Notes under the pieces: generated by a model | Told to the model about the DNA's origin: nothing | Seen by the model: the letters and a program-made list of their open reading frames with translations, nothing else | Databases searched by the model: none | Origin: a virus | Reading direction: 5' to 3' (one strand) | Length of the DNA: 64,000 nucleotides | IMG/VR virus record: IMGVR_UViG_3300045988_099717 | Location: 82,967-146,966 of that record | In this document: positions 1-64,000 of the stretch, piece by piece | Position numbering within the stretch: position 1 is the stretch's first letter | Layout: each line of letters starts with the position of its first letter | Position numbers and translations under genes: made by a program

Positions 1-3
1 TCG

Positions 4-2772
4 GTGTTGGATGATACGGTCATTAACGCGATTGCCGGCACAAAAGAAGGCAAGAGGGTCATGAAGGAAATAGAATCTATAAAACAGAATCATCCTGAAC
101 TTTATTCTCCTATTAATGAATGGCATGCTTTGGATCCTTATTACAAATGGAGGTCAGATGGTAAAGCAGGATCAAGGTTAGGGGGTCTTCATTATTCTCC
201 TTATGTAGATTACACTAAGGAGATAAATAAGCTGGTTAGTGACTTTAGGAAAAATAACGAAGGCAAGAAGATTCAGACAACAGAATATGATGTTAAAGGT
301 AATCCTACTGGTGGTATTATAGAAGTTAATGTAGATGAACTTACAGATTCCCAGATAAGGAATTTTGTGTCTGCTAACTTATCTGAAAACATGAGGAATC
401 AGATGAGAATAGAAGCATCGTACATGGCAGCCACCAATCCGGTGTTCAGTAATCCGGATTTGGTTAGTCAATACATTGGGTCTTATGTCGAAAGATACGA
501 TAGACACATAGGAGCATTGGAAGCGAAAAAGAAATCAGTAGGTGATAATAAGAGTATTATTGATCGTATTGACAGTCAGATACAGGAAGCTAAAAATCAG
601 AAAGCAGAAGCCAAGAGGGAGGCAGATATGATAATAGCTTCGTCTGATCCGGTAGCGGCTGCTAATTTTGTTGTTACCAATAATCTTTTCGATAAGATGA
701 CTGATGCATGGAGATACGACAATACAAGTTTTGAAAGGAAGAAAGATGATCTTTATTTTGCGAGGTTAGAAGAGGATAGGGCTCAGCAAAAGTTTTTGAC
801 TGACAATGCTAAGTCTATGGTTGAAATATCATTGGCAAAAGAGAAACTTGCTCAGGCTAAGATTGAAACCGAGTACATGCGCACTTACGGCTCCAAGATG
901 GGAACTGAAAGCTCATCCGCAGGCGCAACAGGCGCAGGCGGCATGAGAGTGCCGATGGCTCCTATGGACGGGCCTACGGCCATTAACTCTGGCACAGGTA
1001 AGACAGGATCTGTTAATTTGGCCAATATTCCTTACGAGTTACTTAAATCTCATTCTATAGATCGTAAAGCCAATTTATTGAAATTATATAACTCGTTATC
1101 TCCTACAGATAGAAGCAATATCGTTGCAGCATCATACGAAGAAGAAAAAACTGATCCAGGATTGTATGCTAATATGACTCCTGAAGAGCGGATATATTCT
1201 TATTTGAAAAACAATGGAGGTCAGAAAAACGGATATTTCGGACAAGGAAATAACAGATTGTCTGAAGCTTATGATGCTTTACTTCTTTCTGATTCTAAGG
1301 CAAATGGAGCCACAAAGGCTATAAATAACATAACTAATTATCAAATCGATAATATAGTTACTGAAAAAAATAAGGATATTATCAGGAAGGTTCGTAATGC
1401 TAAGTTTATGAAAGGAAATTCTTTTATAAATCTTACCGATACAGATGATAAGGCTGGAGCTTTCCTACTCGCCACGGCCATAACAACTGGCGTATCTGAT
1501 GCCGTAGGGTTTAGAGAGTACATGATGGATCCTTCAAGAGGAATAGATATTCTTAGTGCTATATCTCCGTCATTAGGAGCTAAGGCGAGTGCCGGTAAGT
1601 TGGGGAAAAACATATCTGATGCTATTACAGGCGAGGATAATGGTTCTTCTACTGGCACGTTGGCTCTTATTAATGGAATGAAGAAACTCAATGGTGATCC
1701 CGATTTTAATATATCCGATTATATGACTATAGATAAGGATGGTGATATAGATCTAAAAGATTATCAGGAAGGGGAGCCTTTGACTATTACTCAGTTAAGA
1801 TATGCTGAGAAAAACAGTAGGGTGTCTGATATGATAGCAGGTCAGATGCAGGATGAGATAAAAATGTCTGTATCTCCCGATCAGATTTCTGATAAGTTAT
1901 CTCAGTATCATTACCTTGATTCTTACAAAAGATACAATTGGAATGCCGATTCACCGGAAAAGTCTTTGCAGAAGGCTCAGTTTAGAAGATTGTCTGGTTA
2001 CATGGCAGGAAAGGTAAATAATCTGGATCCTACTGCTATTAATTCCATCAATATGGATGCCGAGATAGATAATGGTACTGTCAGAAGGTTCTTGACTGCT
2101 CAAGTAGGGTCCGGTGAAAACTCTTATGTTACAGAAAGGGTAGAGATCACAAATGATGAGCTTCTTAAGGCAGGTATAGATCCTTCGGTTGAGGAGCGCA
2201 ATTATCCGGTGGATGGTTACAAATCAAGTTTTGGAACTTGTGATTTTGTAGATACCGGAAAGAAGGAAGGCTATTCTTATGATAAGTATCTCATACGTAA
2301 TGGTCTTCCCCGTTTGGCTTCTAAGGCTGATGTTAAGAATGATCTTTATGATATAGTAAAGGTGCATGGTTCTTATCTTAAGCCTGAGGAAATGAATGTT
2401 GTTAAAACCCTTGTTGATAATTTCATTGATATGTCTGACAACATATCAGTTCAGTTGGAAGGAATGGATGACAGGGGTTCGAGAGAGGTAGCGGTCAATT
2501 TCTATGATAAAAGGACTAAAAATTCTAAAAATCCTGCATTGTTGTTCTCGGATTTTGTTCCTTTGGATCCGGGTAATGATGAGTATGCGGATTACTGGAA
2601 TAACATTCACCAGAAGTGTCCTCAGTACTTCTTTGTAAAATACGTGAAGGAGGCTGTTCAAGAGCGTCTTGATCAGATGAGAGATCCGTATATGAGAGGA
2701 ATAAATATCATGCCTAACATGAATGACAAGTTTAGTAAGTTGAACGATTTTTTGCAAAAAATTTATGGCTGA
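4..2772 (+). CDS. Giant late-type protein (virion or injected protein candidate), 5' end cut by the window edge
   Basis: 922-codon open frame running from the window edge. Its TGA stop overlaps the next start (ATGGCTGA). It contains a G/A/P-rich low-complexity linker and a DKDGD motif at 1732-1746. No domain recognised. Confidence 0.6.
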   Translation: MLDDTVINAIAGTKEGKRVMKEIESIKQNHPELYSPINEWHALDPYYKWRSDGKAGSRLGGLHYSPYVDYTKEINKLVSDFRKNNEGKKIQTTEYDVKGNPTGGIIEVNVDELTDSQIRNFVSANLSENMRNQMRIEASYMAATNPVFSNPDLVSQYIGSYVERYDRHIGALEAKKKSVGDNKSIIDRIDSQIQEAKNQKAEAKREADMIIASSDPVAAANFVVTNNLFDKMTDAWRYDNTSFERKKDDLYFARLEEDRAQQKFLTDNAKSMVEISLAKEKLAQAKIETEYMRTYGSKMGTESSSAGATGAGGMRVPMAPMDGPTAINSGTGKTGSVNLANIPYELLKSHSIDRKANLLKLYNSLSPTDRSNIVAASYEEEKTDPGLYANMTPEERIYSYLKNNGGQKNGYFGQGNNRLSEAYDALLLSDSKANGATKAINNITNYQIDNIVTEKNKDIIRKVRNAKFMKGNSFINLTDTDDKAGAFLLATAITTGVSDAVGFREYMMDPSRGIDILSAISPSLGAKASAGKLGKNISDAITGEDNGSSTGTLALINGMKKLNGDPDFNISDYMTIDKDGDIDLKDYQEGEPLTITQLRYAEKNSRVSDMIAGQMQDEIKMSVSPDQISDKLSQYHYLDSYKRYNWNADSPEKSLQKAQFRRLSGYMAGKVNNLDPTAINSINMDAEIDNGTVRRFLTAQVGSGENSYVTERVEITNDELLKAGIDPSVEERNYPVDGYKSSFGTCDFVDTGKKEGYSYDKYLIRNGLPRLASKADVKNDLYDIVKVHGSYLKPEEMNVVKTLVDNFIDMSDNISVQLEGMDDRGSREVAVNFYDKRTKNSKNPALLFSDFVPLDPGNDEYADYWNNIHQKCPQYFFVKYVKEAVQERLDQMRDPYMRGINIMPNMNDKFSKLNDFLQKIYG

Positions 2773-5700
2773 TAATAACATAGATAGATATAATCCTGCT
2801 GCTAAAACCACTTACGAAGATGTGGCAAGGCAAAGGAAATTAGCTGAAGAAGAAAATTACACTCCGGCTACATTACCAGAGACGACAACGCCTCTGGTTC
2901 CTAATTATATGCCTGGTGAAGGTGTGTATGCCCAACCTAAATTTCCAGATTATGCATCAAGGATAGCTGCTGCCGAATACGAAGAGCCGTATATAGCCAA
3001 GGAGATAAGCAACAGTTACTCGGAGGCACTGGCCCGTAACAGCTACAGGGGGGCTACACCTGCCCCGCCGCCTCTTAATCCCTATGGACCGAAGGTAAGT
3101 ATCCGTGAAAGTCATCAGATGGGTAATGATGGGGTATGGCGTACAAAATATCCCAACTATATTCCGGGTATAAACAATGAAGATTATTATGCCAGGAGAC
3201 AGAGCGGATGGAGTAAGTTTTGGAATGGTGTAGGCAAATTCGCTTTAAAATCCGCATTGTACGGTGCACAAGGAGTTGTGTCATTGCCTGACAAACTTAT
3301 CAATATGGCATCTGAGGGAAGTTACAAAGCTGCGTTAAACACTAACATGGATAAGTTTGTAGGTGATCTTGACCAGCAAATAGACATGCTTCTTCCCCAT
3401 TATTACAAGAAAGAGGTAGAAGATTATAATTTCGGTCAGAAGCTTTTTAAGGATACCGGTAATTTCTTATGGAATGATGTCCTTGGTAACGGAATGTCTT
3501 TTACCGTAGGAGCCATGATATCAGCGTACATGACCGGAGGACTTGGAGTTGGATCATTGGGCAATATAGGTGCTAAATTAGGTGGAAGAATCGGAGCTAA
3601 GTTAGCAGCAAGGCAAGCTGCAAATAGGGGTATAGGAAGCCTTAAAAGCGTGTTTAATGACTATGTAAGAAAAGGAGTTGCTACCGGAAGAAATGTAGGG
3701 GAGGCGGCTAAAACCATGACGTTGTTGGCTACCAGTGCCGGATTCGAGTCATCGGTTGAAGCAAATTCTTTTATGAAGCAATCTGAGTCTGATTTCAAGG
3801 ATTATTATCGTAAGATTTATGGTCGTGATCCCAATGCAGAGGAAATGGCTGTTTTTCGTAATTTTAATGCTGATGTAGGTAGTGCTATATTTGCCGCCAA
3901 TATGGGTATAGTAGGATTATCTAACTGGCTTCTTTTTGGTAAGTATATAGGGTTAGGAGGCAAGGCTATACCAGGGTTGGAAAAGAAGCTCAACAAGCAT
4001 TTATTTGGATTAGGGACGGAAGTTGCGAAGCCGGGAGAGATGGCTATTAAAATAACCAATCCCAATATAGGACAAAAGATAGCAGGCAATGTTTTCAATA
4101 TCATGAAAAGGCCGGTGTCCGAAGGCTTATGGGAAGAAGGATCTCAAGGTGCTGTTCAGAATACGGCTGAGGAATATGTTAAGTCAAGATATGATAATGT
4201 AGCCATGAACGGAGCCGTTGATGTTCTTGATGCTATTTCTGAAGGATTTAAAAAGCAATATACGTCTAAAGAAGGATGGACTGAAATAGGAATCGGTGCT
4301 ATTATCGGTTCTTTGTTTGGTATGAGGGAAGGCTTCTTTGGGGTTAAAGAGTATAGCAATAGTCAGATCTTGCTGGAAAGGCAAGTGAATGAATACAACA
4401 AAGCATCTTCTAATCTTAACACGGCGGCTTTGAATACGTTGAAAAAATCAATGAGTTTAGGGCCTCAAGTTCGTTCCGATGCCCAGTCTATGACTGGCAA
4501 GGAGCTTGATGATGCTATGTTTGAAAAGATGTCTATTGACAACCAAATGGGAACCTTAGAGGATTCGGCTGAAAATTTTAGGCAGATGATTGATATGATG
4601 CCTATTTCGGAAATAGCCGAAGCTAATGGAATGTCTTTGGAAGAGGCAAAGAAATACAAGGATTCTATTATTGATAATTATAACAATCGTCTTTCGGATT
4701 TCAGATCTGCCCAGAGTTTTGCCGAAGATCTTATAGGTGATGATTCTAAGATTGAGTTTAGGAAATACGTGGCTCGTAATGCCTTCCTTGGTCTTCAATC
4801 AGAATCAAGAATGAAAGACATAGCTTCTGTCATAGAAACGCTTTCGGGGCAGCCTCGCGTGGCGGATGCTCTAAGTACGTTCTCCCGGCTGTCGGACAGG
4901 GCAAGGGAACGGGCGATGGCTATCCGTGGCATACGGTCAAGAATAGAAGAACTTGAATCCGAAATAGAAGATCTTGCTACCCGCCCTCGCAACGTAGAAG
5001 GGAAAGATCCACAAGCTGAATCCATACAACGAAAAACCAAAGAATTGGAAAGCCTTAGAACCAATTACAATAATTCGTTGTCTGAGTTATCAACGTTAAT
5101 AGGAAAAGAGTTTTCGATAGAAGAGCTGGTAAGTAAAACCGAATCTGTTTTATCATCTCCTCTTTCTCCCATAAGTTCACAAGATGTGATAGAAGCCTAT
5201 GATACGCTTGTGGCTTTTGATGATTATTTTAATGTAAAATCAAGACAGGAAAAGAAGTTTACAGCCAAAGACAAAGCCATGAGATCCTTGGTAAATGAAT
5301 ACCGAAGAAGTTTGATGGACTATAGGAATATGAATAACTTCTTGTCTAAGATGCTTGATAAAAGATTCTTAGCTGAGGAAAACAGGGGGTTTTCAAAAGC
5401 GCTGTCTTCTCTATGGTCTACTCCTTATAAAGGGGATGACAAGGTTCCTGATTTTGCAGAGTCTAATAAAGTTGGTGAATATGACACTGATGAGGTAGTA
5501 GATCAAGCTGTGTCAGAAGGTAAGATTTCGGAAGACGAAGCTTGGACTATCAAGGCTTTTATGCATGCTCTTGATAAAGTAAGGGAAGATAGGATGAAGG
5601 AAGCAGAAGATGATATAAAAGAGTCACCGCTTACGGAGTCTGTATCGGATGAAGATTATGAGGCTGCTATGGATAATCCTATTATGGTTCCGGCCGTAAG

Positions 5701-8700
5701 GCAGTCTATAATTGATAAACTATATACAGGTAATGCCGATCTTCTTACTGAGAGAGAAAAAGATGTGTATGATAAATACAAACAAGATTTTGATGATTAT
5801 GTATCGTCTTTGGGTGACAGTCCCGTTAATCTCATAAAATCATTATCTGAAAAGGCTGATAGGCTTACAAGTCCGAGATCTGTGTATGAGGATAATAAAG
5901 CTATTATTGATATGGCTAAATCCAATTTGGAACCAGATCAAAGGAAGGAACTTGATGATGCTATTTCTTCGTATGTTGATATAATGAACAGACGGGACAA
6001 AGGGGAGAAAGTTGACGAAGATAAGCTTGCCGATTCGGTATTTACCATAGAAGATCTTGGCCAGGTTGGAAACATCACGGATCTCCTTCCTTATATCGAA
6101 CAAAACAGGATTATTGATAAAGGTCGTATTTCCGAATCTACGTTAAGTAATTTTGGGGAGGATGATGCTAATATAGATTCTCTTGTAAATGAATTAGACG
6201 AATCTGATAATACGCCGGGAGCCAATATAGATAGCGCCCAGAATCCAGAGACGTTGATGGTAAGAAGAATCTCCAATGACGGCAATGAAAGGTATGAAAT
6301 TGCAGGTCTTAGAGCCGATAAATTTATATCTTCTATAAAATCATTGGTTCCTATTCAAATAAGCTCTGAAACGAACGCTAATGGCACTAAAAGGTATTCT
6401 CTTAATATAGGTGGAGAAACGGCTACTATAATTGAATTGCCTTATCATGCGAGATGGTCTATAGACAAAGAATCGGCTCGTGTTCTTAACCGTTACACAG
6501 ACGTGTCTATTCAGGACGTGGGTAATTCCTATTCTTTGGTTTATAAGCGTCTTGATTCAGATGAGTTGGTTCCGTACAGAACAGGTGTTGGATTCGGAGA
6601 GAATGAGGTAGATAAAATAGATCAGGAAGCATTATCTTCTTTGAAAAAAGGAGATAAGGTTAATCTCGAAATAGATGTAAATGATACCTATAATCAGTCT
6701 CTTTTTGCCGAATACAATGATGCTGTTCAGTCCGGCGATAAAAAAAGAATAGAATCTGCTGAGAATAAACTGGTGTCCAATATGGTTATCAAGGTCATGA
6801 GTGGGAACCGATTCGTTTCTGTTGTAAAAGCTGATACAGGAGGCATAGATGGTATAAGTAAAATAAGAAGAACGGCTTTCAACAAGTGGAAGAAGGATGC
6901 CGGCCGGTCGGCTACCATCGGCGTCGGCACGCATGTTGTTGCCCAGACCCTTCCCGGAAGACCGGTGTTTAACATGAAGGTGAACGGTCAAGGATATGGC
7001 CAGGTAGAAAATCTCCCCATTACCGAAAAAGGTGCTGAAAAAATATCTGATGTAGGATATGTATTAAATGGCAAAGTCGTGCTTAAGAACGGCTCTAAAT
7101 ACACAGGCTTCCCATTTGCTTATTCTATATTAAATGACAAGGGGAATAATTACAAAAATGTAAGAGTTCCGGTAGTTGTTATCAAGGGTAAAAACGGTCT
7201 TAATTATCTTTTCCCGGTTAGTCTACGTTCTGTAGAATCAGAGGAAGGAAAGAAATGGATTTCTTTTATAGATATGCTGCTTGAATCCAGTGGCTCTGAA
7301 TTGTTACAGATGGGTCAAGATGATATACAAGATCTTAATGCGTATCTAACCAAGTTAGGTCTTGATCCGGCTTCGTATCAAGTATCGTACTTGAATCCTA
7401 TTTCAGGGCTTAGAAAAGCTCGTGAGGCTATAGAAAAATTATCTACGGTTCCTGATGTTGTTAAGTGGGTAGAAGATGAAAGCAGGAATGTGAAAGACAT
7501 TGTGACGTCTGAAGTAGAATCTGGAATAGATTTCGAAGGTGAGATGTTTGTCGCTCCTAAGATCAGGATTCAGTTTGGTAAATCATCTTCCAGACCTAAG
7601 TCGCTTATAGAGGAGGATCTTCCTTTCTCTGATGAGGGTAAGATCGTTACTTCTAAAGAAGACGTGGATGTTTATGAAGAGGAAATGTCAGAGGAAGGGG
7701 CTGTCCGGGGGACTCAGCCGGCGCCATTAGCTCAGCCGGCTCCTGCGGCACAAGCTACGCAGTCTTTACCTGGCAAGAAGCGTACCTCCAGGAAAAACTT
7801 CTCTCTTATGTTAAACGAAATAGAATCTCATATAGAAAAAGAAGGATTGCCGCCTTATGCTAATATTTTTGATTTTATAGCAAGGAAGATTGTAGGAGGT
7901 GACTTGAGGTTTCTTCGTGAGAGAGGTAATCCTAAAAGTCTTAAGGAGGAAATGGGATTAGAACCTAAAGGAACAGTAGGTGATAAGATATCCACTCCTT
8001 CCAAGAAAAGTGGTAAGACCTTAGATGAATATGTTTCTTGGCTTCGTTCTCAAACAGATCAGGTAGTAGTGGATTATGTTGGTTCAAGGTCTGATGAACA
8101 AATTATATCAGAGTTGAAAAACTTTTTGAAATATATTAATTTTGTTCCGAGTAAGGCTTTGAATTATTCCCTTAGAGTCAATGGCATGGACACCCTAAAG
8201 GAATATGGCACAAAAGAGGAAGTAGAAAAAATGGAATATGACATCAATAGTTTGGTTTCTAAAGTTTTGCCTACGGTGGATAATCAAACTGTAGAAGATG
8301 TTTCTACTGCAATAAAATCAAACAACTTGCCTGCCATATGGAGTCCTGTGGAAAGTCTTAATATGACAAATGAGGAAAAAATAGAGTTTTTGAATAACAT
8401 AGCGGATTTCCTTAGCGGCATACCAGGGTATGATACCGTTGTGGAGTCTATAGAGTCAGAATCAGATAATATTTTAAATGATGGAAAAGAAGGAAGTGCA
8501 GAAGGCGGTGCAGTACGCACTGAGGAAGATGGCGATAAAAAGGGAGATGGAGAAGGCAAAGGACAATCCAGAACAAATGTCGAAGTTGAAGGAAATGTCG
8601 AATTACCTGGATCTGAAGAAGGAAGAGTAGATAACTATAGGAAGAACGGAGATAAGTTCTCTGACATTGCTGAAGTCACCTTATGGCTACTTAGAAGGGC

Positions 8701-9406
8701 TGCCGGCATAACCTCTATCCCAGAAGGAGAAGAGGTTTATGTAGAGGGAGATGAGGTTAATAGTATTATGACCGATATGGAATCCAGGTACGGTATAGAC
8801 ACCATTAACCATGCGCATACAACTAAGGCTATAAGGGGTCTTAATGATGTGTCAGGTTATAAAGTAGAATACGGCTTAACCTTTTTGACATACGATCCTT
8901 TTATTAGGATATCCAATCCAAGGAAAGAATCTAAGGCTGCAAAAGACGAGCCTCGTATATTCGAAGAACCGTTTACTTACATATCAAGGGTAACAACCCC
9001 TTATTTCTTGTACGGCGGTGATGAAGCATACACGTCTGTTTCGGCTAAGATAGAACCTATACCAGAGAAGATAATGGCTCGTAATGGCATTAAATTTGGC
9101 ATGAGCGTAACCCAGCTAACCAAATTAGGATACAAAAAAGCTGGTGGAAACTGGATATACAAATTCTACATGAACTCAGGTGTGTATGATTTATATAATA
9201 TCAGTACCGGAGAAGCGTTTAGGGCAAAACCAGATCTTGGAGTTAAGATAAGTTCCAGCGCATTCATCCGTTCTTTATCTCAATCTGGTAGGAAAATACA
9301 AAATATGATGAGTAACATGAGCCAGGAAGAGATAGATAGGAATAAGAATCTTGTAGAAGGTTCTGATAATTCGGATTCGATAAATGAGTTAAATAAGGAG
9401 TGTTGA
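2765..9406 (+). CDS. Giant protein of 2213 aa, function unknown (virion or injected protein candidate)
   Basis: Uninterrupted 6.6-kb ORF that overlaps the upstream stop. It has coiled-coil-like stretches, several low-complexity linkers (P/A-rich near 7700, G/E-rich near 8500) and local GC-rich patches. No catalytic motif recognised. Confidence 0.75.
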   Translation: MADNNIDRYNPAAKTTYEDVARQRKLAEEENYTPATLPETTTPLVPNYMPGEGVYAQPKFPDYASRIAAAEYEEPYIAKEISNSYSEALARNSYRGATPAPPPLNPYGPKVSIRESHQMGNDGVWRTKYPNYIPGINNEDYYARRQSGWSKFWNGVGKFALKSALYGAQGVVSLPDKLINMASEGSYKAALNTNMDKFVGDLDQQIDMLLPHYYKKEVEDYNFGQKLFKDTGNFLWNDVLGNGMSFTVGAMISAYMTGGLGVGSLGNIGAKLGGRIGAKLAARQAANRGIGSLKSVFNDYVRKGVATGRNVGEAAKTMTLLATSAGFESSVEANSFMKQSESDFKDYYRKIYGRDPNAEEMAVFRNFNADVGSAIFAANMGIVGLSNWLLFGKYIGLGGKAIPGLEKKLNKHLFGLGTEVAKPGEMAIKITNPNIGQKIAGNVFNIMKRPVSEGLWEEGSQGAVQNTAEEYVKSRYDNVAMNGAVDVLDAISEGFKKQYTSKEGWTEIGIGAIIGSLFGMREGFFGVKEYSNSQILLERQVNEYNKASSNLNTAALNTLKKSMSLGPQVRSDAQSMTGKELDDAMFEKMSIDNQMGTLEDSAENFRQMIDMMPISEIAEANGMSLEEAKKYKDSIIDNYNNRLSDFRSAQSFAEDLIGDDSKIEFRKYVARNAFLGLQSESRMKDIASVIETLSGQPRVADALSTFSRLSDRARERAMAIRGIRSRIEELESEIEDLATRPRNVEGKDPQAESIQRKTKELESLRTNYNNSLSELSTLIGKEFSIEELVSKTESVLSSPLSPISSQDVIEAYDTLVAFDDYFNVKSRQEKKFTAKDKAMRSLVNEYRRSLMDYRNMNNFLSKMLDKRFLAEENRGFSKALSSLWSTPYKGDDKVPDFAESNKVGEYDTDEVVDQAVSEGKISEDEAWTIKAFMHALDKVREDRMKEAEDDIKESPLTESVSDEDYEAAMDNPIMVPAVRQSIIDKLYTGNADLLTEREKDVYDKYKQDFDDYVSSLGDSPVNLIKSLSEKADRLTSPRSVYEDNKAIIDMAKSNLEPDQRKELDDAISSYVDIMNRRDKGEKVDEDKLADSVFTIEDLGQVGNITDLLPYIEQNRIIDKGRISESTLSNFGEDDANIDSLVNELDESDNTPGANIDSAQNPETLMVRRISNDGNERYEIAGLRADKFISSIKSLVPIQISSETNANGTKRYSLNIGGETATIIELPYHARWSIDKESARVLNRYTDVSIQDVGNSYSLVYKRLDSDELVPYRTGVGFGENEVDKIDQEALSSLKKGDKVNLEIDVNDTYNQSLFAEYNDAVQSGDKKRIESAENKLVSNMVIKVMSGNRFVSVVKADTGGIDGISKIRRTAFNKWKKDAGRSATIGVGTHVVAQTLPGRPVFNMKVNGQGYGQVENLPITEKGAEKISDVGYVLNGKVVLKNGSKYTGFPFAYSILNDKGNNYKNVRVPVVVIKGKNGLNYLFPVSLRSVESEEGKKWISFIDMLLESSGSELLQMGQDDIQDLNAYLTKLGLDPASYQVSYLNPISGLRKAREAIEKLSTVPDVVKWVEDESRNVKDIVTSEVESGIDFEGEMFVAPKIRIQFGKSSSRPKSLIEEDLPFSDEGKIVTSKEDVDVYEEEMSEEGAVRGTQPAPLAQPAPAAQATQSLPGKKRTSRKNFSLMLNEIESHIEKEGLPPYANIFDFIARKIVGGDLRFLRERGNPKSLKEEMGLEPKGTVGDKISTPSKKSGKTLDEYVSWLRSQTDQVVVDYVGSRSDEQIISELKNFLKYINFVPSKALNYSLRVNGMDTLKEYGTKEEVEKMEYDINSLVSKVLPTVDNQTVEDVSTAIKSNNLPAIWSPVESLNMTNEEKIEFLNNIADFLSGIPGYDTVVESIESESDNILNDGKEGSAEGGAVRTEEDGDKKGDGEGKGQSRTNVEVEGNVELPGSEEGRVDNYRKNGDKFSDIAEVTLWLLRRAAGITSIPEGEEVYVEGDEVNSIMTDMESRYGIDTINHAHTTKAIRGLNDVSGYKVEYGLTFLTYDPFIRISNPRKESKAAKDEPRIFEEPFTYISRVTTPYFLYGGDEAYTSVSAKIEPIPEKIMARNGIKFGMSVTQLTKLGYKKAGGNWIYKFYMNSGVYDLYNISTGEAFRAKPDLGVKISSSAFIRSLSQSGRKIQNMMSNMSQEEIDRNKNLVEGSDNSDSINELNKEC

Positions 9407-9408
9407 GT

Positions 9409-9939
9409 ATGAGAAGGAGATTTTTTAATGCTGCGGATAATTTTGTGGGAGGATGTTATAATAAGTTATCTAATGAAGATATAAAAAGGCTTGGAGGAAA
9501 AAGGCCTTATGTATGTCAGTTTAATAAAATTCATATACATATAGGACCTGTATTAAAAGATCATGATTCCGATGTTAGTTACATAATGTTTAATAGTAAT
9601 TGGAATTATGGTGGTTATGAATCTATGGTTTATCATCATAGCAATAATGGTATTTTTATATTAGGTGAAAACAAAATTGGTAATATAGAAGACCATATAC
9701 AAGATCTAACATATTGGTACGAATATGATCCGAGTCTTAATGAAAATTATTGTTATTTTTATTATGAGGCTAATAACAGCGGAAATGCTATCAAGTTGAA
9801 TGGTGAGTTTGGTAGTGCCAGTACTGTTTTCAACATTCCCAGCTTGGAAGTCACCACTCTTCGTGATGGCAGTTTGAGTTTTCCGGAGATTCATATAGAG
9901 GGAGTTTGGGATCCGTCATTGTATAAATCAGTTTTATAA
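9409..9939 (+). CDS. Hypothetical protein with N-terminal MRRRF motif
   Basis: ORF directly downstream of the giant ORF. The likely ATG is at 9409, preceded by AAGGAG; the ORF track begins at GTG 9400. The N-terminal MRRRF is shared with the ORFs at 28816 and 29438. Confidence 0.55.
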   Translation: MRRRFFNAADNFVGGCYNKLSNEDIKRLGGKRPYVCQFNKIHIHIGPVLKDHDSDVSYIMFNSNWNYGGYESMVYHHSNNGIFILGENKIGNIEDHIQDLTYWYEYDPSLNENYCYFYYEANNSGNAIKLNGEFGSASTVFNIPSLEVTTLRDGSLSFPEIHIEGVWDPSLYKSVL

Positions 9940-9965
9940 TTAACTTTGCAAAAAAGTTAATTATT

Positions 9966-12221
9966 ATGGGTGTCAAATGTCAGATAGAAAAGAAGGAAAA
10001 TAAAATAGAACGGGTTGAGGCTCCTAACGGTGAGCCTTCCGTTCTTTACGAAAGTGCCTTAAAATTATTAGGAAACAGCGAGCGAGCTCTTCAAGTATGG
10101 GCTAAGGCTTACACCTCTGATTTTTTGTCGTATTATGGTCATTGGAATAACCCGGCTCCAGGGGAGATGTTTAATACCGATCCTAATGGCGAACCTCTTT
10201 TAGAAGATGTGCTGTCGTATATGAAGCGTCAGGCTTATTTTTCCGATCCCTTAACGGCTCAGGATGTTAAGGATGTAAGAGATGTTATGATATCCAATTC
10301 CATATATAGCATACGATCTCTTATTAATAGAGTTAGAAGCTCTTTTTATGTGGATGGCAATCTTATCCTAAATGAAGAAAATCTAAGAAGATCCGGCTTG
10401 TATAATGAGACGGAAATAAGTAGGATATTAGATAATCCTTCTGTATTCAATGAGGTCAGCTCTTTTATGAGGCTATTATTAGACTATTCTAATAACGAAC
10501 ACGATCTTGGGAAAGAGTTTTACTTCACAACCGTAGAAAAACCATACGGTCCTGTTGTGTATAAAAAAGGCGTCTTCAATAAATTAGGAAAGAGAGCATC
10601 ATACAATCCGGCTGAAGTTTATGAGGCTATAAAAAATACAGTAGGAGGTATTAGTGTTGCTTCAGAGTTTGATGCTGCTTTCGGATCTTTATCTGATTCA
10701 TATCCGGAGTTAGTTGAAAGATATCAGTCGGATAAGAGTTTTGCCTTGTCGATGTTCAACGAATTTTCGAATATGAACATCGTTCCGGTTGTGGCTTTAG
10801 AAGATAATAATATCGTAGAAGGGAAGAGACGGTCATTATCAAAGTTGCAAGATTATGCTTATTACAGCCCTATTGGATCTGAGTCATTACGAGCTCGTAT
10901 ATCAGCCTTTCTAAATAGGGTTAATGCTGATACAGAAGAAGACCTTAGAAGTATGATATGGGACGTAGAAGAGGCTTGTGTGGGTCTTGGTATAGATATC
11001 GTAGGCGTGTCTAAGGCATATGACGGAACAGAAGAATCGCTGAATAAAATTGATAGCTTGATGTTGGATCTTGATATTTATGTAGCAAGGCGCAACGATG
11101 ATACTTATGCTCCTACTTTAGCTTCTGCTATTGATGACGTTCTTGGAGATAGCAGGGATCGCCGTGTTATGTTTTTGCCAGAGTATATGGATAATATGAA
11201 TATCGTTTATATGGAATCTGACATAGATCCGGTATCGGCATTTGAAAATCATTCTCTGCTTTATCTTGGTGGAAACCTATATCATAAGGTAGAAAGAGAT
11301 AATTTAGGTGATTTGTACGATATGGCTGCCGAGCTTGCCAAGCAGAGCCTAACTTATTTCCCACCTGGTATCTATCCTGAATATTGTTTTAAAGATGGTG
11401 TTTTAGATAAGCTCCGCGTGAAAAACGTAGATAGTAAGGCCCTTGCTGATTCTATTAAAAAATACGTCCTGTCTTATACCGATTCTCAGAATACGGAAGA
11501 GATGAATGCTACCAGATTGGCGTTTGGTCATCTTGTTATTCCTGAAAGTCCGTATGTTAATGAAGAACGGGAGTTTAGCCGATACATAAACAGAAAGCAG
11601 GACAAAGAGAATCCTTTACTCTTATTCGATTTATACCAATCTTATCTTGAAAATAAGCTTCATAATACGGAAGTGTATGAAGGGGCATACAAGTATCTTG
11701 ACTTTAAACCAGATTATTTGCTGGGTCTTACCGTTTCAGATCCGGATACGTTAAAACAAATTGAACTATCTTTGGCAGGTAATGATCGTGAACAGCTATT
11801 TGAGTATAGCATGAGCAGTACCGATCCTTCTTTTACAGATCTGTTCTATTTGGATTATTATGATATGTTATATGCCGGTTCTGATTTCTATCACGATCTT
11901 TTCACAAAGCATCCTAATCTCTTAAATGAGGTTCGGGATCATAACATAACTAAGCAGGATGGTAATGTTATCGTAGAAGGGTTGTATAATAATTTTATCA
12001 GAATAGGGAACACAGTGTTCACTAAAGTCGGCGAAAGTAGTTCCGGCTCTATCTACCAAAATCTAACAGGAACCGAATCGGAGGTGAAATACGATTCTAC
12101 TCAGAAGGCTAAGACGGTAGAAACCGATTATGCTCCATACCAAAACAGATCTGGCTTGACACAAGACATGACCATAAGCAAGTCTGAATTAGGTGATCTT
12201 AATAAATTAGAATGCAAATAA
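9966..12221 (+). CDS. Large hypothetical protein of 751 aa, possibly structural
   Basis: Long ORF in the same direction as the giant-gene block, followed by a strong intrinsic terminator. No motif recognised. Confidence 0.7.
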   Translation: MGVKCQIEKKENKIERVEAPNGEPSVLYESALKLLGNSERALQVWAKAYTSDFLSYYGHWNNPAPGEMFNTDPNGEPLLEDVLSYMKRQAYFSDPLTAQDVKDVRDVMISNSIYSIRSLINRVRSSFYVDGNLILNEENLRRSGLYNETEISRILDNPSVFNEVSSFMRLLLDYSNNEHDLGKEFYFTTVEKPYGPVVYKKGVFNKLGKRASYNPAEVYEAIKNTVGGISVASEFDAAFGSLSDSYPELVERYQSDKSFALSMFNEFSNMNIVPVVALEDNNIVEGKRRSLSKLQDYAYYSPIGSESLRARISAFLNRVNADTEEDLRSMIWDVEEACVGLGIDIVGVSKAYDGTEESLNKIDSLMLDLDIYVARRNDDTYAPTLASAIDDVLGDSRDRRVMFLPEYMDNMNIVYMESDIDPVSAFENHSLLYLGGNLYHKVERDNLGDLYDMAAELAKQSLTYFPPGIYPEYCFKDGVLDKLRVKNVDSKALADSIKKYVLSYTDSQNTEEMNATRLAFGHLVIPESPYVNEEREFSRYINRKQDKENPLLLFDLYQSYLENKLHNTEVYEGAYKYLDFKPDYLLGLTVSDPDTLKQIELSLAGNDREQLFEYSMSSTDPSFTDLFYLDYYDMLYAGSDFYHDLFTKHPNLLNEVRDHNITKQDGNVIVEGLYNNFIRIGNTVFTKVGESSSGSIYQNLTGTESEVKYDSTQKAKTVETDYAPYQNRSGLTQDMTISKSELGDLNKLECK

Positions 12222-12266
12222 TTTTTGTATATATATGATATAGTTTTTTCATAATCACAATTTGGG

Positions 12267-12298
12267 AAGTGAGGCTTGTGAAAGTCTCACTTTTCTTA
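12267..12298 (+). terminator. Intrinsic terminator after the 751-aa ORF
   Basis: 7-bp stem aagtgag/ctcactt with a 12-nt loop, followed by TTTTCTT. Confidence 0.55.
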
Positions 12299-12931
12299 TA
12301 TATGTGTATATATCAATAACATATAAGAAAAGTTAGATTTTCATTGTTTATGGATTATTTTTATTAAGTTTGCGATATTAGTTTCAGGAAGGGATTATAG
12401 AAAATAGGGAAAAGTAAGAACAGAACGCAACTAATAACGGTAGGAAATGAGAATCAGTACCATCAAACGTAATAACAGCATTCATCTTATGTATAAAAAC
12501 ATTATGAATGATTTAGGTCAATTAAGAACTGTAGTTTCAAAATCCTATATTTATAATCTGATACAAAATCAAACCGGATTAAGTATCAGAACTATATCCC
12601 ATGTCTTGAATCACACAAAAGAACAGGATACAGATTCTTTGTGAAAAGCATACATTTTCATACATTTGTGTGTTCTTTAGTTTTTAGATTTAAGTTTTTC
12701 ATGGTATTAGTTTAGATTAGTGTAGATCAGGGTTCGCAGTGATGCGGGCCCTGGTTTGATTTAAAAAGTATTAAAATATTTGCTATTTAAGATCCTGTTC
12801 CTATCTTTGTTTCAGAAACAATGAACAACGAGATCCCACCTCTGGTTGTTTGATGTTGAAAGATATTTTTGGCTCATTAGGGTTTGTCATAGTGGGATCT
12901 GACATTCTCTTTTGGGCCTATTTTTTTTATC

Positions 12932-13816
12932 ATGGATAAAGTTTCTGTTTTTGAAAGTTCGGATTTTGGAGAGCTTAGAATTATTGTAGATCCAAAAGGA
13001 GATGTTTGGTTTGTGGCGTCAGATGTGGCTAAATCTCTTGGATATATAAATGCTAAAGATGCGGTAAAAAGACATGTAGATGATGATGATTCTATGCTTT
13101 TGCAAGTATCTGATAATCAATGGGGCGTAAAACGATCTATATTGAAAACCAGATATATAGATAGTATAAGAATAATTAATGAATCTGGTTTATATTCTCT
13201 TATATTATCTTCAAAATTAGAGTCTGCTAAGAGATTTAAGAAATGGGTAACATCTGAGGTTCTTCCTTCTATTCGTAAAACAGGAGAATACAAAACAAGT
13301 TCAGGCGGCAAGGGAATTTTGGTTCCTGACTTTTCTAATCCAGCAGATGCGGCAAGGGCATGGGCTGATCAGTATGAAGCTGCTCAGAGAGCTATAGCTG
13401 AAAAGTCGCAGGCAGAGGCAGAGAAGCAACAAGCCTTGAAAACAATAGAAGAGCATAAACCTGATGTGGAATTTGCCGAGTCTTTTAGGAAAGTAGACCA
13501 TAATAATATGTGGTTGATTCGTGATATTGCTAAAAAGTTAGAACAGAATGGTGTTATTATCGCCGAAAAGAATCTTCGATCATTTCTTGAAGAAGCTAAG
13601 TTTATGTTTAGAAACGGTCTTGGAAAATGGGGACTATATAGCAATGTTGTAGCTAAAGGATATGGAGTATATAGGTCTTATTTTGTTGATAAATATTCTG
13701 GTGAAAGAGTTAATCAACAAACTATCTACATGACAGGATCTGGATACGAAGTGACCCTCAATGGCATAAAAGGAAAACTCAAAAATGTATTTTTAAAATA
13801 TGGTAAATTTGCTTGA
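12932..13816 (+). CDS. Bro-N domain antirepressor-like protein with a KilAC/ORF6C-like C-terminal domain
   Basis: The N-terminus FGELRIIVDPKGDVWFVASDVAKSLGYINAKDAVKRHVDDDD matches the Bro-N signature. The C-terminal half resembles phage antirepressor C-terminal domains. Confidence 0.75.
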   Translation: MDKVSVFESSDFGELRIIVDPKGDVWFVASDVAKSLGYINAKDAVKRHVDDDDSMLLQVSDNQWGVKRSILKTRYIDSIRIINESGLYSLILSSKLESAKRFKKWVTSEVLPSIRKTGEYKTSSGGKGILVPDFSNPADAARAWADQYEAAQRAIAEKSQAEAEKQQALKTIEEHKPDVEFAESFRKVDHNNMWLIRDIAKKLEQNGVIIAEKNLRSFLEEAKFMFRNGLGKWGLYSNVVAKGYGVYRSYFVDKYSGERVNQQTIYMTGSGYEVTLNGIKGKLKNVFLKYGKFA

Positions 13817-13826
13817 GTTTGTTTAC

Positions 13827-13870
13827 AGGTAGTGTTTTAAAAGAACAAAAAAACACTACCTATTTTTTTG
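13827..13870 (+). terminator. Strong intrinsic terminator after the Bro-N gene
   Basis: Perfect 12-bp stem aggtagtgtttt/aaaacactacct followed by ATTTTTTTG. Confidence 0.7.
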
Positions 13871-13995
13871 TTTCTGTCTTTTCTGAAAATACTTCTCTTC
13901 TATAGGAAATAAATACACCCATATTCCACCTTACAATCATGATCTTTGTTACGTGCTTCATGCACGTATGTTTAACAATTAAATACTATAAAATT

Positions 13996-15006
13996 ATGGG
14001 TGGTGATAAAATCGTCCTTTTAGATGGAGCCGGGGCTAACGGCGGTGGTGCAGCAGCTACCAACGGTCTTCTTTCAATGATTCCCGGCATGTTTGCTAAT
14101 TTGATAGGTGGTAATAAAATGGATCCTAATCTGGTGGCGGCTTTGATGAACGGTCGTAACAACCAGGACGGTTTCGGCGGGGCTAACGGTTGGTGGCTCT
14201 GGATAATTGTTTTGTTCTGGCTGTGGGGTGGACGCGGCTTCGGTAACGGTTTTGGAAATGGCGGTGATTGTTGTGCCAATGGTTTGCCGGCTCAGTTGAA
14301 TAACGATTACGGTCGTGAACTTTTGATGCAGGCAATTCAAGGTAATCGTAGCGCCATAGATCAGATTGCTTCTGCTTTGAACTGTTCTACTACTCAACTT
14401 CAGAACGCTATCTGCAACGTACAGGGTGCTATTGATAAAGTAGCTGGTCAGGTAGGTATGACTTCTCAGGCTGTTATCAACGCAGTTCAACAACAAGGTT
14501 GTGAAATAGGAAATCAAATCAGCTCTTGCTGCTGCAATCTGAGTTCGTTAATCAATCAAAGCACTTGCCAGACTCAGGGAATGATTACTCAGCAAGGTTT
14601 TGATAACCAGCTTCGAACGTTGGAACAAACCAATATCTTGCAGAACGGTCTCAACCAAGGTCTGGCTAACAATCGAGAGCAAGCTACAAGCCAATTCAAT
14701 ATCTTGTCTGCGAAACTTGACGCCCAAACCGTTATGATCAACGACAAATTCTGTCAGTTGGAAATGAGGGAGATGCAGAACACTATTGCTCAACTTCGTG
14801 AAGAAAAAGCGGCTTTGACAGCTTCGGCATTATCTCAGCAACAAACCCAGAATATCGTTGGTCAATTACGTCCGACGGCCGTTCCGGCCTACCCCTCTTG
14901 TTCTCCTTACCAGGCTTATACTTGGGGACAGGTATTCGGAGGAGGTTGCTGCAATAACGGATGTGGATGTAACAACGGATGTTGCAATAACAACGCTGCT
15001 GTCTGA
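13996..15006 (+). CDS. Gly/Asn/Cys-rich predicted membrane protein
   Basis: ORF with a Gly-rich N-terminus, a Trp-rich hydrophobic segment WWLWIIVLFWLWGG, a Q/N-rich middle and a C-terminus GGGCCNNGCGCNNGCCNN with several CC/CCC motifs. The track start at 13939 is an alternative; ATG 13996 is more plausible. Confidence 0.55.
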   Translation: MGGDKIVLLDGAGANGGGAAATNGLLSMIPGMFANLIGGNKMDPNLVAALMNGRNNQDGFGGANGWWLWIIVLFWLWGGRGFGNGFGNGGDCCANGLPAQLNNDYGRELLMQAIQGNRSAIDQIASALNCSTTQLQNAICNVQGAIDKVAGQVGMTSQAVINAVQQQGCEIGNQISSCCCNLSSLINQSTCQTQGMITQQGFDNQLRTLEQTNILQNGLNQGLANNREQATSQFNILSAKLDAQTVMINDKFCQLEMREMQNTIAQLREEKAALTASALSQQQTQNIVGQLRPTAVPAYPSCSPYQAYTWGQVFGGGCCNNGCGCNNGCCNNNAAV

Positions 15007-15029
15007 TTTTATTAAGAGAGGAGGCTAAT

Positions 15030-15443
15030 ATGGCTTGTGTTTCTAAAATAGGATCGTTGTATGAGATGGTTACGAAGAATGTTATTGTTAGTACGACAAA
15101 TACAGTCTTCGGTATTAACCCACGGGCTTGGATCGCCCTTCCGTGTGAGGGTCTTATCCTTCTTAAGATAAGGCAAGTAGTCCCCACAGCCGGAAGTGCT
15201 CTACCGGTACAGATTGCGGTCCCGGCAAACAGCACAGTTTCAACAGTAGGAGCCGACACCTGTTGCCCGGTTACGGGAGTGAATGTCGTGAACCCTATTA
15301 ACGTAGCTGTCACGGGTGCTGCTATGGTAAATGGCACAGAACGCCTTCTGTACTTCAATAAAGTTCGTGGCGTGTTAAGATTAATGGATTGTTGTGTTCC
15401 GACAACAACAGCCCAGGCATCTGAAGTTAAAGCAGGTAAATGA
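15030..15443 (+). CDS. Hypothetical protein
   Basis: 137-aa ORF followed by a perfect 10-bp-stem terminator. Confidence 0.5.
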   Translation: MACVSKIGSLYEMVTKNVIVSTTNTVFGINPRAWIALPCEGLILLKIRQVVPTAGSALPVQIAVPANSTVSTVGADTCCPVTGVNVVNPINVAVTGAAMVNGTERLLYFNKVRGVLRLMDCCVPTTTAQASEVKAGK

Positions 15444-15450
15444 TTTCAGT

Positions 15451-15480
15451 AGGGTGATGAAGATCATCACCCTATTTTCA
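15451..15480 (+). terminator. Intrinsic terminator
   Basis: Perfect 10-bp stem agggtgatga/tcatcaccct with a 3-nt loop, followed by ATTTTCA. Confidence 0.65.
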
Positions 15481-15493
15481 CCTAACTAATATT

Positions 15494-15988
15494 TTGATCA
15501 TGTTTTCAGATTTGAAGAAAGGGTTTCAGGTACATACCCTTGATACTAATACAGTACCTAAATACGAATTGGGAAAGGTAGTAGCCGTATCCGAACCCAG
15601 GTATCTTCCTCCTCAGCCAGGTCAGTATCAGGCGATGCAGACCCGCGTGGTGGATCTGACGGTAGAGCTCACTGGCGAAACCAAGACCTATACGGTCCCG
15701 GAATCCCAGAATGTGGCTAAGGCTATGGGCATAACATTATCTACCAGCATAGATCCGATTATGAACGAACTGAATGCTATAAAAAACACCAGTCAAGACA
15801 TAATAAACAGCGTAGATGCCCATCGTGCCAAGATAGAGGCTTGTGAATCTATATTAGAAGATATCAATCCGGCATTCAAGCAAACGAGAGAGCAGGATCG
15901 TAAAATAGCTGGTATAGAAAATAAGGTGAATGACCTTACTGATTCATTCGAAGATTTAAAGAAGTTAATTGTAGAACGTTTGAAATAA
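15494..15988 (+). CDS. Hypothetical protein
   Basis: 164-aa ORF. No motif recognised. Confidence 0.5.
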   Translation: MIMFSDLKKGFQVHTLDTNTVPKYELGKVVAVSEPRYLPPQPGQYQAMQTRVVDLTVELTGETKTYTVPESQNVAKAMGITLSTSIDPIMNELNAIKNTSQDIINSVDAHRAKIEACESILEDINPAFKQTREQDRKIAGIENKVNDLTDSFEDLKKLIVERLK

Positions 15989-15995
15989 GTATAAT

Positions 15996-16364
15996 ATGAT
16001 AGTATATGATTTAAATTCAGGACACAGAGAATATCCTGGATATGACGAGATAGAAGACAGACGAGGTGGAGGCAGAGGCAGAAGCCGGCGTTCTGATGGG
16101 ACGTACATGGGGTATGGTGGTGGTATTTACGACCATTACGGTATGCATGAGAAGATGAAAGAAATGGAAGAGCGCGAAAACGAGCTGGAAGAAAGGGAAA
16201 GAAGGCTCGAAGAGCGCGAACGTCGTCATGAAATGGAGGACCGGGAATACCGGAGGATGGGTTACGAATCCTACCCGACCGATTACTATGGAGACGACAG
16301 ATACTACGGTGACGGACCTCAGATGCGTAGAGGTCGCGGACGTGGCAGAGGTCGTTCTTATTGA
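15996..16364 (+). CDS. RG/RGG- and ER-repeat-rich low-complexity protein
   Basis: Contains GGGRGRSRRS, ERERRLEERERRHEMEDREYRR and RGRGRGRGRSY. It ends in TGA and is in frame with the next ORF across an open 31-codon linker. Confidence 0.5.
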   Translation: MIVYDLNSGHREYPGYDEIEDRRGGGRGRSRRSDGTYMGYGGGIYDHYGMHEKMKEMEERENELEERERRLEERERRHEMEDREYRRMGYESYPTDYYGDDRYYGDGPQMRRGRGRGRGRSY

Positions 16365-16457
16365 GGAGCAGACGCAGAGGATCCAGCTTATCAGAAATAT
16401 GTAGATACTTACGGCTACCATTTTTCTAATGCTCTCGCTGATGAGGCGGTAAAGAAG

Positions 16458-16751
16458 ATGGTCAACATCGATGGATCCAAGAGGATCTGGAAGCAGCCGG
16501 AAATAAAAGATATTTTTGAAAAGTGCGGAGCGAAGAAGCCGGATAAAGCGACATGGGGCGATGTCCAATATGTCTTTGCAATGTACTATTCGGATGGTTT
16601 TCCGAAGGTCTTCAAATGTGAGAACGAGTTGGTGAAAGCTACGTTAATGTATTTGGATGATCCGGATGCTCCCGAAGGAGTAGCCTTTATAAGATGGCTT
16701 GCCGTGCAAGATTACCTCGGCGAAAAAATAAACTGGAAGGATCTGACCTGA
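16458..16751 (+). CDS. Hypothetical protein
   Basis: 97-aa ORF ending in TGA, followed by 62 further open in-frame codons. Confidence 0.5.
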   Translation: MVNIDGSKRIWKQPEIKDIFEKCGAKKPDKATWGDVQYVFAMYYSDGFPKVFKCENELVKATLMYLDDPDAPEGVAFIRWLAVQDYLGEKINWKDLT

Positions 16752-16908
16752 GATCCAGATCCAGGTCCTTCCGGTGGTGCGGGAGCCATAGTAAAAAATA
16801 TGATTCCCGCATTCCCGTTTTTCCCGTTTGGAAAAAAAGGAATAAAAATATTATACCGGTCGGCGGGCAATAGAATACCCGTGGCCGGTTTGTTTCACAT
16901 AACTTTTT

Positions 16909-17091
16909 TTGGATATGAATATAGCACACGAATCTAAATCGAATAAAACCCCATTGTATTTAATAGGAGAGTTGATTGGCGTACCGAATACGGTTATGGA
17001 CTCAGCATTGCATGAACTGAAAGATAGAATAGACAAAGACCCTAAATATAAAGATGTTAAAAATTGGCTCGAATCTTTACCCAAGATCTGA
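16909..17091 (+). CDS. Small hypothetical protein
   Basis: 60-aa ORF followed by a terminator. Confidence 0.4.
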   Translation: MDMNIAHESKSNKTPLYLIGELIGVPNTVMDSALHELKDRIDKDPKYKDVKNWLESLPKI

Positions 17092-17113
17092 ACCTATTTT
17101 TTTTAATACCAGG

Positions 17114-17143
17114 CCCGATGCGATTTTAACGTATCGGGTTTTT
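17114..17143 (+). terminator. Intrinsic terminator
   Basis: 6-bp stem cccgat/atcggg with a 13-nt loop, followed by TTTTTATTTT. Confidence 0.6.
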
Positions 17144-17218
17144 ATTTTAATTCATATTGTTTTATTTTAAATCTAATTAATTCATGAATGTCGTACTTTT
17201 GTTGAAAAAGTATTCTAT

Positions 17219-17446
17219 ATGGAAAATAAGGAAGATTACGTTGGTTACGAAGATCAAGAACTGTGTAACCTGTATTACAAAGAGGCTGAAGCCATGAGGC
17301 AAAAGCAGGACTGGTCTCGGCTTAGGGCTGTCCCTGCTCCGGCCAAGGGAACGCCATCGCCAGGCTGGGGTCAGCTTGGACGTGGAAATGATGTCCGTGT
17401 TAAGTACGTTAGCATCAATTCAGGATTAGGAGGGGACAGATTATGA
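17219..17446 (+). CDS. Small hypothetical protein
   Basis: 75-aa ORF whose stop overlaps the next start (ATGA). Confidence 0.4.
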   Translation: MENKEDYVGYEDQELCNLYYKEAEAMRQKQDWSRLRAVPAPAKGTPSPGWGQLGRGNDVRVKYVSINSGLGGDRL

Positions 17447-17658
17447 CTGTAGAAGAATTGGCTAATAAAAGATACAGTGGCGAATTTGTTTTCATGCTTG
17501 GTCATTTGGAAGGTATAACAAGATTCGTTTTTGAATGTTTTGATCCCAGACCTGATCACGAAGGTAAAAATACTTATATGGTTTCCTATTTTGATAAGGG
17601 ACTTCGTAGAAGAGATGTGGTAGATGTGCCATGTTATATGAATGTTTTAGCAAAATAA
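17443..17658 (+). CDS. Small hypothetical protein
   Basis: 71-aa ORF translationally coupled to the upstream ORF. Confidence 0.45.
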   Translation: MTVEELANKRYSGEFVFMLGHLEGITRFVFECFDPRPDHEGKNTYMVSYFDKGLRRRDVVDVPCYMNVLAK

Positions 17659-17678
17659 ATTAAAATATTGTAAATATC

Positions 17679-18314
17679 GTGGTTAGAATCGCATATTTCG
17701 GAACCGATGGCTGCCCTGGTCATTACGCTATTCCGATACGAGGTAAATTCACAGAAGAGGATATTAAGGTAATAGAATCTGTAGATTGTGATGATTTCTA
17801 TAAGGTATTTGACGTCATGCGTTTTAAGATAGCTGAGTTTAAAGGATGGACGATATTGGGGATCCCGGCAAGCTTAGACGATCATAGACCTGGAAGCAAA
17901 ACCGTTATCTTCATAGAGGGTGAAGCTAACGAAGCTGATTTTATAGAAGTCACACAAGAGTATTCTTTTCTTAAAAATAAGGTAAAGAAACTTGCCGAAT
18001 TGTATCATGATGGAGAATGGCTTGCGACTGGTAAATTGAATCAAGATCCGCCTACTAACAAGGAGCGGTTTCAATTTACGTTAGACAAGGATGATATTAT
18101 TAACATGATTAGGGGAGTCGATTTAGATCCTTATTCTGATGTGGCGAATGAAATGGAGAAAATCGGATTGGGATCATCATCTGATTCTTCATATGAGGGT
18201 CCCACATGGTCTTGGTTTGTTAACAAAGTAGAACTTTGGCAGAAGAATAATGTATGGGATAGTTTCTCCGCTGAGTTTTTGTGGGGTTTGTATTGTAGGA
18301 TAAAGAAAGTATAG
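17679..18314 (+). CDS. Hypothetical protein
   Basis: 211-aa ORF. No motif recognised. Confidence 0.5.
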   Translation: MVRIAYFGTDGCPGHYAIPIRGKFTEEDIKVIESVDCDDFYKVFDVMRFKIAEFKGWTILGIPASLDDHRPGSKTVIFIEGEANEADFIEVTQEYSFLKNKVKKLAELYHDGEWLATGKLNQDPPTNKERFQFTLDKDDIINMIRGVDLDPYSDVANEMEKIGLGSSSDSSYEGPTWSWFVNKVELWQKNNVWDSFSAEFLWGLYCRIKKV

Positions 18315-18337
18315 TAACAATTAATTTAAAACAAATC

Positions 18338-19201
18338 ATGGAATTAAAAGATTTTAAAGATGTGGTTAGAGTAATGACAAAAGAAGAGTTCGAATCAACA
18401 ATCGAAGAAGATATTAAATTCGTTGAGGGATTCAAGAATTTCTTAAAACATGATGATGCCACGAGGATAGTAGAGCATATCAAGTCTGTGTTAGAAGCAT
18501 CAGTAGATTACTACTATCCTAATCATCCTGAAGTAGAATTTGAAAAAGATTTTAATATACAATACGATGTCAATAATATCTTGAACAAATACGGCCACAC
18601 CGAAATGGGTATGTATAAAATACAGCTCTATATAGAGAATATTTTGGGTAGTATTCAAAACAAGAAGCCTGTAGACGTGGGAGAAGTCTCTGACGGATAC
18701 CACACTTTCAATGAATTGTATCGGTATCGCATGTTGTATAACGCTGCCTTCTTTAATCTATTAGCCAGAAGCGGACAGGTTGAAGTTTGCAAATCAAGGA
18801 GACACAGCGACGGAGAAAAATGCTTCGGTTCTGATGATTGGTTTATTGTGATGGCGATCCTACCTACCGGTCAGGTATCTAATCACTATGAAAGCAAATA
18901 CTGGGATTTGTTTGATGTTCCTGAAAGAGAAACCGCTTTCGAATACGATGGCCATACACCAAATGAAGCCTCCGACAGACTTGAAAAGTATCTCAAACTG
19001 CCTCGTCATGGCATGACATTCGAACAGGCTTTAGAACGGCTTAAATTAGGTCGTAAGATAAAAAGAATCGATTGGGGTAAAAAGTATATCTGTATGTTTG
19101 ACGTAAATATATTGATGATAGATACAGGTCAAAAAGTAGCATCAAATTGGAATCCAACCGAACATGATATTATGTCTAATGACTGGGAGATTGCGGGATG
19201 A
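18338..19201 (+). CDS. Protein with a C-terminal DUF2829-like (Tad2-like) domain
   Basis: The C-terminal ~60 aa, FEQALERLKLGRKIKRIDWGKKYICM...NWNPTEHDIMSNDWEIAG, match the DUF2829 signature as I remember it: an N-terminal F..AL..LK.G+.+.R..W and a C-terminal W.P...D....DWEI. The N-terminal ~220 aa are unknown. Confidence 0.55.
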   Translation: MELKDFKDVVRVMTKEEFESTIEEDIKFVEGFKNFLKHDDATRIVEHIKSVLEASVDYYYPNHPEVEFEKDFNIQYDVNNILNKYGHTEMGMYKIQLYIENILGSIQNKKPVDVGEVSDGYHTFNELYRYRMLYNAAFFNLLARSGQVEVCKSRRHSDGEKCFGSDDWFIVMAILPTGQVSNHYESKYWDLFDVPERETAFEYDGHTPNEASDRLEKYLKLPRHGMTFEQALERLKLGRKIKRIDWGKKYICMFDVNILMIDTGQKVASNWNPTEHDIMSNDWEIAG

Positions 19202-19473
19202 GTTTGTTTGTATGTTCAAAGTGTGGCTGTATAGATAATACAGCCACATCATGTTACTGGGCTATTATAAGACCTTGTAAGAATCGTATTTACGATAAGT
19301 CGCTAAAGGGATATGAAGGCAAGCCTCTTTGTTCTGAATGCGCCGCTATTGAATATGATAAGGATGATAAACTGGTGGTAGTTCCTGGAACGTGGCATGG
19401 TAAGTTCAAGAAAGAATGGCCTACTGAAGAAGAAAAGAAGCATATTGGTAAAAACGGTATTTTAAATATGTAA
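19198..19473 (+). CDS. Small Cys-rich zinc-ribbon-like protein
   Basis: Contains CSKCGC...C...C...CSEC. Its start overlaps the upstream stop. Confidence 0.45.
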   Translation: MSLFVCSKCGCIDNTATSCYWAIIRPCKNRIYDKSLKGYEGKPLCSECAAIEYDKDDKLVVVPGTWHGKFKKEWPTEEEKKHIGKNGILNM

Positions 19474-19476
19474 ATT

Positions 19477-19782
19477 ATGTGTGATAAGGAAATTGTTGTA
19501 TGTGCAGCTATATGGGTTCAAGATCACAAGAACAAGCCTCACGGTCCAGTAAATATACCATCTGGAACCGTATTTTGTGGATTGAGACACTGTTCCATAA
19601 TATCGCAACTTGCGGCATACGGAATAGCCCATAAAAACCGCAGTGTTCAAGGATTTTTGACAAGCAAGAATCGGTTTTTAACAAGAGAGGAGGCATCTGA
19701 ACTTGTTAAGAGCAATAATCAGGAAATGATAGTAGATAGGAATGCCGTTAGAGAACAATTGTATTCAGAAGATTTATATTAA
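19477..19782 (+). CDS. Hypothetical protein
   Basis: 101-aa ORF. No motif recognised. Confidence 0.45.
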   Translation: MCDKEIVVCAAIWVQDHKNKPHGPVNIPSGTVFCGLRHCSIISQLAAYGIAHKNRSVQGFLTSKNRFLTREEASELVKSNNQEMIVDRNAVREQLYSEDLY

Positions 19783-19799
19783 CTAAAAACAAAATAATA

Positions 19800-21125
19800 T
19801 GGGATTTATGATTATTTAACCAACAAAACCACCATACTTTAGTAGGTGGATGAATTGGTTTGATTAATTTTGAATCAAAATTACAGATAAAAAAATGATT
19901 TCATACAAATACAACATCTATCATTCGAAGAAAACGAAGTATCTTGACAAGATGCTTCGTGAATGTTGTTTTGTATGGAATCATGCGTTAGCTCTACAAC
20001 GTAGGTATCACAAACTGTTTGGGAAATATATATCAATTGGTAAAATGAAGAAACATTTTACCAAAAGAATTAAAAGAAATCTTCTTCATTCCCAAACAAC
20101 ACAAGAAATACTTGAACGTCTTGATGAATCTTATAATCGTTTCTTTAAGAAGTTAGCTAAACGACCTCCTAAGTTTAAATCACCGGAGAAATTCAATTCT
20201 TTTGTATTCAAACAAGGTGGTTTTACCCTGAATGGTAATTGTTTAACAATTAACAAAGGAAAGAAACGATTTAGATTCTCATACAGTAGAGTCTACGAAG
20301 GTAATGTTAAACAAATTAGAATAGTTAGAGAAACGTGTTCCCGTTTTAGTTTGATTATAGTTACAGACTATAATCCTATAAACTCCTATAGAAAGACACA
20401 TGATGGTGCATCTATAGGATTGGATTTTGGCCTGAAAACTTATCTAACTAAAAGCGATGGTAGCAAAATCGATTCTCCATTATTCTTAAAACAATATCAA
20501 AACAAGATTAGAAAACTAAACAAACGGCTTTCTAATGCAAAGAAAGGATCCAACAATAGAAGAAGGAGATTGTTTGAACTCCAACAAACGTATCGTAAAA
20601 TAAACGATCTTCGATCGGATTTTCAATGGGGATTAGCACACCAGTTATGCAAACAGTATGATTATATTTTTATTGAAGATCTAAACATTGAAGGAATGAA
20701 ACGTTTGTGGGGAAAGAAAGTTTCTGATCTCAGTCATTCTTCTTTTATTGATAAGCTAATGTATGTTTCTTCAAAGTATGGAGTAACGATACACAAGATT
20801 GACAAATGGTATCCTTCTTCCAAAACTTGTGAATGTGGCTGCATTAATAAAGGACTGTCGTTACGCGACCGCACGTGGGTGTGCCCAGCGTGCGGAGCGA
20901 TTAACGACCGTGATGTTCTTGCAGCTAAAAATATTCTTCGGAAGGGCATTTCCGAATTGGAGAGCAAGAGTAATTCCAGCGATAGTAATATCGGGGTTTC
21001 TTGCGTTTGTATCCAAGAATCCCATTCGCTTTAGCGATGGGAGTATGTCAAACTGGTAATTGCATAATTTAATTGAACGTAAATCCAAAGGACCCCAGTG
21101 AATCCTTTTTTGACGTATATGATAG
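19800..21125 (+). mobile_element. Candidate IS200/IS605-family element carrying only tnpB (IS1341-like); boundaries approximate
   Basis: An intact TnpB ORF. A hairpin ccacc-N11-ggtgg lies upstream at about 19834-19854. A hairpin aaagga-N10-tccttt followed by TTTT lies downstream at about 21093-21118. The 3' flank could encode a guide (omega) RNA. Confidence 0.5.
19895..21034 (+). CDS. tnpB: TnpB (IS200/IS605 OrfB-type RuvC-like nuclease, RNA-guided family)
   Basis: The N-terminus YKYNIYHSKKTKYLDKMLRECCFVWNHALA is typical of TnpB. A RuvC-I-like D is present (GLDFGLK), an E in FIEDLN, a zinc finger CECGC...CPACG, and a C-terminal DRDVLAAKNI (RuvC-III). Confidence 0.85.
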   Translation: MISYKYNIYHSKKTKYLDKMLRECCFVWNHALALQRRYHKLFGKYISIGKMKKHFTKRIKRNLLHSQTTQEILERLDESYNRFFKKLAKRPPKFKSPEKFNSFVFKQGGFTLNGNCLTINKGKKRFRFSYSRVYEGNVKQIRIVRETCSRFSLIIVTDYNPINSYRKTHDGASIGLDFGLKTYLTKSDGSKIDSPLFLKQYQNKIRKLNKRLSNAKKGSNNRRRRLFELQQTYRKINDLRSDFQWGLAHQLCKQYDYIFIEDLNIEGMKRLWGKKVSDLSHSSFIDKLMYVSSKYGVTIHKIDKWYPSSKTCECGCINKGLSLRDRTWVCPACGAINDRDVLAAKNILRKGISELESKSNSSDSNIGVSCVCIQESHSL

Positions 21126-21185
21126 AGATGAGATGAAATTGATATACGGAATAAAGATCAGTATTCTGAAAGAAATGTTTATCAT

Positions 21186-21503
21186 ATGATTACCAAGCAG
21201 GACATACAAGCAGCAGCATCGTATATTTTCCGAAGCAGTTTTGTCTCGGAGGACCAGGCAAGGAAAGCAATGGTAAGAGTCGGCAATAACGCTACCAAGA
21301 TCCTCGTCAAGACCTTTAGAGGCAAGTTGTTCAAGAAAGCTTTTGAAAGAGCCCGTAGAGGAAAGGATATCAGTTCTTTTGAAAGACAGGAAAAAGAAAG
21401 TGGTTTCAATTTTCTACACAATCCTAATAATGGTCGTATGCAAAGCGGTCATATTATAATAGATGGAATTGGTCTGTTTAAACAAATAATTCATGAAAGG
21501 TAA
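21186..21503 (+). CDS. Hypothetical protein
   Basis: 105-aa ORF. Confidence 0.4.
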   Translation: MITKQDIQAAASYIFRSSFVSEDQARKAMVRVGNNATKILVKTFRGKLFKKAFERARRGKDISSFERQEKESGFNFLHNPNNGRMQSGHIIIDGIGLFKQIIHER

Positions 21504-21643
21504 AAAAGTTGATATTCGTTTAGGCAGAGGTCTGGCGAATCAGATTAAGATAAACAAAACCATCCCAGTGTCTCATAAACCAAAAGAAGAACGTCGAATG
21601 ATGTTTGTTTGTGGTGATGATATTGCTTCTATTATAAAGCGGT

Positions 21644-22036
21644 TTGAAAACGAATCAAAGTAATATAAAGTCGGACATATATCTTGTCCGATTTTTTTTA
21701 TATATTTGTGGCATGGCAAGAGGTTATTATTGGATACCACAAACAGATGAAACGTTAAATGGCAGAAGCTATTACGTGGCTAAGATAGTAGGAGATATCA
21801 CGTTTGATACTAAACGAAAAAGAATCGTATTTCAAGCTGATAGGTATTTCCCTGTAGGATCTGTTTTCCATTTTACGCACAATTGCTTCAATTATATCAT
21901 AACTTGCCTAATTCGTAAGCCGGGGCTTTGGTTTGAAGCCAGGAGAGAGGATTCGGGCTCTATTTGCCCTGAAGATATTGAGCGCTTTGAATCGGGAAGG
22001 TTTATACACCGAGATGGGTACATGCATTACATATAA
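21644..22036 (+). CDS. Hypothetical protein
   Basis: 130-aa ORF followed by the hairpin tgacga-tttt-tcgtca and a T-run. Confidence 0.45.
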   Translation: MKTNQSNIKSDIYLVRFFLYICGMARGYYWIPQTDETLNGRSYYVAKIVGDITFDTKRKRIVFQADRYFPVGSVFHFTHNCFNYIITCLIRKPGLWFEARREDSGSICPEDIERFESGRFIHRDGYMHYI

Positions 22037-22089
22037 GCTGAACTTGACGATTTTTCGTCAGATTATAATTTTTTTTTCATATTATTTTT

Positions 22090-22127
22090 AAGCCATCAGA
22101 CTGAGAAGTTAGATGGCTTTATTTTCT
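22090..22127 (+). terminator. Terminator-like hairpin upstream of the 2140-aa gene
   Basis: 8-bp stem aagccatc/gatggctt with a 14-nt loop, followed by TATTTTCT. Confidence 0.5.
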
Positions 22128-22148
22128 ATGATATGCTTGATTTTTAAC

Positions 22149-22156
22149 TACCTTTG
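22149..22156 (+). promoter_or_regulatory. Candidate Bacteroidota-type -7 promoter box (TAnnTTTG) for the giant ORF
   Basis: TACCTTTG lies 24 nt upstream of the ATG at 22180. The assignment rests on the motif alone. Confidence 0.3.
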
Positions 22157-22179
22157 TCTCATAACAAAAATGTTTTACT

Positions 22180-25100
22180 ATGACATCAACGTGTATTATT
22201 AAAAGAGATAATAAAAAGAAAGTTGTTTCTGTCTCTACCAGATCAGGGGACAGGTCTATGTTGTTTGATAAAATAGCATCTGTTCCCCTTATGGAGAATA
22301 GGGAACGGGCTACTACTGTTTTTAAAACCGTATTTTCTAATAAGTTCTTAAAGGCTTTTGGCGACTGGAGAAAGAGAGTGCCTATCAACAAACAGGCTTA
22401 TAATAAGGTAAAATCCAACATCGATCTTATCCCAGAAGCCTATATAGAAAGGGTGCTGGATAAGGCTTCTAAGATGAGTAACCCTGTTCTTGTGTCAAAA
22501 TCAGATGCACCTTATGGGATTCAAGAATCGGGCTTTGGATTCTACAGCCAAGATCTGGGTGATAATATTATGTTGGTGGATGCTATGGTTCCGTCAAGTA
22601 TTTCCGTACCGGAAGGACCGGGAATAGACGCCGGGCAGTATCTACAAGATGCTATATCTTCGGACTTCACTCCCGTATCTATGGTACAGGATAAGGGTGT
22701 TAATTATATGGTTATAAAAGACGGTCTTAAGATATTTAGCCCAGAAGAGCTACCAGAAACAGATTCTAATCCTGTGGGTGTAACGTATCAGACCGGAGAG
22801 CCTCGTTTGTTTTTCATGAACGATCGTAGTCAATTATTTGAAGATTACGAAGAAGCTCTTCGCTCTGGCGGGAATGATATTAGAATAGGATTCTTATCCG
22901 GCACCGTTCAAGAATCTACCGTGGATGGCGTGGCAGACATTACTTACAAGGCTGGAAAGTATATTCTTAATAATCCCAAGTCTTTTATACCGGTCATGAC
23001 CGCTTCTGCTTCTACTTCTTTATCAACAAAAGGCGGGATAATTAACTACCTTATAAAGAAAGGTCTTTTGTCAGGATCTAAGATATTCGATTCGGAAACA
23101 AGAAGCTATTATCTTACAGGAGAAGGACATACAGGACAAATTAGACTTTTCAATTCAGCATTATCCTACACCGAGCTCCGTAATCATTTTGGTTCCGATG
23201 TTTCCATGAACGACCAAGGTATGATAACCATAAGCTCGTTGGATAATAGTAAGGTAACTATGAGGCTCGCTACCGGAGGAACGGAAAGGGTTAGCAAAGA
23301 GCAGATAAAGAACGATCTTAAGTCAGGAAGATACAATGAATTGGACGCCAAGTACGATCATTTTGATGCGCTTGTAGTTTCATTCATATTAGAAGACAAC
23401 GATCTTTATGCTGATACTAAAGCTAAGATCGTATCAGATTATAGCAGGCAGGAACGTGATCAACGAAATTCTATTGTCGAGATACTGAAAACTCTTGGCG
23501 TTAGTGTCATAGGTATGACCGACTATATAGAGAAGTACCAAACCAAATACGGGCATGAACCTTCTGCTAAGGCATTGGCGGATATTGCCAATAACGTAAT
23601 AGCAGTTGGTGAAGATGCTACTTTATCTGATTTAGTAGAAGAAACAGCCCACTTCCTTGTAGAGGCATACAGAGATCAGAATGCTGTTGAGGCTGTTCTG
23701 CAAGATGTAGAAGGTACGGAAGAGTGGAACCAGTATGCAGGTCAGTATTATAATACATACGGTAAGGTATATGAAGGAGCTGAGCTTGATAATGCTGTTA
23801 GGAGAGAAATTTTTGGAAAGATCCTCGCCAGGGAGATGCAGACCGGCACAGCACAGGCGCCGGTAGAGCCCACCTCCTTCCTGGGGCGCGTCCGGCAGCT
23901 TCTCTCTGGAATCGTAAGCTGGCTTAAATCAGCTTTATCAACCCAAAGACAAGATTTGAATAACGTTATTAAAAGCATTCGTGATCTTGCCATTACTGAC
24001 ATAGATAAAGGATTTGACACCTCTCTGTTAAAGGATAATGACTTTACATTATACTCCCTTTCTTCTATGAACAAGAACAAGTTTCTTGAGTCTAAGATCC
24101 GGGCATTGAGAAAAACCTTAAGAGACTTGCGTCAGATAAGCTCTGATAGGGCTGTAACTACGTCTATGACCCTTGCTCAGCTTAAGACTATAGAAGATAA
24201 GATAAATAAGGTAGAGACCGAAATAGACAAGAATGAGATGGCGGCTGCCATGAATAGCATGATCTCTACAGCCGAAGCTCAGGTCAGATACTTAAGCAAT
24301 GTGGTGAACACCATCCTTCATGGTGATACCAAAGATGGTAAGCTTCACTTCAATACCAATGATCGAAAGAACGTAGATATTATCAACAATCAGGTTCTTC
24401 CGATCATGAACGATCTTCGAGGATATATCCGTAACAGAAGTACCGAATTTGATGAACGTGAAAAGCAGGATTATACAAATAGGATTAATACCGTCATTGC
24501 CGACATTAATGGTATTCAGTCTGATATTAAATCAGTACAAGACCTTGATGAAAGCACGTTGCTTGATAAGTTAATGAACGAACTTCATGTGCCGGCAGAT
24601 AAGGTAAAGAGAGTAAAAGAATTTTTTGACAAAGTTCAACATGATGTCTCTTGGATAAGTAGGTGGTTCGGTATATTAGAGCATTCTTCCAGTCCGTTCA
24701 ATAACGCTCTTGGAGCTATGATTGCCAAAGACAATTACAATGCGATGGTGAATGCTCAGCCCGCCATATCCGACTTCCTGGCATATGCTAAAAAGCATGG
24801 TTTTAACAAATATGAATTTGAAAAACTGCTTCAGAAAGTAGATGGCAAAACTTCTAATTACCTTCGCAGTGCTCTTGATATGGCTAAATACGATCGTAAT
24901 AAGAAACTGGCACAGATGCGTGCGTTTGCGGCTGCCATGAACATAGAAATATCAGAAGAAGAAATCAATGATGTGGTTGACAATAATCGTAATTACGTAT
25001 TTAAAAGAGAAGTAGTTGACAAGGACGGAAATACGGTTACTGAAAACGCTAAATTTAAGCCCTCATCTGACAGGGTTAATACCGATATTTTTACCATCGA

Positions 25101-28100
25101 GCAGGAAAAGATCTATACGGAGCAGATGGAAAAGTGGGATGCTGAAAATTCAGAATTGGAATTTAGTGAAAGTTACGCCACAAGAATGGAATCCATATAC
25201 AAAAAGGCTGAAGAAGAATTAGGACATCCGGTTTCTCAAACAACCAAAGAATACCTTAATGCCTTATCCCGGCAAAAACGGATATTGAGGCAGCCTTTTA
25301 TTGATAGCGGTGGTAATTTTGATGAGGTTGCCTACTATAAGAGTAGTAACTACGAAGAAGAAGGACTGCTTCGTAAACAACGTAAGGAAGCAGCTTCGGA
25401 ATACATATATGTAGGGACCAGACGTGTTGAAAAAACCGGCGACCAACTTAAGATGGCCAAAGAAATACAAGCCATAAATGAAGTTTGGAGAAAAGAATCA
25501 AATAATGCCACTAATTCCGTATCAGAATCGTTTTTGCAAAAATTAAGAACGATTCAGAACGAGTCAGGAGGAGAAGCTGCGTTGAAGGCACTTATGTTGG
25601 GAGGTCACCTGTCATTTAATGATCGGTTTTGGAATGATGTAGAATCGGAACAGTCGGCACGTACCGAATCAAATAACAAGGCTTCGTATCTTAAAATGGC
25701 GCATGATATCATTAGTTCTACGACAAGTGATAGAGATGCGACTGACGTGGACTCGATTGTAAAAGATATAGAAAAAAATAAGGCCATTATCAAGGAAATA
25801 ATCGGAAACAATCGCGATGTGGCTGATATCGGAGAAATTAACGAAGCGACATTTACCTCATCTGAAAGAGATGCTTTTAGGGCCGCATCTGAAGCTATTG
25901 AAGCCGATTACGCTATCTTAATAGATTATGCTAAGATGGTGGGTCTTGAAGATATTGATAAGTACCTTACTAAAAGCAGTAAGGCTGAAAACGAAGTAAA
26001 TCAGTCTTATTTAAATGCTCTTGCTGACTCCAAGGAAGTGGAATGGAAGTTCGTACAACGTCATACTACGGCGAAGAAAGCAAAAAGGATTCAGGCTTTA
26101 AGGGATAAGCTGTTTAAGGCTGCTGATAACCGATATCTGTTTACCGTATCTGAAACCAACTACCTGTCAGAAAAGCTTGGTATAAGCAAAGAATTAGACG
26201 GTAGAGATTTCAGGAATGCTGTTAATGCTAAGATGGCCAGCTTATTTTTAAATAATACAAGAGAAGAGGGTATAGAAGAAGCTAATGCTATTGTTAATGA
26301 ATTTGCCAGGAGCCAGGTTTTTTCGTACTATAAACGCATGGCGCCTACCGGATATGCGGCCATGATCGACAAAATCGGTCGAGGTGAGATAGATGTGGCG
26401 CAGATGGTTAAGGACGTACAAAACGGTACATCCACCCAAGATTATGGCATGGACATATCGTACCTTTCTTTCGACCCTGCAAGGGCATGGGTGGCTGAAT
26501 CTGAAGCCGAAAATAGCGGCCGTAATCCTGATTATGTAAAAGATCATGGGTATGGTCATCGCATGCCTAAGAAAAGCCTGTATCGTGACGAATCGTATTT
26601 CAATGACTTTGGTATCAAGTATGATGCTGACGGTAATGAAGTTGCTACTAAAAACGTAGATCAGTGGAATATGATTCAAAAACTCAAGGAAATAAAAAGA
26701 CAATCACTTGATCTATACAAAGAGCAGAGCCCGAACCTGTATGCTATTCCACAGATATCAAAACAAGATATAGAACGTATAGAAGGATTGGGTATTAACT
26801 TCAAAAATACGGTTCGTAATTTTGTATCAGATCTGTGCCTGGACAGAGTAGACGATTCTTTATACGGTAAAACCAGACAAGGGGAAGTATATGATCCGGA
26901 AGACAGACTTAGGTCTATACCCAAATACTACATATATGAATTGGAGAACCAAGATGATGTATCTCACGATTTTGGCTACTCTTATTCTATGCTTATGATG
27001 CAGTCATCGTTATATAACGAAAAGCAGAAGTCTATAGAGCTTGCCCAAGGACTGGAGCAGATGTTACTGAATAAACAATTTGAAGGCGGTAAGAAGGCTG
27101 AAGCAACCCAAGCGTATCAGATGTTCAGGGACTTCTTCAACGATCATTATTATGGCATTAGGATGAACACCAAAAAACTTACGGTGAACATCGGAGGATA
27201 TACGGTAGACCTTACAAGAATTATGATGGCTGTTGAAAGATTTATGTCGGTCATGAACTTGGCACTGTCTCCGTTTGTGGCAGCTACCGGCGCCCTGACA
27301 GGTCATATCAACCTCATCATGGAATCTGCCGTAGGACAGTATATAAGCAAAGACTCCCTTAAATACGCATCGGCTGAATTTTCACGCCTTGCTCCATCTT
27401 GTATAGCAGAAACCGGAGACATAGATAGGAAAAGCAAATTATATGTCATAGGTGAGAGAATGGGGATATTCAATATCCGAAATCGTATGTATGGTGCCGG
27501 ATACAATAGAGTGGCCAGGACCTTAATGCGTTCACCTATGTATGCTTTTATGGAAATCCTGAACTACCCTCTTGATCCGCAGGTTATGATTGCTACTATG
27601 GACAATGTTCGTTATTACAAAGGCCGGTTCTACACGTTCCAAGATTTCAAGATGGAAAAAGAACGCAATAAAGAACAGAGTACCATAAAAAGAGAATGGA
27701 ATGCATTAAAAGATCGTACTTTATGGAGTATGGTAGATGTCGTGGATGGGAAGGTGGTTGTAAAGCCCGGATCAGGTGTTACTGTTGAGGAAGTTGAAAC
27801 CCAGATGGCTATAACCAGGAATCAAGTCCGTAGCTTGTCGCAGATATGTAACGGATCTTTGAATGAAGAAAATCGAACTGCCGCATCGCGCAACTGGATA
27901 GCCAGGTTCATGACCGCCCACCGAGGATGGTTGGTGCTGGCGGCTCAACGCCTGTGGAAAAGACGTGGCTTCAATTTCCAAACAATGCAAGAAGAGGAAG
28001 GGTTGTCAATTACGTTAAAGAATATGATAGCCAAAACATTTAGCTTAGCTTCCGAGTCTGGTATGAAAAACATCATAGATGCCTGGAACGAAAATAAAGA

Positions 28101-28602
28101 TAATATGAATGAGGTAGAGAAAACCAATATAAAACGCCTCAGTGTCTATGCCGGCACGTTCCTTATCATGCAAGCCGTATCCATGCTTCTTGCCGGATGG
28201 CGTGATGATGATGAAAACGAAGAAAGTTGGCTTACTCAATTTGGATCCTATGTCGGATTCAGAACCATAAACGAAATAGCTTCACAGATGCCGTTTATTA
28301 TGGAGCTTAACGTTGTAGATATCATTAACGACCCGTTTGTCATGGGGCGGAAGTTGAAGGATCTTACTGATCTTAGGAATTACTCACTTGATAAAGTAAC
28401 ATCCGGCACATACAAAGGAGAGTTTAAGTTATTTAGGCAACTCGCCAGACAGACGTTTATCAAACAATGGTATAACATCAAGACGCCGGAAGACATAGCG
28501 CGCGCCTATAATTGGTGGCAGCAGACAAACAACAAGTCAATGATGTTCTTCATCGGCGCCACTCCTGATTCGGAAGGAGACGATGATGTTAGTTACAAAT
28601 AG
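22180..28602 (+). CDS. Giant protein of 2140 aa, function unknown (virion or injected protein, or tape-measure-like candidate)
   Basis: Uninterrupted 6.4-kb ORF with long helical, coiled-coil-like stretches and hydrophobic segments near the C-terminus. No catalytic motif recognised. Confidence 0.75.
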   Translation: MTSTCIIKRDNKKKVVSVSTRSGDRSMLFDKIASVPLMENRERATTVFKTVFSNKFLKAFGDWRKRVPINKQAYNKVKSNIDLIPEAYIERVLDKASKMSNPVLVSKSDAPYGIQESGFGFYSQDLGDNIMLVDAMVPSSISVPEGPGIDAGQYLQDAISSDFTPVSMVQDKGVNYMVIKDGLKIFSPEELPETDSNPVGVTYQTGEPRLFFMNDRSQLFEDYEEALRSGGNDIRIGFLSGTVQESTVDGVADITYKAGKYILNNPKSFIPVMTASASTSLSTKGGIINYLIKKGLLSGSKIFDSETRSYYLTGEGHTGQIRLFNSALSYTELRNHFGSDVSMNDQGMITISSLDNSKVTMRLATGGTERVSKEQIKNDLKSGRYNELDAKYDHFDALVVSFILEDNDLYADTKAKIVSDYSRQERDQRNSIVEILKTLGVSVIGMTDYIEKYQTKYGHEPSAKALADIANNVIAVGEDATLSDLVEETAHFLVEAYRDQNAVEAVLQDVEGTEEWNQYAGQYYNTYGKVYEGAELDNAVRREIFGKILAREMQTGTAQAPVEPTSFLGRVRQLLSGIVSWLKSALSTQRQDLNNVIKSIRDLAITDIDKGFDTSLLKDNDFTLYSLSSMNKNKFLESKIRALRKTLRDLRQISSDRAVTTSMTLAQLKTIEDKINKVETEIDKNEMAAAMNSMISTAEAQVRYLSNVVNTILHGDTKDGKLHFNTNDRKNVDIINNQVLPIMNDLRGYIRNRSTEFDEREKQDYTNRINTVIADINGIQSDIKSVQDLDESTLLDKLMNELHVPADKVKRVKEFFDKVQHDVSWISRWFGILEHSSSPFNNALGAMIAKDNYNAMVNAQPAISDFLAYAKKHGFNKYEFEKLLQKVDGKTSNYLRSALDMAKYDRNKKLAQMRAFAAAMNIEISEEEINDVVDNNRNYVFKREVVDKDGNTVTENAKFKPSSDRVNTDIFTIEQEKIYTEQMEKWDAENSELEFSESYATRMESIYKKAEEELGHPVSQTTKEYLNALSRQKRILRQPFIDSGGNFDEVAYYKSSNYEEEGLLRKQRKEAASEYIYVGTRRVEKTGDQLKMAKEIQAINEVWRKESNNATNSVSESFLQKLRTIQNESGGEAALKALMLGGHLSFNDRFWNDVESEQSARTESNNKASYLKMAHDIISSTTSDRDATDVDSIVKDIEKNKAIIKEIIGNNRDVADIGEINEATFTSSERDAFRAASEAIEADYAILIDYAKMVGLEDIDKYLTKSSKAENEVNQSYLNALADSKEVEWKFVQRHTTAKKAKRIQALRDKLFKAADNRYLFTVSETNYLSEKLGISKELDGRDFRNAVNAKMASLFLNNTREEGIEEANAIVNEFARSQVFSYYKRMAPTGYAAMIDKIGRGEIDVAQMVKDVQNGTSTQDYGMDISYLSFDPARAWVAESEAENSGRNPDYVKDHGYGHRMPKKSLYRDESYFNDFGIKYDADGNEVATKNVDQWNMIQKLKEIKRQSLDLYKEQSPNLYAIPQISKQDIERIEGLGINFKNTVRNFVSDLCLDRVDDSLYGKTRQGEVYDPEDRLRSIPKYYIYELENQDDVSHDFGYSYSMLMMQSSLYNEKQKSIELAQGLEQMLLNKQFEGGKKAEATQAYQMFRDFFNDHYYGIRMNTKKLTVNIGGYTVDLTRIMMAVERFMSVMNLALSPFVAATGALTGHINLIMESAVGQYISKDSLKYASAEFSRLAPSCIAETGDIDRKSKLYVIGERMGIFNIRNRMYGAGYNRVARTLMRSPMYAFMEILNYPLDPQVMIATMDNVRYYKGRFYTFQDFKMEKERNKEQSTIKREWNALKDRTLWSMVDVVDGKVVVKPGSGVTVEEVETQMAITRNQVRSLSQICNGSLNEENRTAASRNWIARFMTAHRGWLVLAAQRLWKRRGFNFQTMQEEEGLSITLKNMIAKTFSLASESGMKNIIDAWNENKDNMNEVEKTNIKRLSVYAGTFLIMQAVSMLLAGWRDDDENEESWLTQFGSYVGFRTINEIASQMPFIMELNVVDIINDPFVMGRKLKDLTDLRNYSLDKVTSGTYKGEFKLFRQLARQTFIKQWYNIKTPEDIARAYNWWQQTNNKSMMFFIGATPDSEGDDDVSYK

Positions 28603-28815
28603 ACGAAGAATATCGGACTTGCATTGTTTTTGTATGATTCCAATATGTTATATTAGCATCGTCAAAGAGTAGATTGTACGTTTTTTGTTCTTACTTGAAA
28701 GATTATGTAGGTTAATTTTTTTCTGAAATTGTTTTCTTACCGGTTCTCAGTCAGAGATGATAGGGAACCGGTTTCTTTTATGTTGTCAATTATTGCTATC
28801 TTGCAAACAAAAATC

Positions 28816-29433
28816 ATGAGACGAAGATTTCAAATAGGGATGGGGGTAAATCCCTCGCTTATAATCAATAAAGGCATATACATCCGACATGTAGATGGAG
28901 GATTATATACAAAAGAAAATTGGTCTAATAAAGGATATTCCAATGATCTATGCAATGGAATAGCTCTTGTAGATAAAGTGTGTTTTGTTATAGCCACTGA
29001 ATATATTGGCACATTTAGTTGGGGTAAGAATGGAAGAGTAGACAATGTATTTGCACAAAATAGTTCTTATATGGAGACCGTTAAAAAGGATTATTGGGGG
29101 CGTGAAAATCAGAATGCGTATCTTGAATATGATACCAGTAATGAAAATTACGCTTTTAATAAAGCTAATAGCTATTTATTTAAAAATGGTCAAAATGGAT
29201 ATGTAGGTGGCGCCGGAGAGTTTTTTTTGATATCATTGTATGCGAATGAAATAAACGAATGCCTTTTAATGGTAGGAGGTACGATAATGAGTAATAAAAT
29301 GTGGACATCCACTCAATCTACACAATTTACCTATTCGTGGTATTATGATATAAACATCCAAGGAGATCATTTGGATACAAGTACAAGGAGTAATCCACGT
29401 TATGTCCGCCCCTTTACCGAATTAATTTTATGA
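28816..29433 (+). CDS. DUF1566-like (Lcl C-terminal domain-like) protein starting MRRRF
   Basis: The internal ATG at 28816 gives MRRRFQIGM. The C-terminus ...MWTSTQ...W...RYVRPFTEL resembles the DUF1566 signature as I remember it. The track ORF begins at 28729. Confidence 0.45.
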   Translation: MRRRFQIGMGVNPSLIINKGIYIRHVDGGLYTKENWSNKGYSNDLCNGIALVDKVCFVIATEYIGTFSWGKNGRVDNVFAQNSSYMETVKKDYWGRENQNAYLEYDTSNENYAFNKANSYLFKNGQNGYVGGAGEFFLISLYANEINECLLMVGGTIMSNKMWTSTQSTQFTYSWYYDINIQGDHLDTSTRSNPRYVRPFTELIL

Positions 29434-29437
29434 AATT

Positions 29438-30175
29438 ATGAGAAGAAGATTTGAAAATAATGCTAAACTATATGAGTATAAGATAGTTAGCGATTGTATA
29501 GGGGGGGGGGTAATCGTAGAAGGAAAGAAAGTAGGCACCATTCCACAGGGCGGGCAATTTATCTTTCTGTCTAAAAAAGAACGGCTGGATTCCATAAGTG
29601 TCCAAGGCGGTGTTCCAATGGAAGATAGGCAAGAGATCGATAGTCAGGTTGATACGACAGAGGAATTGCTTGAACAGGATTCGGTGGTTCTTGCTATTGC
29701 TTTAACAACCTCTCCTTATTATGGATTTAGAGTAAGTGTGATAGCACCTGATGAGTTTACGCTAAGAACAACCAATAGGATTAATAGAACCTTTTTAATA
29801 ACAAGCTTTACTCCACCTGCTGCTATATACGGTGTAAACTTTGGTGATCCTATTGTCCTTAATTATGATAGTTACCAATATGAGATGCCAGATCTTGTAA
29901 TTGATGGACCTCATGATAGAATAGTTAGGGCAGATCCTAATCTTACTTGGGTTGTAAGATGTACAGACGCCGACTTTAAACCTTTGCCATATCCAGAATC
30001 ATGGTCTGGCCAAGGTTTAAATTCTATGTTCTTATCAGATATGAAACGTCTTGCTCCTGGTGATCATCATGTATCATATACAGCTTATATTAATTTGGAC
30101 TTGATAAATGATGGCGGAAGTAAAGTTCATACTGAATATCTGATATTAGAAAAAACACTTAATTTTACGATATGA
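29438..30175 (+). CDS. Hypothetical protein starting MRRRF and containing a G10 tract (tail fibre or receptor-binding candidate)
   Basis: 245-aa ORF with a G10 homopolymer at 29501-29510 inside the coding sequence. It is the last + strand gene before the strand switch. Confidence 0.55.
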   Translation: MRRRFENNAKLYEYKIVSDCIGGGVIVEGKKVGTIPQGGQFIFLSKKERLDSISVQGGVPMEDRQEIDSQVDTTEELLEQDSVVLAIALTTSPYYGFRVSVIAPDEFTLRTTNRINRTFLITSFTPPAAIYGVNFGDPIVLNYDSYQYEMPDLVIDGPHDRIVRADPNLTWVVRCTDADFKPLPYPESWSGQGLNSMFLSDMKRLAPGDHHVSYTAYINLDLINDGGSKVHTEYLILEKTLNFTI

Positions 30176-30220
30176 CAACAATCCCCAACCGTACGCCTAT
30201 TGTATGGTTGGGGATTGTTG
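30176..30220. terminator. Bidirectional terminator hairpin at the convergent strand switch
   Basis: Perfect 15-bp inverted repeat caacaatccccaacc/ggttggggattgttg with a 15-nt loop, lying between the + strand stop at 30175 and the - strand stop at 30265. Confidence 0.6.
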
Positions 30221-30264
30221 TAGTTACCATCTTTTCTTGTATAAGCAGAACATGAAATAAGTTT

Positions 30265-30753
30265 CTAAGCATTAACTTCATGACCTCCCCTATCTGTGAA
30301 AACTAAACCAATACCTTCTATGATATGTCCTACTACAGGAGCTTTGTCAAATTCCTCCTTCGTAGCCCAAGTAGCATTATCAGGCATAAGATCCTTGAAT
30401 GCGTCCGAAACATCACCTTGACACCAGCAGTTATTTGATGTAACAATGCCTTTCCCTTCGATATTGATATACATTTTTCTTCCACCACATCCAAGGCTGT
30501 TCCATCCGCTCGGTACGTTTTCCACCATAGGCTTAAGCACCCAGCTTACACCGTCTATCCTAACCCATCCAGGATCGTCTTTGTGCTTGTCGTACAAGTT
30601 TTGCCAAAAAGAGCATTCGTAGCACCATCCCCTGTCTTCCATGACAGTTCTTATCTCACTCCTTTCAAATCCATCTGCATCCATCGTGTGCGGAGAATGA
30701 GGCTGGTGAGGGGTGCCACATTTTGGACATATGAGTTTTAAATTCTTTTCCAT
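30265..30753 (-). CDS. Zinc-ribbon protein, paralog of 51217-51654 (family A)
   Basis: Shares CP.CG...C..C.FW..LY.K.K..P.W..IDG.SW, GGR.M and FKDL.PDNA.W with the ORF at 51217. Confidence 0.6.
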   Translation of the reverse strand: MEKNLKLICPKCGTPHQPHSPHTMDADGFERSEIRTVMEDRGWCYECSFWQNLYDKHKDDPGWVRIDGVSWVLKPMVENVPSGWNSLGCGGRKMYINIEGKGIVTSNNCWCQGDVSDAFKDLMPDNATWATKEEFDKAPVVGHIIEGIGLVFTDRGGHEVNA

Positions 30754-30754
30754 A

Positions 30755-30991
30755 TTATTTAACTTTTACGATCTTAATAGAATCTCCGATATTGTATTCC
30801 CCTTGGTATCCAACGAATTTTATAAGCCTATTATTATAAAATATTGAAATTCTTTCGTCTTCACCATAATACATTATACATCCATCTTCTAAAGGAAGTA
30901 GATCATATATAACCCATCCGTTATTAACCTGACTATCATCATGCGAACATGATGATAACACAAGTGCCATCAATAAAATAAAATACCTCAT
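30755..30991 (-). CDS. Small lipoprotein
   Basis: The N-terminus MRYFILLMALVLSSC carries a signal peptide and the lipobox LSSC. Confidence 0.5.
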   Translation of the reverse strand: MRYFILLMALVLSSCSHDDSQVNNGWVIYDLLPLEDGCIMYYGEDERISIFYNNRLIKFVGYQGEYNIGDSIKIVKVK

Positions 30992-30998
30992 ATTATTT

Positions 30999-31190
30999 TC
31001 AACATAAAAATTTATAACCTGTTTTTACAGCTTCCGCTTCTTCTCTCGTATCAAACATTAAGGTAGTGACAGCTCCTATTCCTTCACAAACGTAAGACAC
31101 TTTCACCCACCACCTAAAAACCCCAGAGCCATAATCGTCATAGTACGGCTCAGAAAGAACTTCTTCTACATACCCATCCAAATAATTCAC
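30999..31190 (-). CDS. Small hypothetical protein
   Basis: 63-aa ORF. Confidence 0.35.
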   Translation of the reverse strand: MNYLDGYVEEVLSEPYYDDYGSGVFRWWVKVSYVCEGIGAVTTLMFDTREEAEAVKTGYKFLC

Positions 31191-31933
31191 GATTGCTCCT
31201 CCTTATTTTTAGATTCTGCCTCTTCGAGTATGTTGATCACCTTATCGACAATATCCGAATCAGACATTTTCTCAATAAAAACATCCATTGCCTTAGTTAT
31301 GTCATTGGCTTCTTTTTCTTCAAGAGCTATTTCTCCACCGGTAATAGCATCAGATAATGATGTAGATAAGTGTCTTATCTTATCAATGCTCATAAACGTA
31401 AATGGATTACCACCCCATCCACCACCCATTTCTTTCATGATCTGATATCCACCTGAAATAAGTCTGCCTGATGTCGTGGCCAAGGAGGATACGATTAGGG
31501 ACAGTACCGCCACCTCCGTCCGCTCCTCGGATACACCCCTCGACCACACGGCTGCCCTTATAGCGCCGGCCAGGTCGTCTATGTATGGCATGAGGTAATC
31601 TTCCATCGCTTGTGTTATATCAGCTATAACCTCACTACGCTCTTTATTTATGTAGTAGATAGAAGCATTGTACTTCTTTATCTCTTTGTCCATATCATTT
31701 AAAAGACGCTTGATATTGTGCTTATACATAGGACTGGTTTTAATTACTTCCTTTAGCTTAAGAATGTAATTATAAGCCTGGTCATTTACGAACAACGTCA
31801 TGGTTTCAACCGTTGAATGAAGCGTGTTGAGGCTGTTAAGAATCTTATCGAAATTGTTTATCAAATAAGCTCTTCTGGTTTTTGCTGCGTAGTTAATGTT
31901 ATTAAAATTATTCATTTTATTCATTAGATTCAA
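31187..31933 (-). CDS. Hypothetical protein
   Basis: 248-aa ORF. Confidence 0.5.
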   Translation of the reverse strand: MNLMNKMNNFNNINYAAKTRRAYLINNFDKILNSLNTLHSTVETMTLFVNDQAYNYILKLKEVIKTSPMYKHNIKRLLNDMDKEIKKYNASIYYINKERSEVIADITQAMEDYLMPYIDDLAGAIRAAVWSRGVSEERTEVAVLSLIVSSLATTSGRLISGGYQIMKEMGGGWGGNPFTFMSIDKIRHLSTSLSDAITGGEIALEEKEANDITKAMDVFIEKMSDSDIVDKVINILEEAESKNKEEQS

Positions 31934-31940
31934 CCTTATA

Positions 31941-33138
31941 TCACAAAATATTTATTCTAACCGGATTAAACACAAATCCACTATCGATTATCTTTCCAAT
32001 GAAAGAATCACCGACTACTTTTCTTGCTATTCCTATAGCTCCATTAATATCAGCATTAATTAGCTTTCCAACGGAACTTTGGAATAATCCACGTTTCTTT
32101 CTTTTCCCTAAATAGGATTCTTGTTTCTTTAGAGGTTCAAAAGCAAGATGGTCAATCTTTGATGTGTAAGATTCCTCATGAGTAATTACCTCTATCCCTA
32201 AAAGATTTGCTTTGTAAACAATCTTATCAATCAATTTAGAATTTAGAATGAGGAATAGAAACAAAATGTTGGTTATTCCTTTTACCGATATTTATCTCGT
32301 TTTTCCATTCTTTGTTTAATCCAATGATGATTGTTCCTATATTGTTAGATTTACAAAAGTCTACAATGTATCTACTGATTTTATGCAATTTGTCTTCTAT
32401 CCAACAATTTCTAAACAAAGTAATTTTTCTTATTCTATTTGAAGTTCCCTTATTACCAACAAAAGACATCAACTTAGCTTTCTTCTTATTGTACCACTGA
32501 TTTACTGATTTCATAACCCGTCCGTTTATAATGAAAGAATTAGTTTCTACATTACTAATACATGAACATAAATTATTCAATCCTAAATCAATCGAAAGAA
32601 AATTGTCTTTGTTTAAACCAAGATCAGTTTCCTTTCTTTCATAAACTACCTCTACTACATAACATGTAGCTTGAGGGATTATTCTAACTTGTTTTAGTTC
32701 GTCTTTCTTTACATTTGTTTTGATAGGTTTGATTATATCTTTAACAAAATAAATACAATTATCACCCTTTACCCTACAATTGCAGTTGGTGAAAACAACC
32801 ATGTTTTGTTTCTTACCTTGTTTGTATGATGGAAGGTGAGGTCTATGATTTCCGTATTTAGAAGGATTCTTTTCAAAATCCTTCTTGAGTTTTATCCAGG
32901 ATTTTATGTTTTTAAATACCTGTTTAATCACCTGTTGGGATACATGATTAGGTAAATTCCTGAAATCGAATTGGTTTTCTTTGCAAAGTTTGTCTGATAA
33001 ATCAAATTCCTTTAAATAGTTACCTGAAAAGATTCCTTGACGAATGTTGTAAAGAACATAATTATATAACAAGCCGGATTTGAAGCAAATATCCTCAAAC
33101 CGGTTGTCTTTAACTATAGGCCTTTCAACTAATCTCAT
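31941..33138 (-). pseudogene. tnpB: Second TnpB-like gene, frameshifted (300-aa N-terminal ORF plus 107-aa C-terminal ORF in another frame), without a zinc finger
   Basis: The N-terminal ORF has a TnpB-like start and LSIDLGLNN (RuvC-I). The C-terminal ORF has HEESYTSKID (RuvC-II E) and NADINGAIGIARK (RuvC-III). The two frames overlap at 32236-32264. No CxxC pairs are present. Confidence 0.65.
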
Positions 33139-33191
33139 TTGAATGATTTATATCGTAAATGTAATCGTTATTTGTAAAATAATCAAATTAT

Positions 33192-33713
33192 TCAATCATC
33201 GCATTTAAATTTTAGATTTTCAAGTTCGTGTATTTGCAACTTAAGATGCTTAATTAAATCCGTTCTCTGTTCCTCTACATATTTCAAAGCTTCTTCTTTA
33301 TTTTTAAAAGCTTGATACCCTATCGTATAAGGAGTGAACCGGTTAGGGGTGTCGGCTAATAAAGTACCATCATAATCTTCTATTTTAGCTTTTACTTTTC
33401 TTATCTTACCATCTTGCAAACATGTGTCTGTAATCCACACAAATGTATCATACATTTCTTCATATAATTCATACCATTCCGGCTTAGGAAATCTTAATGT
33501 GAATCTAATTTCGGTATCTTTCTCTAAGACATTAATATCATACGCCTCCGGCCACAGTTCTTTTATGCTGTCTTCATCTTCAGCATACGCCACCAATACA
33601 AATGAATTACTGGATTCTGCACTACACCAATATGGATATTTTATAGGCCATTTGACCGGACGGTAATCGTTATCGCAGTCGTCTTTTCTAATATAAAATC
33701 TTGCTCTGATCAT
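33192..33713 (-). CDS. Hypothetical protein
   Basis: 173-aa ORF. Confidence 0.5.
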   Translation of the reverse strand: MIRARFYIRKDDCDNDYRPVKWPIKYPYWCSAESSNSFVLVAYAEDEDSIKELWPEAYDINVLEKDTEIRFTLRFPKPEWYELYEEMYDTFVWITDTCLQDGKIRKVKAKIEDYDGTLLADTPNRFTPYTIGYQAFKNKEEALKYVEEQRTDLIKHLKLQIHELENLKFKCDD

Positions 33714-33714
33714 G

Positions 33715-34023
33715 TTATTCTACTTTTTTGATTTCACTTAAATCGCCTTCATACACCAAATAAGATCCTCTTCCAGGTCTTCCTTCTTTATTAACTTCCT
33801 GGATTGTAAATATAACTGTTCCAGTATTCATGATTTGAACGCTCTTGAAGAAACCAACAAGAGGTGCTTTCGAACGTTTGTAAAGAACGTTCACTTTATC
33901 CCCCTTCTTGAATCCATAAACAGAATCGAAATATTCCTTTTTAATTCTTTCAATATTACTTCTGTGTTTGTTCATTGCATCAAGCTCTGTGTCTAACAGT
34001 TGAATCATTTGTTCTTTTGTCAT
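33715..34023 (-). CDS. Hypothetical protein
   Basis: 102-aa ORF. Confidence 0.45.
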   Translation of the reverse strand: MTKEQMIQLLDTELDAMNKHRSNIERIKKEYFDSVYGFKKGDKVNVLYKRSKAPLVGFFKSVQIMNTGTVIFTIQEVNKEGRPGRGSYLVYEGDLSEIKKVE

Positions 34024-34577
34024 TTCTTTTCCTCCTTATTTAATGGTATTAACCCTTTCCCGTGCTTATCATACCATAGCATAGCTATACAGTTCCACGC
34101 ACATTGTGCAAGATGAAAACACCCTGTATCTGAATCTATTCTTTCTCCTTTCATGTATTCCATTAGGTGTCTGGCAGCCGCAGCACGATACCGTTCAAAG
34201 CCGTTATCAAGATTCTGCCAATTGTTAGGTCCGTACTTCTTTGCGCCAGCATGATAGACTCTTACAATGTCTTCAATCTCTTCCATAGGAAGTAAATCCC
34301 ATCGTAGTTTGTCGTCTATGATGTCATTTTTCACCGATTTGTTTTCTATGGGGTCTTTGGTAAGAATAATACCCATAATATCCGTTTCTATAACGAACGT
34401 CTCCCCATTGCAACAAACCTCAGCATATTTATCATTTACTTCTATGTCTGATACTGCCTCCGCTATAGCTCCTTTGGCGACTTTAAATTCGGCACTGATT
34501 ATATCATCTTTCAATATGCGAAAAATAGATCCTTTTGGATAAAGGATATTTTTAGTATTATCATCCATCTTTTCCAT
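34020..34577 (-). CDS. Possible phage dNTP pyrophosphohydrolase-like protein (DUF5664/dGTP-diphosphohydrolase N-terminal-like)
   Basis: The stretch W..L..EE.E..V.VY..GAKKYGPNNW...G..RY..A..RH......G...D..TG..HL...AWN...L matches that family as I remember it. Confidence 0.35.
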   Translation of the reverse strand: MEKMDDNTKNILYPKGSIFRILKDDIISAEFKVAKGAIAEAVSDIEVNDKYAEVCCNGETFVIETDIMGIILTKDPIENKSVKNDIIDDKLRWDLLPMEEIEDIVRVYHAGAKKYGPNNWQNLDNGFERYRAAAARHLMEYMKGERIDSDTGCFHLAQCAWNCIAMLWYDKHGKGLIPLNKEEKK

Positions 34578-34629
34578 TGTTTTATCGTTGTTTTACCTCA
34601 TTTCGATAGTAATATAATCCATCTTCGTC

Positions 34630-34917
34630 TTATACCCTATCATTTCTGTTTTTCTCAAAATACTGTCTTACGGCTTCAATCGCCTTATCGTCATCAAAAG
34701 CCTCTACAAACCCCTCATAGAATCTATTTCGCTCCATAGAGAACGTATTGCTTCCATCCGGAATGGTTCTGAACACAACTACCTTCTCTCCATCCACGTT
34801 CGTTCCTATGATGTTGTTATGGAGAATAATAGAATACCGCCCAGAGTTTTTGTTCTGGACGACACTATGTTCGAGATTGTAGAGTCTAAGTAGTTCTCTT
34901 ATTTCTTTTACTCCCAT
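34630..34917 (-). CDS. Hypothetical protein
   Basis: 95-aa ORF. Confidence 0.45.
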   Translation of the reverse strand: MGVKEIRELLRLYNLEHSVVQNKNSGRYSIILHNNIIGTNVDGEKVVVFRTIPDGSNTFSMERNRFYEGFVEAFDDDKAIEAVRQYFEKNRNDRV

Positions 34918-34918
34918 A

Positions 34919-35665
34919 TTATTTTACGTTTTTAGAAGTTACAGCCTCTTCTCCCCATTTCTTTACATATATAGACCTCATCATGTTCATTAAATTAGAG
35001 AAAGAAGAGATGGTTCCCATCTCTATGCAGAATGCAAGATTAGACTGTAGGGTTTCAAGTTCTTTCAACTGCTCCTGTGTAGCCCTATTTCTTATCATGC
35101 TTTCATGCTCATTAAATACAATCCAATTTAAACCTTTAGCCATCTTGGAGTAATCGGCATCCGGAAATCTTGATATAGCTCTTGATAAGACATTGTATTT
35201 ATCACCTGCCTCTATTCGGTTTAAGATAAGCTTATCTGTTAACCACGTAACAACCTCAGCATACAACATAGGGTTTAGTTCCATAGCTACAAGCACCCAT
35301 ATATATGGATTACACATAGTTCTCCTATTCTCTCCTCTACCCATTGTCTTATAAGCTCCCATTTTTTTCATCACTTTTATAAGTGACTCTTTTTCAACAG
35401 ATTGTATAAAACCAGGAAATCCTGATTCTATCTTATATCCTTGTTTTTCAAGGATATAGTAAACACGTTCCGCACTCTCCTTATTAGATAGGATATTTTC
35501 TATTCTCTTTTCATTCCACCCCATCTCAACCCTCTTCTTCGTATAGGCTTCCTGAAGGTCTGTTAAGGACATAAACGAAGTTTTAGTGTCCTGCTTAATT
35601 ATTACGCCAAATAATTCTCGGTCTTTTGATACCATTGTAACATTTGTTTTCATAAAATATAACAC
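34919..35665 (-). CDS. KilA-N domain DNA-binding protein
   Basis: GENRRTMCNPYIWVLVAMELNPMLYAEVVTWL matches the KilA-N core G...W..P.LA..LA..L.P.F...V..W. Confidence 0.6.
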   Translation of the reverse strand: MLYFMKTNVTMVSKDRELFGVIIKQDTKTSFMSLTDLQEAYTKKRVEMGWNEKRIENILSNKESAERVYYILEKQGYKIESGFPGFIQSVEKESLIKVMKKMGAYKTMGRGENRRTMCNPYIWVLVAMELNPMLYAEVVTWLTDKLILNRIEAGDKYNVLSRAISRFPDADYSKMAKGLNWIVFNEHESMIRNRATQEQLKELETLQSNLAFCIEMGTISSFSNLMNMMRSIYVKKWGEEAVTSKNVK

Positions 35666-35674
35666 ATAAAAAAA

Positions 35675-35704
35675 TAATACGATACAAAAATATGTATCGT
35701 ATTA
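35675..35704. promoter_or_regulatory. Perfect 12-bp inverted repeat (operator-like) upstream of the KilA-N gene
   Basis: taatacgataca-aaaata-tgtatcgtatta, 10-40 nt upstream of the start at 35665. Confidence 0.4.
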
Positions 35705-35751
35705 TATCTATACAAATATATTGTGTTAAATTTTATGGTTGTATTTTTATA

Positions 35752-36114
35752 TTATGCGCCTATGGCTGCCTCTAAATTTCCTATAATATCAGTTTCTATC
35801 TCATCGATTTTATCATCAATGGTTGAAACCGCATTCTCTAAATCCCCTACAATACTTTCCATATCATCAACAACCGCCTCCATATTAGCTACAGCCTCAT
35901 CTGATTGATAATATCTTTCTGTATCTTGTAACGACTCCGGCATATTGTCTCTTGCTTCTGTCTCCTCGTCTAAAATCATATCAACATCATCCTTGGCTGA
36001 ATCCAGATTATGCCTGACCTCTGACAGCTTTGATTTGATAAACTCAAGATCTGTTTTATGCTTTTCCAAATTGGAAATAATATCCTCTATTTTCTTACGT
36101 CTTTTGCTGTTCAT
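35752..36114 (-). CDS. Acidic coiled-coil protein
   Basis: 120-aa D/E-rich ORF. Confidence 0.45.
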   Translation of the reverse strand: MNSKRRKKIEDIISNLEKHKTDLEFIKSKLSEVRHNLDSAKDDVDMILDEETEARDNMPESLQDTERYYQSDEAVANMEAVVDDMESIVGDLENAVSTIDDKIDEIETDIIGNLEAAIGA

Positions 36115-37532
36115 GCTTTTATCCTATTATAATATTCGATAATCTTTTCTTTCCTATCTCCCTGTTTTACTGCCATATTCTCAGCCAAGAACCTAAAATA
36201 CGACACCGGTATGTCTTTGAATCTAATTCCTTCATATTTTCCAAACCACATTATTATGCTGTCAAGATCGTCCTCTCTCCTACCATCTCCATTTACGGAT
36301 TTAAGAGAAGCTGCCCGGCGAAGTATTTCGTCTTTGGTAATAATATCTCCCATCCTTATATTGGACAGAAGTTGATCGCCGGCAAACATACACCAGCCCT
36401 TAGAAGGGAATTGTTCGATTGTCAAGTCTTCTATCCGGCCGAAACGCCTCATGTTGTCGCAGCAATCAACTATCAGCGCCTCTTTCTTGTCAGGATGGAT
36501 GCGGACGGCGCGGCCTAATATTTGGTAATAAGTTGAATATGAGAAAGTTGGGCGACCAAACATCACACAATCAAGTTCAGGAAAATCAAATCCGGTAGCA
36601 AGCGTTGAATAATTAAACACGACCTTTAACTTACCTTCTTTGAAATCGGATATGATTTGCTCTCTTTTCTTTTTGGTTGTTAGCGATGTTACGACACCGG
36701 TTATGGCTCCCATCCTGGCATTCATGAACTCTGATATTCTATTACATGATTCGATAGAATCCATGCAAACCAAAATGGCTTTACGCTCGTTCATAAGTTG
36801 AAGAAGGCGCTTGTAGATAGAGTTGTTTAAGCCGTTTCGTACAATACTTTCTTTAATAGATTCGTTGGTGTATTCGGCTCCGGTACTGTTTAACATCAGA
36901 GCCGATTCATCAAACGACCATCGTTCGTACTTAAGTGGACACCAAAACCCTTGAGAAGTTAGTTCTTGTATTTGAGTCACATGAACTATTTTCTTGAAGA
37001 AGTTATGCTCGTCTTTCGTCAGCATATTGAGCTTGCTATAGTTCCCTTCCAGCATGGAACTGTAGGTTCGGAGGCGGCAGGGAGTGGCGGTGAAGCCCAG
37101 TACCTTCGCCTCTGGGAACCTGTTCATAAACTCCATAAATTCAGAACCTTCTTCAGGAGAATATCCTGAATGACATTCGTCTATCAATAAGGTATCTATC
37201 CCTATATCCTTCAACCTCGCTACATCTTTCTTTATGCTCTTTAATGTTGCATAAGTCATAGCCGACAGCTCCTTTATACCACATGAAGCAGAATATATAG
37301 TAGGTTTAGAACCGAATGATACGGCCTTTGCATAATTCTGCTCCAGAATCTCTTTTGAGGGCTGTAATACTAATGTCGGTCTATTTATTTCATGTGCTAT
37401 CTTGGATATCAGAAGGCTCTTTCCACATCCGCATGGGGCTACGATTATGCCAGGCTTCTTAGATCTTCCTGTAAGAAACTTAAGCCCGGCATCTACTGCT
37501 TCTTTTTGGTAAGGTCTAAGTTCAAAGCCCAT
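36111..37532 (-). CDS. SF2 DNA helicase (DEAD/DEAH-box-like) with a DUF3820-like C-terminal domain
   Basis: LRPYQKEAV is followed by motif I APCGCGKS, motif II DECH and motif VI QILGRAVR. The C-terminus WFGKYEGIRFKDIPVSYFRFL resembles DUF3820. Confidence 0.8.
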   Translation of the reverse strand: MGFELRPYQKEAVDAGLKFLTGRSKKPGIIVAPCGCGKSLLISKIAHEINRPTLVLQPSKEILEQNYAKAVSFGSKPTIYSASCGIKELSAMTYATLKSIKKDVARLKDIGIDTLLIDECHSGYSPEEGSEFMEFMNRFPEAKVLGFTATPCRLRTYSSMLEGNYSKLNMLTKDEHNFFKKIVHVTQIQELTSQGFWCPLKYERWSFDESALMLNSTGAEYTNESIKESIVRNGLNNSIYKRLLQLMNERKAILVCMDSIESCNRISEFMNARMGAITGVVTSLTTKKKREQIISDFKEGKLKVVFNYSTLATGFDFPELDCVMFGRPTFSYSTYYQILGRAVRIHPDKKEALIVDCCDNMRRFGRIEDLTIEQFPSKGWCMFAGDQLLSNIRMGDIITKDEILRRAASLKSVNGDGRREDDLDSIIMWFGKYEGIRFKDIPVSYFRFLAENMAVKQGDRKEKIIEYYNRIKA

Positions 37533-37908
37533 CGCAATCTATTATATTATTTTTTGAAAGTTCTATTATCGCCTCTTTCAACATCTCCCTTGCTTTATTC
37601 TCATTATCTTCAAACAGGCATACACTGCATGTAGCACCTTTGGAGGGGTAGTCTCTGTAGGCTTCTGCTCTTTCTACAACGTACTCACAACAATAGTCGT
37701 GACTCATGTCTTTTGCTATACTTATAAAATGATCTTCTCCATCCATCAACACGCAATATTCAGCATCGTTTTCGCATGCAATAACACCTTTGTTTTTTAA
37801 AATGGATAGCACTTTATTTCCAAAAAGTCCAATATAGACCCATATATCTTTCCCTGCATTTTTGTAAAAAATATCCATTCCTTCTTTGATTGTGACTTTC
37901 TTTTCCAT
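37522..37908 (-). CDS. Hypothetical protein
   Basis: 128-aa ORF. Confidence 0.45.
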   Translation of the reverse strand: MEKKVTIKEGMDIFYKNAGKDIWVYIGLFGNKVLSILKNKGVIACENDAEYCVLMDGEDHFISIAKDMSHDYCCEYVVERAEAYRDYPSKGATCSVCLFEDNENKAREMLKEAIIELSKNNIIDCDGL

Positions 37909-37914
37909 AATCCC

Positions 37915-38238
37915 TTATTTTATATCAGTAATTAAAATATATTTTTTAACAATATATTCAAGACTCTCAGAAGAACGTATATATAGTTTTTCTTCGTACT
38001 CATATAGAGCGTACCCTTCTTTTATGTCTAATATCTTAATCACATGCTTGCCTCTTTCAAATGGATCCTCAAAGTAGCTCTTATGTTCGTATCTTTGACC
38101 TACTTTGATTTTGTCAGTTTTCTTCTTCATCTTATAACGATTTATTGCTCTACCTGTTTTTATGAAAGCTGTCGTGAGTAAGTATAATAAAACTAAATAC
38201 AAAAGGATCGCTACTCCACATATTAGATCTTCTTTCAT
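37915..38238 (-). CDS. Hypothetical protein with an N-terminal transmembrane segment
   Basis: 107-aa ORF containing the hydrophobic helix AILLYLVLLYLL. Confidence 0.45.
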   Translation of the reverse strand: MKEDLICGVAILLYLVLLYLLTTAFIKTGRAINRYKMKKKTDKIKVGQRYEHKSYFEDPFERGKHVIKILDIKEGYALYEYEEKLYIRSSESLEYIVKKYILITDIK

Positions 38239-38404
38239 TGCACTCCCTTTAAGTAGTTAAACCAAATAGCCTCAAGTTTCTCCTGGAACTCAAACGCCTT
38301 TTTAAAATTTCCGCACCGTACCGCCACGTTCCTCATCTCTTCAAGATATATGACTTCCGGATCTTGCCGGTATTTTGTTCTTAACTTTTGAACGTCCTCG
38401 TATT

Positions 38405-39424
38405 TCATCGATTTATCTTTTTAGACGGATCCCAATCTGAAGAGAAAGGGCATTCGTTTTTGTTATGTAATCCAAAGTCACAATAATAACACAGTGCCGA
38501 CGGGCAGGGTAGCTTGTTTTGCGAAACAGGCTGGCTTAGGGTGGCACGCCGCTTGCTATACCTGGCTCCTTCTGCTCCCTGGATGTATGCCTGAAATGTT
38601 TTTACACTATTATCTTCAAAATCATACATTTTAGACAAAGTGTCATTTAGCATCTCTATAGATTTTGTTTTACGTTCCTCATCCACCTTAACCTTTTGGT
38701 ATTGTCTGGTCCTGGTAAAGAAATAGATGTTCATATCTGGCAGAACTCCACCATATTTTCTATAGATGTAAAACGAATATATAGGATGCTGTAAATTCGT
38801 TTCCAACTTCTTAGAATCAAAAACCTTATTACCTGATTTCCAATCTATGACATAATGGTGAACTACGTTCTTGCTTTTTATAGCCAGATGAAGGTCTACC
38901 GATCCTACTATGTACACATGAGTATGAATTACTCCATTTATGTTAACAGGCTTAGGAAGACGGTACGGCAGCACAAAATCTTCTTCGACTCCAACTATAG
39001 CGCCGTGTCTGATAAGTTTCTCGCAGGGATTAAGATCACTATCAGCTATCATAAACCTATTGCCGTCTTTTTTGAACAGATCCACAATCCAAGCAAGAAG
39101 CTCTCCAGATTGCTTCATGGCTATCATCATATTTTCCGGTGATTGCCAAGGTATGTCTTCTTGGTAAGCATAGTAACTTATAGCTTCCCCCAGGTCTTTG
39201 CCAGAAGGCTGTCTTCCGTTCTTGAAGAAGTATTCCAGTGTCTTATGAATAACCGTACCATAAGACGTAGCTTCTTGTTTTTCCGTAGACCTTTTGCCCT
39301 CCACGTAAGTTTTATACCATTTCATTGGACAAGTAAGAAACGTATCTATCTGGGAATAAGATATGGCAAGACGTTTCACACCATTAAACTCCTTATATAG
39401 CAAATGCGTTTCCGGGACCATCAT
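38405..39424 (-). CDS. Cas4/RecB-family PD-(D/E)XK nuclease with an Fe-S cysteine cluster
   Basis: An N-terminal Cys (LTCPMKWY), a D..IDWKSG motif and three C-terminal Cys (CPSALCYYC...CPF). Confidence 0.6.
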   Translation of the reverse strand: MMVPETHLLYKEFNGVKRLAISYSQIDTFLTCPMKWYKTYVEGKRSTEKQEATSYGTVIHKTLEYFFKNGRQPSGKDLGEAISYYAYQEDIPWQSPENMMIAMKQSGELLAWIVDLFKKDGNRFMIADSDLNPCEKLIRHGAIVGVEEDFVLPYRLPKPVNINGVIHTHVYIVGSVDLHLAIKSKNVVHHYVIDWKSGNKVFDSKKLETNLQHPIYSFYIYRKYGGVLPDMNIYFFTRTRQYQKVKVDEERKTKSIEMLNDTLSKMYDFEDNSVKTFQAYIQGAEGARYSKRRATLSQPVSQNKLPCPSALCYYCDFGLHNKNECPFSSDWDPSKKINR

Positions 39425-39780
39425 AAGTCATTGTCTTTAAATCCTTCCGGGTAATATACGACATACTTCTTACCGTCTTCTGGTGTCATGGCAAACTGCA
39501 TGTAGTTATCACGATTACGATGCTTGCCATCCAATCCTCGTTTCCAATACAGGATACCGTCTATATCCACATAAGATCGGCCGCGGTCGGCTCTAACCAC
39601 GTCCGTGTGTAGCAGATACCCGTCGGAAGACACAATCCACACTTTATCCCCTTTGCTTAAATAAGATATTCTTTTTCTTACAACAACCCTTTTCTTATTA
39701 TCCAATACAAATTCCTCGTCAGTCATACTCTTCATCCTCCTCTTCTTCTGTTTCAAAATCAATTCCATAATACTGATCAT
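39421..39780 (-). CDS. Hypothetical protein
   Basis: 119-aa ORF. Confidence 0.45.
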   Translation of the reverse strand: MISIMELILKQKKRRMKSMTDEEFVLDNKKRVVVRKRISYLSKGDKVWIVSSDGYLLHTDVVRADRGRSYVDIDGILYWKRGLDGKHRNRDNYMQFAMTPEDGKKYVVYYPEGFKDNDL

Positions 39781-39933
39781 AATGCTTGGTCAGTTCTTCT
39801 GGTTCTAAATCTTGTCCAAAATCCATGTTAAAAATATCGTAATTAGTAAAGCACTGTTCCTGCCGGCAGGAAATCTATGAATGCTGCTTTTATTTCTTCA
39901 ATTAGGCCCAAGTGTAACCCTGGGCCATTGTAT

Positions 39934-41634
39934 TTATTTTTTGTCATCTCCTTTTAGCTTCTTTAAAGTATCTGCAATCGGAAGCTGATCAATGACTCCC
40001 AATGCCGGAGCGACGGTCTTAACAACATTGTTAAGGAAATTACCGGTACTGTTCTGACCGCCGTCAAATACCGTGATATTTCCGAGGTTAATGTGCTCAA
40101 ATGCCTTAACCTGTTCTCCAGCAATTTCTTTCCACTGATTAACCATCTTGTACTGGATGGCTATCTGAGGATTGGATTCTGCTGCTTCCACCATAGCCTT
40201 AAATCCCTCTGCTTCTGCCATCAACGACTTTTTCTTACCTTCGGCTTCTGCTTCCAACTTCATCTTAATAGCCTTTGCTTCGGCTTCTGCTTTTGCCAAA
40301 TTGGCTGCTGCTTCAGCGGCAGCCCGGCGTTTAATCTTTTCTGCTTCAGCATCAGCTTGCAAAATAGCTTCTTGCTTCTGGATTTCAGCCGGCACAATCT
40401 TTTCAGCTCGAAGCGCAGCTTGAACTTTCTCAGCCTTAGCCTCTTCCACTTCTTTATCAGCAAGCTCTTTTGCCGTTTTCACAGCCGCTTCCGATTTAAC
40501 CCTCTCTTCTCCAGCCTTCTTTTCTGATTGAGCTTTGATAACCTGTAATTCTGATTCTGATATAGCAACCTCTTTCTGGGCATTGTTATAACCCACAGAT
40601 GCGTTTTTCTCAGCTTCAGCTTTCTTGATCTGAGCTTCGGAATCTTGGATTGCTATAGCTGCTTGTTTATCAGCCTCAGCCTTATTCTTTCCGACTTCTT
40701 CCATTCTTTCAGCCTCAGCTTTGTTTACCTCAAGTTCTGCCTTAGATCTTGCGATCGCTGATTCCTTATCAGCCAAAGTCTTTGCAATAACCGCAGCCCT
40801 ATCTCTATCGGCTTGAGCTACACCGATCTGTTTTTCTTTATCGGTTAAAGCCAAAGCTACTTCTTTTTCTTTCTTTGTTTCAGCTACTACCGTTTCCTTT
40901 TCTTTTTCAGTATAGGCAATTTGAATCTCTTGCTCTTTTTGGGTATTAGCTACAGCCGTTTCTTTTTCCTTTTGCTGTACAGCAATCTTAATAGCACCCA
41001 GCTTTTCCTGTTCTTCGATATTAGCCTGTGCTTCGTTCAGGGCCTTACTTTCAGCTTCTTTGCCAAGATTCATGATATAGCCGGCTTCGTCTCTGATGTC
41101 ACTGATGTTGATATTTAGGAGGTAAAGGCCTAACTTATTAAGTTCGTTATCAATGTTTTTTCTTGCCTTATCCAAAAACTCATCCCTGTCAGAATTAAGT
41201 TTTTCAATCGTCATTTCAGCAATGATCAAACGCATTTGGCCATAAACGATATCCGTAATAAGATTTTCAGTAGATTCAGTATCCATCCCCAAAAGCCTTT
41301 CTGCTGCATTCTGCATAATTTCAGGATTTGTGCTGATTGCTACTGTAATAGTAGTAGGTACATCCACTCTGATATTTTGAGACGACAAAGCACCGGTGAG
41401 CCTACAATCTATTTGCATAGGCTCCATAGACAAAATATCATAGCTTTGAATAATAGGCAAGACGAATGCCGCTCCACCATGATATAATTTCGCCGATTTC
41501 TTTTCCCCACCTGTCTTACCATAAACGACCAAGACTTGATTAGGTTTACATCTACGATACCTTGATAAGACTCCGATGATTGTCAAAATAATCACTACAG
41601 CTAAAATAGCTGACACGTACATGATTGTTGTCAT
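39934..41634 (-). CDS. SPFH/band-7 (flotillin/YqiK-like) membrane protein
   Basis: An N-terminal transmembrane helix, an SPFH core (YRRCKPNQVLVVYGK...IRVDVPTTITVAIS...) and a long A/E/K-rich coiled-coil tail made of EAEK-type repeats. Confidence 0.8.
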   Translation of the reverse strand: MTTIMYVSAILAVVIILTIIGVLSRYRRCKPNQVLVVYGKTGGEKKSAKLYHGGAAFVLPIIQSYDILSMEPMQIDCRLTGALSSQNIRVDVPTTITVAISTNPEIMQNAAERLLGMDTESTENLITDIVYGQMRLIIAEMTIEKLNSDRDEFLDKARKNIDNELNKLGLYLLNINISDIRDEAGYIMNLGKEAESKALNEAQANIEEQEKLGAIKIAVQQKEKETAVANTQKEQEIQIAYTEKEKETVVAETKKEKEVALALTDKEKQIGVAQADRDRAAVIAKTLADKESAIARSKAELEVNKAEAERMEEVGKNKAEADKQAAIAIQDSEAQIKKAEAEKNASVGYNNAQKEVAISESELQVIKAQSEKKAGEERVKSEAAVKTAKELADKEVEEAKAEKVQAALRAEKIVPAEIQKQEAILQADAEAEKIKRRAAAEAAANLAKAEAEAKAIKMKLEAEAEGKKKSLMAEAEGFKAMVEAAESNPQIAIQYKMVNQWKEIAGEQVKAFEHINLGNITVFDGGQNSTGNFLNNVVKTVAPALGVIDQLPIADTLKKLKGDDKK

Positions 41635-41665
41635 AACTTTTAAAATTTAATTGTTGATAAAAAAA

Positions 41666-42160
41666 TTAGATACTTAATTCTCCTTCTTCGTATTTTATAT
41701 TCACCTTGTCACCGTTTTTGTAATTTTTTCCAGACAAGCATCTTACTCTCATTTGCTCCTGTCTTCCATTTTTCGAAATATTTACCATATAATGATTCTT
41801 CCCTAATCTAAACACTATCTCCACCTCTCTGCCATTTAAATCTTCCGGACATTCGTACACCATTTCTTGCTTTAACTTAAGAAGTAACTTATATACGTAA
41901 AACAAAACGATAAAGAAAAACGACCCTATCACAACCCCTACTAAATGGGAACCCGAAAAGTAGGTAGTCCAGCTATATCCAAGAATAAAATGTGTTATGC
42001 CCTTGAATGATATGATGTCCGACAAAGACATACTTAAATCAGAAGCATCATCAATATCAATATCCGTATCCAGATCAGATCCTAATATCGACAACAAAAA
42101 CTGTATAACAAAAGCAAATGACGCTATTAAAGCCATGCATAAAATTATGTCACTTCCCAT
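41666..42160 (-). CDS. NfeD-like membrane protein, partner of the SPFH protein
   Basis: Hydrophobic transmembrane segments followed by a C-terminal beta-rich OB-like region (GREVEIVFRLGKNHYMVNI...GDKVNIKYEEGELSI). It lies immediately upstream of the band-7 gene, as in yqiJK and nfeD-floA pairs. Confidence 0.55.
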   Translation of the reverse strand: MGSDIILCMALIASFAFVIQFLLSILGSDLDTDIDIDDASDLSMSLSDIISFKGITHFILGYSWTTYFSGSHLVGVVIGSFFFIVLFYVYKLLLKLKQEMVYECPEDLNGREVEIVFRLGKNHYMVNISKNGRQEQMRVRCLSGKNYKNGDKVNIKYEEGELSI

Positions 42161-42398
42161 ATCCTTCTGTTATTATTTTGTAAACAAGATCAGTCATATC
42201 TTTGATGGTCTCCATATCATAATCAATAATAATATTGAATTTTTGTTCCACCATCATTTCCAGTTCAATTTGATCAATAGAATCTAATCCAAGTTCTTTA
42301 AACGTCACATCTTCTTCATGAACTATATCTATTTCCGAATTAAGAAACTGAGTAATAATTATATCCTCTATTATCTTTCTGATTCTTACTTTTTCCAT
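42150..42398 (-). CDS. Acyl carrier protein (ACP)
   Basis: 82 aa. FKELGLDSIDQIELEMMVEQKF matches the ACP helix-II phosphopantetheine site [20 protein letters not shown], including the conserved Ser. The overall alignment to E. coli AcpP also holds (KII...EEV...SF..DLG.DS.D.VEL.M..E..F.I). Confidence 0.7.
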   Translation of the reverse strand: MEKVRIRKIIEDIIITQFLNSEIDIVHEEDVTFKELGLDSIDQIELEMMVEQKFNIIIDYDMETIKDMTDLVYKIITEGYGK

Positions 42399-43099
42399 TG
42401 CTTTCTAATTTTGTTAAATAAATACGTTTTTATGTTTTTCAATCGCTCTTTGTCTGTTTCAGAACTTCCGGTAAACAAATAATCCGGATTGCCTTTAGCT
42501 GGCGGCGTAGGCAATTTAGATACGGCAAACAACCAATCCATTTCCTTATTCTTCTTAGACTCCAAATAAGGCTCGGTAGCGATCTTAAATTTTTCAGCTA
42601 TTAAGTCAAAGAGCTTTGAATTTTTAAGGTTCATATGGACTGAAAAAGCCTGAGAAGGTGGTTTCCATATGAAGTTGCATAAGCTCATTGTATAATCTCC
42701 TGACTCTGCTATATAAGATTCCGTTACCTGAAGTATGATCTCTTTCTTGAATGAGGTGTTACCCATAAACCAACACAATCTGGATTCCGCTTCTTTTCTA
42801 CTGACACCTATGTCTTTTGAATATGATTCGTACATTCCTATCATAATCTTCAACGTTTCCAGAACCTCGTCTGTCATCTCTGGTGTCTCTATATAATTCA
42901 CAAAAGACGTTCCTTTGTTGGTTAATCTCATCACACCTGATTTTAATTTCTCAACCAGGCCAAGTTCTATATATCTACCAGCATCTTCTTCCGGCATGGC
43001 TTCGATCATAACCGAATCCTTCTGTCTTATGGCAAGAAGATTGGCAAGATCATTAGGAGTCATGTCTGATGCTGCAAGTTGTCTGAAATTGATGTACAT
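42386..43099 (-). CDS. Hypothetical protein
   Basis: 237-aa ORF. No motif recognised. Confidence 0.5.
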   Translation of the reverse strand: MYINFRQLAASDMTPNDLANLLAIRQKDSVMIEAMPEEDAGRYIELGLVEKLKSGVMRLTNKGTSFVNYIETPEMTDEVLETLKIMIGMYESYSKDIGVSRKEAESRLCWFMGNTSFKKEIILQVTESYIAESGDYTMSLCNFIWKPPSQAFSVHMNLKNSKLFDLIAEKFKIATEPYLESKKNKEMDWLFAVSKLPTPPAKGNPDYLFTGSSETDKERLKNIKTYLFNKIRKQWKK

Positions 43100-43101
43100 T
43101 T

Positions 43102-43299
43102 TTAATCAGCTTTAATAAAAATAACATTCTTGTTATCTTGTCTATCAACATGTCCACATGGACCAACAATTATGTCTATACATGAACAAGAATCGTAATC
43201 TTCGAATATACACCTATCGCATGTATCACCTTCCACACATTTTAATCTTACAATTCCGGCAGTAAATACTTCTCCTACTTTAAATTCCTTCTTTTCCAT
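43102..43299 (-). CDS. Small Cys-rich protein
   Basis: 65-aa ORF containing CDRC, CSC and C..H. Confidence 0.35.
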   Translation of the reverse strand: MEKKEFKVGEVFTAGIVRLKCVEGDTCDRCIFEDYDSCSCIDIIVGPCGHVDRQDNKNVIFIKAD

Positions 43300-43314
43300 A
43301 TTCCCTCCTTGTTT

Positions 43315-43917
43315 TTAACTGTTGTACCCTTCTTTAATAATCGAATTTCTACCGGTAGATACCGACTGTCGAAGATCGTCATGTACAGAATCTACCGTAG
43401 AATACTTGTTTCTGGTTGTAAAAATCACTTCCAGCATCTCCTTGTAATCACCTAAAGCTACTTCGTATCTCGGATCTACTTTGGCTTTTCTTTCGGCCTC
43501 GGCATTACTTTTAGCCAGTTCTCGATCAAGAAGGTCTTCTTTGATTCGGTCAGCAATCATATCAAGCTCTTTTTTGATTACTTCGCCGGCTGCCCGAAGT
43601 TGACCTTCTACGTCACCAAGCTGATCTTGGACGGTACCTATTTCTTTCTTTAGACGATCGTATTCGTTAATCATACCCATATCACCTGCATAGCCGGAAA
43701 AGTCCTTGATTATTCTGGTTCCTTCTTTAAGGAGCTCAATGACTCGTCTTTTACGTTCTCTGCTTATTAAAGACGGAAGACGATAATTCATATCCGCCAC
43801 CGCCTTATCATGTATGGAGTTGATTAAAAACATCTCTCTTTCATCCCCTGCAAATTCAGTAAGAACCAAAAGGAACTTACTTATCAGGTATTCGTTTTCT
43901 TCTACTGTTAGTCTCAT
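43315..43917 (-). CDS. Hypothetical coiled-coil protein
   Basis: 200-aa ORF. Confidence 0.5.
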   Translation of the reverse strand: MRLTVEENEYLISKFLLVLTEFAGDEREMFLINSIHDKAVADMNYRLPSLISRERKRRVIELLKEGTRIIKDFSGYAGDMGMINEYDRLKKEIGTVQDQLGDVEGQLRAAGEVIKKELDMIADRIKEDLLDRELAKSNAEAERKAKVDPRYEVALGDYKEMLEVIFTTRNKYSTVDSVHDDLRQSVSTGRNSIIKEGYNS

Positions 43918-43932
43918 GGTTCTTATTTTTTT

Positions 43933-45066
43933 TTAATATACTGACTGTTCTTCCTTTACCTCTTGTTCTTGATCTTGATTGTTCGTAACGTCTTCCACAG
44001 TATAGAGCTTGGGCGGCGTCGGCGGCTGGTTGGGGTTCACGAACTTCGTCCCTCCCTCCCCGTACATCCATCCATGCCCCGGCAAGATCTCTGGGTGGAT
44101 TGTATTAGTAAGCTCTTCCATACTAACTTGCCTTACCTTCAGTATATGATGAAACACCAGTCCGGCTGTCCTGAATGATGTTTTGTTTTCAGTTTTAAAC
44201 CGGTCAAGAGTCTGATACCAATCTTTCCCAAATATCATATACTTATCCAGCCCGTACCTACGAGGATTGTGCAAGCCTATCATTAACGTACATAGTTGCC
44301 CCAGCGTATCAGATTGGTAAAAATCAGAAAGACGCGGAGGCTGCTCTTGTGGGCTTTTTATCCTTCCTTCTATCTCTCTGTTGAATTGGGATATGATGAG
44401 GAAAAATATGTTTTTATATACTAATTTAGCTTCGTTCATAACCGCCACCAAATCATCTATAGCCGACTTAGGATCTAATCCCATTCTTTTTATCAAAGCA
44501 ATATGATCGACTTTAAATATTATAAGACGTTTGTCTTTGTGTTTGGTAGCTATATGATACACAGCCGCCTCAAACTCTTTTACCGTACACGGAGCATCGA
44601 TGTATATTATATTATTCCTGATTTCACCTTGAAGGATTTCAAACATCCTCATCTCTTCTACTGTATTAGAATCTTGCCTTCTTAATATTTCAGGAGCCCG
44701 CTTTTTCATATCCTGGCTCATTCTGCGAAGAAGAAGATCTTGAGGATTCATTTCGAACTCGCAATTAACAAGAAAATAATCTTCTGCTTGCGGGTTGATC
44801 ATCGGATTCATCACATTTTCCAATATCTTTTGGGCCACATACGATTTACCTACAGATGGCCGGGCTCCTATGGCAATAGCGTGCTGAGGAAAAATACCTC
44901 CAAGCAAAGCCTCATCAATATAATCGTATCCGGTTTTAGCGGGGATAAGCTCTCCCCGCCTGTATTTCAAGATATTCTCATACGCCTCCTCCATAACCTG
45001 TTTAGAGGTCTTGAATATCCTTCTTATATCTATCTTATTTGCTATCTCCTCGTGCATTTTTGTCAC
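43933..45066 (-). CDS. DnaB-family replicative helicase (RecA-like C-terminal domain)
   Basis: Walker A GARPSVGKSY, plus FLVNCEFEM, IDAPCTV and LIISQFNREIEGR (the DnaB H3/H4 motifs). Confidence 0.8.
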   Translation of the reverse strand: MTKMHEEIANKIDIRRIFKTSKQVMEEAYENILKYRRGELIPAKTGYDYIDEALLGGIFPQHAIAIGARPSVGKSYVAQKILENVMNPMINPQAEDYFLVNCEFEMNPQDLLLRRMSQDMKKRAPEILRRQDSNTVEEMRMFEILQGEIRNNIIYIDAPCTVKEFEAAVYHIATKHKDKRLIIFKVDHIALIKRMGLDPKSAIDDLVAVMNEAKLVYKNIFFLIISQFNREIEGRIKSPQEQPPRLSDFYQSDTLGQLCTLMIGLHNPRRYGLDKYMIFGKDWYQTLDRFKTENKTSFRTAGLVFHHILKVRQVSMEELTNTIHPEILPGHGWMYGEGGTKFVNPNQPPTPPKLYTVEDVTNNQDQEQEVKEEQSVY

Positions 45067-45313
45067 CTTTTGTATCCGATTTGGATCCCCTATTAGCTTT
45101 TACTGATTTATACCTAAGACCATTCTTGGTATGAGAACAATCCTTGCCTTTCCTCCAGCCCTTGCCCTTCTTCTTGTCCGTTTCGTAGTTTTTACGACCA
45201 AGCTCCCGGCGTTTGGCTTTCTGTTCCGGTCTGGCATTTATCTCCTTGTCCTTTTTAGCCTTTTTCTTCCTGGCTTCGGGATGAGTCCTGTAGTACTCTG
45301 TCGATCTACCCAT
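45035..45313 (-). CDS. Highly basic K/R-rich small protein (DNA-binding candidate)
   Basis: 92 aa with about 35 percent K+R. Overlaps the dnaB start by 32 nt. Confidence 0.4.
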   Translation of the reverse strand: MGRSTEYYRTHPEARKKKAKKDKEINARPEQKAKRRELGRKNYETDKKKGKGWRKGKDCSHTKNGLRYKSVKANRGSKSDTKGDKNARGDSK

Positions 45314-45362
45314 GTGCTTATGTTTTTGGTTAATAATAGCACAAAGATAGGCAATTCGCGCC

Positions 45363-45929
45363 CTATTTCAATCTGCCGTAACTCATATCAGGATCACACC
45401 AGACATACCCGTCTTTCTCATCATGAAGATACTCAGGGCATCCTCTGCATGCGCTACTGCCTGACACTATTTGGTTGTTCTTATTAGGGCACTTATCTCC
45501 AGGCTTATGCCATTCTATTCTCGAACCTGATCGTTCTTTGTTTACATGACAGAACTGAAAGACTTTTCCCATCGTCTTCTCGCCGAACATACCTATATGT
45601 GTGTATTCTTCCGGTATAGATAGAAATTCGGATAAATCTTTATACATCCTTTCCCGTTCCTCCGGCGTAGACCATAGTCTATCAAGTTCGGCATGGACTC
45701 TTATCTTAAGAGACCTCAGTGATGGCCCCGCAAGCCGGCCTTTAGCTTTTCCCTTATTCGGCCCTGATTCATGAACACCGACATAAGCATTGCATGGTTT
45801 ACACATCATAACCATCCCTAAGCCTTTTCTGCTATATATTTTATCGGCATTGACCAACTCGGTTTCTCTTCCGCAATAAGGGCAAATTTCGCCTCTTAAA
45901 ATCCGTTGTTGCCGCACATTGAGTTCCAT
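45363..45929 (-). CDS. Cys-rich zinc-ribbon protein
   Basis: CPYCG...CKPCN at the N-terminus and CRGCPEY at the C-terminus. Confidence 0.5.
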   Translation of the reverse strand: MELNVRQQRILRGEICPYCGRETELVNADKIYSRKGLGMVMMCKPCNAYVGVHESGPNKGKAKGRLAGPSLRSLKIRVHAELDRLWSTPEERERMYKDLSEFLSIPEEYTHIGMFGEKTMGKVFQFCHVNKERSGSRIEWHKPGDKCPNKNNQIVSGSSACRGCPEYLHDEKDGYVWCDPDMSYGRLK

Positions 45930-46174
45930 ACTCTATCCTTTTGTTTCTCTTTAAACTTTTCATACAAACTGCTTTCAGTTTCCATTTCTGAGATCTCTAC
46001 CTCTACGTCCTCTCTTTTGAAAATTACTTTCTTGGCTGTCGGATACGCGCATTTAGAGATACGAATAGCATTACGAATAGCGTAAACAAAATACGTTTCT
46101 GGTGACGATTCGATCACCACTACCTCGTTTAAAGTGTTTTTATAATTTTCCATGTTGTTATCTACTTGCTTCAA
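45896..46174 (-). CDS. Hypothetical protein
   Basis: 92-aa ORF. Confidence 0.4.
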   Translation of the reverse strand: MKQVDNNMENYKNTLNEVVVIESSPETYFVYAIRNAIRISKCAYPTAKKVIFKREDVEVEISEMETESSLYEKFKEKQKDRVWNSMCGNNGF

Positions 46175-46511
46175 TTACACACCCTGGATTATCTTCACAT
46201 GCCTCTTTGTATTCGATAAGAAACTTAAGAAATGAATCATAAGACCCCCATCCGTTTTCTGGTTCGTATCTCAAAAGACTCTTTCTCTTGGAGATCATAA
46301 TATATATACCTTTTGTGAGTATCTTCACCATCTCCTTAGTATCTATTTCCCTGCCCAATTCTTCCGGTCTCCAAACATAATCGTATAGTGTTTCTTTGTT
46401 TTCTGATACGAATATTTTTTGTGCCATCTTGTTCATGTTGTGGGTGATGTTTGCAACCCATTTACGATCCTCTTCTTTCTTCTTGCTCTTAATATAAACG
46501 TCCAGGCTCAT
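46158..46511 (-). CDS. Hypothetical protein
   Basis: 117-aa ORF. Confidence 0.45.
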   Translation of the reverse strand: MSLDVYIKSKKKEEDRKWVANITHNMNKMAQKIFVSENKETLYDYVWRPEELGREIDTKEMVKILTKGIYIMISKRKSLLRYEPENGWGSYDSFLKFLIEYKEACEDNPGCVIEASR

Positions 46512-47502
46512 AATATTTCTCTTTTACTTTGTTACTAATTATCAAATCTGCCACATCATCTCCATCTCCTACATTTTCAACATTTTGAAGATAGTCCGAT
46601 ACTTTTATCCTTGATCTCATCATCATCCCATCTATCTTTTTACTCCATGTCTCAAATGCTTGTCCTTTGTCCGGAAAAGCTACGGTCTTTCTATCTTTTA
46701 AAACATCTATCACTTCCGGCCTTAGATTCTGCAACCCACCGGTAGCTACAAATAACTCATCTGGTTTATTCACAGCGCATATAATAGCCGTCTTTTCTGA
46801 TTCCACCAAATTAACCACCTTATCCGGATACTGGCTTAGAAGATGTTCTCCGAACAGGCATTGTCTAAACAAGAAGTCTCTTGCATGCAACGAGTGATAA
46901 AACATGACATGAGGCCGCTCATTGTCACCGTCTTTTTCTTTCACTCTTTTTACATCAATCTCATTCCCCTGGCTGTCGGTCTTTATATAAAAGTCCATGA
47001 TCTTGCCGGTTCTACATACAAAATCTTTGTCTATCTGCCAGAATATACAACACCCTTTCCATCCCCATAAGTCCATTGTTCCGACATGATACCTCCTGAA
47101 TACATCAGATACCCTTTCTTTTCCCCATAGAGACGATAAAAATCTAAATACGGTGTTTCTGTCGTCTGGAACCACAGTCCTCTCAAACTCGCTAAAAGGT
47201 ATGTAATTTACAACGTCAGGATTTACAGGAGGACGATAAGCTCTTATACACTTGTTTCCCGAAATCCAAAGATCTTTGTCACCTACATCCTTACCAGTAG
47301 GTCGTTTATCATAACCGCAAGTCCGTTCATGATCGCATCTTCCAAACTCGTTTCCAACAACCTGACCTGTTGCCACATCAATATAAGGGGTGAGGCACCG
47401 GCTTTTCCCGCAAGCGGGGCAGGTTAGCTTCAGTCGGCTCCTGCCAGGTCTGCGGTCAAGTTGAAACCGGGGTACGTTTTCGTATCTTCTGAAATCAAGC
47501 AT
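46489..47502 (-). CDS. DNA primase (zinc finger plus Toprim)
   Basis: Zinc finger CPACGKSRC...CDHERTCG. Toprim motifs VNLVESEKTAIICA, VATGG, AFPDKGQ and GDGDDVADL. Confidence 0.7.
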   Translation of the reverse strand: MLDFRRYENVPRFQLDRRPGRSRLKLTCPACGKSRCLTPYIDVATGQVVGNEFGRCDHERTCGYDKRPTGKDVGDKDLWISGNKCIRAYRPPVNPDVVNYIPFSEFERTVVPDDRNTVFRFLSSLWGKERVSDVFRRYHVGTMDLWGWKGCCIFWQIDKDFVCRTGKIMDFYIKTDSQGNEIDVKRVKEKDGDNERPHVMFYHSLHARDFLFRQCLFGEHLLSQYPDKVVNLVESEKTAIICAVNKPDELFVATGGLQNLRPEVIDVLKDRKTVAFPDKGQAFETWSKKIDGMMMRSRIKVSDYLQNVENVGDGDDVADLIISNKVKEKYYEPGRLY

Positions 47503-47512
47503 TTTTAATTCC

Positions 47513-48841
47513 TCATATTATAAATCTTTTAGACATTTCCTCTGCAATATCATACACGACCGTATGATCCTCTTCATTGTACGGCTTATTGATATTCAGC
47601 ACTCCTTTTCTCACTTTGAACTTCTTATCTTTTCTAAGGTGATTCAACATACCTTGTTGGAACACGCAGTCCGCCTTTTCAAGTGCTATACTGTCTTCTG
47701 TCCATTCTTTCAACGTATATCCTTTGCTGCTCGTGCTTTTTGGAGAAAAGTTCATAATACGTGCATCAATCCCATACCATGCTTTAACCATTCTTCTTTC
47801 AGCTTCTAATTGAAATGCGTATGATTCCCATATTCCCCCTGATTTAAAGTCGAGAATAACCACTTCTTCCTTCTCCACGTCTCTTACCTCCTTCTTCGGA
47901 TCACCTTTTTTGAACTGTCCGGTAGCCCTTTGATATACGGCTCCAAAATAACCTTCTTCTTTGTATTTGAATGTCATTTTAACCATCGCATCAATAGGTG
48001 TTGCTACAAGGTAATCCTCTAAAGAAAGGATTCTTTCTATCATCATCGGTTTCACCTTGTAATCAGAACAGAATTTGGCAAACTTCATGACCCTGACAAT
48101 CATATCGTCAAGATCATCTATGCTATTAAAGAACCGATCAAGATTTTTCTTAGATATCTTCAGCTTGCCTTCTTGCACTGTCTTAACTACAAAGCTTCTA
48201 TTTAAGACCATATCTCTACCTGTTAGGTACAATCCGTATAAGTAGTGCATGATCGTTCCCTTATCGGCTTCATACTGCGCTACCTCTTCTGGATTGCGAC
48301 CAAGCATCTTCATCTCTTGCTTCCATTCCTGAAGTGCCGTCTTATCATCTACATACCCATCTTTGATTAAAGTTGTTACCGAAGCATATATCTTAGCCGT
48401 CCCATCATCCATCTTTCTTACATAAAAACGATTATCGTCTAATGTCAATCTTACGAATTTGGGTGTCTCAATCTTCTTCAACTCATCACAGATATAAAAC
48501 GGCTCTAACGTTTCCTGGTTTTCTGTAAACGGATTCGAGTCTTCTTCTCCAGGGTTAGGAGCGGCTTCCTCCGCCGGAGCTTCCGGTTCCTCCTTCTGGG
48601 CCTGCTCTGGCTCAGAAGCCGGCTCTTCAACTACTGGAACCTGTCCGCCTCTTTCTGCTATGTCTCTGTTCTTTATTAAAGACATAGCTTCCTTTTTTAA
48701 TTGCTCCGGTGTTTGATTAGGATCTGATACTGACATCACAACATCGTTCATTCTAAACAACGTATTTCCTTCTCCTTCCACCATAGGTACAAACCCTAAA
48801 TCTATTAATATTTTAATCTTTTCTTCTATCATATCTATCAA
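47513..48841 (-). CDS. Protein with an acidic disordered N-terminal linker and a C-terminal RecB/Cas4-like PD-(D/E)XK nuclease motif
   Basis: IDAMVKM is followed by VVILDFKSGG (a D-x-K core) and then Y..QLEAERRM. A P/E/A-rich linker lies near residues 60-110. Confidence 0.45.
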   Translation of the reverse strand: MIDMIEEKIKILIDLGFVPMVEGEGNTLFRMNDVVMSVSDPNQTPEQLKKEAMSLIKNRDIAERGGQVPVVEEPASEPEQAQKEEPEAPAEEAAPNPGEEDSNPFTENQETLEPFYICDELKKIETPKFVRLTLDDNRFYVRKMDDGTAKIYASVTTLIKDGYVDDKTALQEWKQEMKMLGRNPEEVAQYEADKGTIMHYLYGLYLTGRDMVLNRSFVVKTVQEGKLKISKKNLDRFFNSIDDLDDMIVRVMKFAKFCSDYKVKPMMIERILSLEDYLVATPIDAMVKMTFKYKEEGYFGAVYQRATGQFKKGDPKKEVRDVEKEEVVILDFKSGGIWESYAFQLEAERRMVKAWYGIDARIMNFSPKSTSSKGYTLKEWTEDSIALEKADCVFQQGMLNHLRKDKKFKVRKGVLNINKPYNEEDHTVVYDIAEEMSKRFII

Positions 48842-49340
48842 TTATTTCAATAATCAACCTACCTCTTTCCTTGATCATTCCTCTGCTTTCCATATCCAGT
48901 ACCTTCTTTACCGCATACTTCCACACAAAAGGAAATTCTGTTTCAAGTTTATCAAATTCCATCCGGTCAAGATACATGTCGAATACCGTATGCTCCGATT
49001 CATGAAGGAAAACTATATTATCCCTGCAAGTAGCAACCGACTTATATATCCTTTTCGGAAGTATGTGACAGACGTTACATACTGTAGGAAAATGAATAGC
49101 TTTACCAGTCATAGACATTCGAATAGTACTCAACTCCTCCAACATAAGACGAAAAAACCCGGATAAATCCGGGTTCTCTAACTTTTTCTTCTTGCTGCTG
49201 TTTTTAATGGATGTAATTCTGTTTTTTTTCTTCGGAGTCAACTCTTTGCTCCTGCAAGCCTGGCATAAGCCATGACTTCTTATCATCACTTTTCGTCCGC
49301 ATCGTTCGCAGACGTATAGCTTCTTTTCCTTGCTTTCCAT
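48813..49340 (-). CDS. Hypothetical protein with an N-terminal zinc ribbon
   Basis: 175 aa containing CERCG...CQAC. Confidence 0.5.
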   Translation of the reverse strand: MESKEKKLYVCERCGRKVMIRSHGLCQACRSKELTPKKKNRITSIKNSSKKKKLENPDLSGFFRLMLEELSTIRMSMTGKAIHFPTVCNVCHILPKRIYKSVATCRDNIVFLHESEHTVFDMYLDRMEFDKLETEFPFVWKYAVKKVLDMESRGMIKERGRLIIEIIDRYDRRKD

Positions 49341-49525
49341 TCGAACAATAATGATATTATTGAAAAGAACAATCCCGCTGAAGCCAGTAGATAAGGTACG
49401 TTCATTAATAATTTAGATACCTCGTCTGTCTTAATCACTATCAGAAGGAAAGCGCCTGCTGAAAGCAATGATATTATCGCCACAACAAGCGCTATGTCGG
49501 AAACTACATCAGCCTTACTCTTCAC
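49286..49525 (-). CDS. Small membrane protein with two transmembrane helices
   Basis: 79 aa with two hydrophobic helices and a charged C-terminus. Confidence 0.4.
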   Translation of the reverse strand: MKSKADVVSDIALVVAIISLLSAGAFLLIVIKTDEVSKLLMNVPYLLASAGLFFSIISLLFEWKARKRSYTSANDADEK

Positions 49526-49985
49526 TCTTCTTCTCGCCTAATTTTTCAGCTCCCTTCTGAAGATCGTATTTGAATACGTCAATAATCTTCGTTTCAGCAA
49601 TAGCTTCGCAATTCCAGTCGCCCAACGTACCCTGCATGCCTTTAGTCAACACAGCTTCGGCATCCTTGGGATTGCCGGCCTGGACATACATATAGCATGG
49701 TGTTTTCTTTTCTTTACCTTTCTTTTCATCCAGTGTAATGTAATTCACCTTACACTTATACCAGTACTCAGCTTCTCCGTTGAAGAAAATTTCCGACACT
49801 TTAATAGGATTTATTTTAACAATATCGAACTCGTTAAATAAATCCTTGAAAATCTCCAAAGATCTTGATTCTGCCTCTGTATAAGACAAGGCATCTACCA
49901 AATACTTTTCAGTTACTTTCTTTTTTTTGCCGTTCTCGATATTATCAATCTCGGCTTTTACCGTAATTTCAAACCAGCGATTCAT
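49515..49985 (-). CDS. Family-B paralog (DUF4494-like), copy 1
   Basis: Shares W.E..V......ENGK.KKVTE.YLVDALS.TEAE, EIFFN and Y.ITLDEK.G.EKKT with the ORF at 58396. Confidence 0.55.
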   Translation of the reverse strand: MNRWFEITVKAEIDNIENGKKKKVTEKYLVDALSYTEAESRSLEIFKDLFNEFDIVKINPIKVSEIFFNGEAEYWYKCKVNYITLDEKKGKEKKTPCYMYVQAGNPKDAEAVLTKGMQGTLGDWNCEAIAETKIIDVFKYDLQKGAEKLGEKKSEE

Positions 49986-49989
49986 TGTA

Positions 49990-50250
49990 TTAATATTTAA
50001 TTAGTTGATTTTTCCCTTTCTCTATACTGTTTTTAAATCTTTCAGAACACCATTGCAAAACGTCCATCATCATCATCTCATTATTAGATAAGATACCTTT
50101 TATAACTAACGCCAATTGATGTTGTGACATTCTTAGGCTCATATCAAATCTTCTTTCCTCTTCGTTTACTATCGTAGCCACGAAATACTTACACCCCTCT
50201 AAGTGCGTCAGGGCTTCAATCATAGCTTCTTTTATCTCTTTTTCTTCCAT
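49990..50250 (-). CDS. Hypothetical protein
   Basis: 86-aa ORF. Confidence 0.4.
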   Translation of the reverse strand: MEEKEIKEAMIEALTHLEGCKYFVATIVNEEERRFDMSLRMSQHQLALVIKGILSNNEMMMMDVLQWCSERFKNSIEKGKNQLIKY

Positions 50251-50322
50251 TTTGTTTGTTTTTTGGACAAAGATATGTCTTTTGATAATAAAAAAGATTC
50301 AAAATGATTTAATTTAGCTTAA

Positions 50323-50991
50323 TTACTGCTCTTTTGATTCGTTCGGCATAGGCATGTCAAACTTTTTCCTGATAAACGATTCTGTTTCTTCATTGAATGG
50401 ATAGGCCTCCTTAATAAAATTCATAGCTACTTCCATGTCACCGTCTGCTATATCTTTATACCTTTCAAAGATACCAACCAGGTCATTGTTGTATGAACGT
50501 TCTTGTTTTATATTGTACACGTATTTCAATACCCTGTCTTTAATTTCATTGGCTTTTTTCACAGTATCATTGAAAGAATTTATACTTTCCAATTCTGGAT
50601 CTTTGTTTTCCTTGTTTACCTTATCAAACTCTTCCTTGCTATATCCCGCTTCTCCTGTAATGGCTGGGCAAACACTTCCATTTATGATCCAAAACTGCTC
50701 ATACGATCCTATCAGAAACTTTGATTCCATTTTAAATGCATTATATTTAATAAGCGAATTAGCCACCTCAGTTGCACCTTCTATGGTTCTAAAACCTATG
50801 CCGATATCTTTTAACATAAATACTGGAACTCCCGTTCTTGGATACACGACTTCTTTTTCGTTCTTTATATTCCAATTTTTAGCTTCAATTGGAATACCCT
50901 TACCAACAAGCTCTTTGTCTATATACAGACTTATCTCTTCGTCTGTTAATGCCACAATCTCATCTCTGCTTAAATCAAAAACTGTTTTCAT
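50323..50991 (-). CDS. Hypothetical protein
   Basis: 222-aa ORF. Confidence 0.5.
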   Translation of the reverse strand: MKTVFDLSRDEIVALTDEEISLYIDKELVGKGIPIEAKNWNIKNEKEVVYPRTGVPVFMLKDIGIGFRTIEGATEVANSLIKYNAFKMESKFLIGSYEQFWIINGSVCPAITGEAGYSKEEFDKVNKENKDPELESINSFNDTVKKANEIKDRVLKYVYNIKQERSYNNDLVGIFERYKDIADGDMEVAMNFIKEAYPFNEETESFIRKKFDMPMPNESKEQ

Positions 50992-51191
50992 TTCTTTTTA
51001 TTTATTAAATTAAACAATCTACCTCTTTGTTCGGGCTCCGTATATTCAACCCATATATCGGCTGCCACATTTCTAAGAAATTCCATAAAGTCTTGATGAT
51101 CCCTGTATTCAGCAGAATCAACTTTTCTCACAAAACTTAGAATTTCCTTTAACATCTTATTGTTTTCTTCGAGAAGTTCTCTGTCGGTCAT
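50988..51191 (-). CDS. Small hypothetical protein
   Basis: 67-aa ORF. Confidence 0.4.
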   Translation of the reverse strand: MTDRELLEENNKMLKEILSFVRKVDSAEYRDHQDFMEFLRNVAADIWVEYTEPEQRGRLFNLINKKK

Positions 51192-51216
51192 AACCTTTCA
51201 TATTTTCTTCTTAAAC

Positions 51217-51654
51217 TCATTTTACCCATTTGGCATTATCAGGTATTAAATCCTTAAATTCTTCTGGGATTTTCCCTTGATGCCACCAATCATTGGAAAT
51301 GATTTTTCTCCCATCATTTGAAATAGCCTCCATCATTCTTCCTCCCATACCCATGAATCTTCGTGTTTTGTTGTTTGTATTGGGAACAAACGGATTAGCT
51401 ATCCATGATTCTCCATCTATAATCAACCAATTGGGATTATTCTTATTCTTTTCATATAGTCTGATCCAAAACGCACAAGAATAGCAAACTCCATCTCGTT
51501 CCATAATAGACCGTATAGGACATTTACAAGAATGTTCTGGATTCATGCTATGTATATTATTTTGCCCCGACCCATCTTCGCATCCGCATTCGGGACATAT
51601 TTTCTTCTTTTCGCTTTCCATGTTGTTTATCTTGTTTTTAAGGTAATAGATCAT
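51217..51654 (-). CDS. Zinc-ribbon protein, paralog of 30265-30753 (family A)
   Basis: See the entry at 30265. Confidence 0.6.
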   Translation of the reverse strand: MIYYLKNKINNMESEKKKICPECGCEDGSGQNNIHSMNPEHSCKCPIRSIMERDGVCYSCAFWIRLYEKNKNNPNWLIIDGESWIANPFVPNTNNKTRRFMGMGGRMMEAISNDGRKIISNDWWHQGKIPEEFKDLIPDNAKWVK

Positions 51655-51898
51655 CTAAATAAGCCCATGATTCCATTTCATCTAATCTGTATAAGATACA
51701 TCCTGGATGGCTGGATATAAAAGTTTTGTTCTCTTCCAATATACCCATAATTGGATTCTTTGATCCTATTGTTGATTTCTTAGGGAGAAACACAATAAAA
51801 CGGTGGCAATCTGGAATTACTGTTATAGAATGCCACACGCTGTTAATGCGCCACTCTGCACCAGCTTTAAAAAGAGGAATAGCATATTCTTGTTCCAT
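51638..51898 (-). CDS. Hypothetical protein
   Basis: 86-aa ORF. Confidence 0.4.
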   Translation of the reverse strand: MEQEYAIPLFKAGAEWRINSVWHSITVIPDCHRFIVFLPKKSTIGSKNPIMGILEENKTFISSHPGCILYRLDEMESWAYLDDLLP

Positions 51899-51904
51899 GT
51901 CTAT

Positions 51905-52360
51905 TTAGTTTTGAATTAATGTGAAAAGAGCAATTATAGCCGCAACTGATATAATAGATAAAATAACGTTTGCCAATGCATGCTTTAAGAGGCGCCTTTC
52001 GAGATTTGCGATATGCTTTCTTAGTCCTTCGCAATGTTTTTTTGTAGATCTGGATTCTTTGAGTTCTTTGTTGTATTTTACCATATTTTTGTCGCACCAT
52101 TTCATTATATCAGCACTTGCTTTGTTAAGCATATCTCTGATTTTTTCATCATCATAGAATGGTATTTCAACATCAACACAAGTATTTGGCCTGTATAATA
52201 ATCCGTATGTATCAAAGCACACTTTCAATGTGACAACTTCAGGCTTAGCCATTTCTTCGGCTTGTTTCTTTATCTGCTCATCTGTTGCTTCGGCTTTAGC
52301 TTTAAGCTCATTGTAGTCTTCTATATTCAGCAAAGCCATGTTTTCAAATTCTGTATTCAT
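51905..52360 (-). CDS. Coiled-coil protein with a C-terminal transmembrane anchor
   Basis: 151 aa ending in the hydrophobic helix VILSIISVAAIIALFTLI. Confidence 0.45.
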   Translation of the reverse strand: MNTEFENMALLNIEDYNELKAKAEATDEQIKKQAEEMAKPEVVTLKVCFDTYGLLYRPNTCVDVEIPFYDDEKIRDMLNKASADIMKWCDKNMVKYNKELKESRSTKKHCEGLRKHIANLERRLLKHALANVILSIISVAAIIALFTLIQN

Positions 52361-52380
52361 ATCTACTATTTCTTATTTAG

Positions 52381-52527
52381 AGTGAATGTTTGCCAAATGC
52401 TTTATCCCAACGCCTGCTTGCTATCTGTACACATACTACCAACGCATCACGATATTTACGGGATTAGATGGTTCTTATGTGGCGGATGTTGATAATCCTA
52501 ACAACGCATTCGTACTGATTTTTGCAA
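52381..52527. promoter_or_regulatory. Intergenic element flanked by a 13-bp inverted repeat and containing CAACGCAT-like direct repeats
   Basis: agtgaatgtttgc at 52381-52393 against gcaaactgttcact at 52514-52527. Internal repeats caacgcctg, ccaacgcatcac and aacaacgcattc. Confidence 0.35.
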
Positions 52528-52546
52528 ACTGTTCACTCAATTATTT

Positions 52547-52798
52547 TTAATTTTTAATTAATTCAACTCCTATAATATCTTCGTAATCAATATAGTGCAT
52601 CATTGAAACACCGTTGTCATCATTAGCCATTATTTCAACACAAGCAGAACATCTATTGAATGCACCTTCGATTGTTATACCCGTTAATTGCCTAAAGAAT
52701 CCTAAAAATTTCTTTGGCCTGATAATCCTAATACGGACAAGATCATTCCAAGTTATTCCTTTATATTCACAAATAGATTTAAACTTCTCGGCTGTCAT
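52547..52798 (-). CDS. Hypothetical protein
   Basis: 83-aa ORF. Confidence 0.4.
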   Translation of the reverse strand: MTAEKFKSICEYKGITWNDLVRIRIIRPKKFLGFFRQLTGITIEGAFNRCSACVEIMANDDNGVSMMHYIDYEDIIGVELIKN

Positions 52799-52817
52799 AA
52801 TTCGATTATTTTAGCTG

Positions 52818-53102
52818 TTAGTCATTTTTTGGAATCCAGTTATCCGTATCACAGTGAAAGCAATATCCGGTTTTAGGATGCTCCGCACCGTCTTTAGCTC
52901 CGCAGGTTCCGCAATAATATTCCTTATCATATTCTGGGGAAAGACCTTTATTTCGTTCTTTGATAACAGCTTTTCTTTCTTCGAGCATCATCATTTTATC
53001 AGGATTACGACTCAAATAAAACTTTCTGACTTTATGTATTTGCTTATCAAACAGATCATCGGACTCGGCAATTTGTTTTGCTGTATATTTACTCATGCTC
53101 AA
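52818..53102 (-). CDS. Small zinc-ribbon protein
   Basis: 94 aa containing CGTCG...CFHC. Confidence 0.45.
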   Translation of the reverse strand: MSMSKYTAKQIAESDDLFDKQIHKVRKFYLSRNPDKMMMLEERKAVIKERNKGLSPEYDKEYYCGTCGAKDGAEHPKTGYCFHCDTDNWIPKND

Positions 53103-53255
53103 TTATTTTTAAAGTTTATCTATTATTTTGTCACCCATTTCCTGCCATTCATCACTCACGCTTATAACCAATCCTATGACAGTGAATGATAATAACAACG
53201 TAAAAATAAGTCATAACAGAAAGCAGATAAAAACACATACATACCTCATGATTTT

Positions 53256-54002
53256 TTAGTTGTTAGATAAAAGCAAAATCGGTTCATTTGACTCCGCAAT
53301 TGCTTTTATTTGTTCTGGATTGATAAAACTCTTAACTTGTTCGCTTATATTACAAATAGACTTGATCATATCAACGAATAATTTCGAGGTACATTCGTTA
53401 CACTCCACTTCCATTACCTGTTTATATCTATTGTATGATATGCTCGTTACACAATTCAGCCAGTGCGCATAGGTTCCTTTTTCTGTATTTAACCTGCTGT
53501 ATTCTACTTTTGTCTCTCCATTTCCATATTCAATTACTCTTTTTAGAAATGGTTTTGCATAAACACTAAAACCGAAAGGTTGGGCGTTTAAGGCATCTAA
53601 ACGGGAAGTTCCATCCCTCCATTCTCCATTTTCATCGCCTCCTGTCCATTCCTTAGAGGGGTTAGGGACAATATTTCCGTTTTTGTCATATGAAAACAGG
53701 CAATTCGTTTCCAGTTGATACTTAATAACAGGCACTTCTTCTACTATTTTATAACTCAAACATCTCTTCAGAACTTCCCTGATTTGACTTTCCAAATCAG
53801 AAAGTGCTATACTATTGAAATATCCTTCGTTGCCTAATCTGTTTGTAGGTAATTTGATCCCATAAGAATGAATCTTGTCCACATCTTCTTTTGACAAGGT
53901 AGTGGTAAACACTCCTTCTTTGGTGACATTCACTTTAACAGTTACAGACAAACTGTTATTAACGTTCTTTTCCGTTATATTTAGTGTTGTTAATGCTGCC
54001 AT
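53256..54002 (-). CDS. Hypothetical protein
   Basis: 248-aa ORF. Confidence 0.5.
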   Translation of the reverse strand: MAALTTLNITEKNVNNSLSVTVKVNVTKEGVFTTTLSKEDVDKIHSYGIKLPTNRLGNEGYFNSIALSDLESQIREVLKRCLSYKIVEEVPVIKYQLETNCLFSYDKNGNIVPNPSKEWTGGDENGEWRDGTSRLDALNAQPFGFSVYAKPFLKRVIEYGNGETKVEYSRLNTEKGTYAHWLNCVTSISYNRYKQVMEVECNECTSKLFVDMIKSICNISEQVKSFINPEQIKAIAESNEPILLLSNN

Positions 54003-54020
54003 AATCAGATCTTTTTAAAA

Positions 54021-54272
54021 TCAATTCGAATAAATATAATACATTCCTGCTTCATATACCTTATGTACATCAGGGTCATTCTTGTCTTCCGGTTCCAATT
54101 CACTCTCTTCACAAGTATAATCCCATTCAGAGTTGTAGTACATATCCTCGTCTGTTTTCTCCAAGGAACAATCTTTCATTAGATTCATATTTTCTCCCCA
54201 TACTGCAACTTCTTGTCGTTGCTCTTCTTCTGTCATAAGGGATATTTTGTCTTTTAATTCTTTCCAGGTCAT
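54021..54272 (-). CDS. Small acidic protein
   Basis: 83-aa ORF, in frame with the upstream ORF across a TGA plus 8 codons. Confidence 0.4.
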   Translation of the reverse strand: MTWKELKDKISLMTEEEQRQEVAVWGENMNLMKDCSLEKTDEDMYYNSEWDYTCEESELEPEDKNDPDVHKVYEAGMYYIYSN

Positions 54273-54296
54273 GATTTCTAAAATATGATCAATAAT

Positions 54297-54680
54297 TCAT
54301 TCTACATCAAAAAGTTGATCTAACACCAATAATTCTGCATCCATATCTTCATCTTTCGGGAAACGAACTTTTATGTTTCCGAACTTAGATGTCTTAAACA
54401 AGATGTAGGGGTTCATGTCTTCGGCGGTCACCGGCTTATATTCCTTAACTTCCGACATCTTGAGATACCAGTCGCCTATTTTTACAAATCCGGAGAAGAT
54501 AGAACACAGATGCGCTTTTACGGACTGTATCTCCTTTTTATCTTTGAAAGGTATAATTTCGTCCTTTCCCCTTATCCTGATTGACAGAAAAGGACGAATG
54601 TTATCTGTTTCATTTTGAAATTTGAAGCCTGTTATAGCTTGTTTGGGGATTCTTCTTCCCATTAATATGAAATAAGCCAT
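54297..54680 (-). CDS. Hypothetical protein
   Basis: 127-aa ORF ending in TGA. Confidence 0.45.
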   Translation of the reverse strand: MAYFILMGRRIPKQAITGFKFQNETDNIRPFLSIRIRGKDEIIPFKDKKEIQSVKAHLCSIFSGFVKIGDWYLKMSEVKEYKPVTAEDMNPYILFKTSKFGNIKVRFPKDEDMDAELLVLDQLFDVE

Positions 54681-54989
54681 TGCAATAAGTTGTTTTACTT
54701 TGTATTCTATAATCCTACCAACAAGTTCCCCGATGATAGAAAATATTCTAATTCATAGAGGAAAGAAAAGAAGTAGCTCTTTCAAATTTTCTTCTTAGTT
54801 CATTAGACCATTGATGATCATAATCTGCCAATAATGATCCCATTTCCATTATTAAGGAATAAACTTCTTCTTTTCTTGCTAAAAAAGATTGTTTGTCTTT
54901 TTCTTTTAATGTTTTCATGACTGTAACTTAAAAATGAATAATTAATTGATTTATAAAAAATGTATTAAAATGACATATAAATGCCTTGA

Positions 54990-55790
54990 TCAATTGGACA
55001 CAAATGTACAAGTTTTATTAAGATACCCTTCTGTCATCTCTATGAAATTCACACAATCTAATTTGCTTAACTTGTAAATCAATGCCGGATTGTGTACTAT
55101 GGCTATAATTTGTGTTTGTGGTTTATGGAATGACAATACATTATAAATTTGCATTATGTTGTCAATGTCAAGATTCCTATCTGGCTCATCCATGAGAACC
55201 GTGTATTCAAAACTGCTTTCTGTTAATGTTATGCGGTTTCTTTCATAATACTTCAACAGGTTATCAATTCTTTTAATCCAAAACGCATTTGATTTTTTCT
55301 TGTATTCTACAAGATCTTGTATTGGAAATGTATAATCCTTTTGACCGAACATTAAATTGAAAAGTGATTCCAATGATAACACCACTTTCTCTCCATAAGA
55401 TCTTCGAATATTATTCACATACAAATCTAAGTTGCTGATGTTTTTTAATACACTATCTCGATTCATCTCCGCCGATGGCAATAAACGGAATACTTTCCCT
55501 GCATAATCGGATGATATGTCAATCCCATCAAGAACCTTGTCATCATCATCATCAAATATAGGTGGAAAATCCAGTGCCTCGATCGGTATTTCAGAGCACA
55601 TGGATTTCTCACATAACGCATACATTGATATGATGTTAAGCAAGGTTGATTTTCCACTACCGTTTTTACCTATAATTACGTTCACTCCTGGCTTGAAAAT
55701 AAATTCTCTGCCATTTTCAAATGCTTCTATGTCAGAAGCATATTCAAAAGGAGTTTTTGTGTTGTCTTTTATTTTTACCGATGTTATCAT
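54990..55790 (-). CDS. ABC-type ATPase (AAA_21/OLD-N-terminal-like)
   Basis: Walker A GKNGSGKST, an ABC signature-like SYGEK, Walker B TVLMDEPDRNLD and H-loop AIVHNP. Compact at 266 aa. Confidence 0.65.
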   Translation of the reverse strand: MITSVKIKDNTKTPFEYASDIEAFENGREFIFKPGVNVIIGKNGSGKSTLLNIISMYALCEKSMCSEIPIEALDFPPIFDDDDDKVLDGIDISSDYAGKVFRLLPSAEMNRDSVLKNISNLDLYVNNIRRSYGEKVVLSLESLFNLMFGQKDYTFPIQDLVEYKKKSNAFWIKRIDNLLKYYERNRITLTESSFEYTVLMDEPDRNLDIDNIMQIYNVLSFHKPQTQIIAIVHNPALIYKLSKLDCVNFIEMTEGYLNKTCTFVSN

Positions 55791-55801
55791 TGTAATCCTT
55801 T

Positions 55802-56431
55802 TTAAAAATCAATTACCGTCCGAACCATGTCTCCGATGTGCTTGTTGCCGGTGCCCGTGAGGCCACTGGAGAAGACCACGTACCACGCGACGGCCTGGCT
55901 GCTCTCAGTACTGGACCAATACCACGTCGAGGAGAGGGGAGATGCCGAAACATAAGTGAATGCTTTGTTTAGTTCGTCCATATAATGGGCCATTAAATTT
56001 AATTGACCAAGAGATGGTATATACTCGCCATCTTCCAGCAGATTTCTCAATTTTGGATTTCTGGCTACAAGGCGTTCCGTATTGCCGCGTCCGTCAATGT
56101 CAAACAGCGCATCACATTCACGTTCGTAATATGTCCCACTTCCGGATTCTTCACGGCTATCATCGTCAAGCAATTGTACGATATCATGCTCCGTCAGTGA
56201 GATTGCAAATGACATGTATCTGTGCTTCAACCCGATGTATCGTACACAATCTTTGGAGTTATCGCCGGTAAACGGCTCTACGTGTCCGTCTTCGTAGATT
56301 AGATACAGTCCGCTGGCGTGCTCTACTTTGTCATCTTTAGATGGTTCGCGGTCGTTACATACGGGTTGGCCACTCTTGGTGATCGCCGGCATGATTACCG
56401 ACAGGTTTAAATTTTTGATGTTAACATTCAT
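55802..56431 (-). CDS. DUF1566-like (Lcl C-terminal domain-like) protein
   Basis: The C-terminus YWSSTESSQAVAWYVVFSSG...KHIGDMVRTV resembles the DUF1566 signature as I remember it. Confidence 0.4.
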   Translation of the reverse strand: MNVNIKNLNLSVIMPAITKSGQPVCNDREPSKDDKVEHASGLYLIYEDGHVEPFTGDNSKDCVRYIGLKHRYMSFAISLTEHDIVQLLDDDSREESGSGTYYERECDALFDIDGRGNTERLVARNPKLRNLLEDGEYIPSLGQLNLMAHYMDELNKAFTYVSASPLSSTWYWSSTESSQAVAWYVVFSSGLTGTGNKHIGDMVRTVIDF

Positions 56432-56786
56432 TGTTTTTAAATTTTAGGTAGTTATAGATGTATTAATGTTTCGTGTTTTGATTGATTTCCTTTTCCAGTC
56501 TGTCGATCAGTCTTTGATGTTTGGCAGCCACATAGTTACAGTGTATTGCCAAGTTCCTGTCGCGTTCCTTTTCGAGACGCTTTATTTCTTCTAATTTCCA
56601 GTCTTTTTGCATGATCATATATTTTTTATTCCGATGTTAATAACTCAACCTCTGTACAACGAACCCACAGACGGCGGTCTAAACAAACCTCATTGGTACT
56701 TCGGTTTATGTCGACAACTTTTCTTGTTTTCTGTTTGTATTTGACAGATGAACCTATTTTACATTGAGTTTTGAAAACATTGATTT

Positions 56787-57590
56787 TCATTTCTTGATTG
56801 CTTTTTTGAGTTCTGAAATAATATATTTGCCGGGAGAGTGCAGCCGAGCTCCTCCTCGTTCAGCAGCTTGGATTATGGTCCAAATGGGATGCCCTATTTC
56901 TCCATTGTTCGACAATTGGCAAATGGTGTTGAACTCGTCTGGAGGGATAAATAATCTGTTCAGCCTGTTGGTCAGTCCTTCGAAGTTTCTTTCTATCCCA
57001 TCTGTATTGGAATCTTTAGAAAAAAGATTATTTCCGCATCCTCCATTTCCCCCTGTGGGGGATAGAGGGGGAGGATACTTTTCTTTACTTTCTTTTTCTT
57101 TCCTTTCCTTTTCTTTTCTTTTATTGCTATCATTTCCCGTAGCATTTGCTATAGCTTTGCTATCATTTTCGATAGCATTTGCTATATTTTTGCTATTTCC
57201 CCACCTTTTTTCAAGACCTTTCTTTCCAGCTTCAGCTTTTTTTCTACTTTGTTCGTCTTTAATCTCCATTCTTTGTTTGAAACTTTCGGAGTAGAAGTAC
57301 TTACCGTCATCGGTAAAGACAAATAACCCAAAATCTTCAACGACTGATTTTATCAGGGAAGCGTCTTCACGAAGGTCAAAGGCTATCATGTTATAATCTT
57401 TGACACTCGTGTATTCCGGTTCTTCCCTTAATCTTTCAAGGATCATAAAGTAAACACTGTAACCGGCAGCTTTATGCCGCATTCTAAGCCGTATAAGTTT
57501 GTCAGAGTTTCTTGCATTGCTGTCATGGGGAAAGTAGCTTGTCAACTCTTTCCTTGTTGCCATATCATAAATTCTTCTCCACTTTATCAA
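56787..57590 (-). CDS. Replication initiator or replisome organiser (DUF4373-like N-terminal domain) with internal iterons
   Basis: The N-terminus YFPHDSNARNSDKLIRLRMRHKAAGYSVYFMILERL matches DUF4373, which is found in phage replisome organiser proteins. A central KEKERKEKESKEK low-complexity stretch and AIAN repeats are encoded by the iteron-like DNA repeats. Confidence 0.55.
   Translation of the reverse strand: MIKWRRIYDMATRKELTSYFPHDSNARNSDKLIRLRMRHKAAGYSVYFMILERLREEPEYTSVKDYNMIAFDLREDASLIKSVVEDFGLFVFTDDGKYFYSESFKQRMEIKDEQSRKKAEAGKKGLEKRWGNSKNIANAIENDSKAIANATGNDSNKRKEKERKEKESKEKYPPPLSPTGGNGGCGNNLFSKDSNTDGIERNFEGLTNRLNRLFIPPDEFNTICQLSNNGEIGHPIWTIIQAAERGGARLHSPGKYIISELKKAIKK
57124..57200. 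promoter_or_regulatory. Iteron-like direct repeats (candidate origin of replication) inside the initiator gene
   Basis: Five TTGCTAT cores at about 57125, 57146, 57158, 57181 and 57192. Spacings alternate between about 11-12 and 21-23 bp. An adjacent 40-nt T/C-rich AT tract at 57083-57123 could act as a DNA-unwinding element. Confidence 0.5.
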
Positions 57591-57967
57591 TATCCTGTCT
57601 TATTGAGTCTAAGCGATTCCTTCTCGTAACTAAGCAGGCTTCGAAGCGAATCCAGTTGATGCGTGCAAGAAGCATTGAGTCGGTCCAATCGGTCGACCAG
57701 ATAGCATTCGTCTTCCGCGATGCTATCCAGTAAGGCATTCTGCACTTTGGCCGACAGGCAATTTTCTTTCGCTATCCGAATGATCATGTTCTGTATCTCG
57801 TCAGACTTTTTCTTCCGGAGTATTTTTTTTGCCTCTGCGAGCATTTCGCCGGTACGCATCATGTAGACCATGATGACGGATATGCGCTCTTGTATTTCCG
57901 CCGGATTGTTCGAGCAGGTGGTGTTTAGATAATCGCTTATTTCTTTTATCTCTTTCTCCATCGTCAT
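57587..57967 (-). CDS. Hypothetical protein
   Basis: 126-aa ORF. Confidence 0.45.
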   Translation of the reverse strand: MTMEKEIKEISDYLNTTCSNNPAEIQERISVIMVYMMRTGEMLAEAKKILRKKKSDEIQNMIIRIAKENCLSAKVQNALLDSIAEDECYLVDRLDRLNASCTHQLDSLRSLLSYEKESLRLNKTGY

Positions 57968-58317
57968 ACGTTGTTTAAGTACTCATTCACAACTTTCATG
58001 AATTCGCCGATCGAACGGACAACGACATATTTGGCGCCGATCCGACCAAACTCAGCTTCGTATTCCTTCTGGTGTACGGATTGTCTGTTTTTGCCGGCCT
58101 TCAACTCGATCCCCATAAACGGGTGTTCTTTATTTGGATATAGCAAAATGAGGTCCGGGACCCCGGCTCTGACACCCATTTGTTTAAACTTCGCCGCCTC
58201 GACTGCATTGCGATAGCCTCCGTTAGGAACGTGTATCAGCAAGTGTCTGAGGTTCGCATATTGCAAATCGAACCATCTGACTATTGACTTTTGTAATTGA
58301 TCTTCTATATGTCTCAT
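57964..58317 (-). CDS. VRR-NUC domain nuclease
   Basis: HVPNGGYRNAVEAAKFKQMGVRAGVPDLILLYP...MGIELKAGKNRQSVHQKEY contains the PD-(D/E)XK core motifs typical of VRR-NUC. Confidence 0.65.
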   Translation of the reverse strand: MRHIEDQLQKSIVRWFDLQYANLRHLLIHVPNGGYRNAVEAAKFKQMGVRAGVPDLILLYPNKEHPFMGIELKAGKNRQSVHQKEYEAEFGRIGAKYVVVRSIGEFMKVVNEYLNNV

Positions 58318-58395
58318 TCGTAATCGTAATTATCGTATTCATCCGGTTCATAGTCCGGTATGTCGTATCCAAAATCCATCGAGCTGTTTCCTTTC

Positions 58396-58995
58396 TCATC
58401 CTTCACCAGAAGGTGTTACAACCGTGTCACGTCCGGTCTTGTCTACGATGATCTTCTTTCCCGATACGGTGATTTCCGTCTTACACCCTTCAGGTAGGGA
58501 CTGGAAGAATTTGCGAACGGATGGATTGTTGGCGTCGGCTGTTTTATCCGTATCTTTGTCATCTTCGGCATCATACGGGAATATATCCATGAGTGCGGTT
58601 TCGGTGACAGAAGCAATTTCGTAATCGGCCAAAGTGCCCTTCATTCCTTTTTCCAGCACTTCGATAGCTTCTTTCAAATTGGAGGCTTGTGTCAGCATCT
58701 GTGCAGCTGTTTTCTTTTCAGCTCCGCTTTTCTCATCAAGCGTAATGAAGTAGACTTTGATCTTATAGAAGCGGTCGCCATTCTCATTGAAGAATATCTC
58801 GGACAACTTTGCCCGTTTGATGTCTTTTATCACAAACTCACCGCTGATAAAAGGGGTTAATTCTTCGATGATACGAGCCTCTGCTTCTGTAAACGACAAG
58901 GCATCGACCAAATAGGGCTCCGTCACTTTCTTTTGCTTTCCGTCCTCCATTATCTTTTCATAGGAGACTTTACATTCAAACCAATTGTGCATCAT
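58396..58995 (-). CDS. Family-B paralog (DUF4494-like), copy 2
   Basis: See the entry at 49515. It has a C-terminal extension relative to copy 1. Confidence 0.55.
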   Translation of the reverse strand: MMHNWFECKVSYEKIMEDGKQKKVTEPYLVDALSFTEAEARIIEELTPFISGEFVIKDIKRAKLSEIFFNENGDRFYKIKVYFITLDEKSGAEKKTAAQMLTQASNLKEAIEVLEKGMKGTLADYEIASVTETALMDIFPYDAEDDKDTDKTADANNPSVRKFFQSLPEGCKTEITVSGKKIIVDKTGRDTVVTPSGEG

Positions 58996-59027
58996 ACTCT
59001 ATTTCTTTTAATTCGTTCAACCTATTT

Positions 59028-59091
59028 GTGGGACGGAGCGGAATCGAACCGCTCTGACGCATGGCTTATGTGACCACTCCCTTTCGTCCCA
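59028..59091 (-). tRNA. tRNA-like element, apparently truncated: no D-arm and no encoded CCA
   Basis: In RNA sense: GGGACGA-AAGGGA-GTGGT CACATAA GCCAT-GCGTCAG-AGCGG TTCGATT CCGCT-CCGTCCC-A. The T-arm is canonical (GGTTCGATTCC). The acceptor halves match at 6 of 7 positions. The anticodon-like loop CACATAA has A rather than U at position 33. The element is only about 62 nt, so a full cloverleaf cannot form. Confidence 0.35.
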
Positions 59092-59375
59092 AAACTCCCC
59101 TCTGCATATCCTCACGGACGGCAAGGGGAAACTAACCTAAACTAATACCATGCAAAACATACTATTCGACTATTCCCAGACTTTCCAATCCGGGATGTAT
59201 TCGTAATCATTCATTTCAAGCTCCTTTCTAATTTACGGGCCATCTTCCTGCATCTGCGGGCTACATCCAGATCGACCGGCTTAGAGCAGTTGGTGTCTAT
59301 TAGTACTTGCGATCGATTGAGCAGACCTATGATTGTTTTAATATCTGTTTTACTTATCCTGTCTTCATCCTCAAG

Positions 59376-60344
59376 TCATGGAACCTCTATCTTGTCGAAG
59401 TCAATGCCGTGTTCGTTCATGAAGTTGCCGAGAGCGATAATATTTTCACGGGTTGTTGTGACCTTGAAGGCACGAGTTAGAAGTTCCGGCTGTGCCGGCA
59501 CAGGCTGTTCTTTAGGCTGATCCATAAAAGAAGGTTGCCTATTCATCCTTTGATTAGCCGTATTAAAAGGATTGGGTTGGCTAACTTTGGGTTGTTCTGC
59601 TTCTACTTTCTTACGTGCTTCTTCCTGTTCTTTTCGTTCCTGTTCAGCTTTGATACGTGCTTCTTCTGCTGCTTGGGCACGTTCGCGTTGTTCCTTCAGA
59701 CGATTAGCATACTGGATGGTATTGCCAATGTTCATCGTGTCCATATAGTATGTGCGAAGTACGTCAAAATCATCACCGCCAAAGCCTTTAAGCGTTTCAA
59801 GATCTTCGTCAACCTTAGCGAAAACCGTTTCAATGTCTGCTTGTACCGCTTTCATGCTTGTGGACTTGTTAAGCCATTCCTGCTTGAAGATTTTCCGAAA
59901 GTCGATCAGAGTCGTATTTCCATCGTCGAAGTAGGAACGGATAACGGCAAGTTTCTTGTCTTTATACTGCTGTTCGTTCTGCTTGACTACCGTGTCAATC
60001 TTGGCAGAGCATTCGCCAATCAATTTTACGGTTTCAGCCACAACTTCCTTGAACTCCCCGAAAGGTTTCATAAATTCCTTTTCGATTTCAAGACGTTTTG
60101 AGTTGAGAAGTTTGGCCGCCTTGTTGAGAGCAGCTTTATCTCTCTTCGCTTGGTCGATATTGTCATCGTTATAGTTAGATATATCGTACATGGGAAGAGT
60201 TGATTTTACCATGTCTCTGATTTGGATCGCATTAGTAGTAAGGCTACCTAATGTTTTTTCACTAACGACCAGTTCAAGATCGCTTTCTTTGATTGCTAAT
60301 TGTGTGTTCATTTCTCTATATTTTTTATTAGTCCCATCCACCAT
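59376..60344 (-). CDS. Hypothetical coiled-coil protein
   Basis: 322-aa ORF. The K/E-rich central region is encoded by a local GC-rich patch. Confidence 0.5.
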   Translation of the reverse strand: MVDGTNKKYREMNTQLAIKESDLELVVSEKTLGSLTTNAIQIRDMVKSTLPMYDISNYNDDNIDQAKRDKAALNKAAKLLNSKRLEIEKEFMKPFGEFKEVVAETVKLIGECSAKIDTVVKQNEQQYKDKKLAVIRSYFDDGNTTLIDFRKIFKQEWLNKSTSMKAVQADIETVFAKVDEDLETLKGFGGDDFDVLRTYYMDTMNIGNTIQYANRLKEQRERAQAAEEARIKAEQERKEQEEARKKVEAEQPKVSQPNPFNTANQRMNRQPSFMDQPKEQPVPAQPELLTRAFKVTTTRENIIALGNFMNEHGIDFDKIEVP

Positions 60345-60993
60345 TATTATACATGGATAAATCGGCAGAATCTAAATCCGTTTTCTGAATAGCTTCTAAA
60401 AGTTTTTTCTTGGTTTCCCGACACATGTCATAACCATAGCCTTTGTACCGGTATGTACGCTCCCATGTGCTGATTGGGAAAGGAATATTTTCGTCAATGA
60501 CCAGCCTCTTCATATGAAGATGTTCGAAGAATTTCTCATGATAGAGTAGTTTGTACTCGTATGCTACTATACTTGCAGATGAGAATGGAAAATAATCATC
60601 TTCCTTTTCTTCGTATTTAGGCTCCTTATAGTAAGCCATTTTTGCCACAGTAAAGTCGAAGCTCCTGAGAATCTCTTCTGGCTTTCCGAACTCTGACTCT
60701 ATGAACTCTACCCATACCTTTTCTCCCTCTTTCTGGAATGCGCATACCTTCTCATTCCTATACTTAAATTTCCATCCTTCTTTCTGATGTCTTCCTTCAT
60801 TGAACAAATTAACAGCTTCCTGAAAATCGCTTTCACTTTCAAAGAAAATATCAATGTCTTTTACTCTTTCTCCGGAAAGGATATTCTTAAAACATCCTCC
60901 GGCAATGAATCCTTTATGACCTTCCATGTATTTGTCAAGCCATCTTATTTGCCCAAAATTGTCAGGTGTATTTTTCTGATAGTTAGTTTCCAT
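60328..60993 (-). CDS. Polymerase-beta-superfamily nucleotidyltransferase (CCA/poly(A)-polymerase head-like motif)
   Basis: FIAGGCFKNILSGERVKDIDIFF follows the hGG..R..L.G...KDIDI pattern of tRNA nucleotidyltransferase and poly(A) polymerase head domains. A later acidic residue lies in SFDFTV. Confidence 0.4.
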   Translation of the reverse strand: METNYQKNTPDNFGQIRWLDKYMEGHKGFIAGGCFKNILSGERVKDIDIFFESESDFQEAVNLFNEGRHQKEGWKFKYRNEKVCAFQKEGEKVWVEFIESEFGKPEEILRSFDFTVAKMAYYKEPKYEEKEDDYFPFSSASIVAYEYKLLYHEKFFEHLHMKRLVIDENIPFPISTWERTYRYKGYGYDMCRETKKKLLEAIQKTDLDSADLSMYNNGGWD

Positions 60994-60994
60994 T

Positions 60995-61669
60995 TCAATT
61001 AATTATTTTATCTATCATATCGTTAGCAAGGCGTATACGCCTCTCCATCTCCGCGAATATTTTTTCATCCGGCAGGATACGGACGATGTGTATCGGATCG
61101 GATTGATATGGATTATAGGCAATGAAATATACCTCTTTCGCCCCTGTACACATCATGTGTGCCATGCACTGGTAGAAGTATTCATATTTTACGCTTAATA
61201 GGGATGCGTTGTCATAAATCTCGTTCTTGTAGCGCATGAATGTTGCCTGGTTGGGACATTTTATTTCCAGACAGGACTTTATGCCGGTGTTCTCGTCGTA
61301 GTAAAAACCGTCTGGACTGCTGGCAAAATGTGGAATGGTAGGATGTTTGCACGAACCGACCTCCACAATATGCAGACCGGATATTTCGGCATACAGGTTG
61401 CGAGCATCCGCCTCTTGTTCGTTGCCCCATCGTATCGCCTTGCTGGTCACTTCCGTTTGCTTGAGATATTCGGCAAACTGGCTATCGTCATTAACGATAG
61501 CCGGATTCATTGCCCTTTCTGATGCTATTTGATATATGTAGCTTTTCCCTGTTTCAGAAAAGATGTCCGTGCGCCCGCTTTTCATTAGTAAGCCGACATT
61601 GCTGCCTGTGATATTCCCATGACGGGCGCGGAACCAAGCTATCGTATGCTGTGCTGCATTATCAATCAT
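60995..61669 (-). CDS. YqaJ-like viral recombinase-associated exonuclease (lambda-Exo family)
   Basis: The N-terminus AWFRARHGNITGSNVGLLM matches the YqaJ signature W..R.G.ITAS. It is adjacent to RecT. Confidence 0.6.
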   Translation of the reverse strand: MIDNAAQHTIAWFRARHGNITGSNVGLLMKSGRTDIFSETGKSYIYQIASERAMNPAIVNDDSQFAEYLKQTEVTSKAIRWGNEQEADARNLYAEISGLHIVEVGSCKHPTIPHFASSPDGFYYDENTGIKSCLEIKCPNQATFMRYKNEIYDNASLLSVKYEYFYQCMAHMMCTGAKEVYFIAYNPYQSDPIHIVRILPDEKIFAEMERRIRLANDMIDKIIN

Positions 61670-62538
61670 AACAGGGTTTTTTGTGAGGGTTGTTTACTAT
61701 CCGTCTCTGCTTTTTCAACCGGGTATGGTTGCTGTTCTTCCATTTTTTTTTGGACGGCTGCTTTGCTTGCCAGATCGGCCAGCTTGTTTTTTGGCTTGAT
61801 TTCTTCATATTCGACATCCTGTATGTCGTCAGCTTCTTCTTTAGTCAAGAATCCCATGCTGATTTCAGGACAGTACATACGTTGCCAGAATGCAGCAGCA
61901 CGATAAGTAAGCATAAGGCTTGGCATTGTAACCCACTTGCTACCGGTTTTTGTATACCATCCTTCCTTAATTGCCGTTTCAATCGTTATAGGATCGGATT
62001 CAAGTGTCTCCCCTGTAGAAAGTTCAGTTGCGTAGGCAATACATTCAATGTTGTCAACATCTGTACCGTCAAACTCTTTTACCACTATGGTATTACGCTT
62101 AGCAACATTATCCCAAACCGTTTCGTTATATTTGATCTTTCCGACCTTACCGAGACTTCGTTTTCGGTATCGTAGGGATGAATATTTACCACTCATGTTG
62201 ATGGTAGCAATAAGGAATTTGCTCGACCATGAGGGGTTGCCCTTGACAATGTAAAGGTTTTGCATGACCATCAGCGAATTCACGCCCATACGTGTTGCCA
62301 TATCAATCGCAATCACACAGTTGCCAACATTGCCTTTATAGGCTTCTGGTACGATTGTGCTTTCCGTGTACATCTTTGCCATGCGTTGCATGACCTCGAA
62401 CTGTTTCACCATCTGTCCGACCGGAGTAAGTGCAAATTCGGCAGCTTGTTTTGCCTGGGTAATCTGCAGTTCTGTTGTTTGAATCTGTTGTTCCATTATT
62501 ATACTGTTTTTAATGTTGTTCGTTTTTGTAAGCCTCAT
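61666..62538 (-). CDS. recT: RecT-family single-strand annealing protein
   Basis: A RecT-like core (...TESTIVPEAYKGNVGNCVIAIDMATRMGVNSLMVMQNLYIVKGNPSWS...) translationally coupled to the YqaJ exonuclease gene. Confidence 0.6.
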   Translation of the reverse strand: MRLTKTNNIKNSIIMEQQIQTTELQITQAKQAAEFALTPVGQMVKQFEVMQRMAKMYTESTIVPEAYKGNVGNCVIAIDMATRMGVNSLMVMQNLYIVKGNPSWSSKFLIATINMSGKYSSLRYRKRSLGKVGKIKYNETVWDNVAKRNTIVVKEFDGTDVDNIECIAYATELSTGETLESDPITIETAIKEGWYTKTGSKWVTMPSLMLTYRAAAFWQRMYCPEISMGFLTKEEADDIQDVEYEEIKPKNKLADLASKAAVQKKMEEQQPYPVEKAETDSKQPSQKTLL

Positions 62539-62818
62539 ATACGATGCCGATGGCGGAAAGGATCTCCTCCAGCCTTATGCATTTTCTTTGATAGTCACAT
62601 GCAATAATTATGTTATTCTGTGCTTCCAATGCGTATTCAACGAGCTCTCCGTGGCTCATCGCCTGCAAGTCTTCTTTTGTTTTCATTTGCTATGTTTTAA
62701 TAGTTGTACGTGTTCATTTCAAACCTCCAATCTTCCAACATTTCGTCGAATTCTGGATCATTGGTTTCTTCTCCGTCGTAGCAAAGATCGCCGTCCGGGT
62801 TCTTGATGTAGATCTCCT

Positions 62819-62968
62819 TCATTTCCGTTCCTCCTTATGTATTGCATATAATAAGGAAAGGCCACATGCAAAGAAGAGAACAAGGGAATAGTTGTAGAAC
62901 ATCCCGACACCACTGCCTATTGCCATAAGCAAGGCCATCACAAAGATGATTTTGTTTTCTGTTTCCAT
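62819..62968 (-). CDS. Small membrane protein with two transmembrane helices
   Basis: The ATG at 62968 gives METENKIIFVMALLMAIGSGVGMFYNYSLVLFFACGLSLLYAIHKEERK. The track ORF begins at GTG 63019. Confidence 0.4.
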   Translation of the reverse strand: METENKIIFVMALLMAIGSGVGMFYNYSLVLFFACGLSLLYAIHKEERK

Positions 62969-63002
62969 ATCGTTGATTTTTAAATTTGTTTCAAAAAGGA
63001 AA

Positions 63003-63031
63003 CCGTATCTACCTGTCACAGGCCGATACGG
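63003..63031. repeat. Conserved hairpin element, copy 1 (stem ccgtatc/gatacgg)
   Basis: tcaaaaaggaaaccgtatc-loop-gatacgg. The 21-nt left flank is nearly identical to that of copy 2 at 63319-63347. Confidence 0.5.
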
Positions 63032-63318
63032 CGATATTACTACTTATTCTAAACCAATAAAAAATAACTGAGGCCAATCGCGGACTCGATCCGCGTGTAA
63101 ACCCAGGTGAGCTTTTTAGGCGAGACACGTTGATATAATTAAAATTTTCACCTTGTTTATTTGGCCGCCCAACCATCTCTAAGGCGGAATAAATATTTCT
63201 TTCATATCAATGTTTGTTATGTGGCAATACGGTCTTCTTAACCAACCACCGCAAGGATACCCGGATAGGGATTGCCACGAGTTATATAGTATGGAAATAA
63301 AAAGAGTCAAAAAAGAAA

Positions 63319-63347
63319 CCGTATCGGCTTGTCGCAAGAGGATACGG
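63319..63347. repeat. Conserved hairpin element, copy 2 (stem ccgtatc/gatacgg)
   Basis: tcaaaaaagaaaccgtatc-loop-gatacgg. Confidence 0.5.
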
Positions 63348-63418
63348 ATAAGTTGGTTTTGCCAACTTCGTTAGCTGTAAACAATAAAAATTAAAGAATT
63401 AGTTGAGTAAAAATTTGT

Positions 63419-63463
63419 CCCCGGCAGCCGATCCGATCGACAGCTTCGCGCCTTTGTACCGGG
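63419..63463. repeat. 45-nt structured repeat, copy A (cccgg...gccgatcc...gcgcctt...ccggg)
   Basis: About 73 percent identical to copy B at 63859-63903 and in the same orientation. The ends can pair (cccgg/ccggg). Confidence 0.5.
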
Positions 63464-63504
63464 TTTTCTTAACTTTGTAGTGTCAAATCAAAAAAATTAA
63501 GAAA

Positions 63505-63693
63505 ATGAGCAAGTTTATTGAACTAAATTCTGGGAAAGACAAATTTATCGTGAATGTTAATTCTATTTCTTATGTCGAAAGAAGCGACTTGTCTGGTTCT
63601 GTTGTGCATTTTGCCTATTCAAGATCGGATGCTACTGCTGTTTTGTATGTAGATCAAAGTCTTGATCAGATCAGGGAATTAATCGCTGAATAA
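63505..63693 (+). CDS. Small hypothetical protein
   Basis: 62-aa ORF lying between the two copies of the 45-nt repeat. Confidence 0.4.
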   Translation: MSKFIELNSGKDKFIVNVNSISYVERSDLSGSVVHFAYSRSDATAVLYVDQSLDQIRELIAE

Positions 63694-63858
63694 TTCTTTC
63701 TTCCGGAAAACGGGGATTCCTATGATATAAAGGGTTGTTACCTGTTCTGCAATGTGCATTTCTTTTTTAAAGGTTTCCCCGATTCTTACTTCACGTAAGC
63801 GTTTTGTCTTTACTTCTTTTTGAATAAGTACTTTCATAATCACGTTTTTTAATTCGTT

Positions 63859-63903
63859 CCCGGAGGCCGATCCAATCAGCAGCGTAGCGCCTTCATGTCC
63901 GGG
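63859..63903. repeat. 45-nt structured repeat, copy B
   Basis: cccggaggccgatccaatcagcagcgtagcgccttcatgtccggg. It lies inside the doubtful minus-strand ORF 63679-63966. Confidence 0.5.
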
Positions 63904-64000
63904 ATATATCTTATTCGTAACGACGGTTGACCAACTCCATGACCGAGTAACACCGAAAGGGATCATCTGAAAGATGAACGTTACGCGTCACAACCTCACA

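Follow-up and report, generated by a model that had tools for sequence, protein, structure and literature searches.

A Short N-Terminal Peptide Shared by Unrelated Proteins of Epsilon crAss-like Phages: A Possible Address Tag Associated with Putative Phase Variation

Three genes of an epsilon crAss-like phage encode proteins that begin with the same five residues, M-R-R-R-F, and in related genomes this start or a close variant heads proteins of ten families that are not linked by BLAST. We propose, with roughly even chances of being right, that M-R-R-R-[F/Y] acts as an N-terminal address tag of accessory virion adhesins and is combined with phase variation in epsilon crAss-like phages. The DNA under study, hereafter the window, is a stretch of 64,000 nucleotides that is 93% identical to crAssE-Sib. 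The phage is an abundant one in the human gut.

The Shared Start in the Window

As the first-pass annotation had recognized, M-R-R-R-F is encoded by the ATG codons at positions 9409, 28816 and 29438, all on the plus strand. No other start of the form M-[RK]3-[FYW] occurs in any of the window's six frames, and the amino-acid composition of its 67 ORFs with a length of 100 aa or more predicts 0.0008 such starts; the Poisson probability of three or more is about 8e-11, confirming the earlier judgement that such a repeated start is unlikely to arise by chance. The 15-nt tag pattern, allowing up to two mismatches, was observed three times versus 0.56 expected. The bodies of the three proteins are unlike one another by BLASTP, in line with their initial description as otherwise dissimilar.

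ORF1 (176 aa, MRRRFFNAADNF..., 9409–9939, plus strand) is the cassette of slot B, located between a giant 2213-aa virion structural gene (phrog_32390, 2765–9406, plus strand) and a 751-aa gene (9966–12221, plus strand) whose crAssE-Sib counterpart is a DNA-dependent (virion) RNA polymerase according to Babkin et al. Its tag codons are ATG AGA AGG AGA TTT (9409–9423, plus strand), and no family is detectable for its body. ORF2 (205 aa, MRRRFQIGMGVNPS..., 28816–29433, plus strand) starts with ATG AGA CGA AGA TTT (28816–28830, plus strand) downstream of a second giant virion structural gene (2140 aa, phrog_37651, 22180–28602, plus strand), whose product is homologous to a virion structural protein of Cellulophaga phages phi17:2 and phi4:1. 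ORF3 (245 aa, MRRRFENNAKLYEYK..., 29438–30175, plus strand), the cassette of slot C2, starts with ATG AGA AGA AGA TTT (29438–29452, plus strand), and its body has no family match. The three genes had been described as lying immediately 3' of giant ORFs, which is accurate for ORF1, as the giant stop codon at 9404–9406 abuts its ATG; ORF2 is 213 nt away from the 2140-aa ORF, and ORF3 follows ORF2.

The possibility that the true starts lie elsewhere was also considered, and the three ATGs are the real starts. The ORF3 ATG is the earliest possible start, four codons past a stop. Upstream of ORF2, a stable RNA hairpin on the plus strand (28739–28772, -19.6 kcal/mol, z = -4.1) is followed by the U-run UUUCUUUU and resembles a terminator, although a consensus terminator scan missed it. 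The position of this hairpin, in the gap that separates the giant gene from ORF2, speaks for separate expression of ORF2 and against the upstream TTG as its start. This in-frame TTG at 28729 was rejected, as translation from it would cross both the hairpin and a site where the A5/A6 indel found in 12 of 71 genomes would disrupt the frame.

Conservation of the Tag in Related Genomes

When other phage genomes were searched, up to seven M(S)RRR[F/Y/L] genes were found per related genome, all within the structural operon. One follows the 2213-aa gene and two follow the 2140-aa gene; four more lie in tandem directly before the giant muzzle gene, with ring-protein/protease genes on their other side. 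The association with giant ORFs is thus only partly borne out. In 80 metagenome loci, 123 of 124 tagged ORFs are on the strand of the structural operon. The tag variants comprise M-R-R-R-[F/Y], MSRRRY, MRRRL and MCRRF.

The peptide remains constant while its codons vary. The three Arg codons are, depending on the gene, AGA AGA AGA, AGA CGA AGA, AGA AGG AGA, AGG CGT CGT or CGT AGA CGT, and the polymorphism found within them among approximately 250 related starts is synonymous. Codon 5 of intact starts specifies only Phe or Tyr (TAT or TAC in ORF3 of relatives), with Leu in some glycine-rich slot A copies. The first-pass annotation had also described the nucleotides around the start as conserved and suggested a conserved translation-initiation context; conservation is limited to the five codons, synonymous changes (AGG, CGA) occur within them, and the sequences upstream of the starts show no relationship. 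An initiation signal at the level of nucleotides is thus not supported, and of the two original proposals, a docking peptide or an initiation context, what stands is a feature selected at the protein level. Sequence comparisons support such selection on the pentapeptide, which is kept by unrelated proteins, by homologues at 39% identity and by swapped cassettes, contrary to the concern that the motif might not be conserved in homologues.

The cassette junctions coincide with the tag. At slot B, crAssE-Sib encodes a 192-aa MRRRY protein unrelated to ORF1; the two genomes are identical through ATGAGAAGGAGAT, directly after which lies the left cassette junction, and are then unalignable as far as the next intergenic region. 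At slot C2, crAssE-Sib encodes a 149-aa MRRRFEN protein unrelated to ORF3, with identity through MRRRFEN and no alignable sequence until the next intergenic region. Among relatives, the ORF3 body is strongly diversified (78–96% identity).

The Proteins behind the Tag

The structural model of ORF2 (pLDDT 93.2) comprises an unstructured leader, from residue 1 to approximately 17, that runs straight into a globular domain. Residues ~20–205 are confidently predicted to form a DUF1566/Lcl_C-type C-type-lectin-like domain, as found at tail-fibre tips. Structure prediction covered ORF2, and the bodies of ORF1 and ORF3 show no recognizable fold. The modelled fold matches a Bacteroides fimbrial protein (4eps), the C-terminal domain of Legionella Lcl (8q4e) and other C-type-lectin-like domains, as well as phage tail-fibre and DUF1566 proteins, including those of the crAss-like phages cr116_1 and cr10_1 (TM ~0.8). 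ORF2 itself falls below the Pfam threshold, and its homologues match the Lcl_C model (PF07603). Among lectin-domain homologues at 39% identity on other phage contigs, P0203 starts with MRRRF, its gene adjoining those of CrAss_Ring_1 and CrAss_Ring_2, and P0218 starts with MRRRY. Other phages combine the lectin domain with different N-terminal modules that are common to neighbouring genes, such as MKYLRKF...PNVxL. Elsewhere, very long proteins carry this domain at their C-terminus, and the giant proteins of the window are not homologous to them.

Other tagged proteins include Gly_rich_2 proteins with PHROG matches to "minor tail protein" and "tail fiber assembly", and a protein with three DUF5977 domains and a BACON domain. 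Together with the lectin-like domain of ORF2, these domains are in keeping with proteins of the virion surface that would require a shared means of attachment or recognition.

Homopolymer Runs behind the Tag

What is new here is that each of the three window genes carries, close behind the tag, a homopolymer run with frame-shifting length changes. In ORF1, a T6 run spans codons 5–6 (9421–9426, plus strand); the 78 loci include 71 with T6, five with T7 and two with T5, and either change places the body out of frame in the related genomes, T7 yielding MRRRFF-stop. In ORF2, a G5 run spans codons 9–11 (28842–28846, plus strand), with G5 in 60, G6 in 10, G8 in four, G9 in three and G4 in one of 78 loci; G4, G6 and G9 are frameshifts, and G8 adds one Gly in frame. 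In ORF3, a G10 run spans codons 22–25 (29501–29510, plus strand) and is the sole G or C run of at least 7 nt in the window. Its G9 and G8 variants are common, and G9 brings the ORF3 body into the frame of a TTG at 29494, which yields an untagged "MYRGG..." form.

In related contexts, run length shifts the frame in 11% (T6), 23% (G5) and 67% (G10) of cases, with indels in 7/78, 18/78 and 15/29 loci, respectively. Among approximately 118 runs of at least 5 nt in the same loci, these three are the only coding runs with frequent indels, the remainder being variable in at most two loci or intergenic. A poly-G upstream of a glycine-rich tagged gene also varies from G6 to G10 in related genomes. Run lengths were read from assembled contigs, and assembly or sequencing error at G8–G10 could contribute partly. 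The variation could alternatively represent recurrent gene loss rather than reversible switching.

Comparison with Known Systems

In T7-like or CBA120-like systems, anchors are whole domains. Five conserved residues would be very few for a docking element, and known anchors are longer. In crAss001, N-terminal residues 1–26 of the tail-fibre protein gp22 hold it in the THA2/THB tail hub (Bayfield et al. 2023, PMC10172136). Like gp22 and the anchors of modular receptor-binding proteins, the present system pairs a conserved N-terminal element, common to several proteins per genome, with exchangeable C-terminal binding domains, and its genes lie in the crAss-like tail module. However, only 4–5 residues are conserved here, heading a disordered leader of ~17 residues without a folded anchor domain; gp22 starts with MFFTQEDYRK, which has no similarity to the tag, and the tagged proteins are small (150–250 aa), single-domain and up to seven per genome, with docking being putative. 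Similarly, the ORF2 body shares the fold of DUF1566/Lcl_C (PF07603) in tail-fibre ends and bacterial adhesins, but as a stand-alone domain with an MRRRF leader rather than a fibre C-terminus.

The internal proteins IPI, IPII, IPIII and Alt of phage T4, which are hypervariable and otherwise unrelated, share an N-terminal capsid-targeting sequence of ~10 residues that delivers cargo into the head and is cut off by the prohead protease. Both systems place a short N-terminal peptide on unrelated proteins from hyperplastic, cassette-like loci, whereas the bodies here are lectin-like, BACON or tail-type and no cleavage motif is seen. With respect to the runs, receptor-binding protein genes of Campylobacter phages are reported to contain hypermutable poly-G tracts (Sorensen et al. 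2021, Cell Rep 35:109214, a reference cited in PMC10877375). Length-variable homopolymers in host-recognition genes switch the reading frame in both cases; here, in contrast, the tracts (T6, G5, G10 and an upstream G6–G12) lie immediately after or ahead of an N-terminal tag common to several small, unrelated genes in a crAss-like phage associated with Bacteroidota, and switching is suggested by differences between assemblies.

Alternative Explanations

An unlikely alternative is that the start is kept mainly as a short stretch of homology for cassette exchange, marking a module boundary rather than a functional peptide. The left junctions after ATGAGAAGGAGAT and MRRRFEN would be expected, as would the presence of related bodies in different slots (an Lcl_C-like body follows the protease gene in locus L244 and the 2140-aa gene in the window) and the hybrid protein P0063, which unites two families. 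However, 12–15 nt is short for homologous exchange. From slot to slot, the tag nucleotides differ at as many as 5 of 12 Arg-codon positions without any change in the peptide, and the RRR codons harbour only synonymous polymorphism; a junction at the tag is also expected if selection spares only recombinants that keep it. We consider it improbable, slightly more so than cassette exchange, that the tag is a packaging or ejection signal that sends proteins as T4-like cargo into the capsid or tail lumen. Judging by their synteny with genes of crAss001 and of Cellulophaga Lightbulbvirus phages, the giant proteins of the window may not be fibres but cargo that is carried inside the particle and ejected. 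Slots B and C belong to the block of genes that specifies such cargo in crAss001 and that here includes the virion RNA polymerase; where the genes lie is therefore, taken alone, no argument for an external location. The very basic N-terminus of the crAss001 cargo protein gp45 (MAKKKIKRRGK) and the T4-like pattern of a short shared peptide on hyperplastic cassettes point in the same direction. Against this, the recognizable bodies are of adhesin or tail type (lectin-like, BACON, glycine-rich "minor tail protein"), four tagged genes lie between ring-protein and muzzle genes, and a protease-cleavage motif is absent after the tag.

Just as improbable as packaging is an expression element, in which the opening codons or residues would adjust translation initiation, early elongation or the stability of the protein without protein-protein contact. 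The means could be a start rich in A and G in a Bacteroidota host poor in Shine-Dalgarno sites, rare Arg codons or the rules of N-terminal stability. Most copies do have purine-rich AGA/AGG directly after the ATG, the phage carries a tRNA-Arg (anticodon CCT), and several tagged genes begin a few nucleotides past the preceding stop, so their translation could be coupled. Yet CGT- and CGA-bearing versions give the identical peptide, the aromatic residue 5 is kept as an amino acid (TTT, TTC, TAT, TAC), upstream contexts are unrelated, highly expressed structural genes of this phage start otherwise, and the tRNA-Arg reads AGG, while the dominant codon is AGA. Finally, RR-x-F recalls the twin-arginine (Tat) consensus S/T-R-R-x-F-L-K, particularly in the R-R-R-F(-L-I-K) of a glycine-rich copy. 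Tat or Sec export is effectively refuted by the lack of a hydrophobic h-region after the motif: the best 12-residue Kyte-Doolittle means range from -0.06 to 1.9, in stretches mostly containing polar or charged residues, and the modelled ORF2 leader passes straight into the globular domain.

Proposed Model and Implications

Under the address-tag reading, the tag would head a short flexible leader of ~15–20 residues placed on small accessory proteins of the structural operon irrespective of family, several of which may bind carbohydrates. One common acceptor would most likely recognize all of these interchangeable modules, so that one adhesin body could be exchanged for another behind an unchanged tag. 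A virion docking site is the probable acceptor, for instance at the tail hub or collar, on the muzzle or on a giant protein nearby; an assembly factor that loads tagged modules is also possible. Slippage-prone runs behind the tag (T6, G5, G10) or upstream of it (poly-G) would disconnect the body from its tagged start in some of the genomes, resulting in ON/OFF, and possibly tagged/untagged, switching of each module and thereby a heterogeneous virion surface. Taken in this way, the system looks like one address label, coupled to an on/off switch, that serves a changing repertoire of proteins on the virion surface.

Three genes with a common N-terminal pentapeptide

Three genes on the plus strand of the window begin with M-R-R-R-F: ORF1 (9409-9939, 176 aa; ATG AGA AGG AGA TTT), ORF2 (28816-29433, 205 aa; ATG AGA CGA AGA TTT) and ORF3 (29438-30175, 245 aa; ATG AGA AGA AGA TTT). 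This common start, proposed by the first-pass annotation, was confirmed by reading the window and by a six-frame scan, in which no other M-[RK]3-[FYW] start was found in the 64 kb; a nucleotide pattern search allowing up to two mismatches matched the starts of these three genes only. Given long-ORF composition, 0.0008 such starts are expected and the probability of three or more is about 8e-11, bearing out the view that coincidence is very unlikely. The genes are also otherwise dissimilar, as had been claimed, with no similarity between their bodies by BLASTP. The reported placement of each gene directly 3' of a giant ORF holds for ORF1, which abuts the gene of a 2213-aa virion structural protein (2765-9406), but not for the others: 213 nt, containing a strong hairpin with a U-run, separate ORF2 from the giant 2140-aa ORF, and ORF3 follows ORF2.

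The ATGs of all three genes are the true starts: many other genes, with differing upstream sequences, also have the peptide at their first ATG. That of ORF3 is the first start codon after a stop, and an in-frame TTG upstream of ORF2 is discounted because the frame would cross the hairpin and an A5/A6 polymorphism (12 of 71 relatives). The alternative that translation starts elsewhere, leaving the motif internal and not conserved, fails, since homologs at 39% identity keep the tag (the stand-alone ORF2 relatives P0203, starting MRRRF, and P0218, starting MRRRY).

Directly 3' of the 2140-aa gene, a stable hairpin at 28739-28772 (-19.6 kcal/mol, z = -4.1) is followed by UUUCUUUU. This terminator-like structure, seen by direct folding and missed by a consensus terminator scan, suggests that ORF2 and ORF3 form a transcription unit of their own.

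Genomic setting and the giant genes

The region aligns with crAssE-Sib (OR575929, 151 kb), a human-gut epsilon crAss-like phage described by Babkin et al. 2024 (PMC11054128), at 93% identity over 84% of 21.5 kb and in synteny. The window phage is accordingly assigned to the epsilon crAss-like phages (proposed Epsilonunovirus, a classification that follows PMC11054128). The 751-aa gene 3' of ORF1 is the counterpart of the virion RNA polymerase gene of the same study (PMC11054128), in which the tagged genes of crAssE-Sib are annotated as hypothetical.

Cellulophaga phages phi17:2 and phi4:1 encode a virion structural protein homologous to the 2140-aa protein, and the entire giant-gene block is syntenic between them and the window phage; no MRRRF genes were found in the Cellulophaga Lightbulbvirus phages sharing this block. 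A PDB sequence search with both giant proteins gave no match. A Rosetta-stone argument for docking of the tagged proteins onto these giants was considered and dropped, as P0192 and P0193, two giant proteins ending in an ORF2-type domain, are not homologous to them. The 2140-aa ORF is intact in the window (22180-28602); in crAssE-Sib (L001, 21462-27864) it is represented by two overlapping coding sequences of 281 and 1885 aa, and the tblastn alignment falls into two pieces, reflecting either a genomic frameshift or a sequencing or annotation artefact.

The tag across related genomes

In crAssE-Sib, the syntenic genes start with MRRRY, MRRRF and MRRRF, and the bodies of the first and third are unrelated to those of the window. 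At the site of ORF1 (slot B), the two genomes are identical up to ATGAGAAGGAGAT and then cannot be aligned until a short spacer before the RNA polymerase gene; at the site of ORF3 (slot C2), identity extends through MRRRFEN. Among 239 IMG/VR loci, tagged ORFs carry five body families, and the search of other phage genomes for MRRRF-start proteins, as the first-pass annotation had advised, yielded in total ten families unlinked by BLAST, with up to seven tagged genes per related genome. A further 80 metagenome loci contain 124 tagged ORFs, of which 123 lie on the strand of the structural operon. A location downstream of giant ORFs is seen at slots B and C (for ORF3 via ORF2), but not at slot A, a site outside the window whose genes precede the giant muzzle gene.

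Slot A, which lies between the ring-protein and membrane-protease genes and the muzzle gene, holds up to four tandem tagged genes. Their products include proteins starting MSRRRY, MRRRFENVNM and MRRRFEFDNN, a protein with a Gly_rich_2 domain starting MRRRF or MRRRL and, in one contig, a 772-aa MRRRF protein. The gene directly 5' of the slot-A genes always encodes a multi-pass membrane protein of 153 aa carrying an HExxH motif (phrog_15610, 'protease'; L282 5001-5462, L244 9549-10004, L241 12289-12750); its position is the same in the L244 lineage despite the divergence of the latter (64% identity). At 64017-65413 of crAssE-Sib (L241 14017-15413), a MRRRFENVNM gene of only 32 codons precedes a TnpB (IS605-type) gene, and relatives lacking the insertion have a full 169-aa gene and a fourth tagged gene; part of the array appears to have been disrupted or replaced by the insertion sequence. 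Another protein, P0063, is a natural hybrid of an N-terminal half like the crAssE-Sib slot-C2 cassette (MRRRF...PVFAVSISAP...) and the C-terminal half of the ORF2 lectin-like domain, a case of recombination inside cassettes as well as at their edges. In addition, the ORF3 family is unusually diverse for a single phage species: it has 225 matches, and most of the 120 matches listed are singleton 90%-identity clusters with 78-96% identity to the query, a hint of diversifying selection or of frequent recombination.

Searching exhaustively with ORF2 in HMMER returned 679 relatives. Besides P0203 and P0218, three further stand-alone relatives start with MS[SA]FRRRLM. The P0203 gene adjoins the same protease-like gene as well as CrAss_Ring_1 and CrAss_Ring_2 genes, and the protein encoded next downstream starts MCRRFYFN; no loci were recovered with P0203 in IMG/VR, and tblastn of ORF2 against GenBank phages matched only crAssE-Sib and, weakly, other crAss-like phages.

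Conservation of the peptide

Among tagged N-termini, only M-R-R-R-[FY] is conserved. The arginine codons vary between genes (AGA, AGG, CGA and CGT, in various orders), and Phe and Tyr are encoded by TTT, TTC, TAT or TAC. Across about 250 related starts, the observed variation in the three arginine codons is synonymous; residue 5 is Phe or Tyr in intact starts, with Leu in some glycine-rich copies at slot A, and only two start-codon mutants were seen. The sequences upstream of the tagged starts are unrelated, which, together with the differing arginine codons, leaves the earlier suggestion of a conserved translation-initiation context unsupported. On sequence evidence, selection acts on the peptide and not on the nucleotides. 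Synonymous recoding and an aromatic residue that stays conserved make an expression-level role of the first codons or residues unlikely. A connection with the tRNA-Arg of the phage was also rejected, as its anticodon is CCT whereas the dominant AGA codons need UCU.

Homopolymer runs and frame variation

Each of the three genes carries a plus-strand homopolymer run close behind the tag: T6 in ORF1 (9421-9426), G5 in ORF2 (28842-28846) and G10 in ORF3 (29501-29510), the sole G or C run of at least 7 nt in the window. Run length varies among relatives in 7 of 78 loci for ORF1 (T6 71, T7 5, T5 2), 18 of 78 for ORF2 (G5 60, G6 10, G8 4, G9 3, G4 1) and 15 of 29 for ORF3 (G10 14, G9 11, G8 3, G6 1). 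After de-duplication of contexts, about 11%, 23% and 67%, respectively, are out of frame. As a control, about 118 runs of at least 5 nt were followed in the same 12-kb loci, and the other variable ones were intergenic or varied in no more than two loci. In front of the glycine-rich gene, 18 nt 5' of its ATG, a G6-G12 run lies within a tiny upstream ORF. Frameshifted protein forms are abundant in public protein sets; for instance, G9 places ORF3 in the frame of a TTG at 29494, and the resulting gene call is an untagged 'MYRGG...' protein. With homopolymers in the 5' coding region or just upstream and frame-shifting length polymorphism above background, the behavior of the runs in consensus assemblies, from which switching is deduced, is that of simple-sequence contingency loci.

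Intergenic homopolymers at 28681, 28809, 12921, 13847 and 13863 also show strong length variation among relatives, for example T6 versus T7 at 28681 (48 versus 27) and A5 versus A6 at 28809, just before the ORF2 ATG (59 versus 12). Such runs may sit in promoter spacers or leaders and add expression switching. Outside the window, crAssE-Sib carries a complete diversity-generating retroelement (DGR; L240 45751-47816) aimed at a separate tail-fiber gene, as already described in PMC11054128, so that DGR mutagenesis occurs together with cassette swapping and homopolymer variation in this lineage.

Nature of the tagged proteins

No family in Pfam or PHROGs was found for ORF1-ORF3, and ORF2 lacks a Pfam match even at E = 10. 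With a shallow alignment of close relatives, the AlphaFold model of ORF2 reached a pLDDT of only 33; with 91 diverse homologs, it reached 93.2, with residues 20-205 globular and residues 1 to about 17 unstructured and of low confidence. Foldseek against the PDB matched a Bacteroides fimbrial protein (4eps, E = 3e-4), the C-terminal domain of Legionella Lcl (8q4e, probability 1.00) and C-type-lectin-like domains. Against BFVD, it matched tail fiber and DUF1566 proteins (TMq 0.80-0.85, E down to 2e-15), and the viral fold matches include crAss-like cr116_1 and cr10_1 (TM about 0.8). Pfam Lcl_C (PF07603) is matched by 16 of the 91 homologs at E <= 0.01 (best 2e-5), with ORF2 itself not reaching the PF07603 gathering score. 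As modeled, the ORF2 body has the C-type-lectin-like fold shared with Lcl and phage DUF1566 proteins. The ORF2-type domain also terminates very long proteins.

Among the other tagged proteins, the glycine-rich protein matches Gly_rich_2 as well as the PHROGs 'minor tail protein' and 'tail fiber assembly', the 772-aa protein has three DUF5977 repeats and BACON domains, and the MRRRFEFDNN protein has a below-threshold Lcl_C match. Several other bodies besides ORF1 and ORF3 have no detectable family, and relatives of ORF1 and ORF3 are restricted to the clade of the window phage. In each recognizable tagged protein, the domain begins about 16-22 residues past the start, so the common architecture is tag, short leader and domain.

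Candidate functions of the tag

The best-supported reading is that the pentapeptide is a shared N-terminal address tag, which would let interchangeable adhesin modules use one acceptor, most plausibly located on the virion surface. From a conserved tag on adhesin-type modules, we infer a docking peptide and a phase-variable virion surface. The closest structural precedent, from the same virus order, is the crAss001 tail fiber gp22, in which residues 1-26 hold the protein in the tail hub (PMC10172136); its sequence is unrelated to the tagged proteins. As in modular receptor-binding and tail-fiber proteins, the same N-terminus here stands on unrelated proteins of one genome. The variable part is of ligand-binding or tail type in the ORF2, glycine-rich and 772-aa proteins, but not recognizably so in the familyless bodies. 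The anchor of modular receptor-binding and tail-fiber proteins is a folded or extended segment spanning tens of residues, in contrast to the five of the tag. A comparable use of N-terminal modules is found in other phages, where the lectin-like domain mostly follows an MKYLRKFxTEAE...PNVxL N-terminus and in some cases MS[SA]FRRRLM or MK[FY]LD.HG (P0204, P0206, P0212 and others), and neighboring, different genes of one contig share the same module (L247, L252, L254). In IMG/VR, the pattern MK[YH]L[RK]KF has at least 600 matches, and only 9 of them are lectin relatives.

The sharp cassette junctions could also be accounted for if the conserved start served as a recombination handle, providing homology for cassette exchange, but this is unlikely, as it leaves codon divergence under an unchanged peptide unexplained. 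A cargo-packaging signal is somewhat less likely still. The T4 capsid-targeting sequence marks internal head cargo and is cleaved by the prohead protease; as in T4, a short N-terminal peptide is here shared by unrelated proteins at hyperplastic loci, and slots B and C lie among cargo-type genes, but the adhesin and tail-type domain content does not fit. MRRRF also fits the Tat motif R-R-x-F. A Tat or Sec signal was rejected, as there is no h-region: Tat needs an uncharged hydrophobic stretch of about 12-20 residues, whereas the best stretches of 12 residues reach mean hydropathies of -0.06 to 1.9 and mostly contain polar or charged residues, and in the model the ORF2 leader runs directly into the globular domain.

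In its fullest form, the address-tag reading is tentative: fMet-Arg-Arg-Arg-Phe/Tyr would be a label recognized at one acceptor site of the crassvirus particle, and a hypermutable run directly behind it would act as an independent switch for every one of the unrelated adhesin modules (up to seven), which would be tagged and bound to the virion in one state and untagged or absent in the other. Within a clonal phage population, surface adhesins would then appear in combinatorial mixtures beside the DGR-diversified main receptor-binding protein.

Implications

The underlying principles, in which variable binding domains follow a common N-terminal anchor and poly-G tracts switch phage receptor-binding genes, are known; the new variant is a tag of five residues common to ten unrelated bodies, four of whose genes have slippage runs immediately behind or shortly before it. 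The literature searched yielded no description of the motif in phages, nor of homopolymer switching in crAss-like phages, and reports of slippage-based diversification in phages have so far concerned Campylobacter phages. The motif offers a simple and testable handle for annotation and for host-range and persistence studies, possibly also for foreign-domain display; if the proposed mechanism is true, it would be a minimal portable virion-display tag, usable for placing proteins of choice on crAss-like particles.

Epsilon crAss-like phages are common in the human gut, but little is understood of how crassviruses vary their contacts with host and mucus. Should the tag be an attachment label, a whole class of so far unannotated 'hypothetical' genes would become exchangeable virion adhesins, the cassette breaks exactly at codon 5 would be explained, and the 5' homopolymers would add a slippage-based second layer of diversification beside the known DGR.

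Follow-up and report, generated by a model that had tools for sequence, protein, structure and literature searches.

A WDGH domain joined to a minimal Tad2-like module in a modular gut-phage accessory protein, and its possible role in counter-defence

A 287-residue protein encoded in the 64,000-nucleotide stretch of phage DNA analysed here (the window) combines a WDGH domain (PF25311) with a Tad2-like module of minimal size, and appears to be a modular, dispensable accessory protein, most likely a 'polyvalent' counter-defence factor built of two autonomous units; taken whole, this explanation has about an even chance of being correct. The first unit, WDGH (aa 115–217), would carry a putative catalytic or small-molecule site. 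The second (aa 226–287) has most likely kept the ability to bind an immune signal derived from nucleotides, for example an ADP-ribose-type TIR product, in a central Trp/Trp/Asp pocket. The units would work independently and not as one machine, because members of one and the same phage lineage have them joined, have either one by itself, or lack both, and the Tad2 unit is exchanged as a cassette. That the protein is involved in countering nucleotide-signalling immunity is likewise a claim on which the evidence is close to evenly balanced.

The gene is a single long open reading frame with an ATG start, in which an N-terminal helical segment, the WDGH domain, a short linker and the minimal Tad2-like module follow one another (L numbers denote loci fetched for comparison and P numbers protein clusters).

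18338..19201, plus strand: WDGH-Tad2 open reading frame, 287 aa (open reading frame list, Pfam, structure model)
18338..18667, plus strand: lineage-specific N-terminal alpha-helical segment, aa 1–110
18680..18988, plus strand: WDGH domain (PF25311), aa 115–217 (Pfam)
18989..19012, plus strand: linker YLKLPRHG, aa 218–225 (alignment of the window, L009, L006 and L010)
19013..19198, plus strand: minimal Tad2-like module, aa 226–287, with its own Met226 at the start (Pfam PF11195)

The preliminary description had placed a DUF2829/Tad2 domain at the C-terminus, and both lines of evidence bear it out: the HMMER search against Pfam gave a significant match to PF11195 ('Tad2-like', formerly DUF2829) over aa 226–285 (E=7.1e-11, 42.9 bits against a cut-off of 25, profile positions 1–72 of 73), and structure prediction with comparison to Tad2 recovered the Tad2 fold in the same region. 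The unknown N-terminal domain of about 220 aa that had been described in front of it is in fact a variable helical segment (aa 1–110) plus a named Pfam domain, WDGH, which is matched at E=5.8e-36 (aa 115–217, 123.1 bits against a cut-off of 27, profile positions 1–96 of 97). Among PHROGs both parts match families of unknown function only, PADLOC and NCBIfam searches of the protein returned no matches, and Pfam gave no profile match to Sequestin (PF21825). The segment aa 1–110 has no family match in Pfam, NCBIfam or PADLOC; it is modelled as helices at 15–35, 41–59, 74–85 and 89–107 (pLDDT 40–80), includes an indel of ∼36 aa (about aa 69–104) that is missing from some orthologues, and is replaced in other homologs by unrelated N-terminal modules.

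In the structure model the Tad2 module consists of alpha1, antiparallel beta1–beta4, a short helix and beta5. When pocket residues are mapped by alignment to 8sme and by published contact lists, W246, W271 and D277 are retained (SPO1 W25, W73 and D79; HgmTad2 W21, W87 and D93), and their equivalents are kept in all Tad2 alleles compared. Residues of alpha1 that are used for tetramer interlock are also kept (F228, A231, L232, L235, G238). Other parts of the pocket are altered. Gly247 replaces the Asn after the first Trp (SPO1 N26, HgmTad2 N22), a residue that contacts the ligand phosphates and adenine, and a double mutant that removes it together with the Trp (HgmTad2 W21A/N22A) has markedly reduced gcADPR binding; short-type alleles have G, K, D, R or N here. 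The equivalents of T78, D67 and H71 have likewise changed, to H276, Q265 and S269. Beta2 runs into the next strand through a direct hairpin (...YICMFDVN-ILMIDT...), without the alpha2/insertion, and the module has ∼25–40 residues fewer at this point than SPO1 and HgmTad2. As the alpha2/beta2–beta3 region forms the V-shaped dimer interface in SPO1 Tad2 and the cyclic-dinucleotide site in HgmTad2, its absence means that the pocket-building tetramer may not form. The module would be unable to use the HgmTad2 cyclic-dinucleotide site, given the missing insertion, and with the Asn lost as well neither binding of that type nor the canonical tetramer can be assumed. It is possible that the minimal module has a different ligand.

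At ∼62–64 aa the module is the shortest seen among homologs, which range from a canonical HgmTad2-like form of 99 aa (GWNGKG...SWVPSxSD...EDWEIV) through intermediates of 70–89 aa, and its PF11195 score of 42.9 bits compares with 69–71 bits for long-type modules. This graded shortening, the lower score and the loss of the key Asn and of alpha2/insertion would all be expected if the module were a degenerate, non-binding remnant, either a folding or oligomerisation tag or a domain on its way out, with WDGH alone functional; the N-domain of RyR Tad, which serves mainly in dimerisation, offers a precedent for such a partner domain. We consider this unlikely, chiefly in light of how the locus has evolved.

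Selection differs among the parts of the gene: by the Nei–Gojobori method, applied per domain, dN/dS is 0.02–0.07 for WDGH, 0.16–0.5 for the N-terminus and 0.22–0.58 for Tad2, with the Tad2 allele ratios approximate because dS is near saturation for those pairs. The value for Tad2 thus stays below 1 at a dS of about 1.2, contrary to what a remnant predicts, and the Trp/Trp/Asp core and alpha1 residues persist in all alleles. Between the window and L009, WDGH is nearly identical (dS 0.016) and Tad2 has dS 1.18 and pN 0.41; the L009 Tad2 equals that of L006 (dS 0.057), and the window's equals those of L001 and L011 (dS 0). At least three alleles have been exchanged in this way (DWGKKY, 62 aa; GWKNEH, 75 aa; DWGGKY, 70 aa), and alignment of the window, L009, L006 and L010 places the recombination switch point between WDGH and Tad2 in the linker, ...DRLE(K/Q)YL(KLPRH/NQKKS)G. 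A tag with no active role would not be expected to be kept and exchanged as several diverged alleles.

In the window's lineage the two domains are found in all four combinations: fused, as in the window, WDGH only, Tad2 only, and neither. A genuine GAA>TAA nonsense mutation at E229 leaves WDGH alone in L017, and further clusters with WDGH intact carry a frameshifted or truncated Tad2; some of the variants that keep WDGH are abundant (P0061 and P0064, 77 members each). These recurrent losses by nonsense mutation, frameshift or deletion count against the main explanation, since they also fit decay, and they favour a degenerate module. Against decay, an intact 66-aa Tad2 open reading frame starting at Met226 survives on 13 contigs after WDGH has been destroyed, by an out-of-frame deletion in L019 and by a 1-nt frameshift behind DGHTP in L020, and this standalone form scores 55.9 bits on PF11195. 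Both domains are deleted in L018, a contig of 146 kb. With fused, single and absent states all present, each unit behaves as a module in its own right, of use under some conditions only.

Read in the +1 frame, the WDGH region reaches a stop at its 3′ end, a TGA overlapping the Met226 ATG (window 19004–19018, GGCATGACA). An upstream frameshift or out-of-frame deletion, as in L019 and L020, therefore yields an ATGA-coupled 66-aa Tad2 frame. The coupling could be chance, or it could be a built-in release of the module.

WDGH is more conserved than any other part of the protein. The model has alpha1, three beta strands, alpha2 and alpha3 (alpha-beta3-alpha2), and the residues that are invariant across the deepest divergence of the family are all kept here: D119, G120, H122, T123, R131, S153, H156, D158, G159, H183, E196, D204, G205 and H206. 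They include three DG/H motifs (D119-G120-x-H122, H156-x-D158-G159 and D204-G205-H206), and the eponymous (W)DGH motif reads YDGH (Y203 to H206) in the window protein. The invariant Asp/His/Arg/Ser/Glu cluster looks like a catalytic or small-molecule site. If WDGH were an enzyme, possibly metal-dependent, the two domains could form a coupled device in which Tad2 captures a nucleotide signal and WDGH cleaves or modifies the same molecule. The DG/H motifs together with R131, S153, H183 and E196, the extreme purifying selection on WDGH, its repeated fusion to signal-binding domains, and the existence of phage enzymes that cleave signals (for example Acb1 and Acb5) would all suit such coupling. 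It is nonetheless improbable in our assessment: either domain can be found, and is maintained, on its own within the lineage; standalone proteins of 100–125 aa make up most of the WDGH proteins; different Tad2 alleles replace one another behind a WDGH that stays the same, which speaks against specificities adapted to each other; and the WDGH model has no fold similarity to any known hydrolase. It has no solved structural relative either, and no literature on WDGH was found.

Clustered at 50% identity, the family comprises at least 3,764 clusters. It occurs in 197–201 phages of INPHARED, which infect mainly Listeria, Bacillus and Salmonella, and members from phages of Bacteroidota, Firmicutes and Proteobacteria share 60–78% identity. 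Only ∼3% of the sampled representatives carry a sponge domain, so most WDGH biology is not related to Tad2. In a distant Firmicutes-type branch most members are standalone proteins of 100–125 aa, which is the size range typical of sponges. In Salmonella phage BTP1 the gene is a moron between the coat and tail-hub genes (L002, 6401–6961), and it has the same placement in other P22-like phages (phage L Orf186, epsilon34); in Streptococcus phage IPP66 (L016, 18063–18458) and pneumococcal phages it lies between the portal and minor head protein genes. Nucleotide-metabolism genes adjoin it in L012.

From this distribution it might be supposed that the protein has no immune role, WDGH serving some universal process of host or phage (metabolism of nucleic acids or nucleotides, regulation, or a virion-associated one) and DUF2829 being a generic fold that binds small molecules or proteins. 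Identity at this level across the phages of three phyla suggests a universal target and not a host-specific defence protein, WDGH genes often stand inside structural gene modules (BTP1, IPP66), the L012 neighbours point to nucleotide metabolism, and there is no match in anti-defence libraries. Yet immune signals such as NAD-derived ADPR isomers and cyclic nucleotides occur universally too, so that a counter-defence protein could be conserved to this degree; it is hard to see why else WDGH would be fused to two unrelated verified sponges, and the WDGH-Tad2 gene is dispensable and highly variable in its presence. The absence of an immune role is accordingly judged quite unlikely.

The architecture itself is common. 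A search of 5.8 billion proteins found 1,558 homologs of the WDGH-Tad2 protein, and precomputed annotation gives PF25311 plus PF11195 for most of the best 120 of them; the 99%-identical cluster P0001 has 812 member sequences. The window is ∼96% identical to human gut phage csAssE-Sib (OR575929.1, 151 kb), whose orthologue bears the deposited name 'protein of unknown function (DUF2829)'. The architecture is thus not a rare one, and the view of Tad2 proteins as small single-domain sponges is out of date now that functional Acb4-Tad2, Tad2-Sequestin and Acb4-Sequestin fusions have been published; the idea that the fusion would be biologically informative has held. Three WDGH-sponge architectures are genuine, each confirmed by hmmscan: WDGH with a long Tad2 (P0110); WDGH with Sequestin and Tad2 (P0117, 70 members), in a different phage of ∼40 kb (L003–L005); and WDGH with Sequestin (P0398, 42 members on 22 contigs), in the distant Firmicutes-type branch and an SPbeta-like context.

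A 2025 preprint reports frequent fusions of Tad2 with other sponges and inhibition of both Thoeris and CBASS by Acb4-Tad2, and in the same work the criterion 'fused to Tad2/Acb4' led to Sequestin (PF21825), a sponge for 3′cADPR; a 2026 preprint characterises an Acb4-Sequestin fusion in an anti-signalling hot spot. By the logic that uncovered Sequestin, repeated independent fusion to Tad2 and Sequestin would mark WDGH as counter-defence. We therefore propose, tentatively and with less confidence than for the protein as a whole, that WDGH is a very large phage counter-defence family acting on nucleotide immune signalling, whether it is a new sponge or, as the invariant Asp/His/Arg/Ser/Glu cluster would allow, a new enzyme that destroys the signal and has a fold without a counterpart in the PDB. 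The link is one of guilt by fusion only, and an adjacency test in five unrelated phages came out negative, with no standalone Tad2 or Sequestin within 5 kb of their WDGH genes. Three known proteins were considered as identities for WDGH and ruled out: Lockin, which is described as a beta-rich hexamer and is absent from INPHARED; Acb5, which occurs mainly in Streptomyces and Mycobacterium phages and has key residues W38, R10 and H61; and the RyR Tad N-domain, an 86-aa five-stranded swapped sheet where WDGH is alpha-beta3-alpha2.

At the loci fetched from the window's lineage, the WDGH-Tad2 gene always lies in a variable island between genes of 751 aa and 2,140 aa, the latter annotated as 'structural protein' in csAssE-Sib. 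The accessory-island context proposed earlier is upheld, with the Bro-N antirepressor and TnpB both recognised by Pfam.

12932..13816, plus strand: Bro-N plus KilAC/ANT antirepressor, on the 5′ side of the island (Pfam, E=4.4e-27 and 9.5e-13)
17679..18314, plus strand: 211-aa gene, no family match, upstream of WDGH-Tad2
19198..19473, plus strand: 91-aa gene with two CxxC pairs (C6/C9, C45/C48), phrog_11861
19477..19782, plus strand: 101-aa gene, phrog_839 (PHROG); orthologues carry PF26092 T4_Y16D in precomputed annotation
19895..21034, plus strand: TnpB, IS605 OrfB plus Cas12f-like TNB domain (Pfam and PHROG matches)

The island (window 12900–22100; L006–L011, L017–L020) is a deletion hot spot with junctions inside open reading frames, many of them in-frame, and the resulting chimeras stand as separate protein clusters that mimic domain fusions: Bro-N(1–190)+WDGH-Tad2, o211(1–157)+WDGH-Tad2 (the 211-aa gene being a frequent 5′ partner) and WDGH-Tad2(1–110)+o101(18–101). 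Apparent fusions of Bro-N with WDGH and Tad2, of the 211-aa gene with WDGH, and of a WDGH fragment with PF26092 were rejected as in-frame deletion chimeras of island neighbours.

The stop of WDGH-Tad2 overlaps the start of the 91-aa gene (ATGA at 19198–19201), which is next after WDGH-Tad2 in L006–L009, L011, L019 and L020; no 91-aa gene is called at this place in L010. Its product is likely a zinc ribbon and may be a functional partner of WDGH-Tad2. The 101-aa gene is downstream in every locus of the lineage. The Bro-N/ANT gene, an 'antirepressor protein' in csAssE-Sib, is present or absent among related loci. The position of TnpB in the island varies among related genomes (L008, 8041–9264; L009, 3680–4870; L010, 5351–6208; L019, 4894–6033), which suggests recent mobility inside the phage genome; the L010 copy is truncated, and a further copy lies at L003 10994–12166. 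No TnpA was called near TnpB in the genes examined, and Rfam gave no omega-RNA family.

The island also encodes a 355-aa Gly/Asn/Gln/Cys-rich protein (13939–15006, plus strand) that ends in CCNNGCGCNNGCCNNN and is called 'spike protein/glycoprotein' in csAssE-Sib, and a 122-aa Arg/Glu/Gly/Tyr-rich protein (15996–16364, plus strand) with RGG/RGR repeats (…RRGRGRGRGRSY). Elsewhere in the window, a 566-aa protein with SPFH/Band 7 and C-terminal flotillin domains (39934–41634, minus strand; Pfam E=2.5e-25 and 8e-10) belongs to a family of membrane-microdomain scaffolds that phages do not usually encode. Near 30 kb there is a sharp switch in both GC skew and coding strand. A DUF6371 plus zinc beta-ribbon protein is encoded at 46489–47502 (minus strand); the DUF6371 family also occurs upstream of the WDGH+Sequestin+Tad2 gene in the unrelated ∼40-kb phage (L003–L005, 1–416), which points to a replication-module gene common to these gut phages. 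Across the 64 kb of the window there is no tRNA gene, and no Rfam family reaches its gathering threshold.

Phages are known to use Tad2 sponges against Thoeris, CBASS and Pycsar signalling, and the Tad2 call alone would be incremental. What is new is a natural minimal Tad2 of ∼62 aa, without the insertion and the key Asn, which tests what pocket formation needs and may have a different ligand; a sponge module swapped, lost and freed as a cassette within one gut-phage lineage, a clean record of an arms race; and, in WDGH, a strong candidate for an anti-defence family, joined independently to two families of verified sponges. WDGH offers the more interesting lead: this phage family is very large and structurally orphan, and its presence in genetically tractable phages makes the counter-defence hypothesis directly testable. 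If it is true, Listeria phages A511 and P100, the P22-like phages BTP1, epsilon34 and L, Bacillus phage Tsamsa and Lactococcus 949-like phages would all carry a counter-defence WDGH.

Compared with known systems, the window module shares with Tad2 proteins (SPO1 gp34.65, HgmTad2/AcrIIA7, ModTad2) the fold, the hallmark blocks, the ligand-stacking Trp pair, the ribose-binding Asp and a phage accessory-island context. Those proteins are 86–104 aa long, however, whereas the window module has ∼62 aa, is fused behind a 225-aa N-terminal region, lacks the alpha2/insertion (V-dimer interface, HgmTad2 cyclic-dinucleotide site) and has Gly for the phosphate-contacting Asn. The protein is also a clear member of the WDGH family (Listeria phage A511 gp21, P100 gp128, BTP1_006, phage L Orf186, Tsamsa gp135), with all deeply invariant residues in common, including the DGH motif; members are mostly standalone at 100–200 aa, and the window protein adds a lineage-specific helical N-terminus and a C-terminal Tad2. 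With the published polyvalent sponge fusions, Acb4-Tad2 (Pasteurella phage Pm86), Tad2-Sequestin and Acb4-Sequestin (Pseudomonas phage Ab09 gp59), it shares a Tad2 or Sequestin module joined to another autonomous small domain in one polypeptide, modules that also exist as single open reading frames, and a setting in variable anti-defence hot spots. In those fusions both partners are verified sponges, whereas the partner here is much more conserved than any sponge family and has an enzyme-like pattern of residues. RyR Tad (Pectobacterium phage CB1 gp68), an anti-Thoeris protein, likewise has two domains with the sponge at the C-terminus and an N-domain that is often a separate open reading frame; its N-domain is an 86-aa domain-swapped five-stranded sheet and its sponge is RyR-repeat-like, in contrast to the WDGH and Tad2 found here.

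Follow-up and report, generated by a model that had tools for sequence, protein, structure and literature searches.

A probable non-autonomous IS608-type tnpB element with exactly mapped ends and a predicted guide RNA in an epsilon crAss-like gut phage

Based on comparisons of related copies, vacant insertion sites and covarying RNA structure, we propose that positions 19810-21051 of the window (the whole 64,000-nucleotide stretch of viral DNA analysed here) are very probably a non-autonomous IS608-type insertion sequence of the IS200/IS605 family; this 1.24-kb element retains a tnpB gene, a predicted omega-RNA scaffold and both ends of the type recognized by a TnpA transposase, and it has no tnpA (Table 1). 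The host of this element is an Epsilonunovirus-like (crAssE-Sib-like) phage, an epsilon crAss-like gut phage, in whose relatives the element family has reached dozens of sites. Taken alone, it is an entirely typical non-autonomous TnpB element of the IS605 family, and TnpB is already annotated in this phage group: the crAssE-Sib paper notes tnpB genes as 'transposases' in some Epsilonunovirus genomes (PMC11054128, Viruses 2024), giving for them no ends, TAM, RNA or mobility (PMC11054128). What is gained here is a presumed TAM (TTAT) located to the base, a delimited scaffold and guide position, and a closely related sister class that uses TTAC; as a natural pair, the TTAT and TTAC classes lend themselves to studies of how the target choice of TnpA and the TAM choice of TnpB stay matched.

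Table 1. Features of the element, its insertion site and the vacant alleles (window coordinates unless crAssE-Sib is named; a slash separates the last base of TTAT from the first base of the right flank)
Feature	Position (nt)	Strand	Details
5' remnant of interrupted gene	19799..19809	+	ATGGGATTTAT; start codon and 3 codons
TTAT, left cleavage site and target tetranucleotide, presumed TnpB TAM	19806..19809	+	outside the transposed DNA
Left end (LE)	19810..19894	+	19-nt spacer, guide AAAA, IP_L, 8-bp palindrome
tnpB	19895..21034	+	379 aa; D177, E261, D340; C312/C314/C316 and C330/C333
Predicted omega-RNA (reRNA) scaffold	20937..21051	+	five helices; overlaps the final 98 nt of tnpB and runs 17 nt past it
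Scaffold helices	20937-44/20949-56; 20957-61/21012-16; 20964-70/20998-21004		
Scaffold helices (continued)	20976-84/20989-96; 21020-29/21034-42		
Right end (RE) core for TnpA	21017..21051	+	GAAT guide, IP_R, spacer AGTATG, TCAA
Presumed omega-RNA guide, phage sequence	21052..21071	+	ACTGGTAATTGCATAATTTA; adjoins RE
3' remnant of interrupted gene	21052..21189	+	early stop; includes weak hairpin and T-run
Vacant sites in crAssE-Sib	131233/131232, 54586/54585, 92604/92603, 118227/118228		TTAT/right flank

By its sequence, the full-length open reading frame is a real, intact TnpB. It matches the NCBIfam model guided_TnpB (NF040570) with E = 3.2e-70 and 237 bits (cut-off 100) over residues 4-350 of 379; both Pfam OrfB_IS605 (PF01385) and the Cas12f1-like TNB domain (PF07282) exceed their cut-offs, and the ISDra2 TnpB structures 8bf8 and 8exa are matched at E = 4e-27. 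The RuvC residues D177 (in GLDFG), E261 (FIEDL) and D340 (NDRD) align with D191, E278 and D361 of ISDra2, so that an earlier sequence-only reading, which had called the protein intact with all its RuvC residues, was right on both counts. It had also described the zinc finger as kept: the ribbon does hold at least four cysteines, with a second knuckle C330-P-A-C333, although the first, C312-E-C314-G-C316, has the non-canonical spacing CxCxC rather than CxxC. A Type V CRISPR-Cas model (V_cas_c2c8) scored 57 bits, under its cut-off of 350, and an array adjoining tnpB on the 3' side is unlikely, since that flank is unique phage coding sequence also found in crAssE-Sib. Among phage copies, 74 of 79 retain the full tnpB reading frame, all 74 with D/E/D, and the median dN/dS of the phage copies against the window copy is 0.146, which shows purifying selection on tnpB at the sequence level. 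The window protein is a compact and apparently active TnpB.

The ends were found by setting about 80 nearly identical copies, taken from contigs of related phages, against crAssE-Sib, a relative free of the element at this site; such a comparison with insertion-free relatives had been suggested beforehand, and it delimits the element at 19810-21051. Eighty copies with 89-96% amino acid identity share a common block from 19806 to 21051 between unrelated flanks. In every class-a copy the conserved block begins at 19806, TTAT stands at the left junction in 52/52 of these copies with unrelated sequence 5' of it, and all copies terminate in ...AGTATGTCAA, after which come 29 unrelated flanks; the alignment thereby shows the element ends to the base. 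Vacant alleles at four insertion sites read TTAT and flank contiguously, and two of the four are vacant in the window too (50816/50815 and 38025/38026), showing by comparison of alleles that insertion occurs 3' of TTAT without target duplication. The element has a specific tetranucleotide target and neither target duplication nor terminal inverted repeats, as expected of the IS200/IS605 family; as also expected, it has an imperfect palindrome close to each end and, 5' of the foot of each, a 4-nt guide corresponding to the cleavage site (AAAA/TTAT and GAAT/TCAA).

The sequence-only reading had placed hairpins at both flanks. On the left this proved real: the guide tetranucleotide AAAA (19825-19828) closes the 19-nt spacer and is followed by IP_L (19829-19849), an imperfect palindrome of 5 bp, one unpaired base and 3 bp with a TTTA loop. 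The LE also contains an 8-bp palindrome, TAATTTTG/CAAAATTA (19865-19883), in which TAnnTTTG, 23 nt upstream of the ATG, is presumably a Bacteroidota-type -7 box. On the right the true hairpin is IP_R (21021-21041), built as the left one with an extrahelical T and a TTTA loop, folding as DNA at -7.3 kcal/mol (z = -3.4) and holding the tnpB stop codon TAG (21032-34) within its loop; the guide GAAT occupies 21017-21020, and the cleavage site TCAA, beyond the spacer AGTATG, 21048-21051. This is not the hairpin followed by a T-run that had been singled out. That candidate, AAAGGA...TCCTTTTTT at 21086-21110, folds weakly (-3.7 kcal/mol, z = -1.2) and was not called by a sigma-70/terminator scan, which yielded nothing of use for a Bacteroidota phage. 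It is phage backbone shared with crAssE-Sib and encodes ..KDPSESFFD.. of the interrupted gene; we rejected it as part of an element that stops at 21051.

TTAT lies 19 nt 5' of IP_L, and cleavage at TCAA falls 10 nt 3' of the foot of IP_R; both this geometry and the pairing of guides with cleavage sites follow the rules established for IS608 (PMC3201880). Guide and target also change together across the family. AAAA accompanies TTAT in 52/52 class-a copies. TTAC stands at the insertion in 20/20 class-b copies and in full-length copies carrying both tnpA and tnpB; the class-b left guide is AAAG in 15/20, AAAT in four and AAAA in one, and the full-length copies pair AAAG with TTAC. AAAG in sister copies inserting at TTAC is what the IS608 guide-target rule predicts.

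A consensus fold computed with RNAalifold from 17 diverse copies contains 36 pairs, with 98% of cells paired and compensatory changes in 19/36; none of 500 shuffles was as strong, and slid controls reached at most 6. These alignments show a covarying RNA structure over the last 115 nt of the element. Synonymous divergence drops from 0.33 over codons 1-347 to 0.05 over codons 348-379, which supports an RNA scaffold at the 3' end of tnpB. The hairpin of the RE covaries among copies as well, and the covariation of helix 5 could reflect TnpA binding on DNA instead of an RNA function. The true 5' end of the omega-RNA may lie upstream of 20937, where 20837-20926 pairs more weakly. The sequence-only reading had suggested the 3' flank (21000-21125) as the place of the scaffold; the predicted scaffold lies at 20937-21051 and not in 21052-21125, since past 21051 comes phage sequence from which guide and target derive. 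A covariance-model search had been proposed; Rfam gave no TnpB guide-RNA or other family (the region at a permissive threshold, the whole window at the gathering threshold), and weak msr/snoRNA matches with E>3 were dismissed as chance. A covariance model of the scaffold (R1) matches solely tnpB-linked copies, and no orphan, PATE-like scaffold copies were found with it in the window or crAssE-Sib. The predicted RNA has the structural layout of OMEGA systems: it overlaps the 3' end of tnpB, stops at the RE and would take its guide from the flank. In crAssE-Sib 18/18 nt of this flank follow TTAT at 101954-101957/101958, the predicted target, and no such combination of TAM and target occurs in the window.

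The element interrupts a small hypothetical phage gene of 116 aa, homologous to crAssE-Sib WOZ57318.1, and 202 nt of this gene are missing between two TTAT sites (window 19809 corresponds to crAssE-Sib 101755, and 21052 to 101958). Exact junction-pattern scans of IMG/VR, seeking the clean parental insertion at one or the other TTAT, returned two chance matches in unrelated contigs for one pattern and zero for the other; the order of insertion and deletion in the window copy therefore rests on the family-wide pattern. Deletions on the right-end side recur in the family, removing 12-2,100 nt of phage DNA: 12/13 class-a deletion junctions begin directly after a TTAT in the reference (background frequency of TTAT: 0.0099 per position), 7 left junctions are each combined with more than one right junction, the converse was never seen, and several deletion junctions are backed by 2-15 independent contigs. 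No strand bias of insertions relative to gene orientation was evident at the mapped sites. Recombination between two independent insertions is a less likely source, as neither a second parent, with the right flank in common and another left flank, nor a reciprocal duplication was ever seen (0 against about 10 events). Singleton junctions could be assembly chimeras spanning the 1.25-kb repeat, but those present in 2-15 diverged contigs, the window's included, could not. One-sided deletions from TTAT to TTAT would fit a TnpA synapse in which a TTAT further downstream is chosen for 'left' cleavage.

The family has 306 matches in IMG/VR, whereas a scan of 185,579 representative bacterial genomes, which detects close relatives only, returned a single, distant relative from a Ca. 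Cryptobacteroides MAG, 56% identical; it served as the outgroup for covariation. A genome holds up to three copies; across the family the left junctions number at least 20 and the right junctions 29, and the ends and RNA are conserved; the outcome that the sequence-only reading had set against itself, a fixed and vertically inherited position with no IS ends and no 3' RNA, is therefore not what the related genomes display. The window copy's class is inserted cleanly at TTAT at 14 or more distinct left junctions. The autonomous members of the IS605 group encode a Y1 HUH TnpA, which this element does not: tblastn with the TnpA of a full-length relative found none in the 64-kb window (best E=0.59), confirming the absence noted earlier, none was found by tblastn within 3 kb of 80 copies, and none lies in crAssE-Sib 1-150000 (of 151,256 nt). 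The lack of tnpA gives the element an IS1341-type, tnpB-only organization, as had been proposed. Sister-phage contigs of 80-157 kb do contain full-length elements that share this RE and encode both tnpA and tnpB (the TnpA of the L087 type has 132 aa), and the left hairpin of the window's class differs from that of these sole TnpA-bearing relatives found.

A scheme that would account for these observations begins with a Y1 TnpA acting in trans, from a full-length copy in a sister phage or from the host, which may mobilize the element; by analogy with IS608, it would read TTAT through the left guide AAAA and TCAA through GAAT. The Bacteroidota-type promoter in the LE would drive transcription of tnpB, and the 3' part of the transcript, reaching about 16-20 nt into the phage flank, would become the omega-RNA. 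TnpB with this RNA is predicted to cut the uninterrupted allele, TTAT followed by ACTGGTAATTGCATAA, as in crAssE-Sib; repair by recombination from an element-bearing genome would then copy or retain the element (homing or retention), and during co-infection the same cutting would act against related phages free of it. The likeliest origin of the 202-nt loss is a joining of the right end to DNA behind the second, downstream TTAT. Trans-mobilized tnpB-only elements and cleavage at donor joints are known biology (PMC10055086).

Three other readings deserve consideration. The first, a domesticated nuclease kept for the phage's benefit (cutting rival phages or host DNA) and no longer behaving as a transposon, would explain why close relatives are restricted to phages save for the one 56% match, why tnpB is under strong purifying selection in genomes without TnpA, and why class c (L003, L010, L014, L017, L019, L029) sits at one fixed site without the left hairpin. 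We nevertheless consider it improbable for the window copy, which breaks a gene rather than filling a conserved slot, keeps its triad and both TnpA-type ends, and belongs to a class with many insertion sites; intact catalytic residues also argue against a TldR-like repressor, and a guide aimed at the vacant form of the very site that the element occupies is the signature of a selfish element. Among the options offered by the sequence-only reading, the selfish IS is hence the one favored by the many junctions, sharp ends and covarying 3' RNA, and domestication is left unsupported. That the element is an inert relic, its reading frame open only through recent insertion and both nuclease and RNA dead, is very unlikely: the absence of TnpA nearby, the non-canonical first zinc knuckle and the decaying gene remnant alongside would agree with it, but 74/79 copies are intact despite a dS of about 0.33, with dN/dS of about 0.15, an invariant triad, five RNA helices held by compensatory changes and synonymous sites frozen over the scaffold. 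Least likely of all is TnpB homing and recombination between co-infecting phages alone, with transposase never involved in these phages, for although carrier genomes lack TnpA and identical junctions recur in diverged genomes (the L030 type in 15 contigs), homing copies only into the same site, and every one of the numerous left junctions lies directly 3' of whichever tetranucleotide the element's own left guide pairs with, TTAT with AAAA or TTAC with AAAG, which indicates Y1 TnpA chemistry and not a nuclease cutting 15-20 nt from its TAM (PMC3201880).

A broader possibility can also be entertained, to which we give rather less credence: the transposase-less TnpB family of epsilon crAss-like phages may be an RNA-guided drive that is retargeted by a directional side reaction, when its right end joins DNA behind a downstream TAM. 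Each such join would delete phage DNA and provide a new guide, which would cut both element-free genomes and genomes with the parental insertion. No description of a TAM-to-TAM deletion or guide-resetting reaction was found in the literature searched; one-sided deletions of this kind, if real, would be a so-far unreported route of genome reshaping and guide re-aiming, and the elements, if retargeting is true, would at once erode the accessory genes of phages and serve as weapons when phages compete with one another. Such a phage-restricted burst in genomes without a transposase raises the questions of who moves the element and whether it plays a role in that competition.

The closest model for the ends is IS608 (ISHp608) of Helicobacter pylori, which likewise has no inverted repeats or target duplication and inserts 3' of a tetranucleotide (PMC3201880), with left cleavage 19 nt 5' of the hairpin, TCAA ending 10 nt 3' of the right hairpin (PMC3201880), 4-nt guides 5' of each hairpin foot and an extrahelical base (PMC3201880). 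Unlike IS608, the window element has no tnpA, pairs TTAT with AAAA rather than TTAC with AAAG, is carried by a phage rather than a bacterial chromosome and encodes a distantly related TnpB. Its organization, tnpB and omega-RNA between conserved LE and RE, is that of IS1341-group or tnpB-only IS605 elements (PMC10055086), such as the ISGst elements, about 50 of which lack tnpA in Geobacillus stearothermophilus (PMC10055086); there, tnpA is supplied in trans and the TAM is common to TnpA and TnpB (PMC10055086), and the guide, which is read from the sequence following the RE on its 3' side, is directed at the vacant site (PMC10055086), all features that are predicted here. In contrast to ISGst, the window lineage is phage-borne, and no cognate TnpA was found in the same genomes. 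The TnpB-reRNA complex of ISDra2 (PDB 8bf8/8exa/8h1j) shares the protein family, the triad and a scaffold that overlaps the tnpB 3' end and stops at the RE, and differs in its TAM (TTGAT, against TTAT here) and length (408 aa, against 379 aa). Within the phage group, crAssE-Sib (OR575929.1) WOZ57285.1 is a 379-aa homologue (76% nucleotide identity) with the same RE and omega-RNA, at another site and with another LE class. Finally, the inferred behavior is reminiscent of the endonucleases of phage introns and, in T-even phages, of free-standing homing endonucleases such as SegF, by which the element-free allele of a related co-infecting phage is cut and converted or excluded; here, however, the target would be recognized through an RNA guide, and the insertion site would dictate which target that is.

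Based on the computational evidence presented here, the feature is a TnpB element that is real and intact, and whose ends, target-adjacent tetranucleotide (TAM), guide-RNA scaffold and guide are defined. The kind is known, and TnpB genes of this phage group had already been annotated; what goes beyond routine, all of it computational, is the expansion of a phage-restricted family without a resident transposase, the natural covariation of guide and target, and one-sided TAM-to-TAM deletions, by which the guide would be re-aimed. The sequence-only reading was right in outline but wrong about the location of the scaffold and about a hairpin with a T-run.

The carrier resembles crAssE-Sib (OR575929.1, deposited as 'csAssE-Sib'), an epsilon crAss-like phage of the proposed genus Epsilonunovirus (PMC11054128); DNA identity is 87-98% over most of the window, the majority of aligned blocks being at 94-96%. 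The blocks that megablast aligns poorly or not at all with crAssE-Sib (17670-18662, ~29460-35800, 51200-54000 and 56300-60400) are accessory-gene replacement zones, and the window switches strand and GC skew near 30 kb. Two TnpB-family 'transposase' genes, 18% identical to each other and limited to some Epsilonunovirus genomes, had been recorded in crAssE-Sib, with no analysis of element ends, RNA or mobility (PMC11054128). The second of these (OR575929.1 64190-65413, or 14190-15413 of locus L084; 407 aa) is unrelated to the first; it has no counterpart in the window, and its RNA is unmatched by R1, the covariance model that we built for the scaffold.

At the window's locus crAssE-Sib lacks the element: window 18663-19809/19812 aligns with it up to 101755, and window 21052 onward corresponds to 101958 onward. 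A scan of IMG/VR returned 306 stretches whose products are closely related to the window TnpB, and the ends were mapped on the best 80 of these (89-96% amino acid identity), which lie mostly on phage contigs of 75-155 kb with at most three copies per contig. The block common to the aligned copies ends at 21051 (...GGGAGTATGTCAA) in every copy and starts at 19806 (TTATGATTATTTAACC...) in the 52 copies sharing the window's left-end type (class a); the sequences beyond it, left and right, are unrelated among copies. Contiguous vacant alleles of four insertion sites are found in crAssE-Sib (131233/131232, 54586/54585, 92604/92603 and 118227/118228), and two of these sites are also empty in the window (50816/50815 and 38025/38026). 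Since every vacant allele, in crAssE-Sib and in the window, reads TTAT directly followed by the right flank, insertion occurs 3' of TTAT without duplication. Comparison with related genomes, to which the sequence-only reading had left the definition of the ends, thus places them at 19810 and 21051. The window genome would itself be a predicted target of the guides of those copies that fill its two empty sites elsewhere (phage contigs L006/L012 and L023).

Features of the element, its vacant sites and its full-length relatives
Feature	Location	Strand	Remarks
TTAT target and presumed TAM	19806-19809	+	vacant-site comparison
Transposed DNA	19810-21051	+	1,242 nt
tnpB ORF	19895-21034	+	379 aa; single long ORF of region
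Vacant site	window 50792-50839	minus	TTAT followed by GTTAAAAGATATCGG; occupied in L006/L012
Vacant site	window 38002-38049	+	TTAT followed by GTCTAATATCTTAATC; occupied in L023
Full-length IS605-type elements	L087-L102, L109, L002 (MT839900.1)		insert at TTAC; carried by 80-157 kb phage contigs, distant relatives of crAssE-Sib

The protein is intact, as had been claimed. Profile searches find the Pfam OrfB_IS605 and Cas12f1-like TNB domains above their cut-offs, and NCBIfam guided_TnpB covers almost the full length (237 bits, E=3e-70). The top natural match among solved structures is ISDra2 TnpB (8bf8/8exa/8h1j; E=4e-27), whose D191, E278 and D361 align with D177, E261 and D340; the zinc-ribbon cysteines are kept, the first knuckle being C-E-C-G-C and not CxxC. 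Overall dN/dS is ~0.15 (74 intact copies versus the window copy). A 12-bp hairpin in codons 14-22 (19934-19960; ACGAAGTATCTTG-ACA-AGATGCTTCGT), picked up by a terminator scan, is retained with both arms altered (CTAAGCATTT/AAATGCTTAG) in full-length copies of 70-75% identity, and may be a conserved RNA or single-stranded DNA structure at the 5' end of tnpB.

The absence of TnpA was likewise borne out, tblastn with the cognate Y1 transposase being empty across the 64-kb window; nor is tnpA present within 3 kb of the best 80 of the 306 copies or in crAssE-Sib 1-150000. A 132-aa HUH/Y1 TnpA does lie upstream, in divergent orientation, of a tnpB of 70-75% DNA identity with the same right end, in MT839900.1 (tnpB frameshifted) and 17 IMG/VR phage contigs of 10-157 kb (14 at 82-157 kb), whose backbone is just 72-82% identical to crAssE-Sib. 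Representative bacterial genomes yielded one relative only, distant at 56% identity. The window element is a non-autonomous derivative of IS1341-type organisation and, lacking a resident TnpA, would have to be mobilised in trans, the usual condition of tnpB elements (PMC10055086). Six copies (class c: L003, L010, L014, L017, L019 and L029; match at ~3001-4140) share one fixed site beside a helicase gene (crAssE-Sib ~15766); they have no left-end hairpin, but their tnpB is intact, with its catalytic triad, and the scaffold is retained; they are candidate immobilised or possibly domesticated copies.

The scaffold had been placed at 21000-21125; because the element ends at 21051, only 21000-21051 of this stretch can belong to it. 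The hairpin with T-run beyond (AAAGGA...TCCTTTTTT, 21086-21110) is not an IS feature: it folds weakly (-3.7 kcal/mol, z = -1.2), escapes the terminator scan, is shared with crAssE-Sib and encodes ..KDPSESFFD.. in what is left of the 3' part of the interrupted gene; at most it could halt read-through fortuitously. When 17 diverse copies were aligned, among them that of crAssE-Sib, full-length elements and a Cryptobacteroides outgroup, the consensus comprised five helices at 20937-21042, with 36 pairs, 98% of cells paired and compensatory changes in 19 pairs; none of 500 column shuffles scored as high, and slid controls reached at most 6. For instance, UUCGGAA/UUCCGAA is replaced by UGAGGCA/UGCCUCA while the GGGCAU loop that they enclose is invariant, and GCAAGA/UCUUGC becomes GUACGGG/CCCGUAC or GUAUGG/CCAUAC. 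Weaker pairing continues upstream to 20837, so the 5' boundary is uncertain. Synonymous divergence from the window copy falls from 0.33 (codons 1-347) to 0.05 (codons 348-379) among the 74 intact copies, the signature of a putative functional RNA overlapping the 3' end of tnpB, as in ISDra2. The covariance-model check that had been proposed, run here against Rfam, gave no match, Rfam having no model for this scaffold; matches to R1 are confined to tnpB-linked copies. Helix 1 of the predicted scaffold (20925-20973, CTTCGGAAGGGCATTTCCGAA) is ~96% identical over 45-49 nt to the Parabacteroides phages PF672P1/P2 (about 60 kb), which suggests related TnpB/omega-RNA elements in these unrelated phages.

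The guide would begin at 21052 (ACTGGTAATTGCATAA...). In crAssE-Sib this sequence is matched at 18/18 nt directly behind TTAT at 101954-101957, and the combination of TAM and target is absent from the window; the predicted target is therefore the element's own site in its uninterrupted form, in line with what is known of homing and retention by TnpB (PMC10055086). The interrupted gene is a homologue of crAssE-Sib WOZ57318.1 (116 aa, no PHROG match), of which the first four codons (ATGGGATTTAT) and the last ~45, with an early stop, are left. The missing 202 nt begin directly behind one TTAT (crAssE-Sib 101752-55) and include a second as their last four (101954-57); two diverged IMG/VR contigs (L009 and L034) have the identical structure. 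Among 13 class-a copies whose flanks are non-contiguous in the reference, 12 have a right flank starting directly after TTAT (background 0.0099 per position); in deletion copies of class b, another left-end type, it starts after TTAC or CTAC. Deletions span 12 to 2,125 nt. Seven left junctions each occur with two or three right junctions, four of them also with a clean parent (L006/12, L021/22, L047 and L062); the left junction of L030 was not alignable to the reference up to its end. As no right junction has more than one left junction, the process is directional and acts on the right-end side. Elsewhere in the window, 17921-18158 (within ORF 17679-18314) holds two TTAT sites 190 nt apart; in L015/L016/L025 the element follows the first TTAT and adjoins what lies behind the second, the 190 nt having been lost, which is the pattern of the window's copy.

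A simple reading is that, in the TnpA synapse, the left-end guide would pair not with its own TTAT but with one downstream; if this second site and TCAA were cut, the right end would become joined to the DNA beyond the second TTAT, and the segment in between would be released. Such deletions might also come from recombination of two insertions close to each other, but neither the second parent nor the reciprocal duplication was ever observed. Singletons could be assembly chimeras, but junction types common to 2-15 diverged contigs cannot. We found no description of deletions of this kind in the literature that could be searched, which is weak evidence that they are new.

The build of the element is that of IS608, in which 19 nt separate the left cleavage site TTAC from the left hairpin downstream of it, and AAAG, immediately 5' of the hairpin foot, reads that site (PMC3201880). 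In the window, TTAT is likewise followed by exactly 19 nt, the last four being AAAA (19825-19828), and then by a hairpin (19829-19849); the right end similarly reads GAAT (21017-21020), hairpin (21021-21041), AGTATG and TCAA (21048-21051), with the cut 10 nt past the hairpin foot. Both hairpins consist of 5 bp, one unpaired base, 3 bp and a TTTA loop, which on the right holds the tnpB stop codon. The left ends of class b (20 copies; TTAC followed by GATCTTTAACAAAG-CCCCTGCTTTTAAGCAGGGG) and of the full-length relatives (TTAC followed by GATTTTATCCAAAG-CCCCTCTTTTTAAAGAGGGG) differ from that of class a, and both groups insert at TTAC. The full-length copies and 15/20 of class b have AAAG as left guide (the rest of class b: AAAT in four, AAAA in one), whereas all 52 class-a copies combine TTAT with AAAA. 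The change of the target from C to T is paired with that of the guide from G to A. Such a matched change is what Y1 TnpA chemistry predicts, and argues strongly, though indirectly, that these elements are moved by a TnpA; in IS608, altering the left guide likewise alters the target predictably (PMC3201880).

Follow-up and report, generated by a model that had tools for sequence, protein, structure and literature searches.

The window, by which we mean the whole 64-kb stretch of DNA analyzed here, is part of a ~150-kb crAss-like human-gut phage. Among GenBank phages, only csAssE-Sib (OR575929, 151 kb, human gut) has near-identical DNA; its annotation uses the crAss001 vocabulary, e.g., muzzle and ring proteins. 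In the late block on the + strand, a giant ORF for a virion structural protein, which served as our constrained-gene control, is followed by two smaller ORFs, termed here gene A and gene B, and by a hairpin. The features of the locus are as follows.

22180..28602, + strand: giant upstream ORF, 2140 aa, virion structural protein (phrog_37651, E 2e-77)
28816..29433, + strand: gene A, 205 aa, starting MRRRFQIGMG; frameshift-polymorphic ORF
28842..28846, + strand: short G run (G5) of gene A, codons 9-11; in relatives G4, G5, G6, G8, G9 or a 10-nt all-G run
29221..29228, + strand: T8 run of gene A; in relatives T7 in 9, T8 in 54 and T9 in 8
29438..30175, + strand: gene B, a 245-aa orphan all-beta late protein (ORF, homologues, AF2 model)
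29494..29496, + strand: TTG, in frame with the gene body at G9 or G12 and taken as start by gene callers
29501..29510, + strand: poly-G tract (G10), putative hypermutable element; in-frame (ON) length for the window allele
29511..29513, + strand: TAA, the in-frame stop at G9 or G12 (in silico)
30176..30222, no strand assigned: perfect 21-bp hairpin (dG -35.1 kcal/mol, z = -7.7, by folding)

Gene B begins 4 nt after the end of gene A and is the last + strand ORF ahead of the switch in strand and GC skew at ~30.2 kb, in agreement with the original prediction, which had placed it as the final late gene. The hairpin that follows sits between the convergent late (+) and early (-) blocks and is conserved in csAssE-Sib. 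It is likely a bidirectional terminator; by folding it lacks a T tail, and a simple promoter/terminator scan found no terminator.

A poly-G tract sets the predicted reading frame of gene B

Ten consecutive G occupy positions 29501-29510 of the window sequence, near the 5' end of the 245-aa ORF (29438-30175, +) as had been noted, where they form codons 22-24 and the first base of codon 25. Reading across the tract gives TGT ATA GGG GGG GGG GTA ATC, i.e., C20 I21 G22 G23 G24 V25, and the protein in this region is MRRRFENNAKLYEYKIVSDC-I-G-G-G-V. No other G or C run in the 64-kb window exceeds six nucleotides, the next longest being one G6 and several C5. For G runs of at least ten, the expectation per window is 0.003 with independent bases and 0.010 with a first-order Markov chain. 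The G10 run of the original prediction is confirmed.

Placed at codons 22-25, the run decides by its length in which frame the following 221 codons are read. Translated in silico from the window sequence, the different lengths give the following products.

G7: 244 aa, in frame
G8: 44 aa, out of frame
G9: 24 aa, with TAA right after the run, out of frame
G10: 245 aa, in frame
G11: 45 aa, out of frame
G12: 25 aa, out of frame
G13: 246 aa, in frame

The expectation that a one-base change in either direction would truncate the protein at about 25 codons is roughly right: a loss leaves 24 aa (G9) and a gain 45 aa (G11).

The frame also governs how the gene appears in databases. Gene B is out of frame in more than half of public contigs, and gene callers therefore report 24-47-aa stubs together with N-terminally truncated proteins of 221-227 aa. 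Those of 226-227 aa that begin MYRGG(G)V correspond to G9/G12 alleles called from the TTG at 29494-29496, and the sole UniProt/BFVD representative found is itself an N-terminally truncated form of gene B.

Tract length varies among near-identical genomes

In IMG/VR, 78 loci that encode gene B were retrieved, giving 79 copies with the window. The gene B matches measure 731-737 nt instead of a uniform 735 nt. At one and the same site (locus position 4064), between the same flanks (TGTATA-Gn-TAATCGTAG), the 78 loci carry G8, G9, G10 or G11. Uninterrupted tracts are distributed over two clades as listed here.

Main clade, G10: 22 loci including the window, ON
Main clade, G9: 23 loci, OFF
Main clade, G8: 8 loci, OFF
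Second clade (Gn then TGTTATGTA; in-frame length G9), G9: 3 loci, ON
Second clade (Gn then TGTTATGTA), G8: 4 loci, OFF

Interruptions occur in ~9 of the 79 copies. The interrupted 10-nt tracts, e.g., GGGGGAGGGG and GGGGGTGGGG, are all in frame (5/5), which fits a 'locked ON' state, and the G8AGG and G8AAG tracts (4 loci) are out of frame; one further contig (L044) terminates inside the tract. Overall, 33 copies are ON and 46 OFF (n=79; 42% ON). The tract alone explains the OFF state at 41 of these 46 loci, and at 44 of them the frame of the 221-codon body is open to its normal stop. Lesions of gene B outside the tract are confined to just 3 of the 79 copies. At the 23 main-clade G9 loci, the product ends MRRRFENNAKLYEYKIVS[DN]CIGGG followed directly by the stop.

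Independent Logan, ENA and JGI assemblies extend this range to G11, G12, G13 (in frame) and G17. The 45-aa stubs produced by G11 (...CIGGGGNRRRKESRHHSTGRAIYLSV) are found on 50, 62, 11 and 10 contigs (JGI, Logan, ENA), and the protein-database stubs of 44 and 47 aa correspond to G8 and G17, respectively. In the index blocks of the assembly collection, the exact ON protein of the window occurs in 139 blocks and one exact G11 OFF stub in 98. Sequencing runs behind ON contigs include SRR27027770, ERR414471 and ERR13909119, and those behind G11 OFF contigs SRR5056756, SRR26367470 and ERR13301963. Eight G11 loci that we fetched have an intact body, with 4-10 of 665 positions unlike the window.

Comparison of the assembled genomes thus shows a hypervariable intragenic poly-G tract that sets the predicted frame of an otherwise intact, conserved ORF. 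The locus combines a long intragenic repeat, a polymorphic length between conserved flanks and, in OFF alleles, a downstream ORF that is left whole, the features by which contingency loci are recognized. The slipped-strand on/off switch put forward in the original prediction is well supported by this comparison, with G8-G13 and G17 present among near-identical genomes and the remainder of the ORF intact.

ON and OFF states turn over rapidly relative to substitutions

Among pairs of loci with at most 2 differences in the 645-nt body, 44 of 81 differ in their ON/OFF state. Using Fitch parsimony on a neighbour-joining tree built from 4.5 kb of flanks, we count at least 23 ON/OFF changes among 72 genomes; shuffling the tips gives 23.7 changes. 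The state is therefore saturated relative to substitutions, and on this tree of 72 genomes there is no phylogenetic clustering of ON/OFF beyond identical genomes. As the absence of clustering cannot separate hypermutation from error, we relied on homopolymer controls and on the concordance of replicate genomes.

The controls are A/T runs in constrained genes, on the same contigs or in IMG/VR relatives. The A7 run of the giant ORF (25772-25778) is constant in 75/75 loci, three A6 control runs are constant, and 31 of 32 IMG/VR relatives keep the A9 run of the thymidylate synthase gene (61743-61751; T9 on the + strand) at the same length. Concordance was assessed in genomes with identical or nearly identical flanks. 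Two pairs with identical flanks (L004/L035 and L024/L025) have identical uninterrupted tracts within each pair, and a pair with a flank divergence of 0.04% (L055/L056) has the same interrupted G8AGG tract in both members. In a third pair with identical flanks (L022/L023), one genome has G10 then T and the other G11, a T-to-G substitution that leaves the total length equal. One group at 0.1-0.25% flank divergence already contains G10, G9 and the interrupted GGGGGGAGGG, and length changes are also seen in short interrupted tracts (G7AGG vs G8AGG).

Each assembly provides one consensus tract length per sample. G8 is frequent and G11 almost absent in IMG/VR, and G11 is frequent in Logan/ENA, which hints at some pipeline dependence. 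Moreover, because the homopolymer controls are A/T runs, with none of G/C, they do not fully exclude a sequencing bias specific to poly-G. Given the stable A/T controls and the replicate concordance, we regard most of the variation in tract length as biological, a judgment made on assembled sequences.

The tract is maintained in divergent alleles against codon bias

Among the Gly codons of the window's genes, GGG is used least (12%), so that three GGG codons in succession have a chance of 0.0018; none of the three further Gly-Gly-Gly sites of the window contains a GGG codon. Nevertheless, an intact G10 is found in an allele of 40% protein identity (P0123, locus L080) and in alleles with unrelated C-terminal two-thirds (P0129, P0196; loci L081-L085). 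In these divergent G10-keeping alleles, ~10 substitutions have accrued in the 60 nt upstream of the tract. In the protein, G22 and G23 alone are invariant, and E, R, D, T or S can take the place of the third Gly; the protein therefore needs neither the third GGG nor the G after it. We also asked whether the C-x-G-G-G motif of two distant homologues, P0138 and P0121, is encoded as a G tract, but no loci for them were found in the viral collection. The comparison with related genomes that the original prediction had called for thus reveals a tract that is variable in length and yet kept in far-diverged alleles, even though it is built from the least used Gly codon, as maintenance of a contingency locus would require.

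Gene B encodes an orphan all-beta protein with a conserved N-terminal module

A HMMER scan of 1.8 billion representatives yields 39 relatives of gene B. Gene B has a conserved N-terminal module (MRRRF..Y.Y.I.SNC.GG.V.V....G..P..G.F.F...GGVP) and a fast-evolving C-terminal part, and several of the relatives have just the N-terminal ~65-aa module in common (MRRR..Y.Y.I.SNC.GG.V.VD...G..P..G.F.F...GGVP), joined to other C-terminal bodies. The AF2 model is all-beta (mean pLDDT 88.5), with generic Ig/Fn3-like sandwiches as its only structural matches. Searches of genes A and B against Pfam, PHROGs and NCBIfam returned nothing usable, nor did a profile search against PDB sequences. Residues 183-230 match repeats in large surface proteins of T9SS type, in which CarboxypepD_reg, Ig-like and SprB domains abound.

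As to a PEGA/CarboxypepD_reg-like assignment of the N-terminal module, 0/43 family members match Pfam at E <=1. The one link runs through large proteins matched by the module, in which PEGA scores weakly and below threshold (E 8e-4 to 1e-3), and the PEGA resemblance serves as no more than a lead. On sequence inspection MRRRF...C20 lacks a hydrophobic h-region, for which reason we rejected a lipoprotein or signal-peptide reading.

Selection differs along the protein. Residues 31-72 have a pN/pS of 0.39 (CI 0.25-0.57), by which measure the N-terminal module is under purifying selection. For residues 73-245, the pN/pS of 1.41 (CI 0.85-2.64), with patches above 3, has a confidence interval that includes 1 and is compatible with neutrality. 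The C-terminal patches comprise residues 83-97, 128-147, 158-172 and 188-231. Over the whole body, dN/dS is 0.58-0.79, compared with 0.025 for the giant ORF. From the N-terminal pN/pS and the confident AF2 model, the gene B protein looks functional. The picture that these sequences suggest is that of a fast-evolving, adhesin-like late accessory protein at an allele-exchange locus, for which an adhesin-like or host-interaction role is plausible.

The more specific identity given in the original prediction, a receptor-binding protein in a typical tail-fibre position, is not supported. The receptor-binding or tail-fibre label is without direct support: gene B has no homology to known families, with no Pfam, PHROG, NCBIfam or PDB relative, and the model's matches are as generic as described above. 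Gene B follows the giant virion structural ORF rather than lying in a tail-fibre or host-range module. In csAssE-Sib, the nearest complete genome, the annotated tail fibre lies at 43.8-45.9 kb and the gene B locus at 110.3 kb. This tail fibre carries a diversity-generating retroelement (DGR; VR 45751-45846, TR 46215-46310, RT 46419-47816), ~60 kb upstream of gene B. A DGR target within the window was likewise considered and rejected, the DGR of the relative being located outside the window.

Gene A and a third MRRRF gene also carry variable runs

Gene A is intact in ~41 of 75 relatives, and the remainder have several different lesions. Besides its short G run, the T8 run is, judging from the lengths in relatives, a second frameshift hot spot in this gene. 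We detect no coupling or mutual exclusion of gene A and gene B states (Fisher p = 0.10). In two loci (L037 and L047), everything between both G tracts has been lost and the start of gene A is fused to the body of gene B; the L037 fusion, with G5, keeps the frame (231 aa), and the L047 fusion, with G9, does not.

Replacement is seen in csAssE-Sib, where 96% similarity to the window breaks ~20 nt into gene B and returns at the hairpin. Its gene B locus has another, 149-aa body after the common MRRRFEN start, with no G tract. With the body replaced and the tract absent, gene B is dispensable in at least one lineage. The lone G/C run longer than six in the 150 kb of csAssE-Sib is an intergenic G11, located 18 nt upstream of a third MRRRF gene, which encodes a Gly-rich, 240-aa protein ~45 kb upstream. 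In 26 IMG/VR relatives, this intergenic poly-G is G7 in 2, G8 in 3, G9 in 11 and G10 in 10, a distribution similar to that of the gene B tract. With a length spectrum like that of an intergenic run and an ON share of only 42%, gene B gives no indication that the ON frame is selected.

Discussion

Our analysis favors the view that the G10 tract is a hypermutable, contingency-type locus, at which slippage gives reversible ON/OFF variants of the gene B protein; we assign this reading a probability of about 0.7. As a plausible mechanism, strand slippage during replication of the phage DNA would add or remove G's. Tracts of G10, G7 and G13 would then yield full-length protein, G9 and G12 would stop at the TAA, and G8 and G11 would stop ~20 codons further on. 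Phage populations would thereby hold reversible ON and OFF variants of a late, all-beta, adhesin-like accessory protein, and the mixture could act as bet-hedging for host interaction, e.g., against hosts with phase-variable surfaces. The OFF forms are possibly leaky, as a -1 ribosomal slip at G9 would read GTA ATC in the body frame. Our inferences are that populations switch quickly and reversibly, that gene B makes a virion-associated or host-interacting protein and that the bet-hedging is adaptive.

The main rival shares the hypermutable tract and places it in a dispensable accessory gene, whose ON and OFF states, both tolerated, drift neutrally while the gene heads toward loss or replacement; the tract would then not be an evolved switch. 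Several observations accord with such drift: the ON fraction (33/79) is near the one-third expected for frame-blind lengths, the length spectrum resembles that of the intergenic poly-G, and the C-terminal pN/pS is ~1.4 with a CI spanning 1. In addition, gene A is broken in about half of the genomes by varied lesions, the body of gene B is replaced in csAssE-Sib, and two loci have lost gene A altogether, together with the beginning of gene B. Yet a drifting gene would be expected to collect other lesions, and these affect 3/79 copies outside the tract. The N-terminal module, with a pN/pS of 0.39, is under purifying selection, and the tract remains free of interruptions both in the allele of 40% protein identity and in those with other C-terminal bodies, using the rarest Gly codon three times over. 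Were the gene important and switching harmful, a synonymous interruption (GGA/GGT) would be easy, but interruptions are rare (~9/79). On balance we consider neutral drift unlikely.

Less probable still are two further explanations. According to one, a single true length exists everywhere and G8-G13 are short-read poly-G errors in sequencing or assembly, a concern that the original prediction had itself raised. Long G runs are indeed error-prone, the L044 contig ends exactly in the tract, and the frequency of G11 differs between IMG/VR and Logan/ENA. Such errors would, however, have to produce consensus differences of up to 2-3 nt repeatedly in many independent samples and pipelines (98 OFF-G11 and 139 ON blocks), while leaving genomes with identical flanks concordant in tract length and A/T 7-9-mers in constrained genes stable; moreover, interrupted tracts vary too (G7AGG vs G8AGG). 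An artefact is thus very improbable. Recoding is comparably improbable: here, the run would act mainly as a slippery site for ribosomal or RNA-polymerase slippage, and OFF DNA would still yield full-length protein. Homopolymers next to stop codons are prone to shifting, and with G9, where TAA would occupy the A site, a P-site Gly-tRNA that slips by -1 would, from the codons involved, re-pair perfectly with GGG and bring GTA (Val25) into the A site. The G8 and G11 forms would need a +1 or -2 shift, which recoding leaves unexplained, and it would add to a switch at the DNA level rather than replace it.

The contingency reading places gene B beside several known systems. The closest is poly-G phase variation in receptor-binding-protein genes of Fletchervirus, phages of Campylobacter (Sorensen 2021, Cell Rep 35:109214, as summarized in 10.1101/2025.10.21.683753 and cited in PMC10877375). 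As far as these summaries describe it, that system shares with gene B an intragenic poly-G of the G7-G11 type in a late gene of a lytic phage, length variation leading to ON/OFF sub-populations, and an AT-rich genome otherwise poor in G runs. Gene B differs in belonging to a crAss-like human-gut phage, in encoding an unrelated orphan protein, in being known here from consensus contigs and in having its tract at the conserved C-x-G-G motif of an N-terminal beta module. Fletchervirus-type loci are further defined by a demonstrated or homology-supported receptor-binding protein, a label not supported for gene B.

A preprint by Gomez, Barrick and Waters (2025, 10.1101/2025.10.21.683753) describes homopolymer contingency loci in cultured phages, T2 and T4 among them, whose reversible frameshifts make populations heterogeneous and are interpreted as bet-hedging; the same work lists poly-G tracts in BPP-1 and PB1-like phages. 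Gene B resembles the T2/T4 loci in its probable homopolymer slippage within a phage gene and the resulting frameshift. The latter are mostly short A/T-type runs of at least six, found by deep sequencing of laboratory phages, whereas gene B presents a single exceptionally long G run against its background, observed in natural metagenomic diversity. In bacteria, Moxon-type contingency loci include poly-G/C phase variation in Campylobacter, Neisseria and Haemophilus (PMC8355987, PMC5084427). There, too, a homopolymer near the 5' end of the ORF switches expression by frameshift and leaves the downstream ORF intact in OFF alleles, the ORF encoding a surface or interaction protein. Unlike these loci, gene B lies on a viral replicon, its switching unit is the burst or lineage and not the cell, and the mismatch-repair context and the polymerase differ.

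Within the same phage lineage, the DGR of csAssE-Sib is a second, mechanistically distinct means of diversifying a late, probably host-interacting protein. It rewrites codons of the tail-fibre C-terminus by reverse transcription, involves no on/off switching and needs no homopolymer.

More tentatively, the three MRRRF genes (gene B, gene A and the Gly-rich gene) may form a small 'phasome'. The tracts involved would be the intragenic G8-G17 of gene B, the G4-G9 and T7-T9 of gene A, and the G7-G11 in the 5'-UTR/promoter of the Gly-rich gene. Independent switching of these genes would produce combinatorially heterogeneous virions or sets of late proteins, tracking phase-variable Bacteroidales surfaces, and the G tracts would serve as recombination joints that make the A-B fusions. 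We regard this extension as doubtful for now.

Poly-G contingency loci of phages are thus already known elsewhere. For crAss-like phages, a literature search combining 'crAss-like' with 'homopolymeric' found no report of a poly-G switch, and an example from a crAss-like gut phage is, in the literature searched, unreported. Among the viruses of the human gut, crAss-like phages rank with the most abundant, and their persistence alongside their hosts over long periods is usually credited, reportedly in work by Porter in 2020 and Shkoporov in 2021, to phase variation on the host side. A slippage switch on the phage side in a widespread lineage would, if true, be the mirror image of host phase variation, made notable by the prevalence of these phages, the strength of the signal in natural populations and the possible multi-locus MRRRF set.

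Frameshift sites in the gene upstream of the G10-bearing ORF

The 205-aa ORF directly upstream (gene A) of the ORF that carries the G10 tract (gene B) contains two homopolymers of its own.

28816-29433, gene A, 205 aa, starting MRRRFQIGMG
28842-28846, G run in gene A, variable among relatives
29221-29228, T8 run in gene A, variable among relatives

In relatives, gene A shows frameshift polymorphism at its short G run, with lengths of G4, G5, G6, G8 and G9, and the T run, which is also a frameshift site, occurs as T7 (n = 9), T8 (n = 54) or T9 (n = 8). Of 75 related contigs, only about half carry an intact gene A, and across the set the states of genes A and B vary independently. Two IMG/VR relatives, L037 and L047, have lost approximately 685 bp between the G tracts of the two genes, leaving fusions of the gene A start to the gene B body. 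The joint of this deletion is the G runs (plus TAA).

L037:4001-4696, fusion gene with G5, in frame, 231 aa
L047:3973-4672, fusion gene with G9, out of frame

A second frameshift site and truncated records in the gene B family

29573-29578, A6 run in gene B, KK codons

The length of this A6 run is invariant throughout the IMG/VR set. A few database proteins (P0209 and P0212: ...SSKKKVGYCVYSRR) are frameshifted at the run, which is therefore a minor second hot spot. Public protein records of the family frequently hold N-terminally truncated calls (221-227 aa) or stubs of 24-47 aa, because the tract lengths are out of frame; the records concerned are UniProt A0A8S5MGK9 (BFVD match) and the database proteins P0070, P0076 and P0107. 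These truncated records and stubs are an annotation artefact of the switch.

Other genes in the window

12932-13816, + strand, Ant-type anti-repressor homologue (phrog_130, E 1.5e-55)
19895-21034, + strand, second TnpB-like ORF, intact, within the late operon
31941-33138, - strand, TnpB/IS605 OrfB-like gene, broken into ORFs of 300 and 107 aa
61666-62538, - strand, thymidylate synthase gene

The broken TnpB-like gene is split by a 7-nt tandem duplication (TTCTAAA TTCTAAA), as judged against an unbroken 404-aa copy in the related contig L081 that is otherwise 99.4% identical. The anti-repressor homologue lies midway through the block of late structural genes; the crAss-like phage of the window looks lytic. 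The thymidylate synthase protein is 99-100% identical to copies on many viral contigs of 20-70 kb, which are of types other than the 150-kb phage. This identity suggests that gut phages have recently exchanged the gene horizontally.

An intergenic poly-G run in csAssE-Sib and relatives

csAssE-Sib OR575929 63256-63266 (= L087:13256-13266), outside the window, G11 run

In 150 kb of csAssE-Sib, the nearest complete genome, no G/C run other than this G11 exceeds 6 nt. Another gene with an MRRRF start, encoding a Gly-rich protein of 240 aa, has its ATG 18 nt downstream of the run. Across 26 relatives (from the set L089-L165), the same intergenic run ranges from G7 to G10. Lying upstream of the Gly-rich MRRRF gene, the run may tune a promoter or 5'-UTR.
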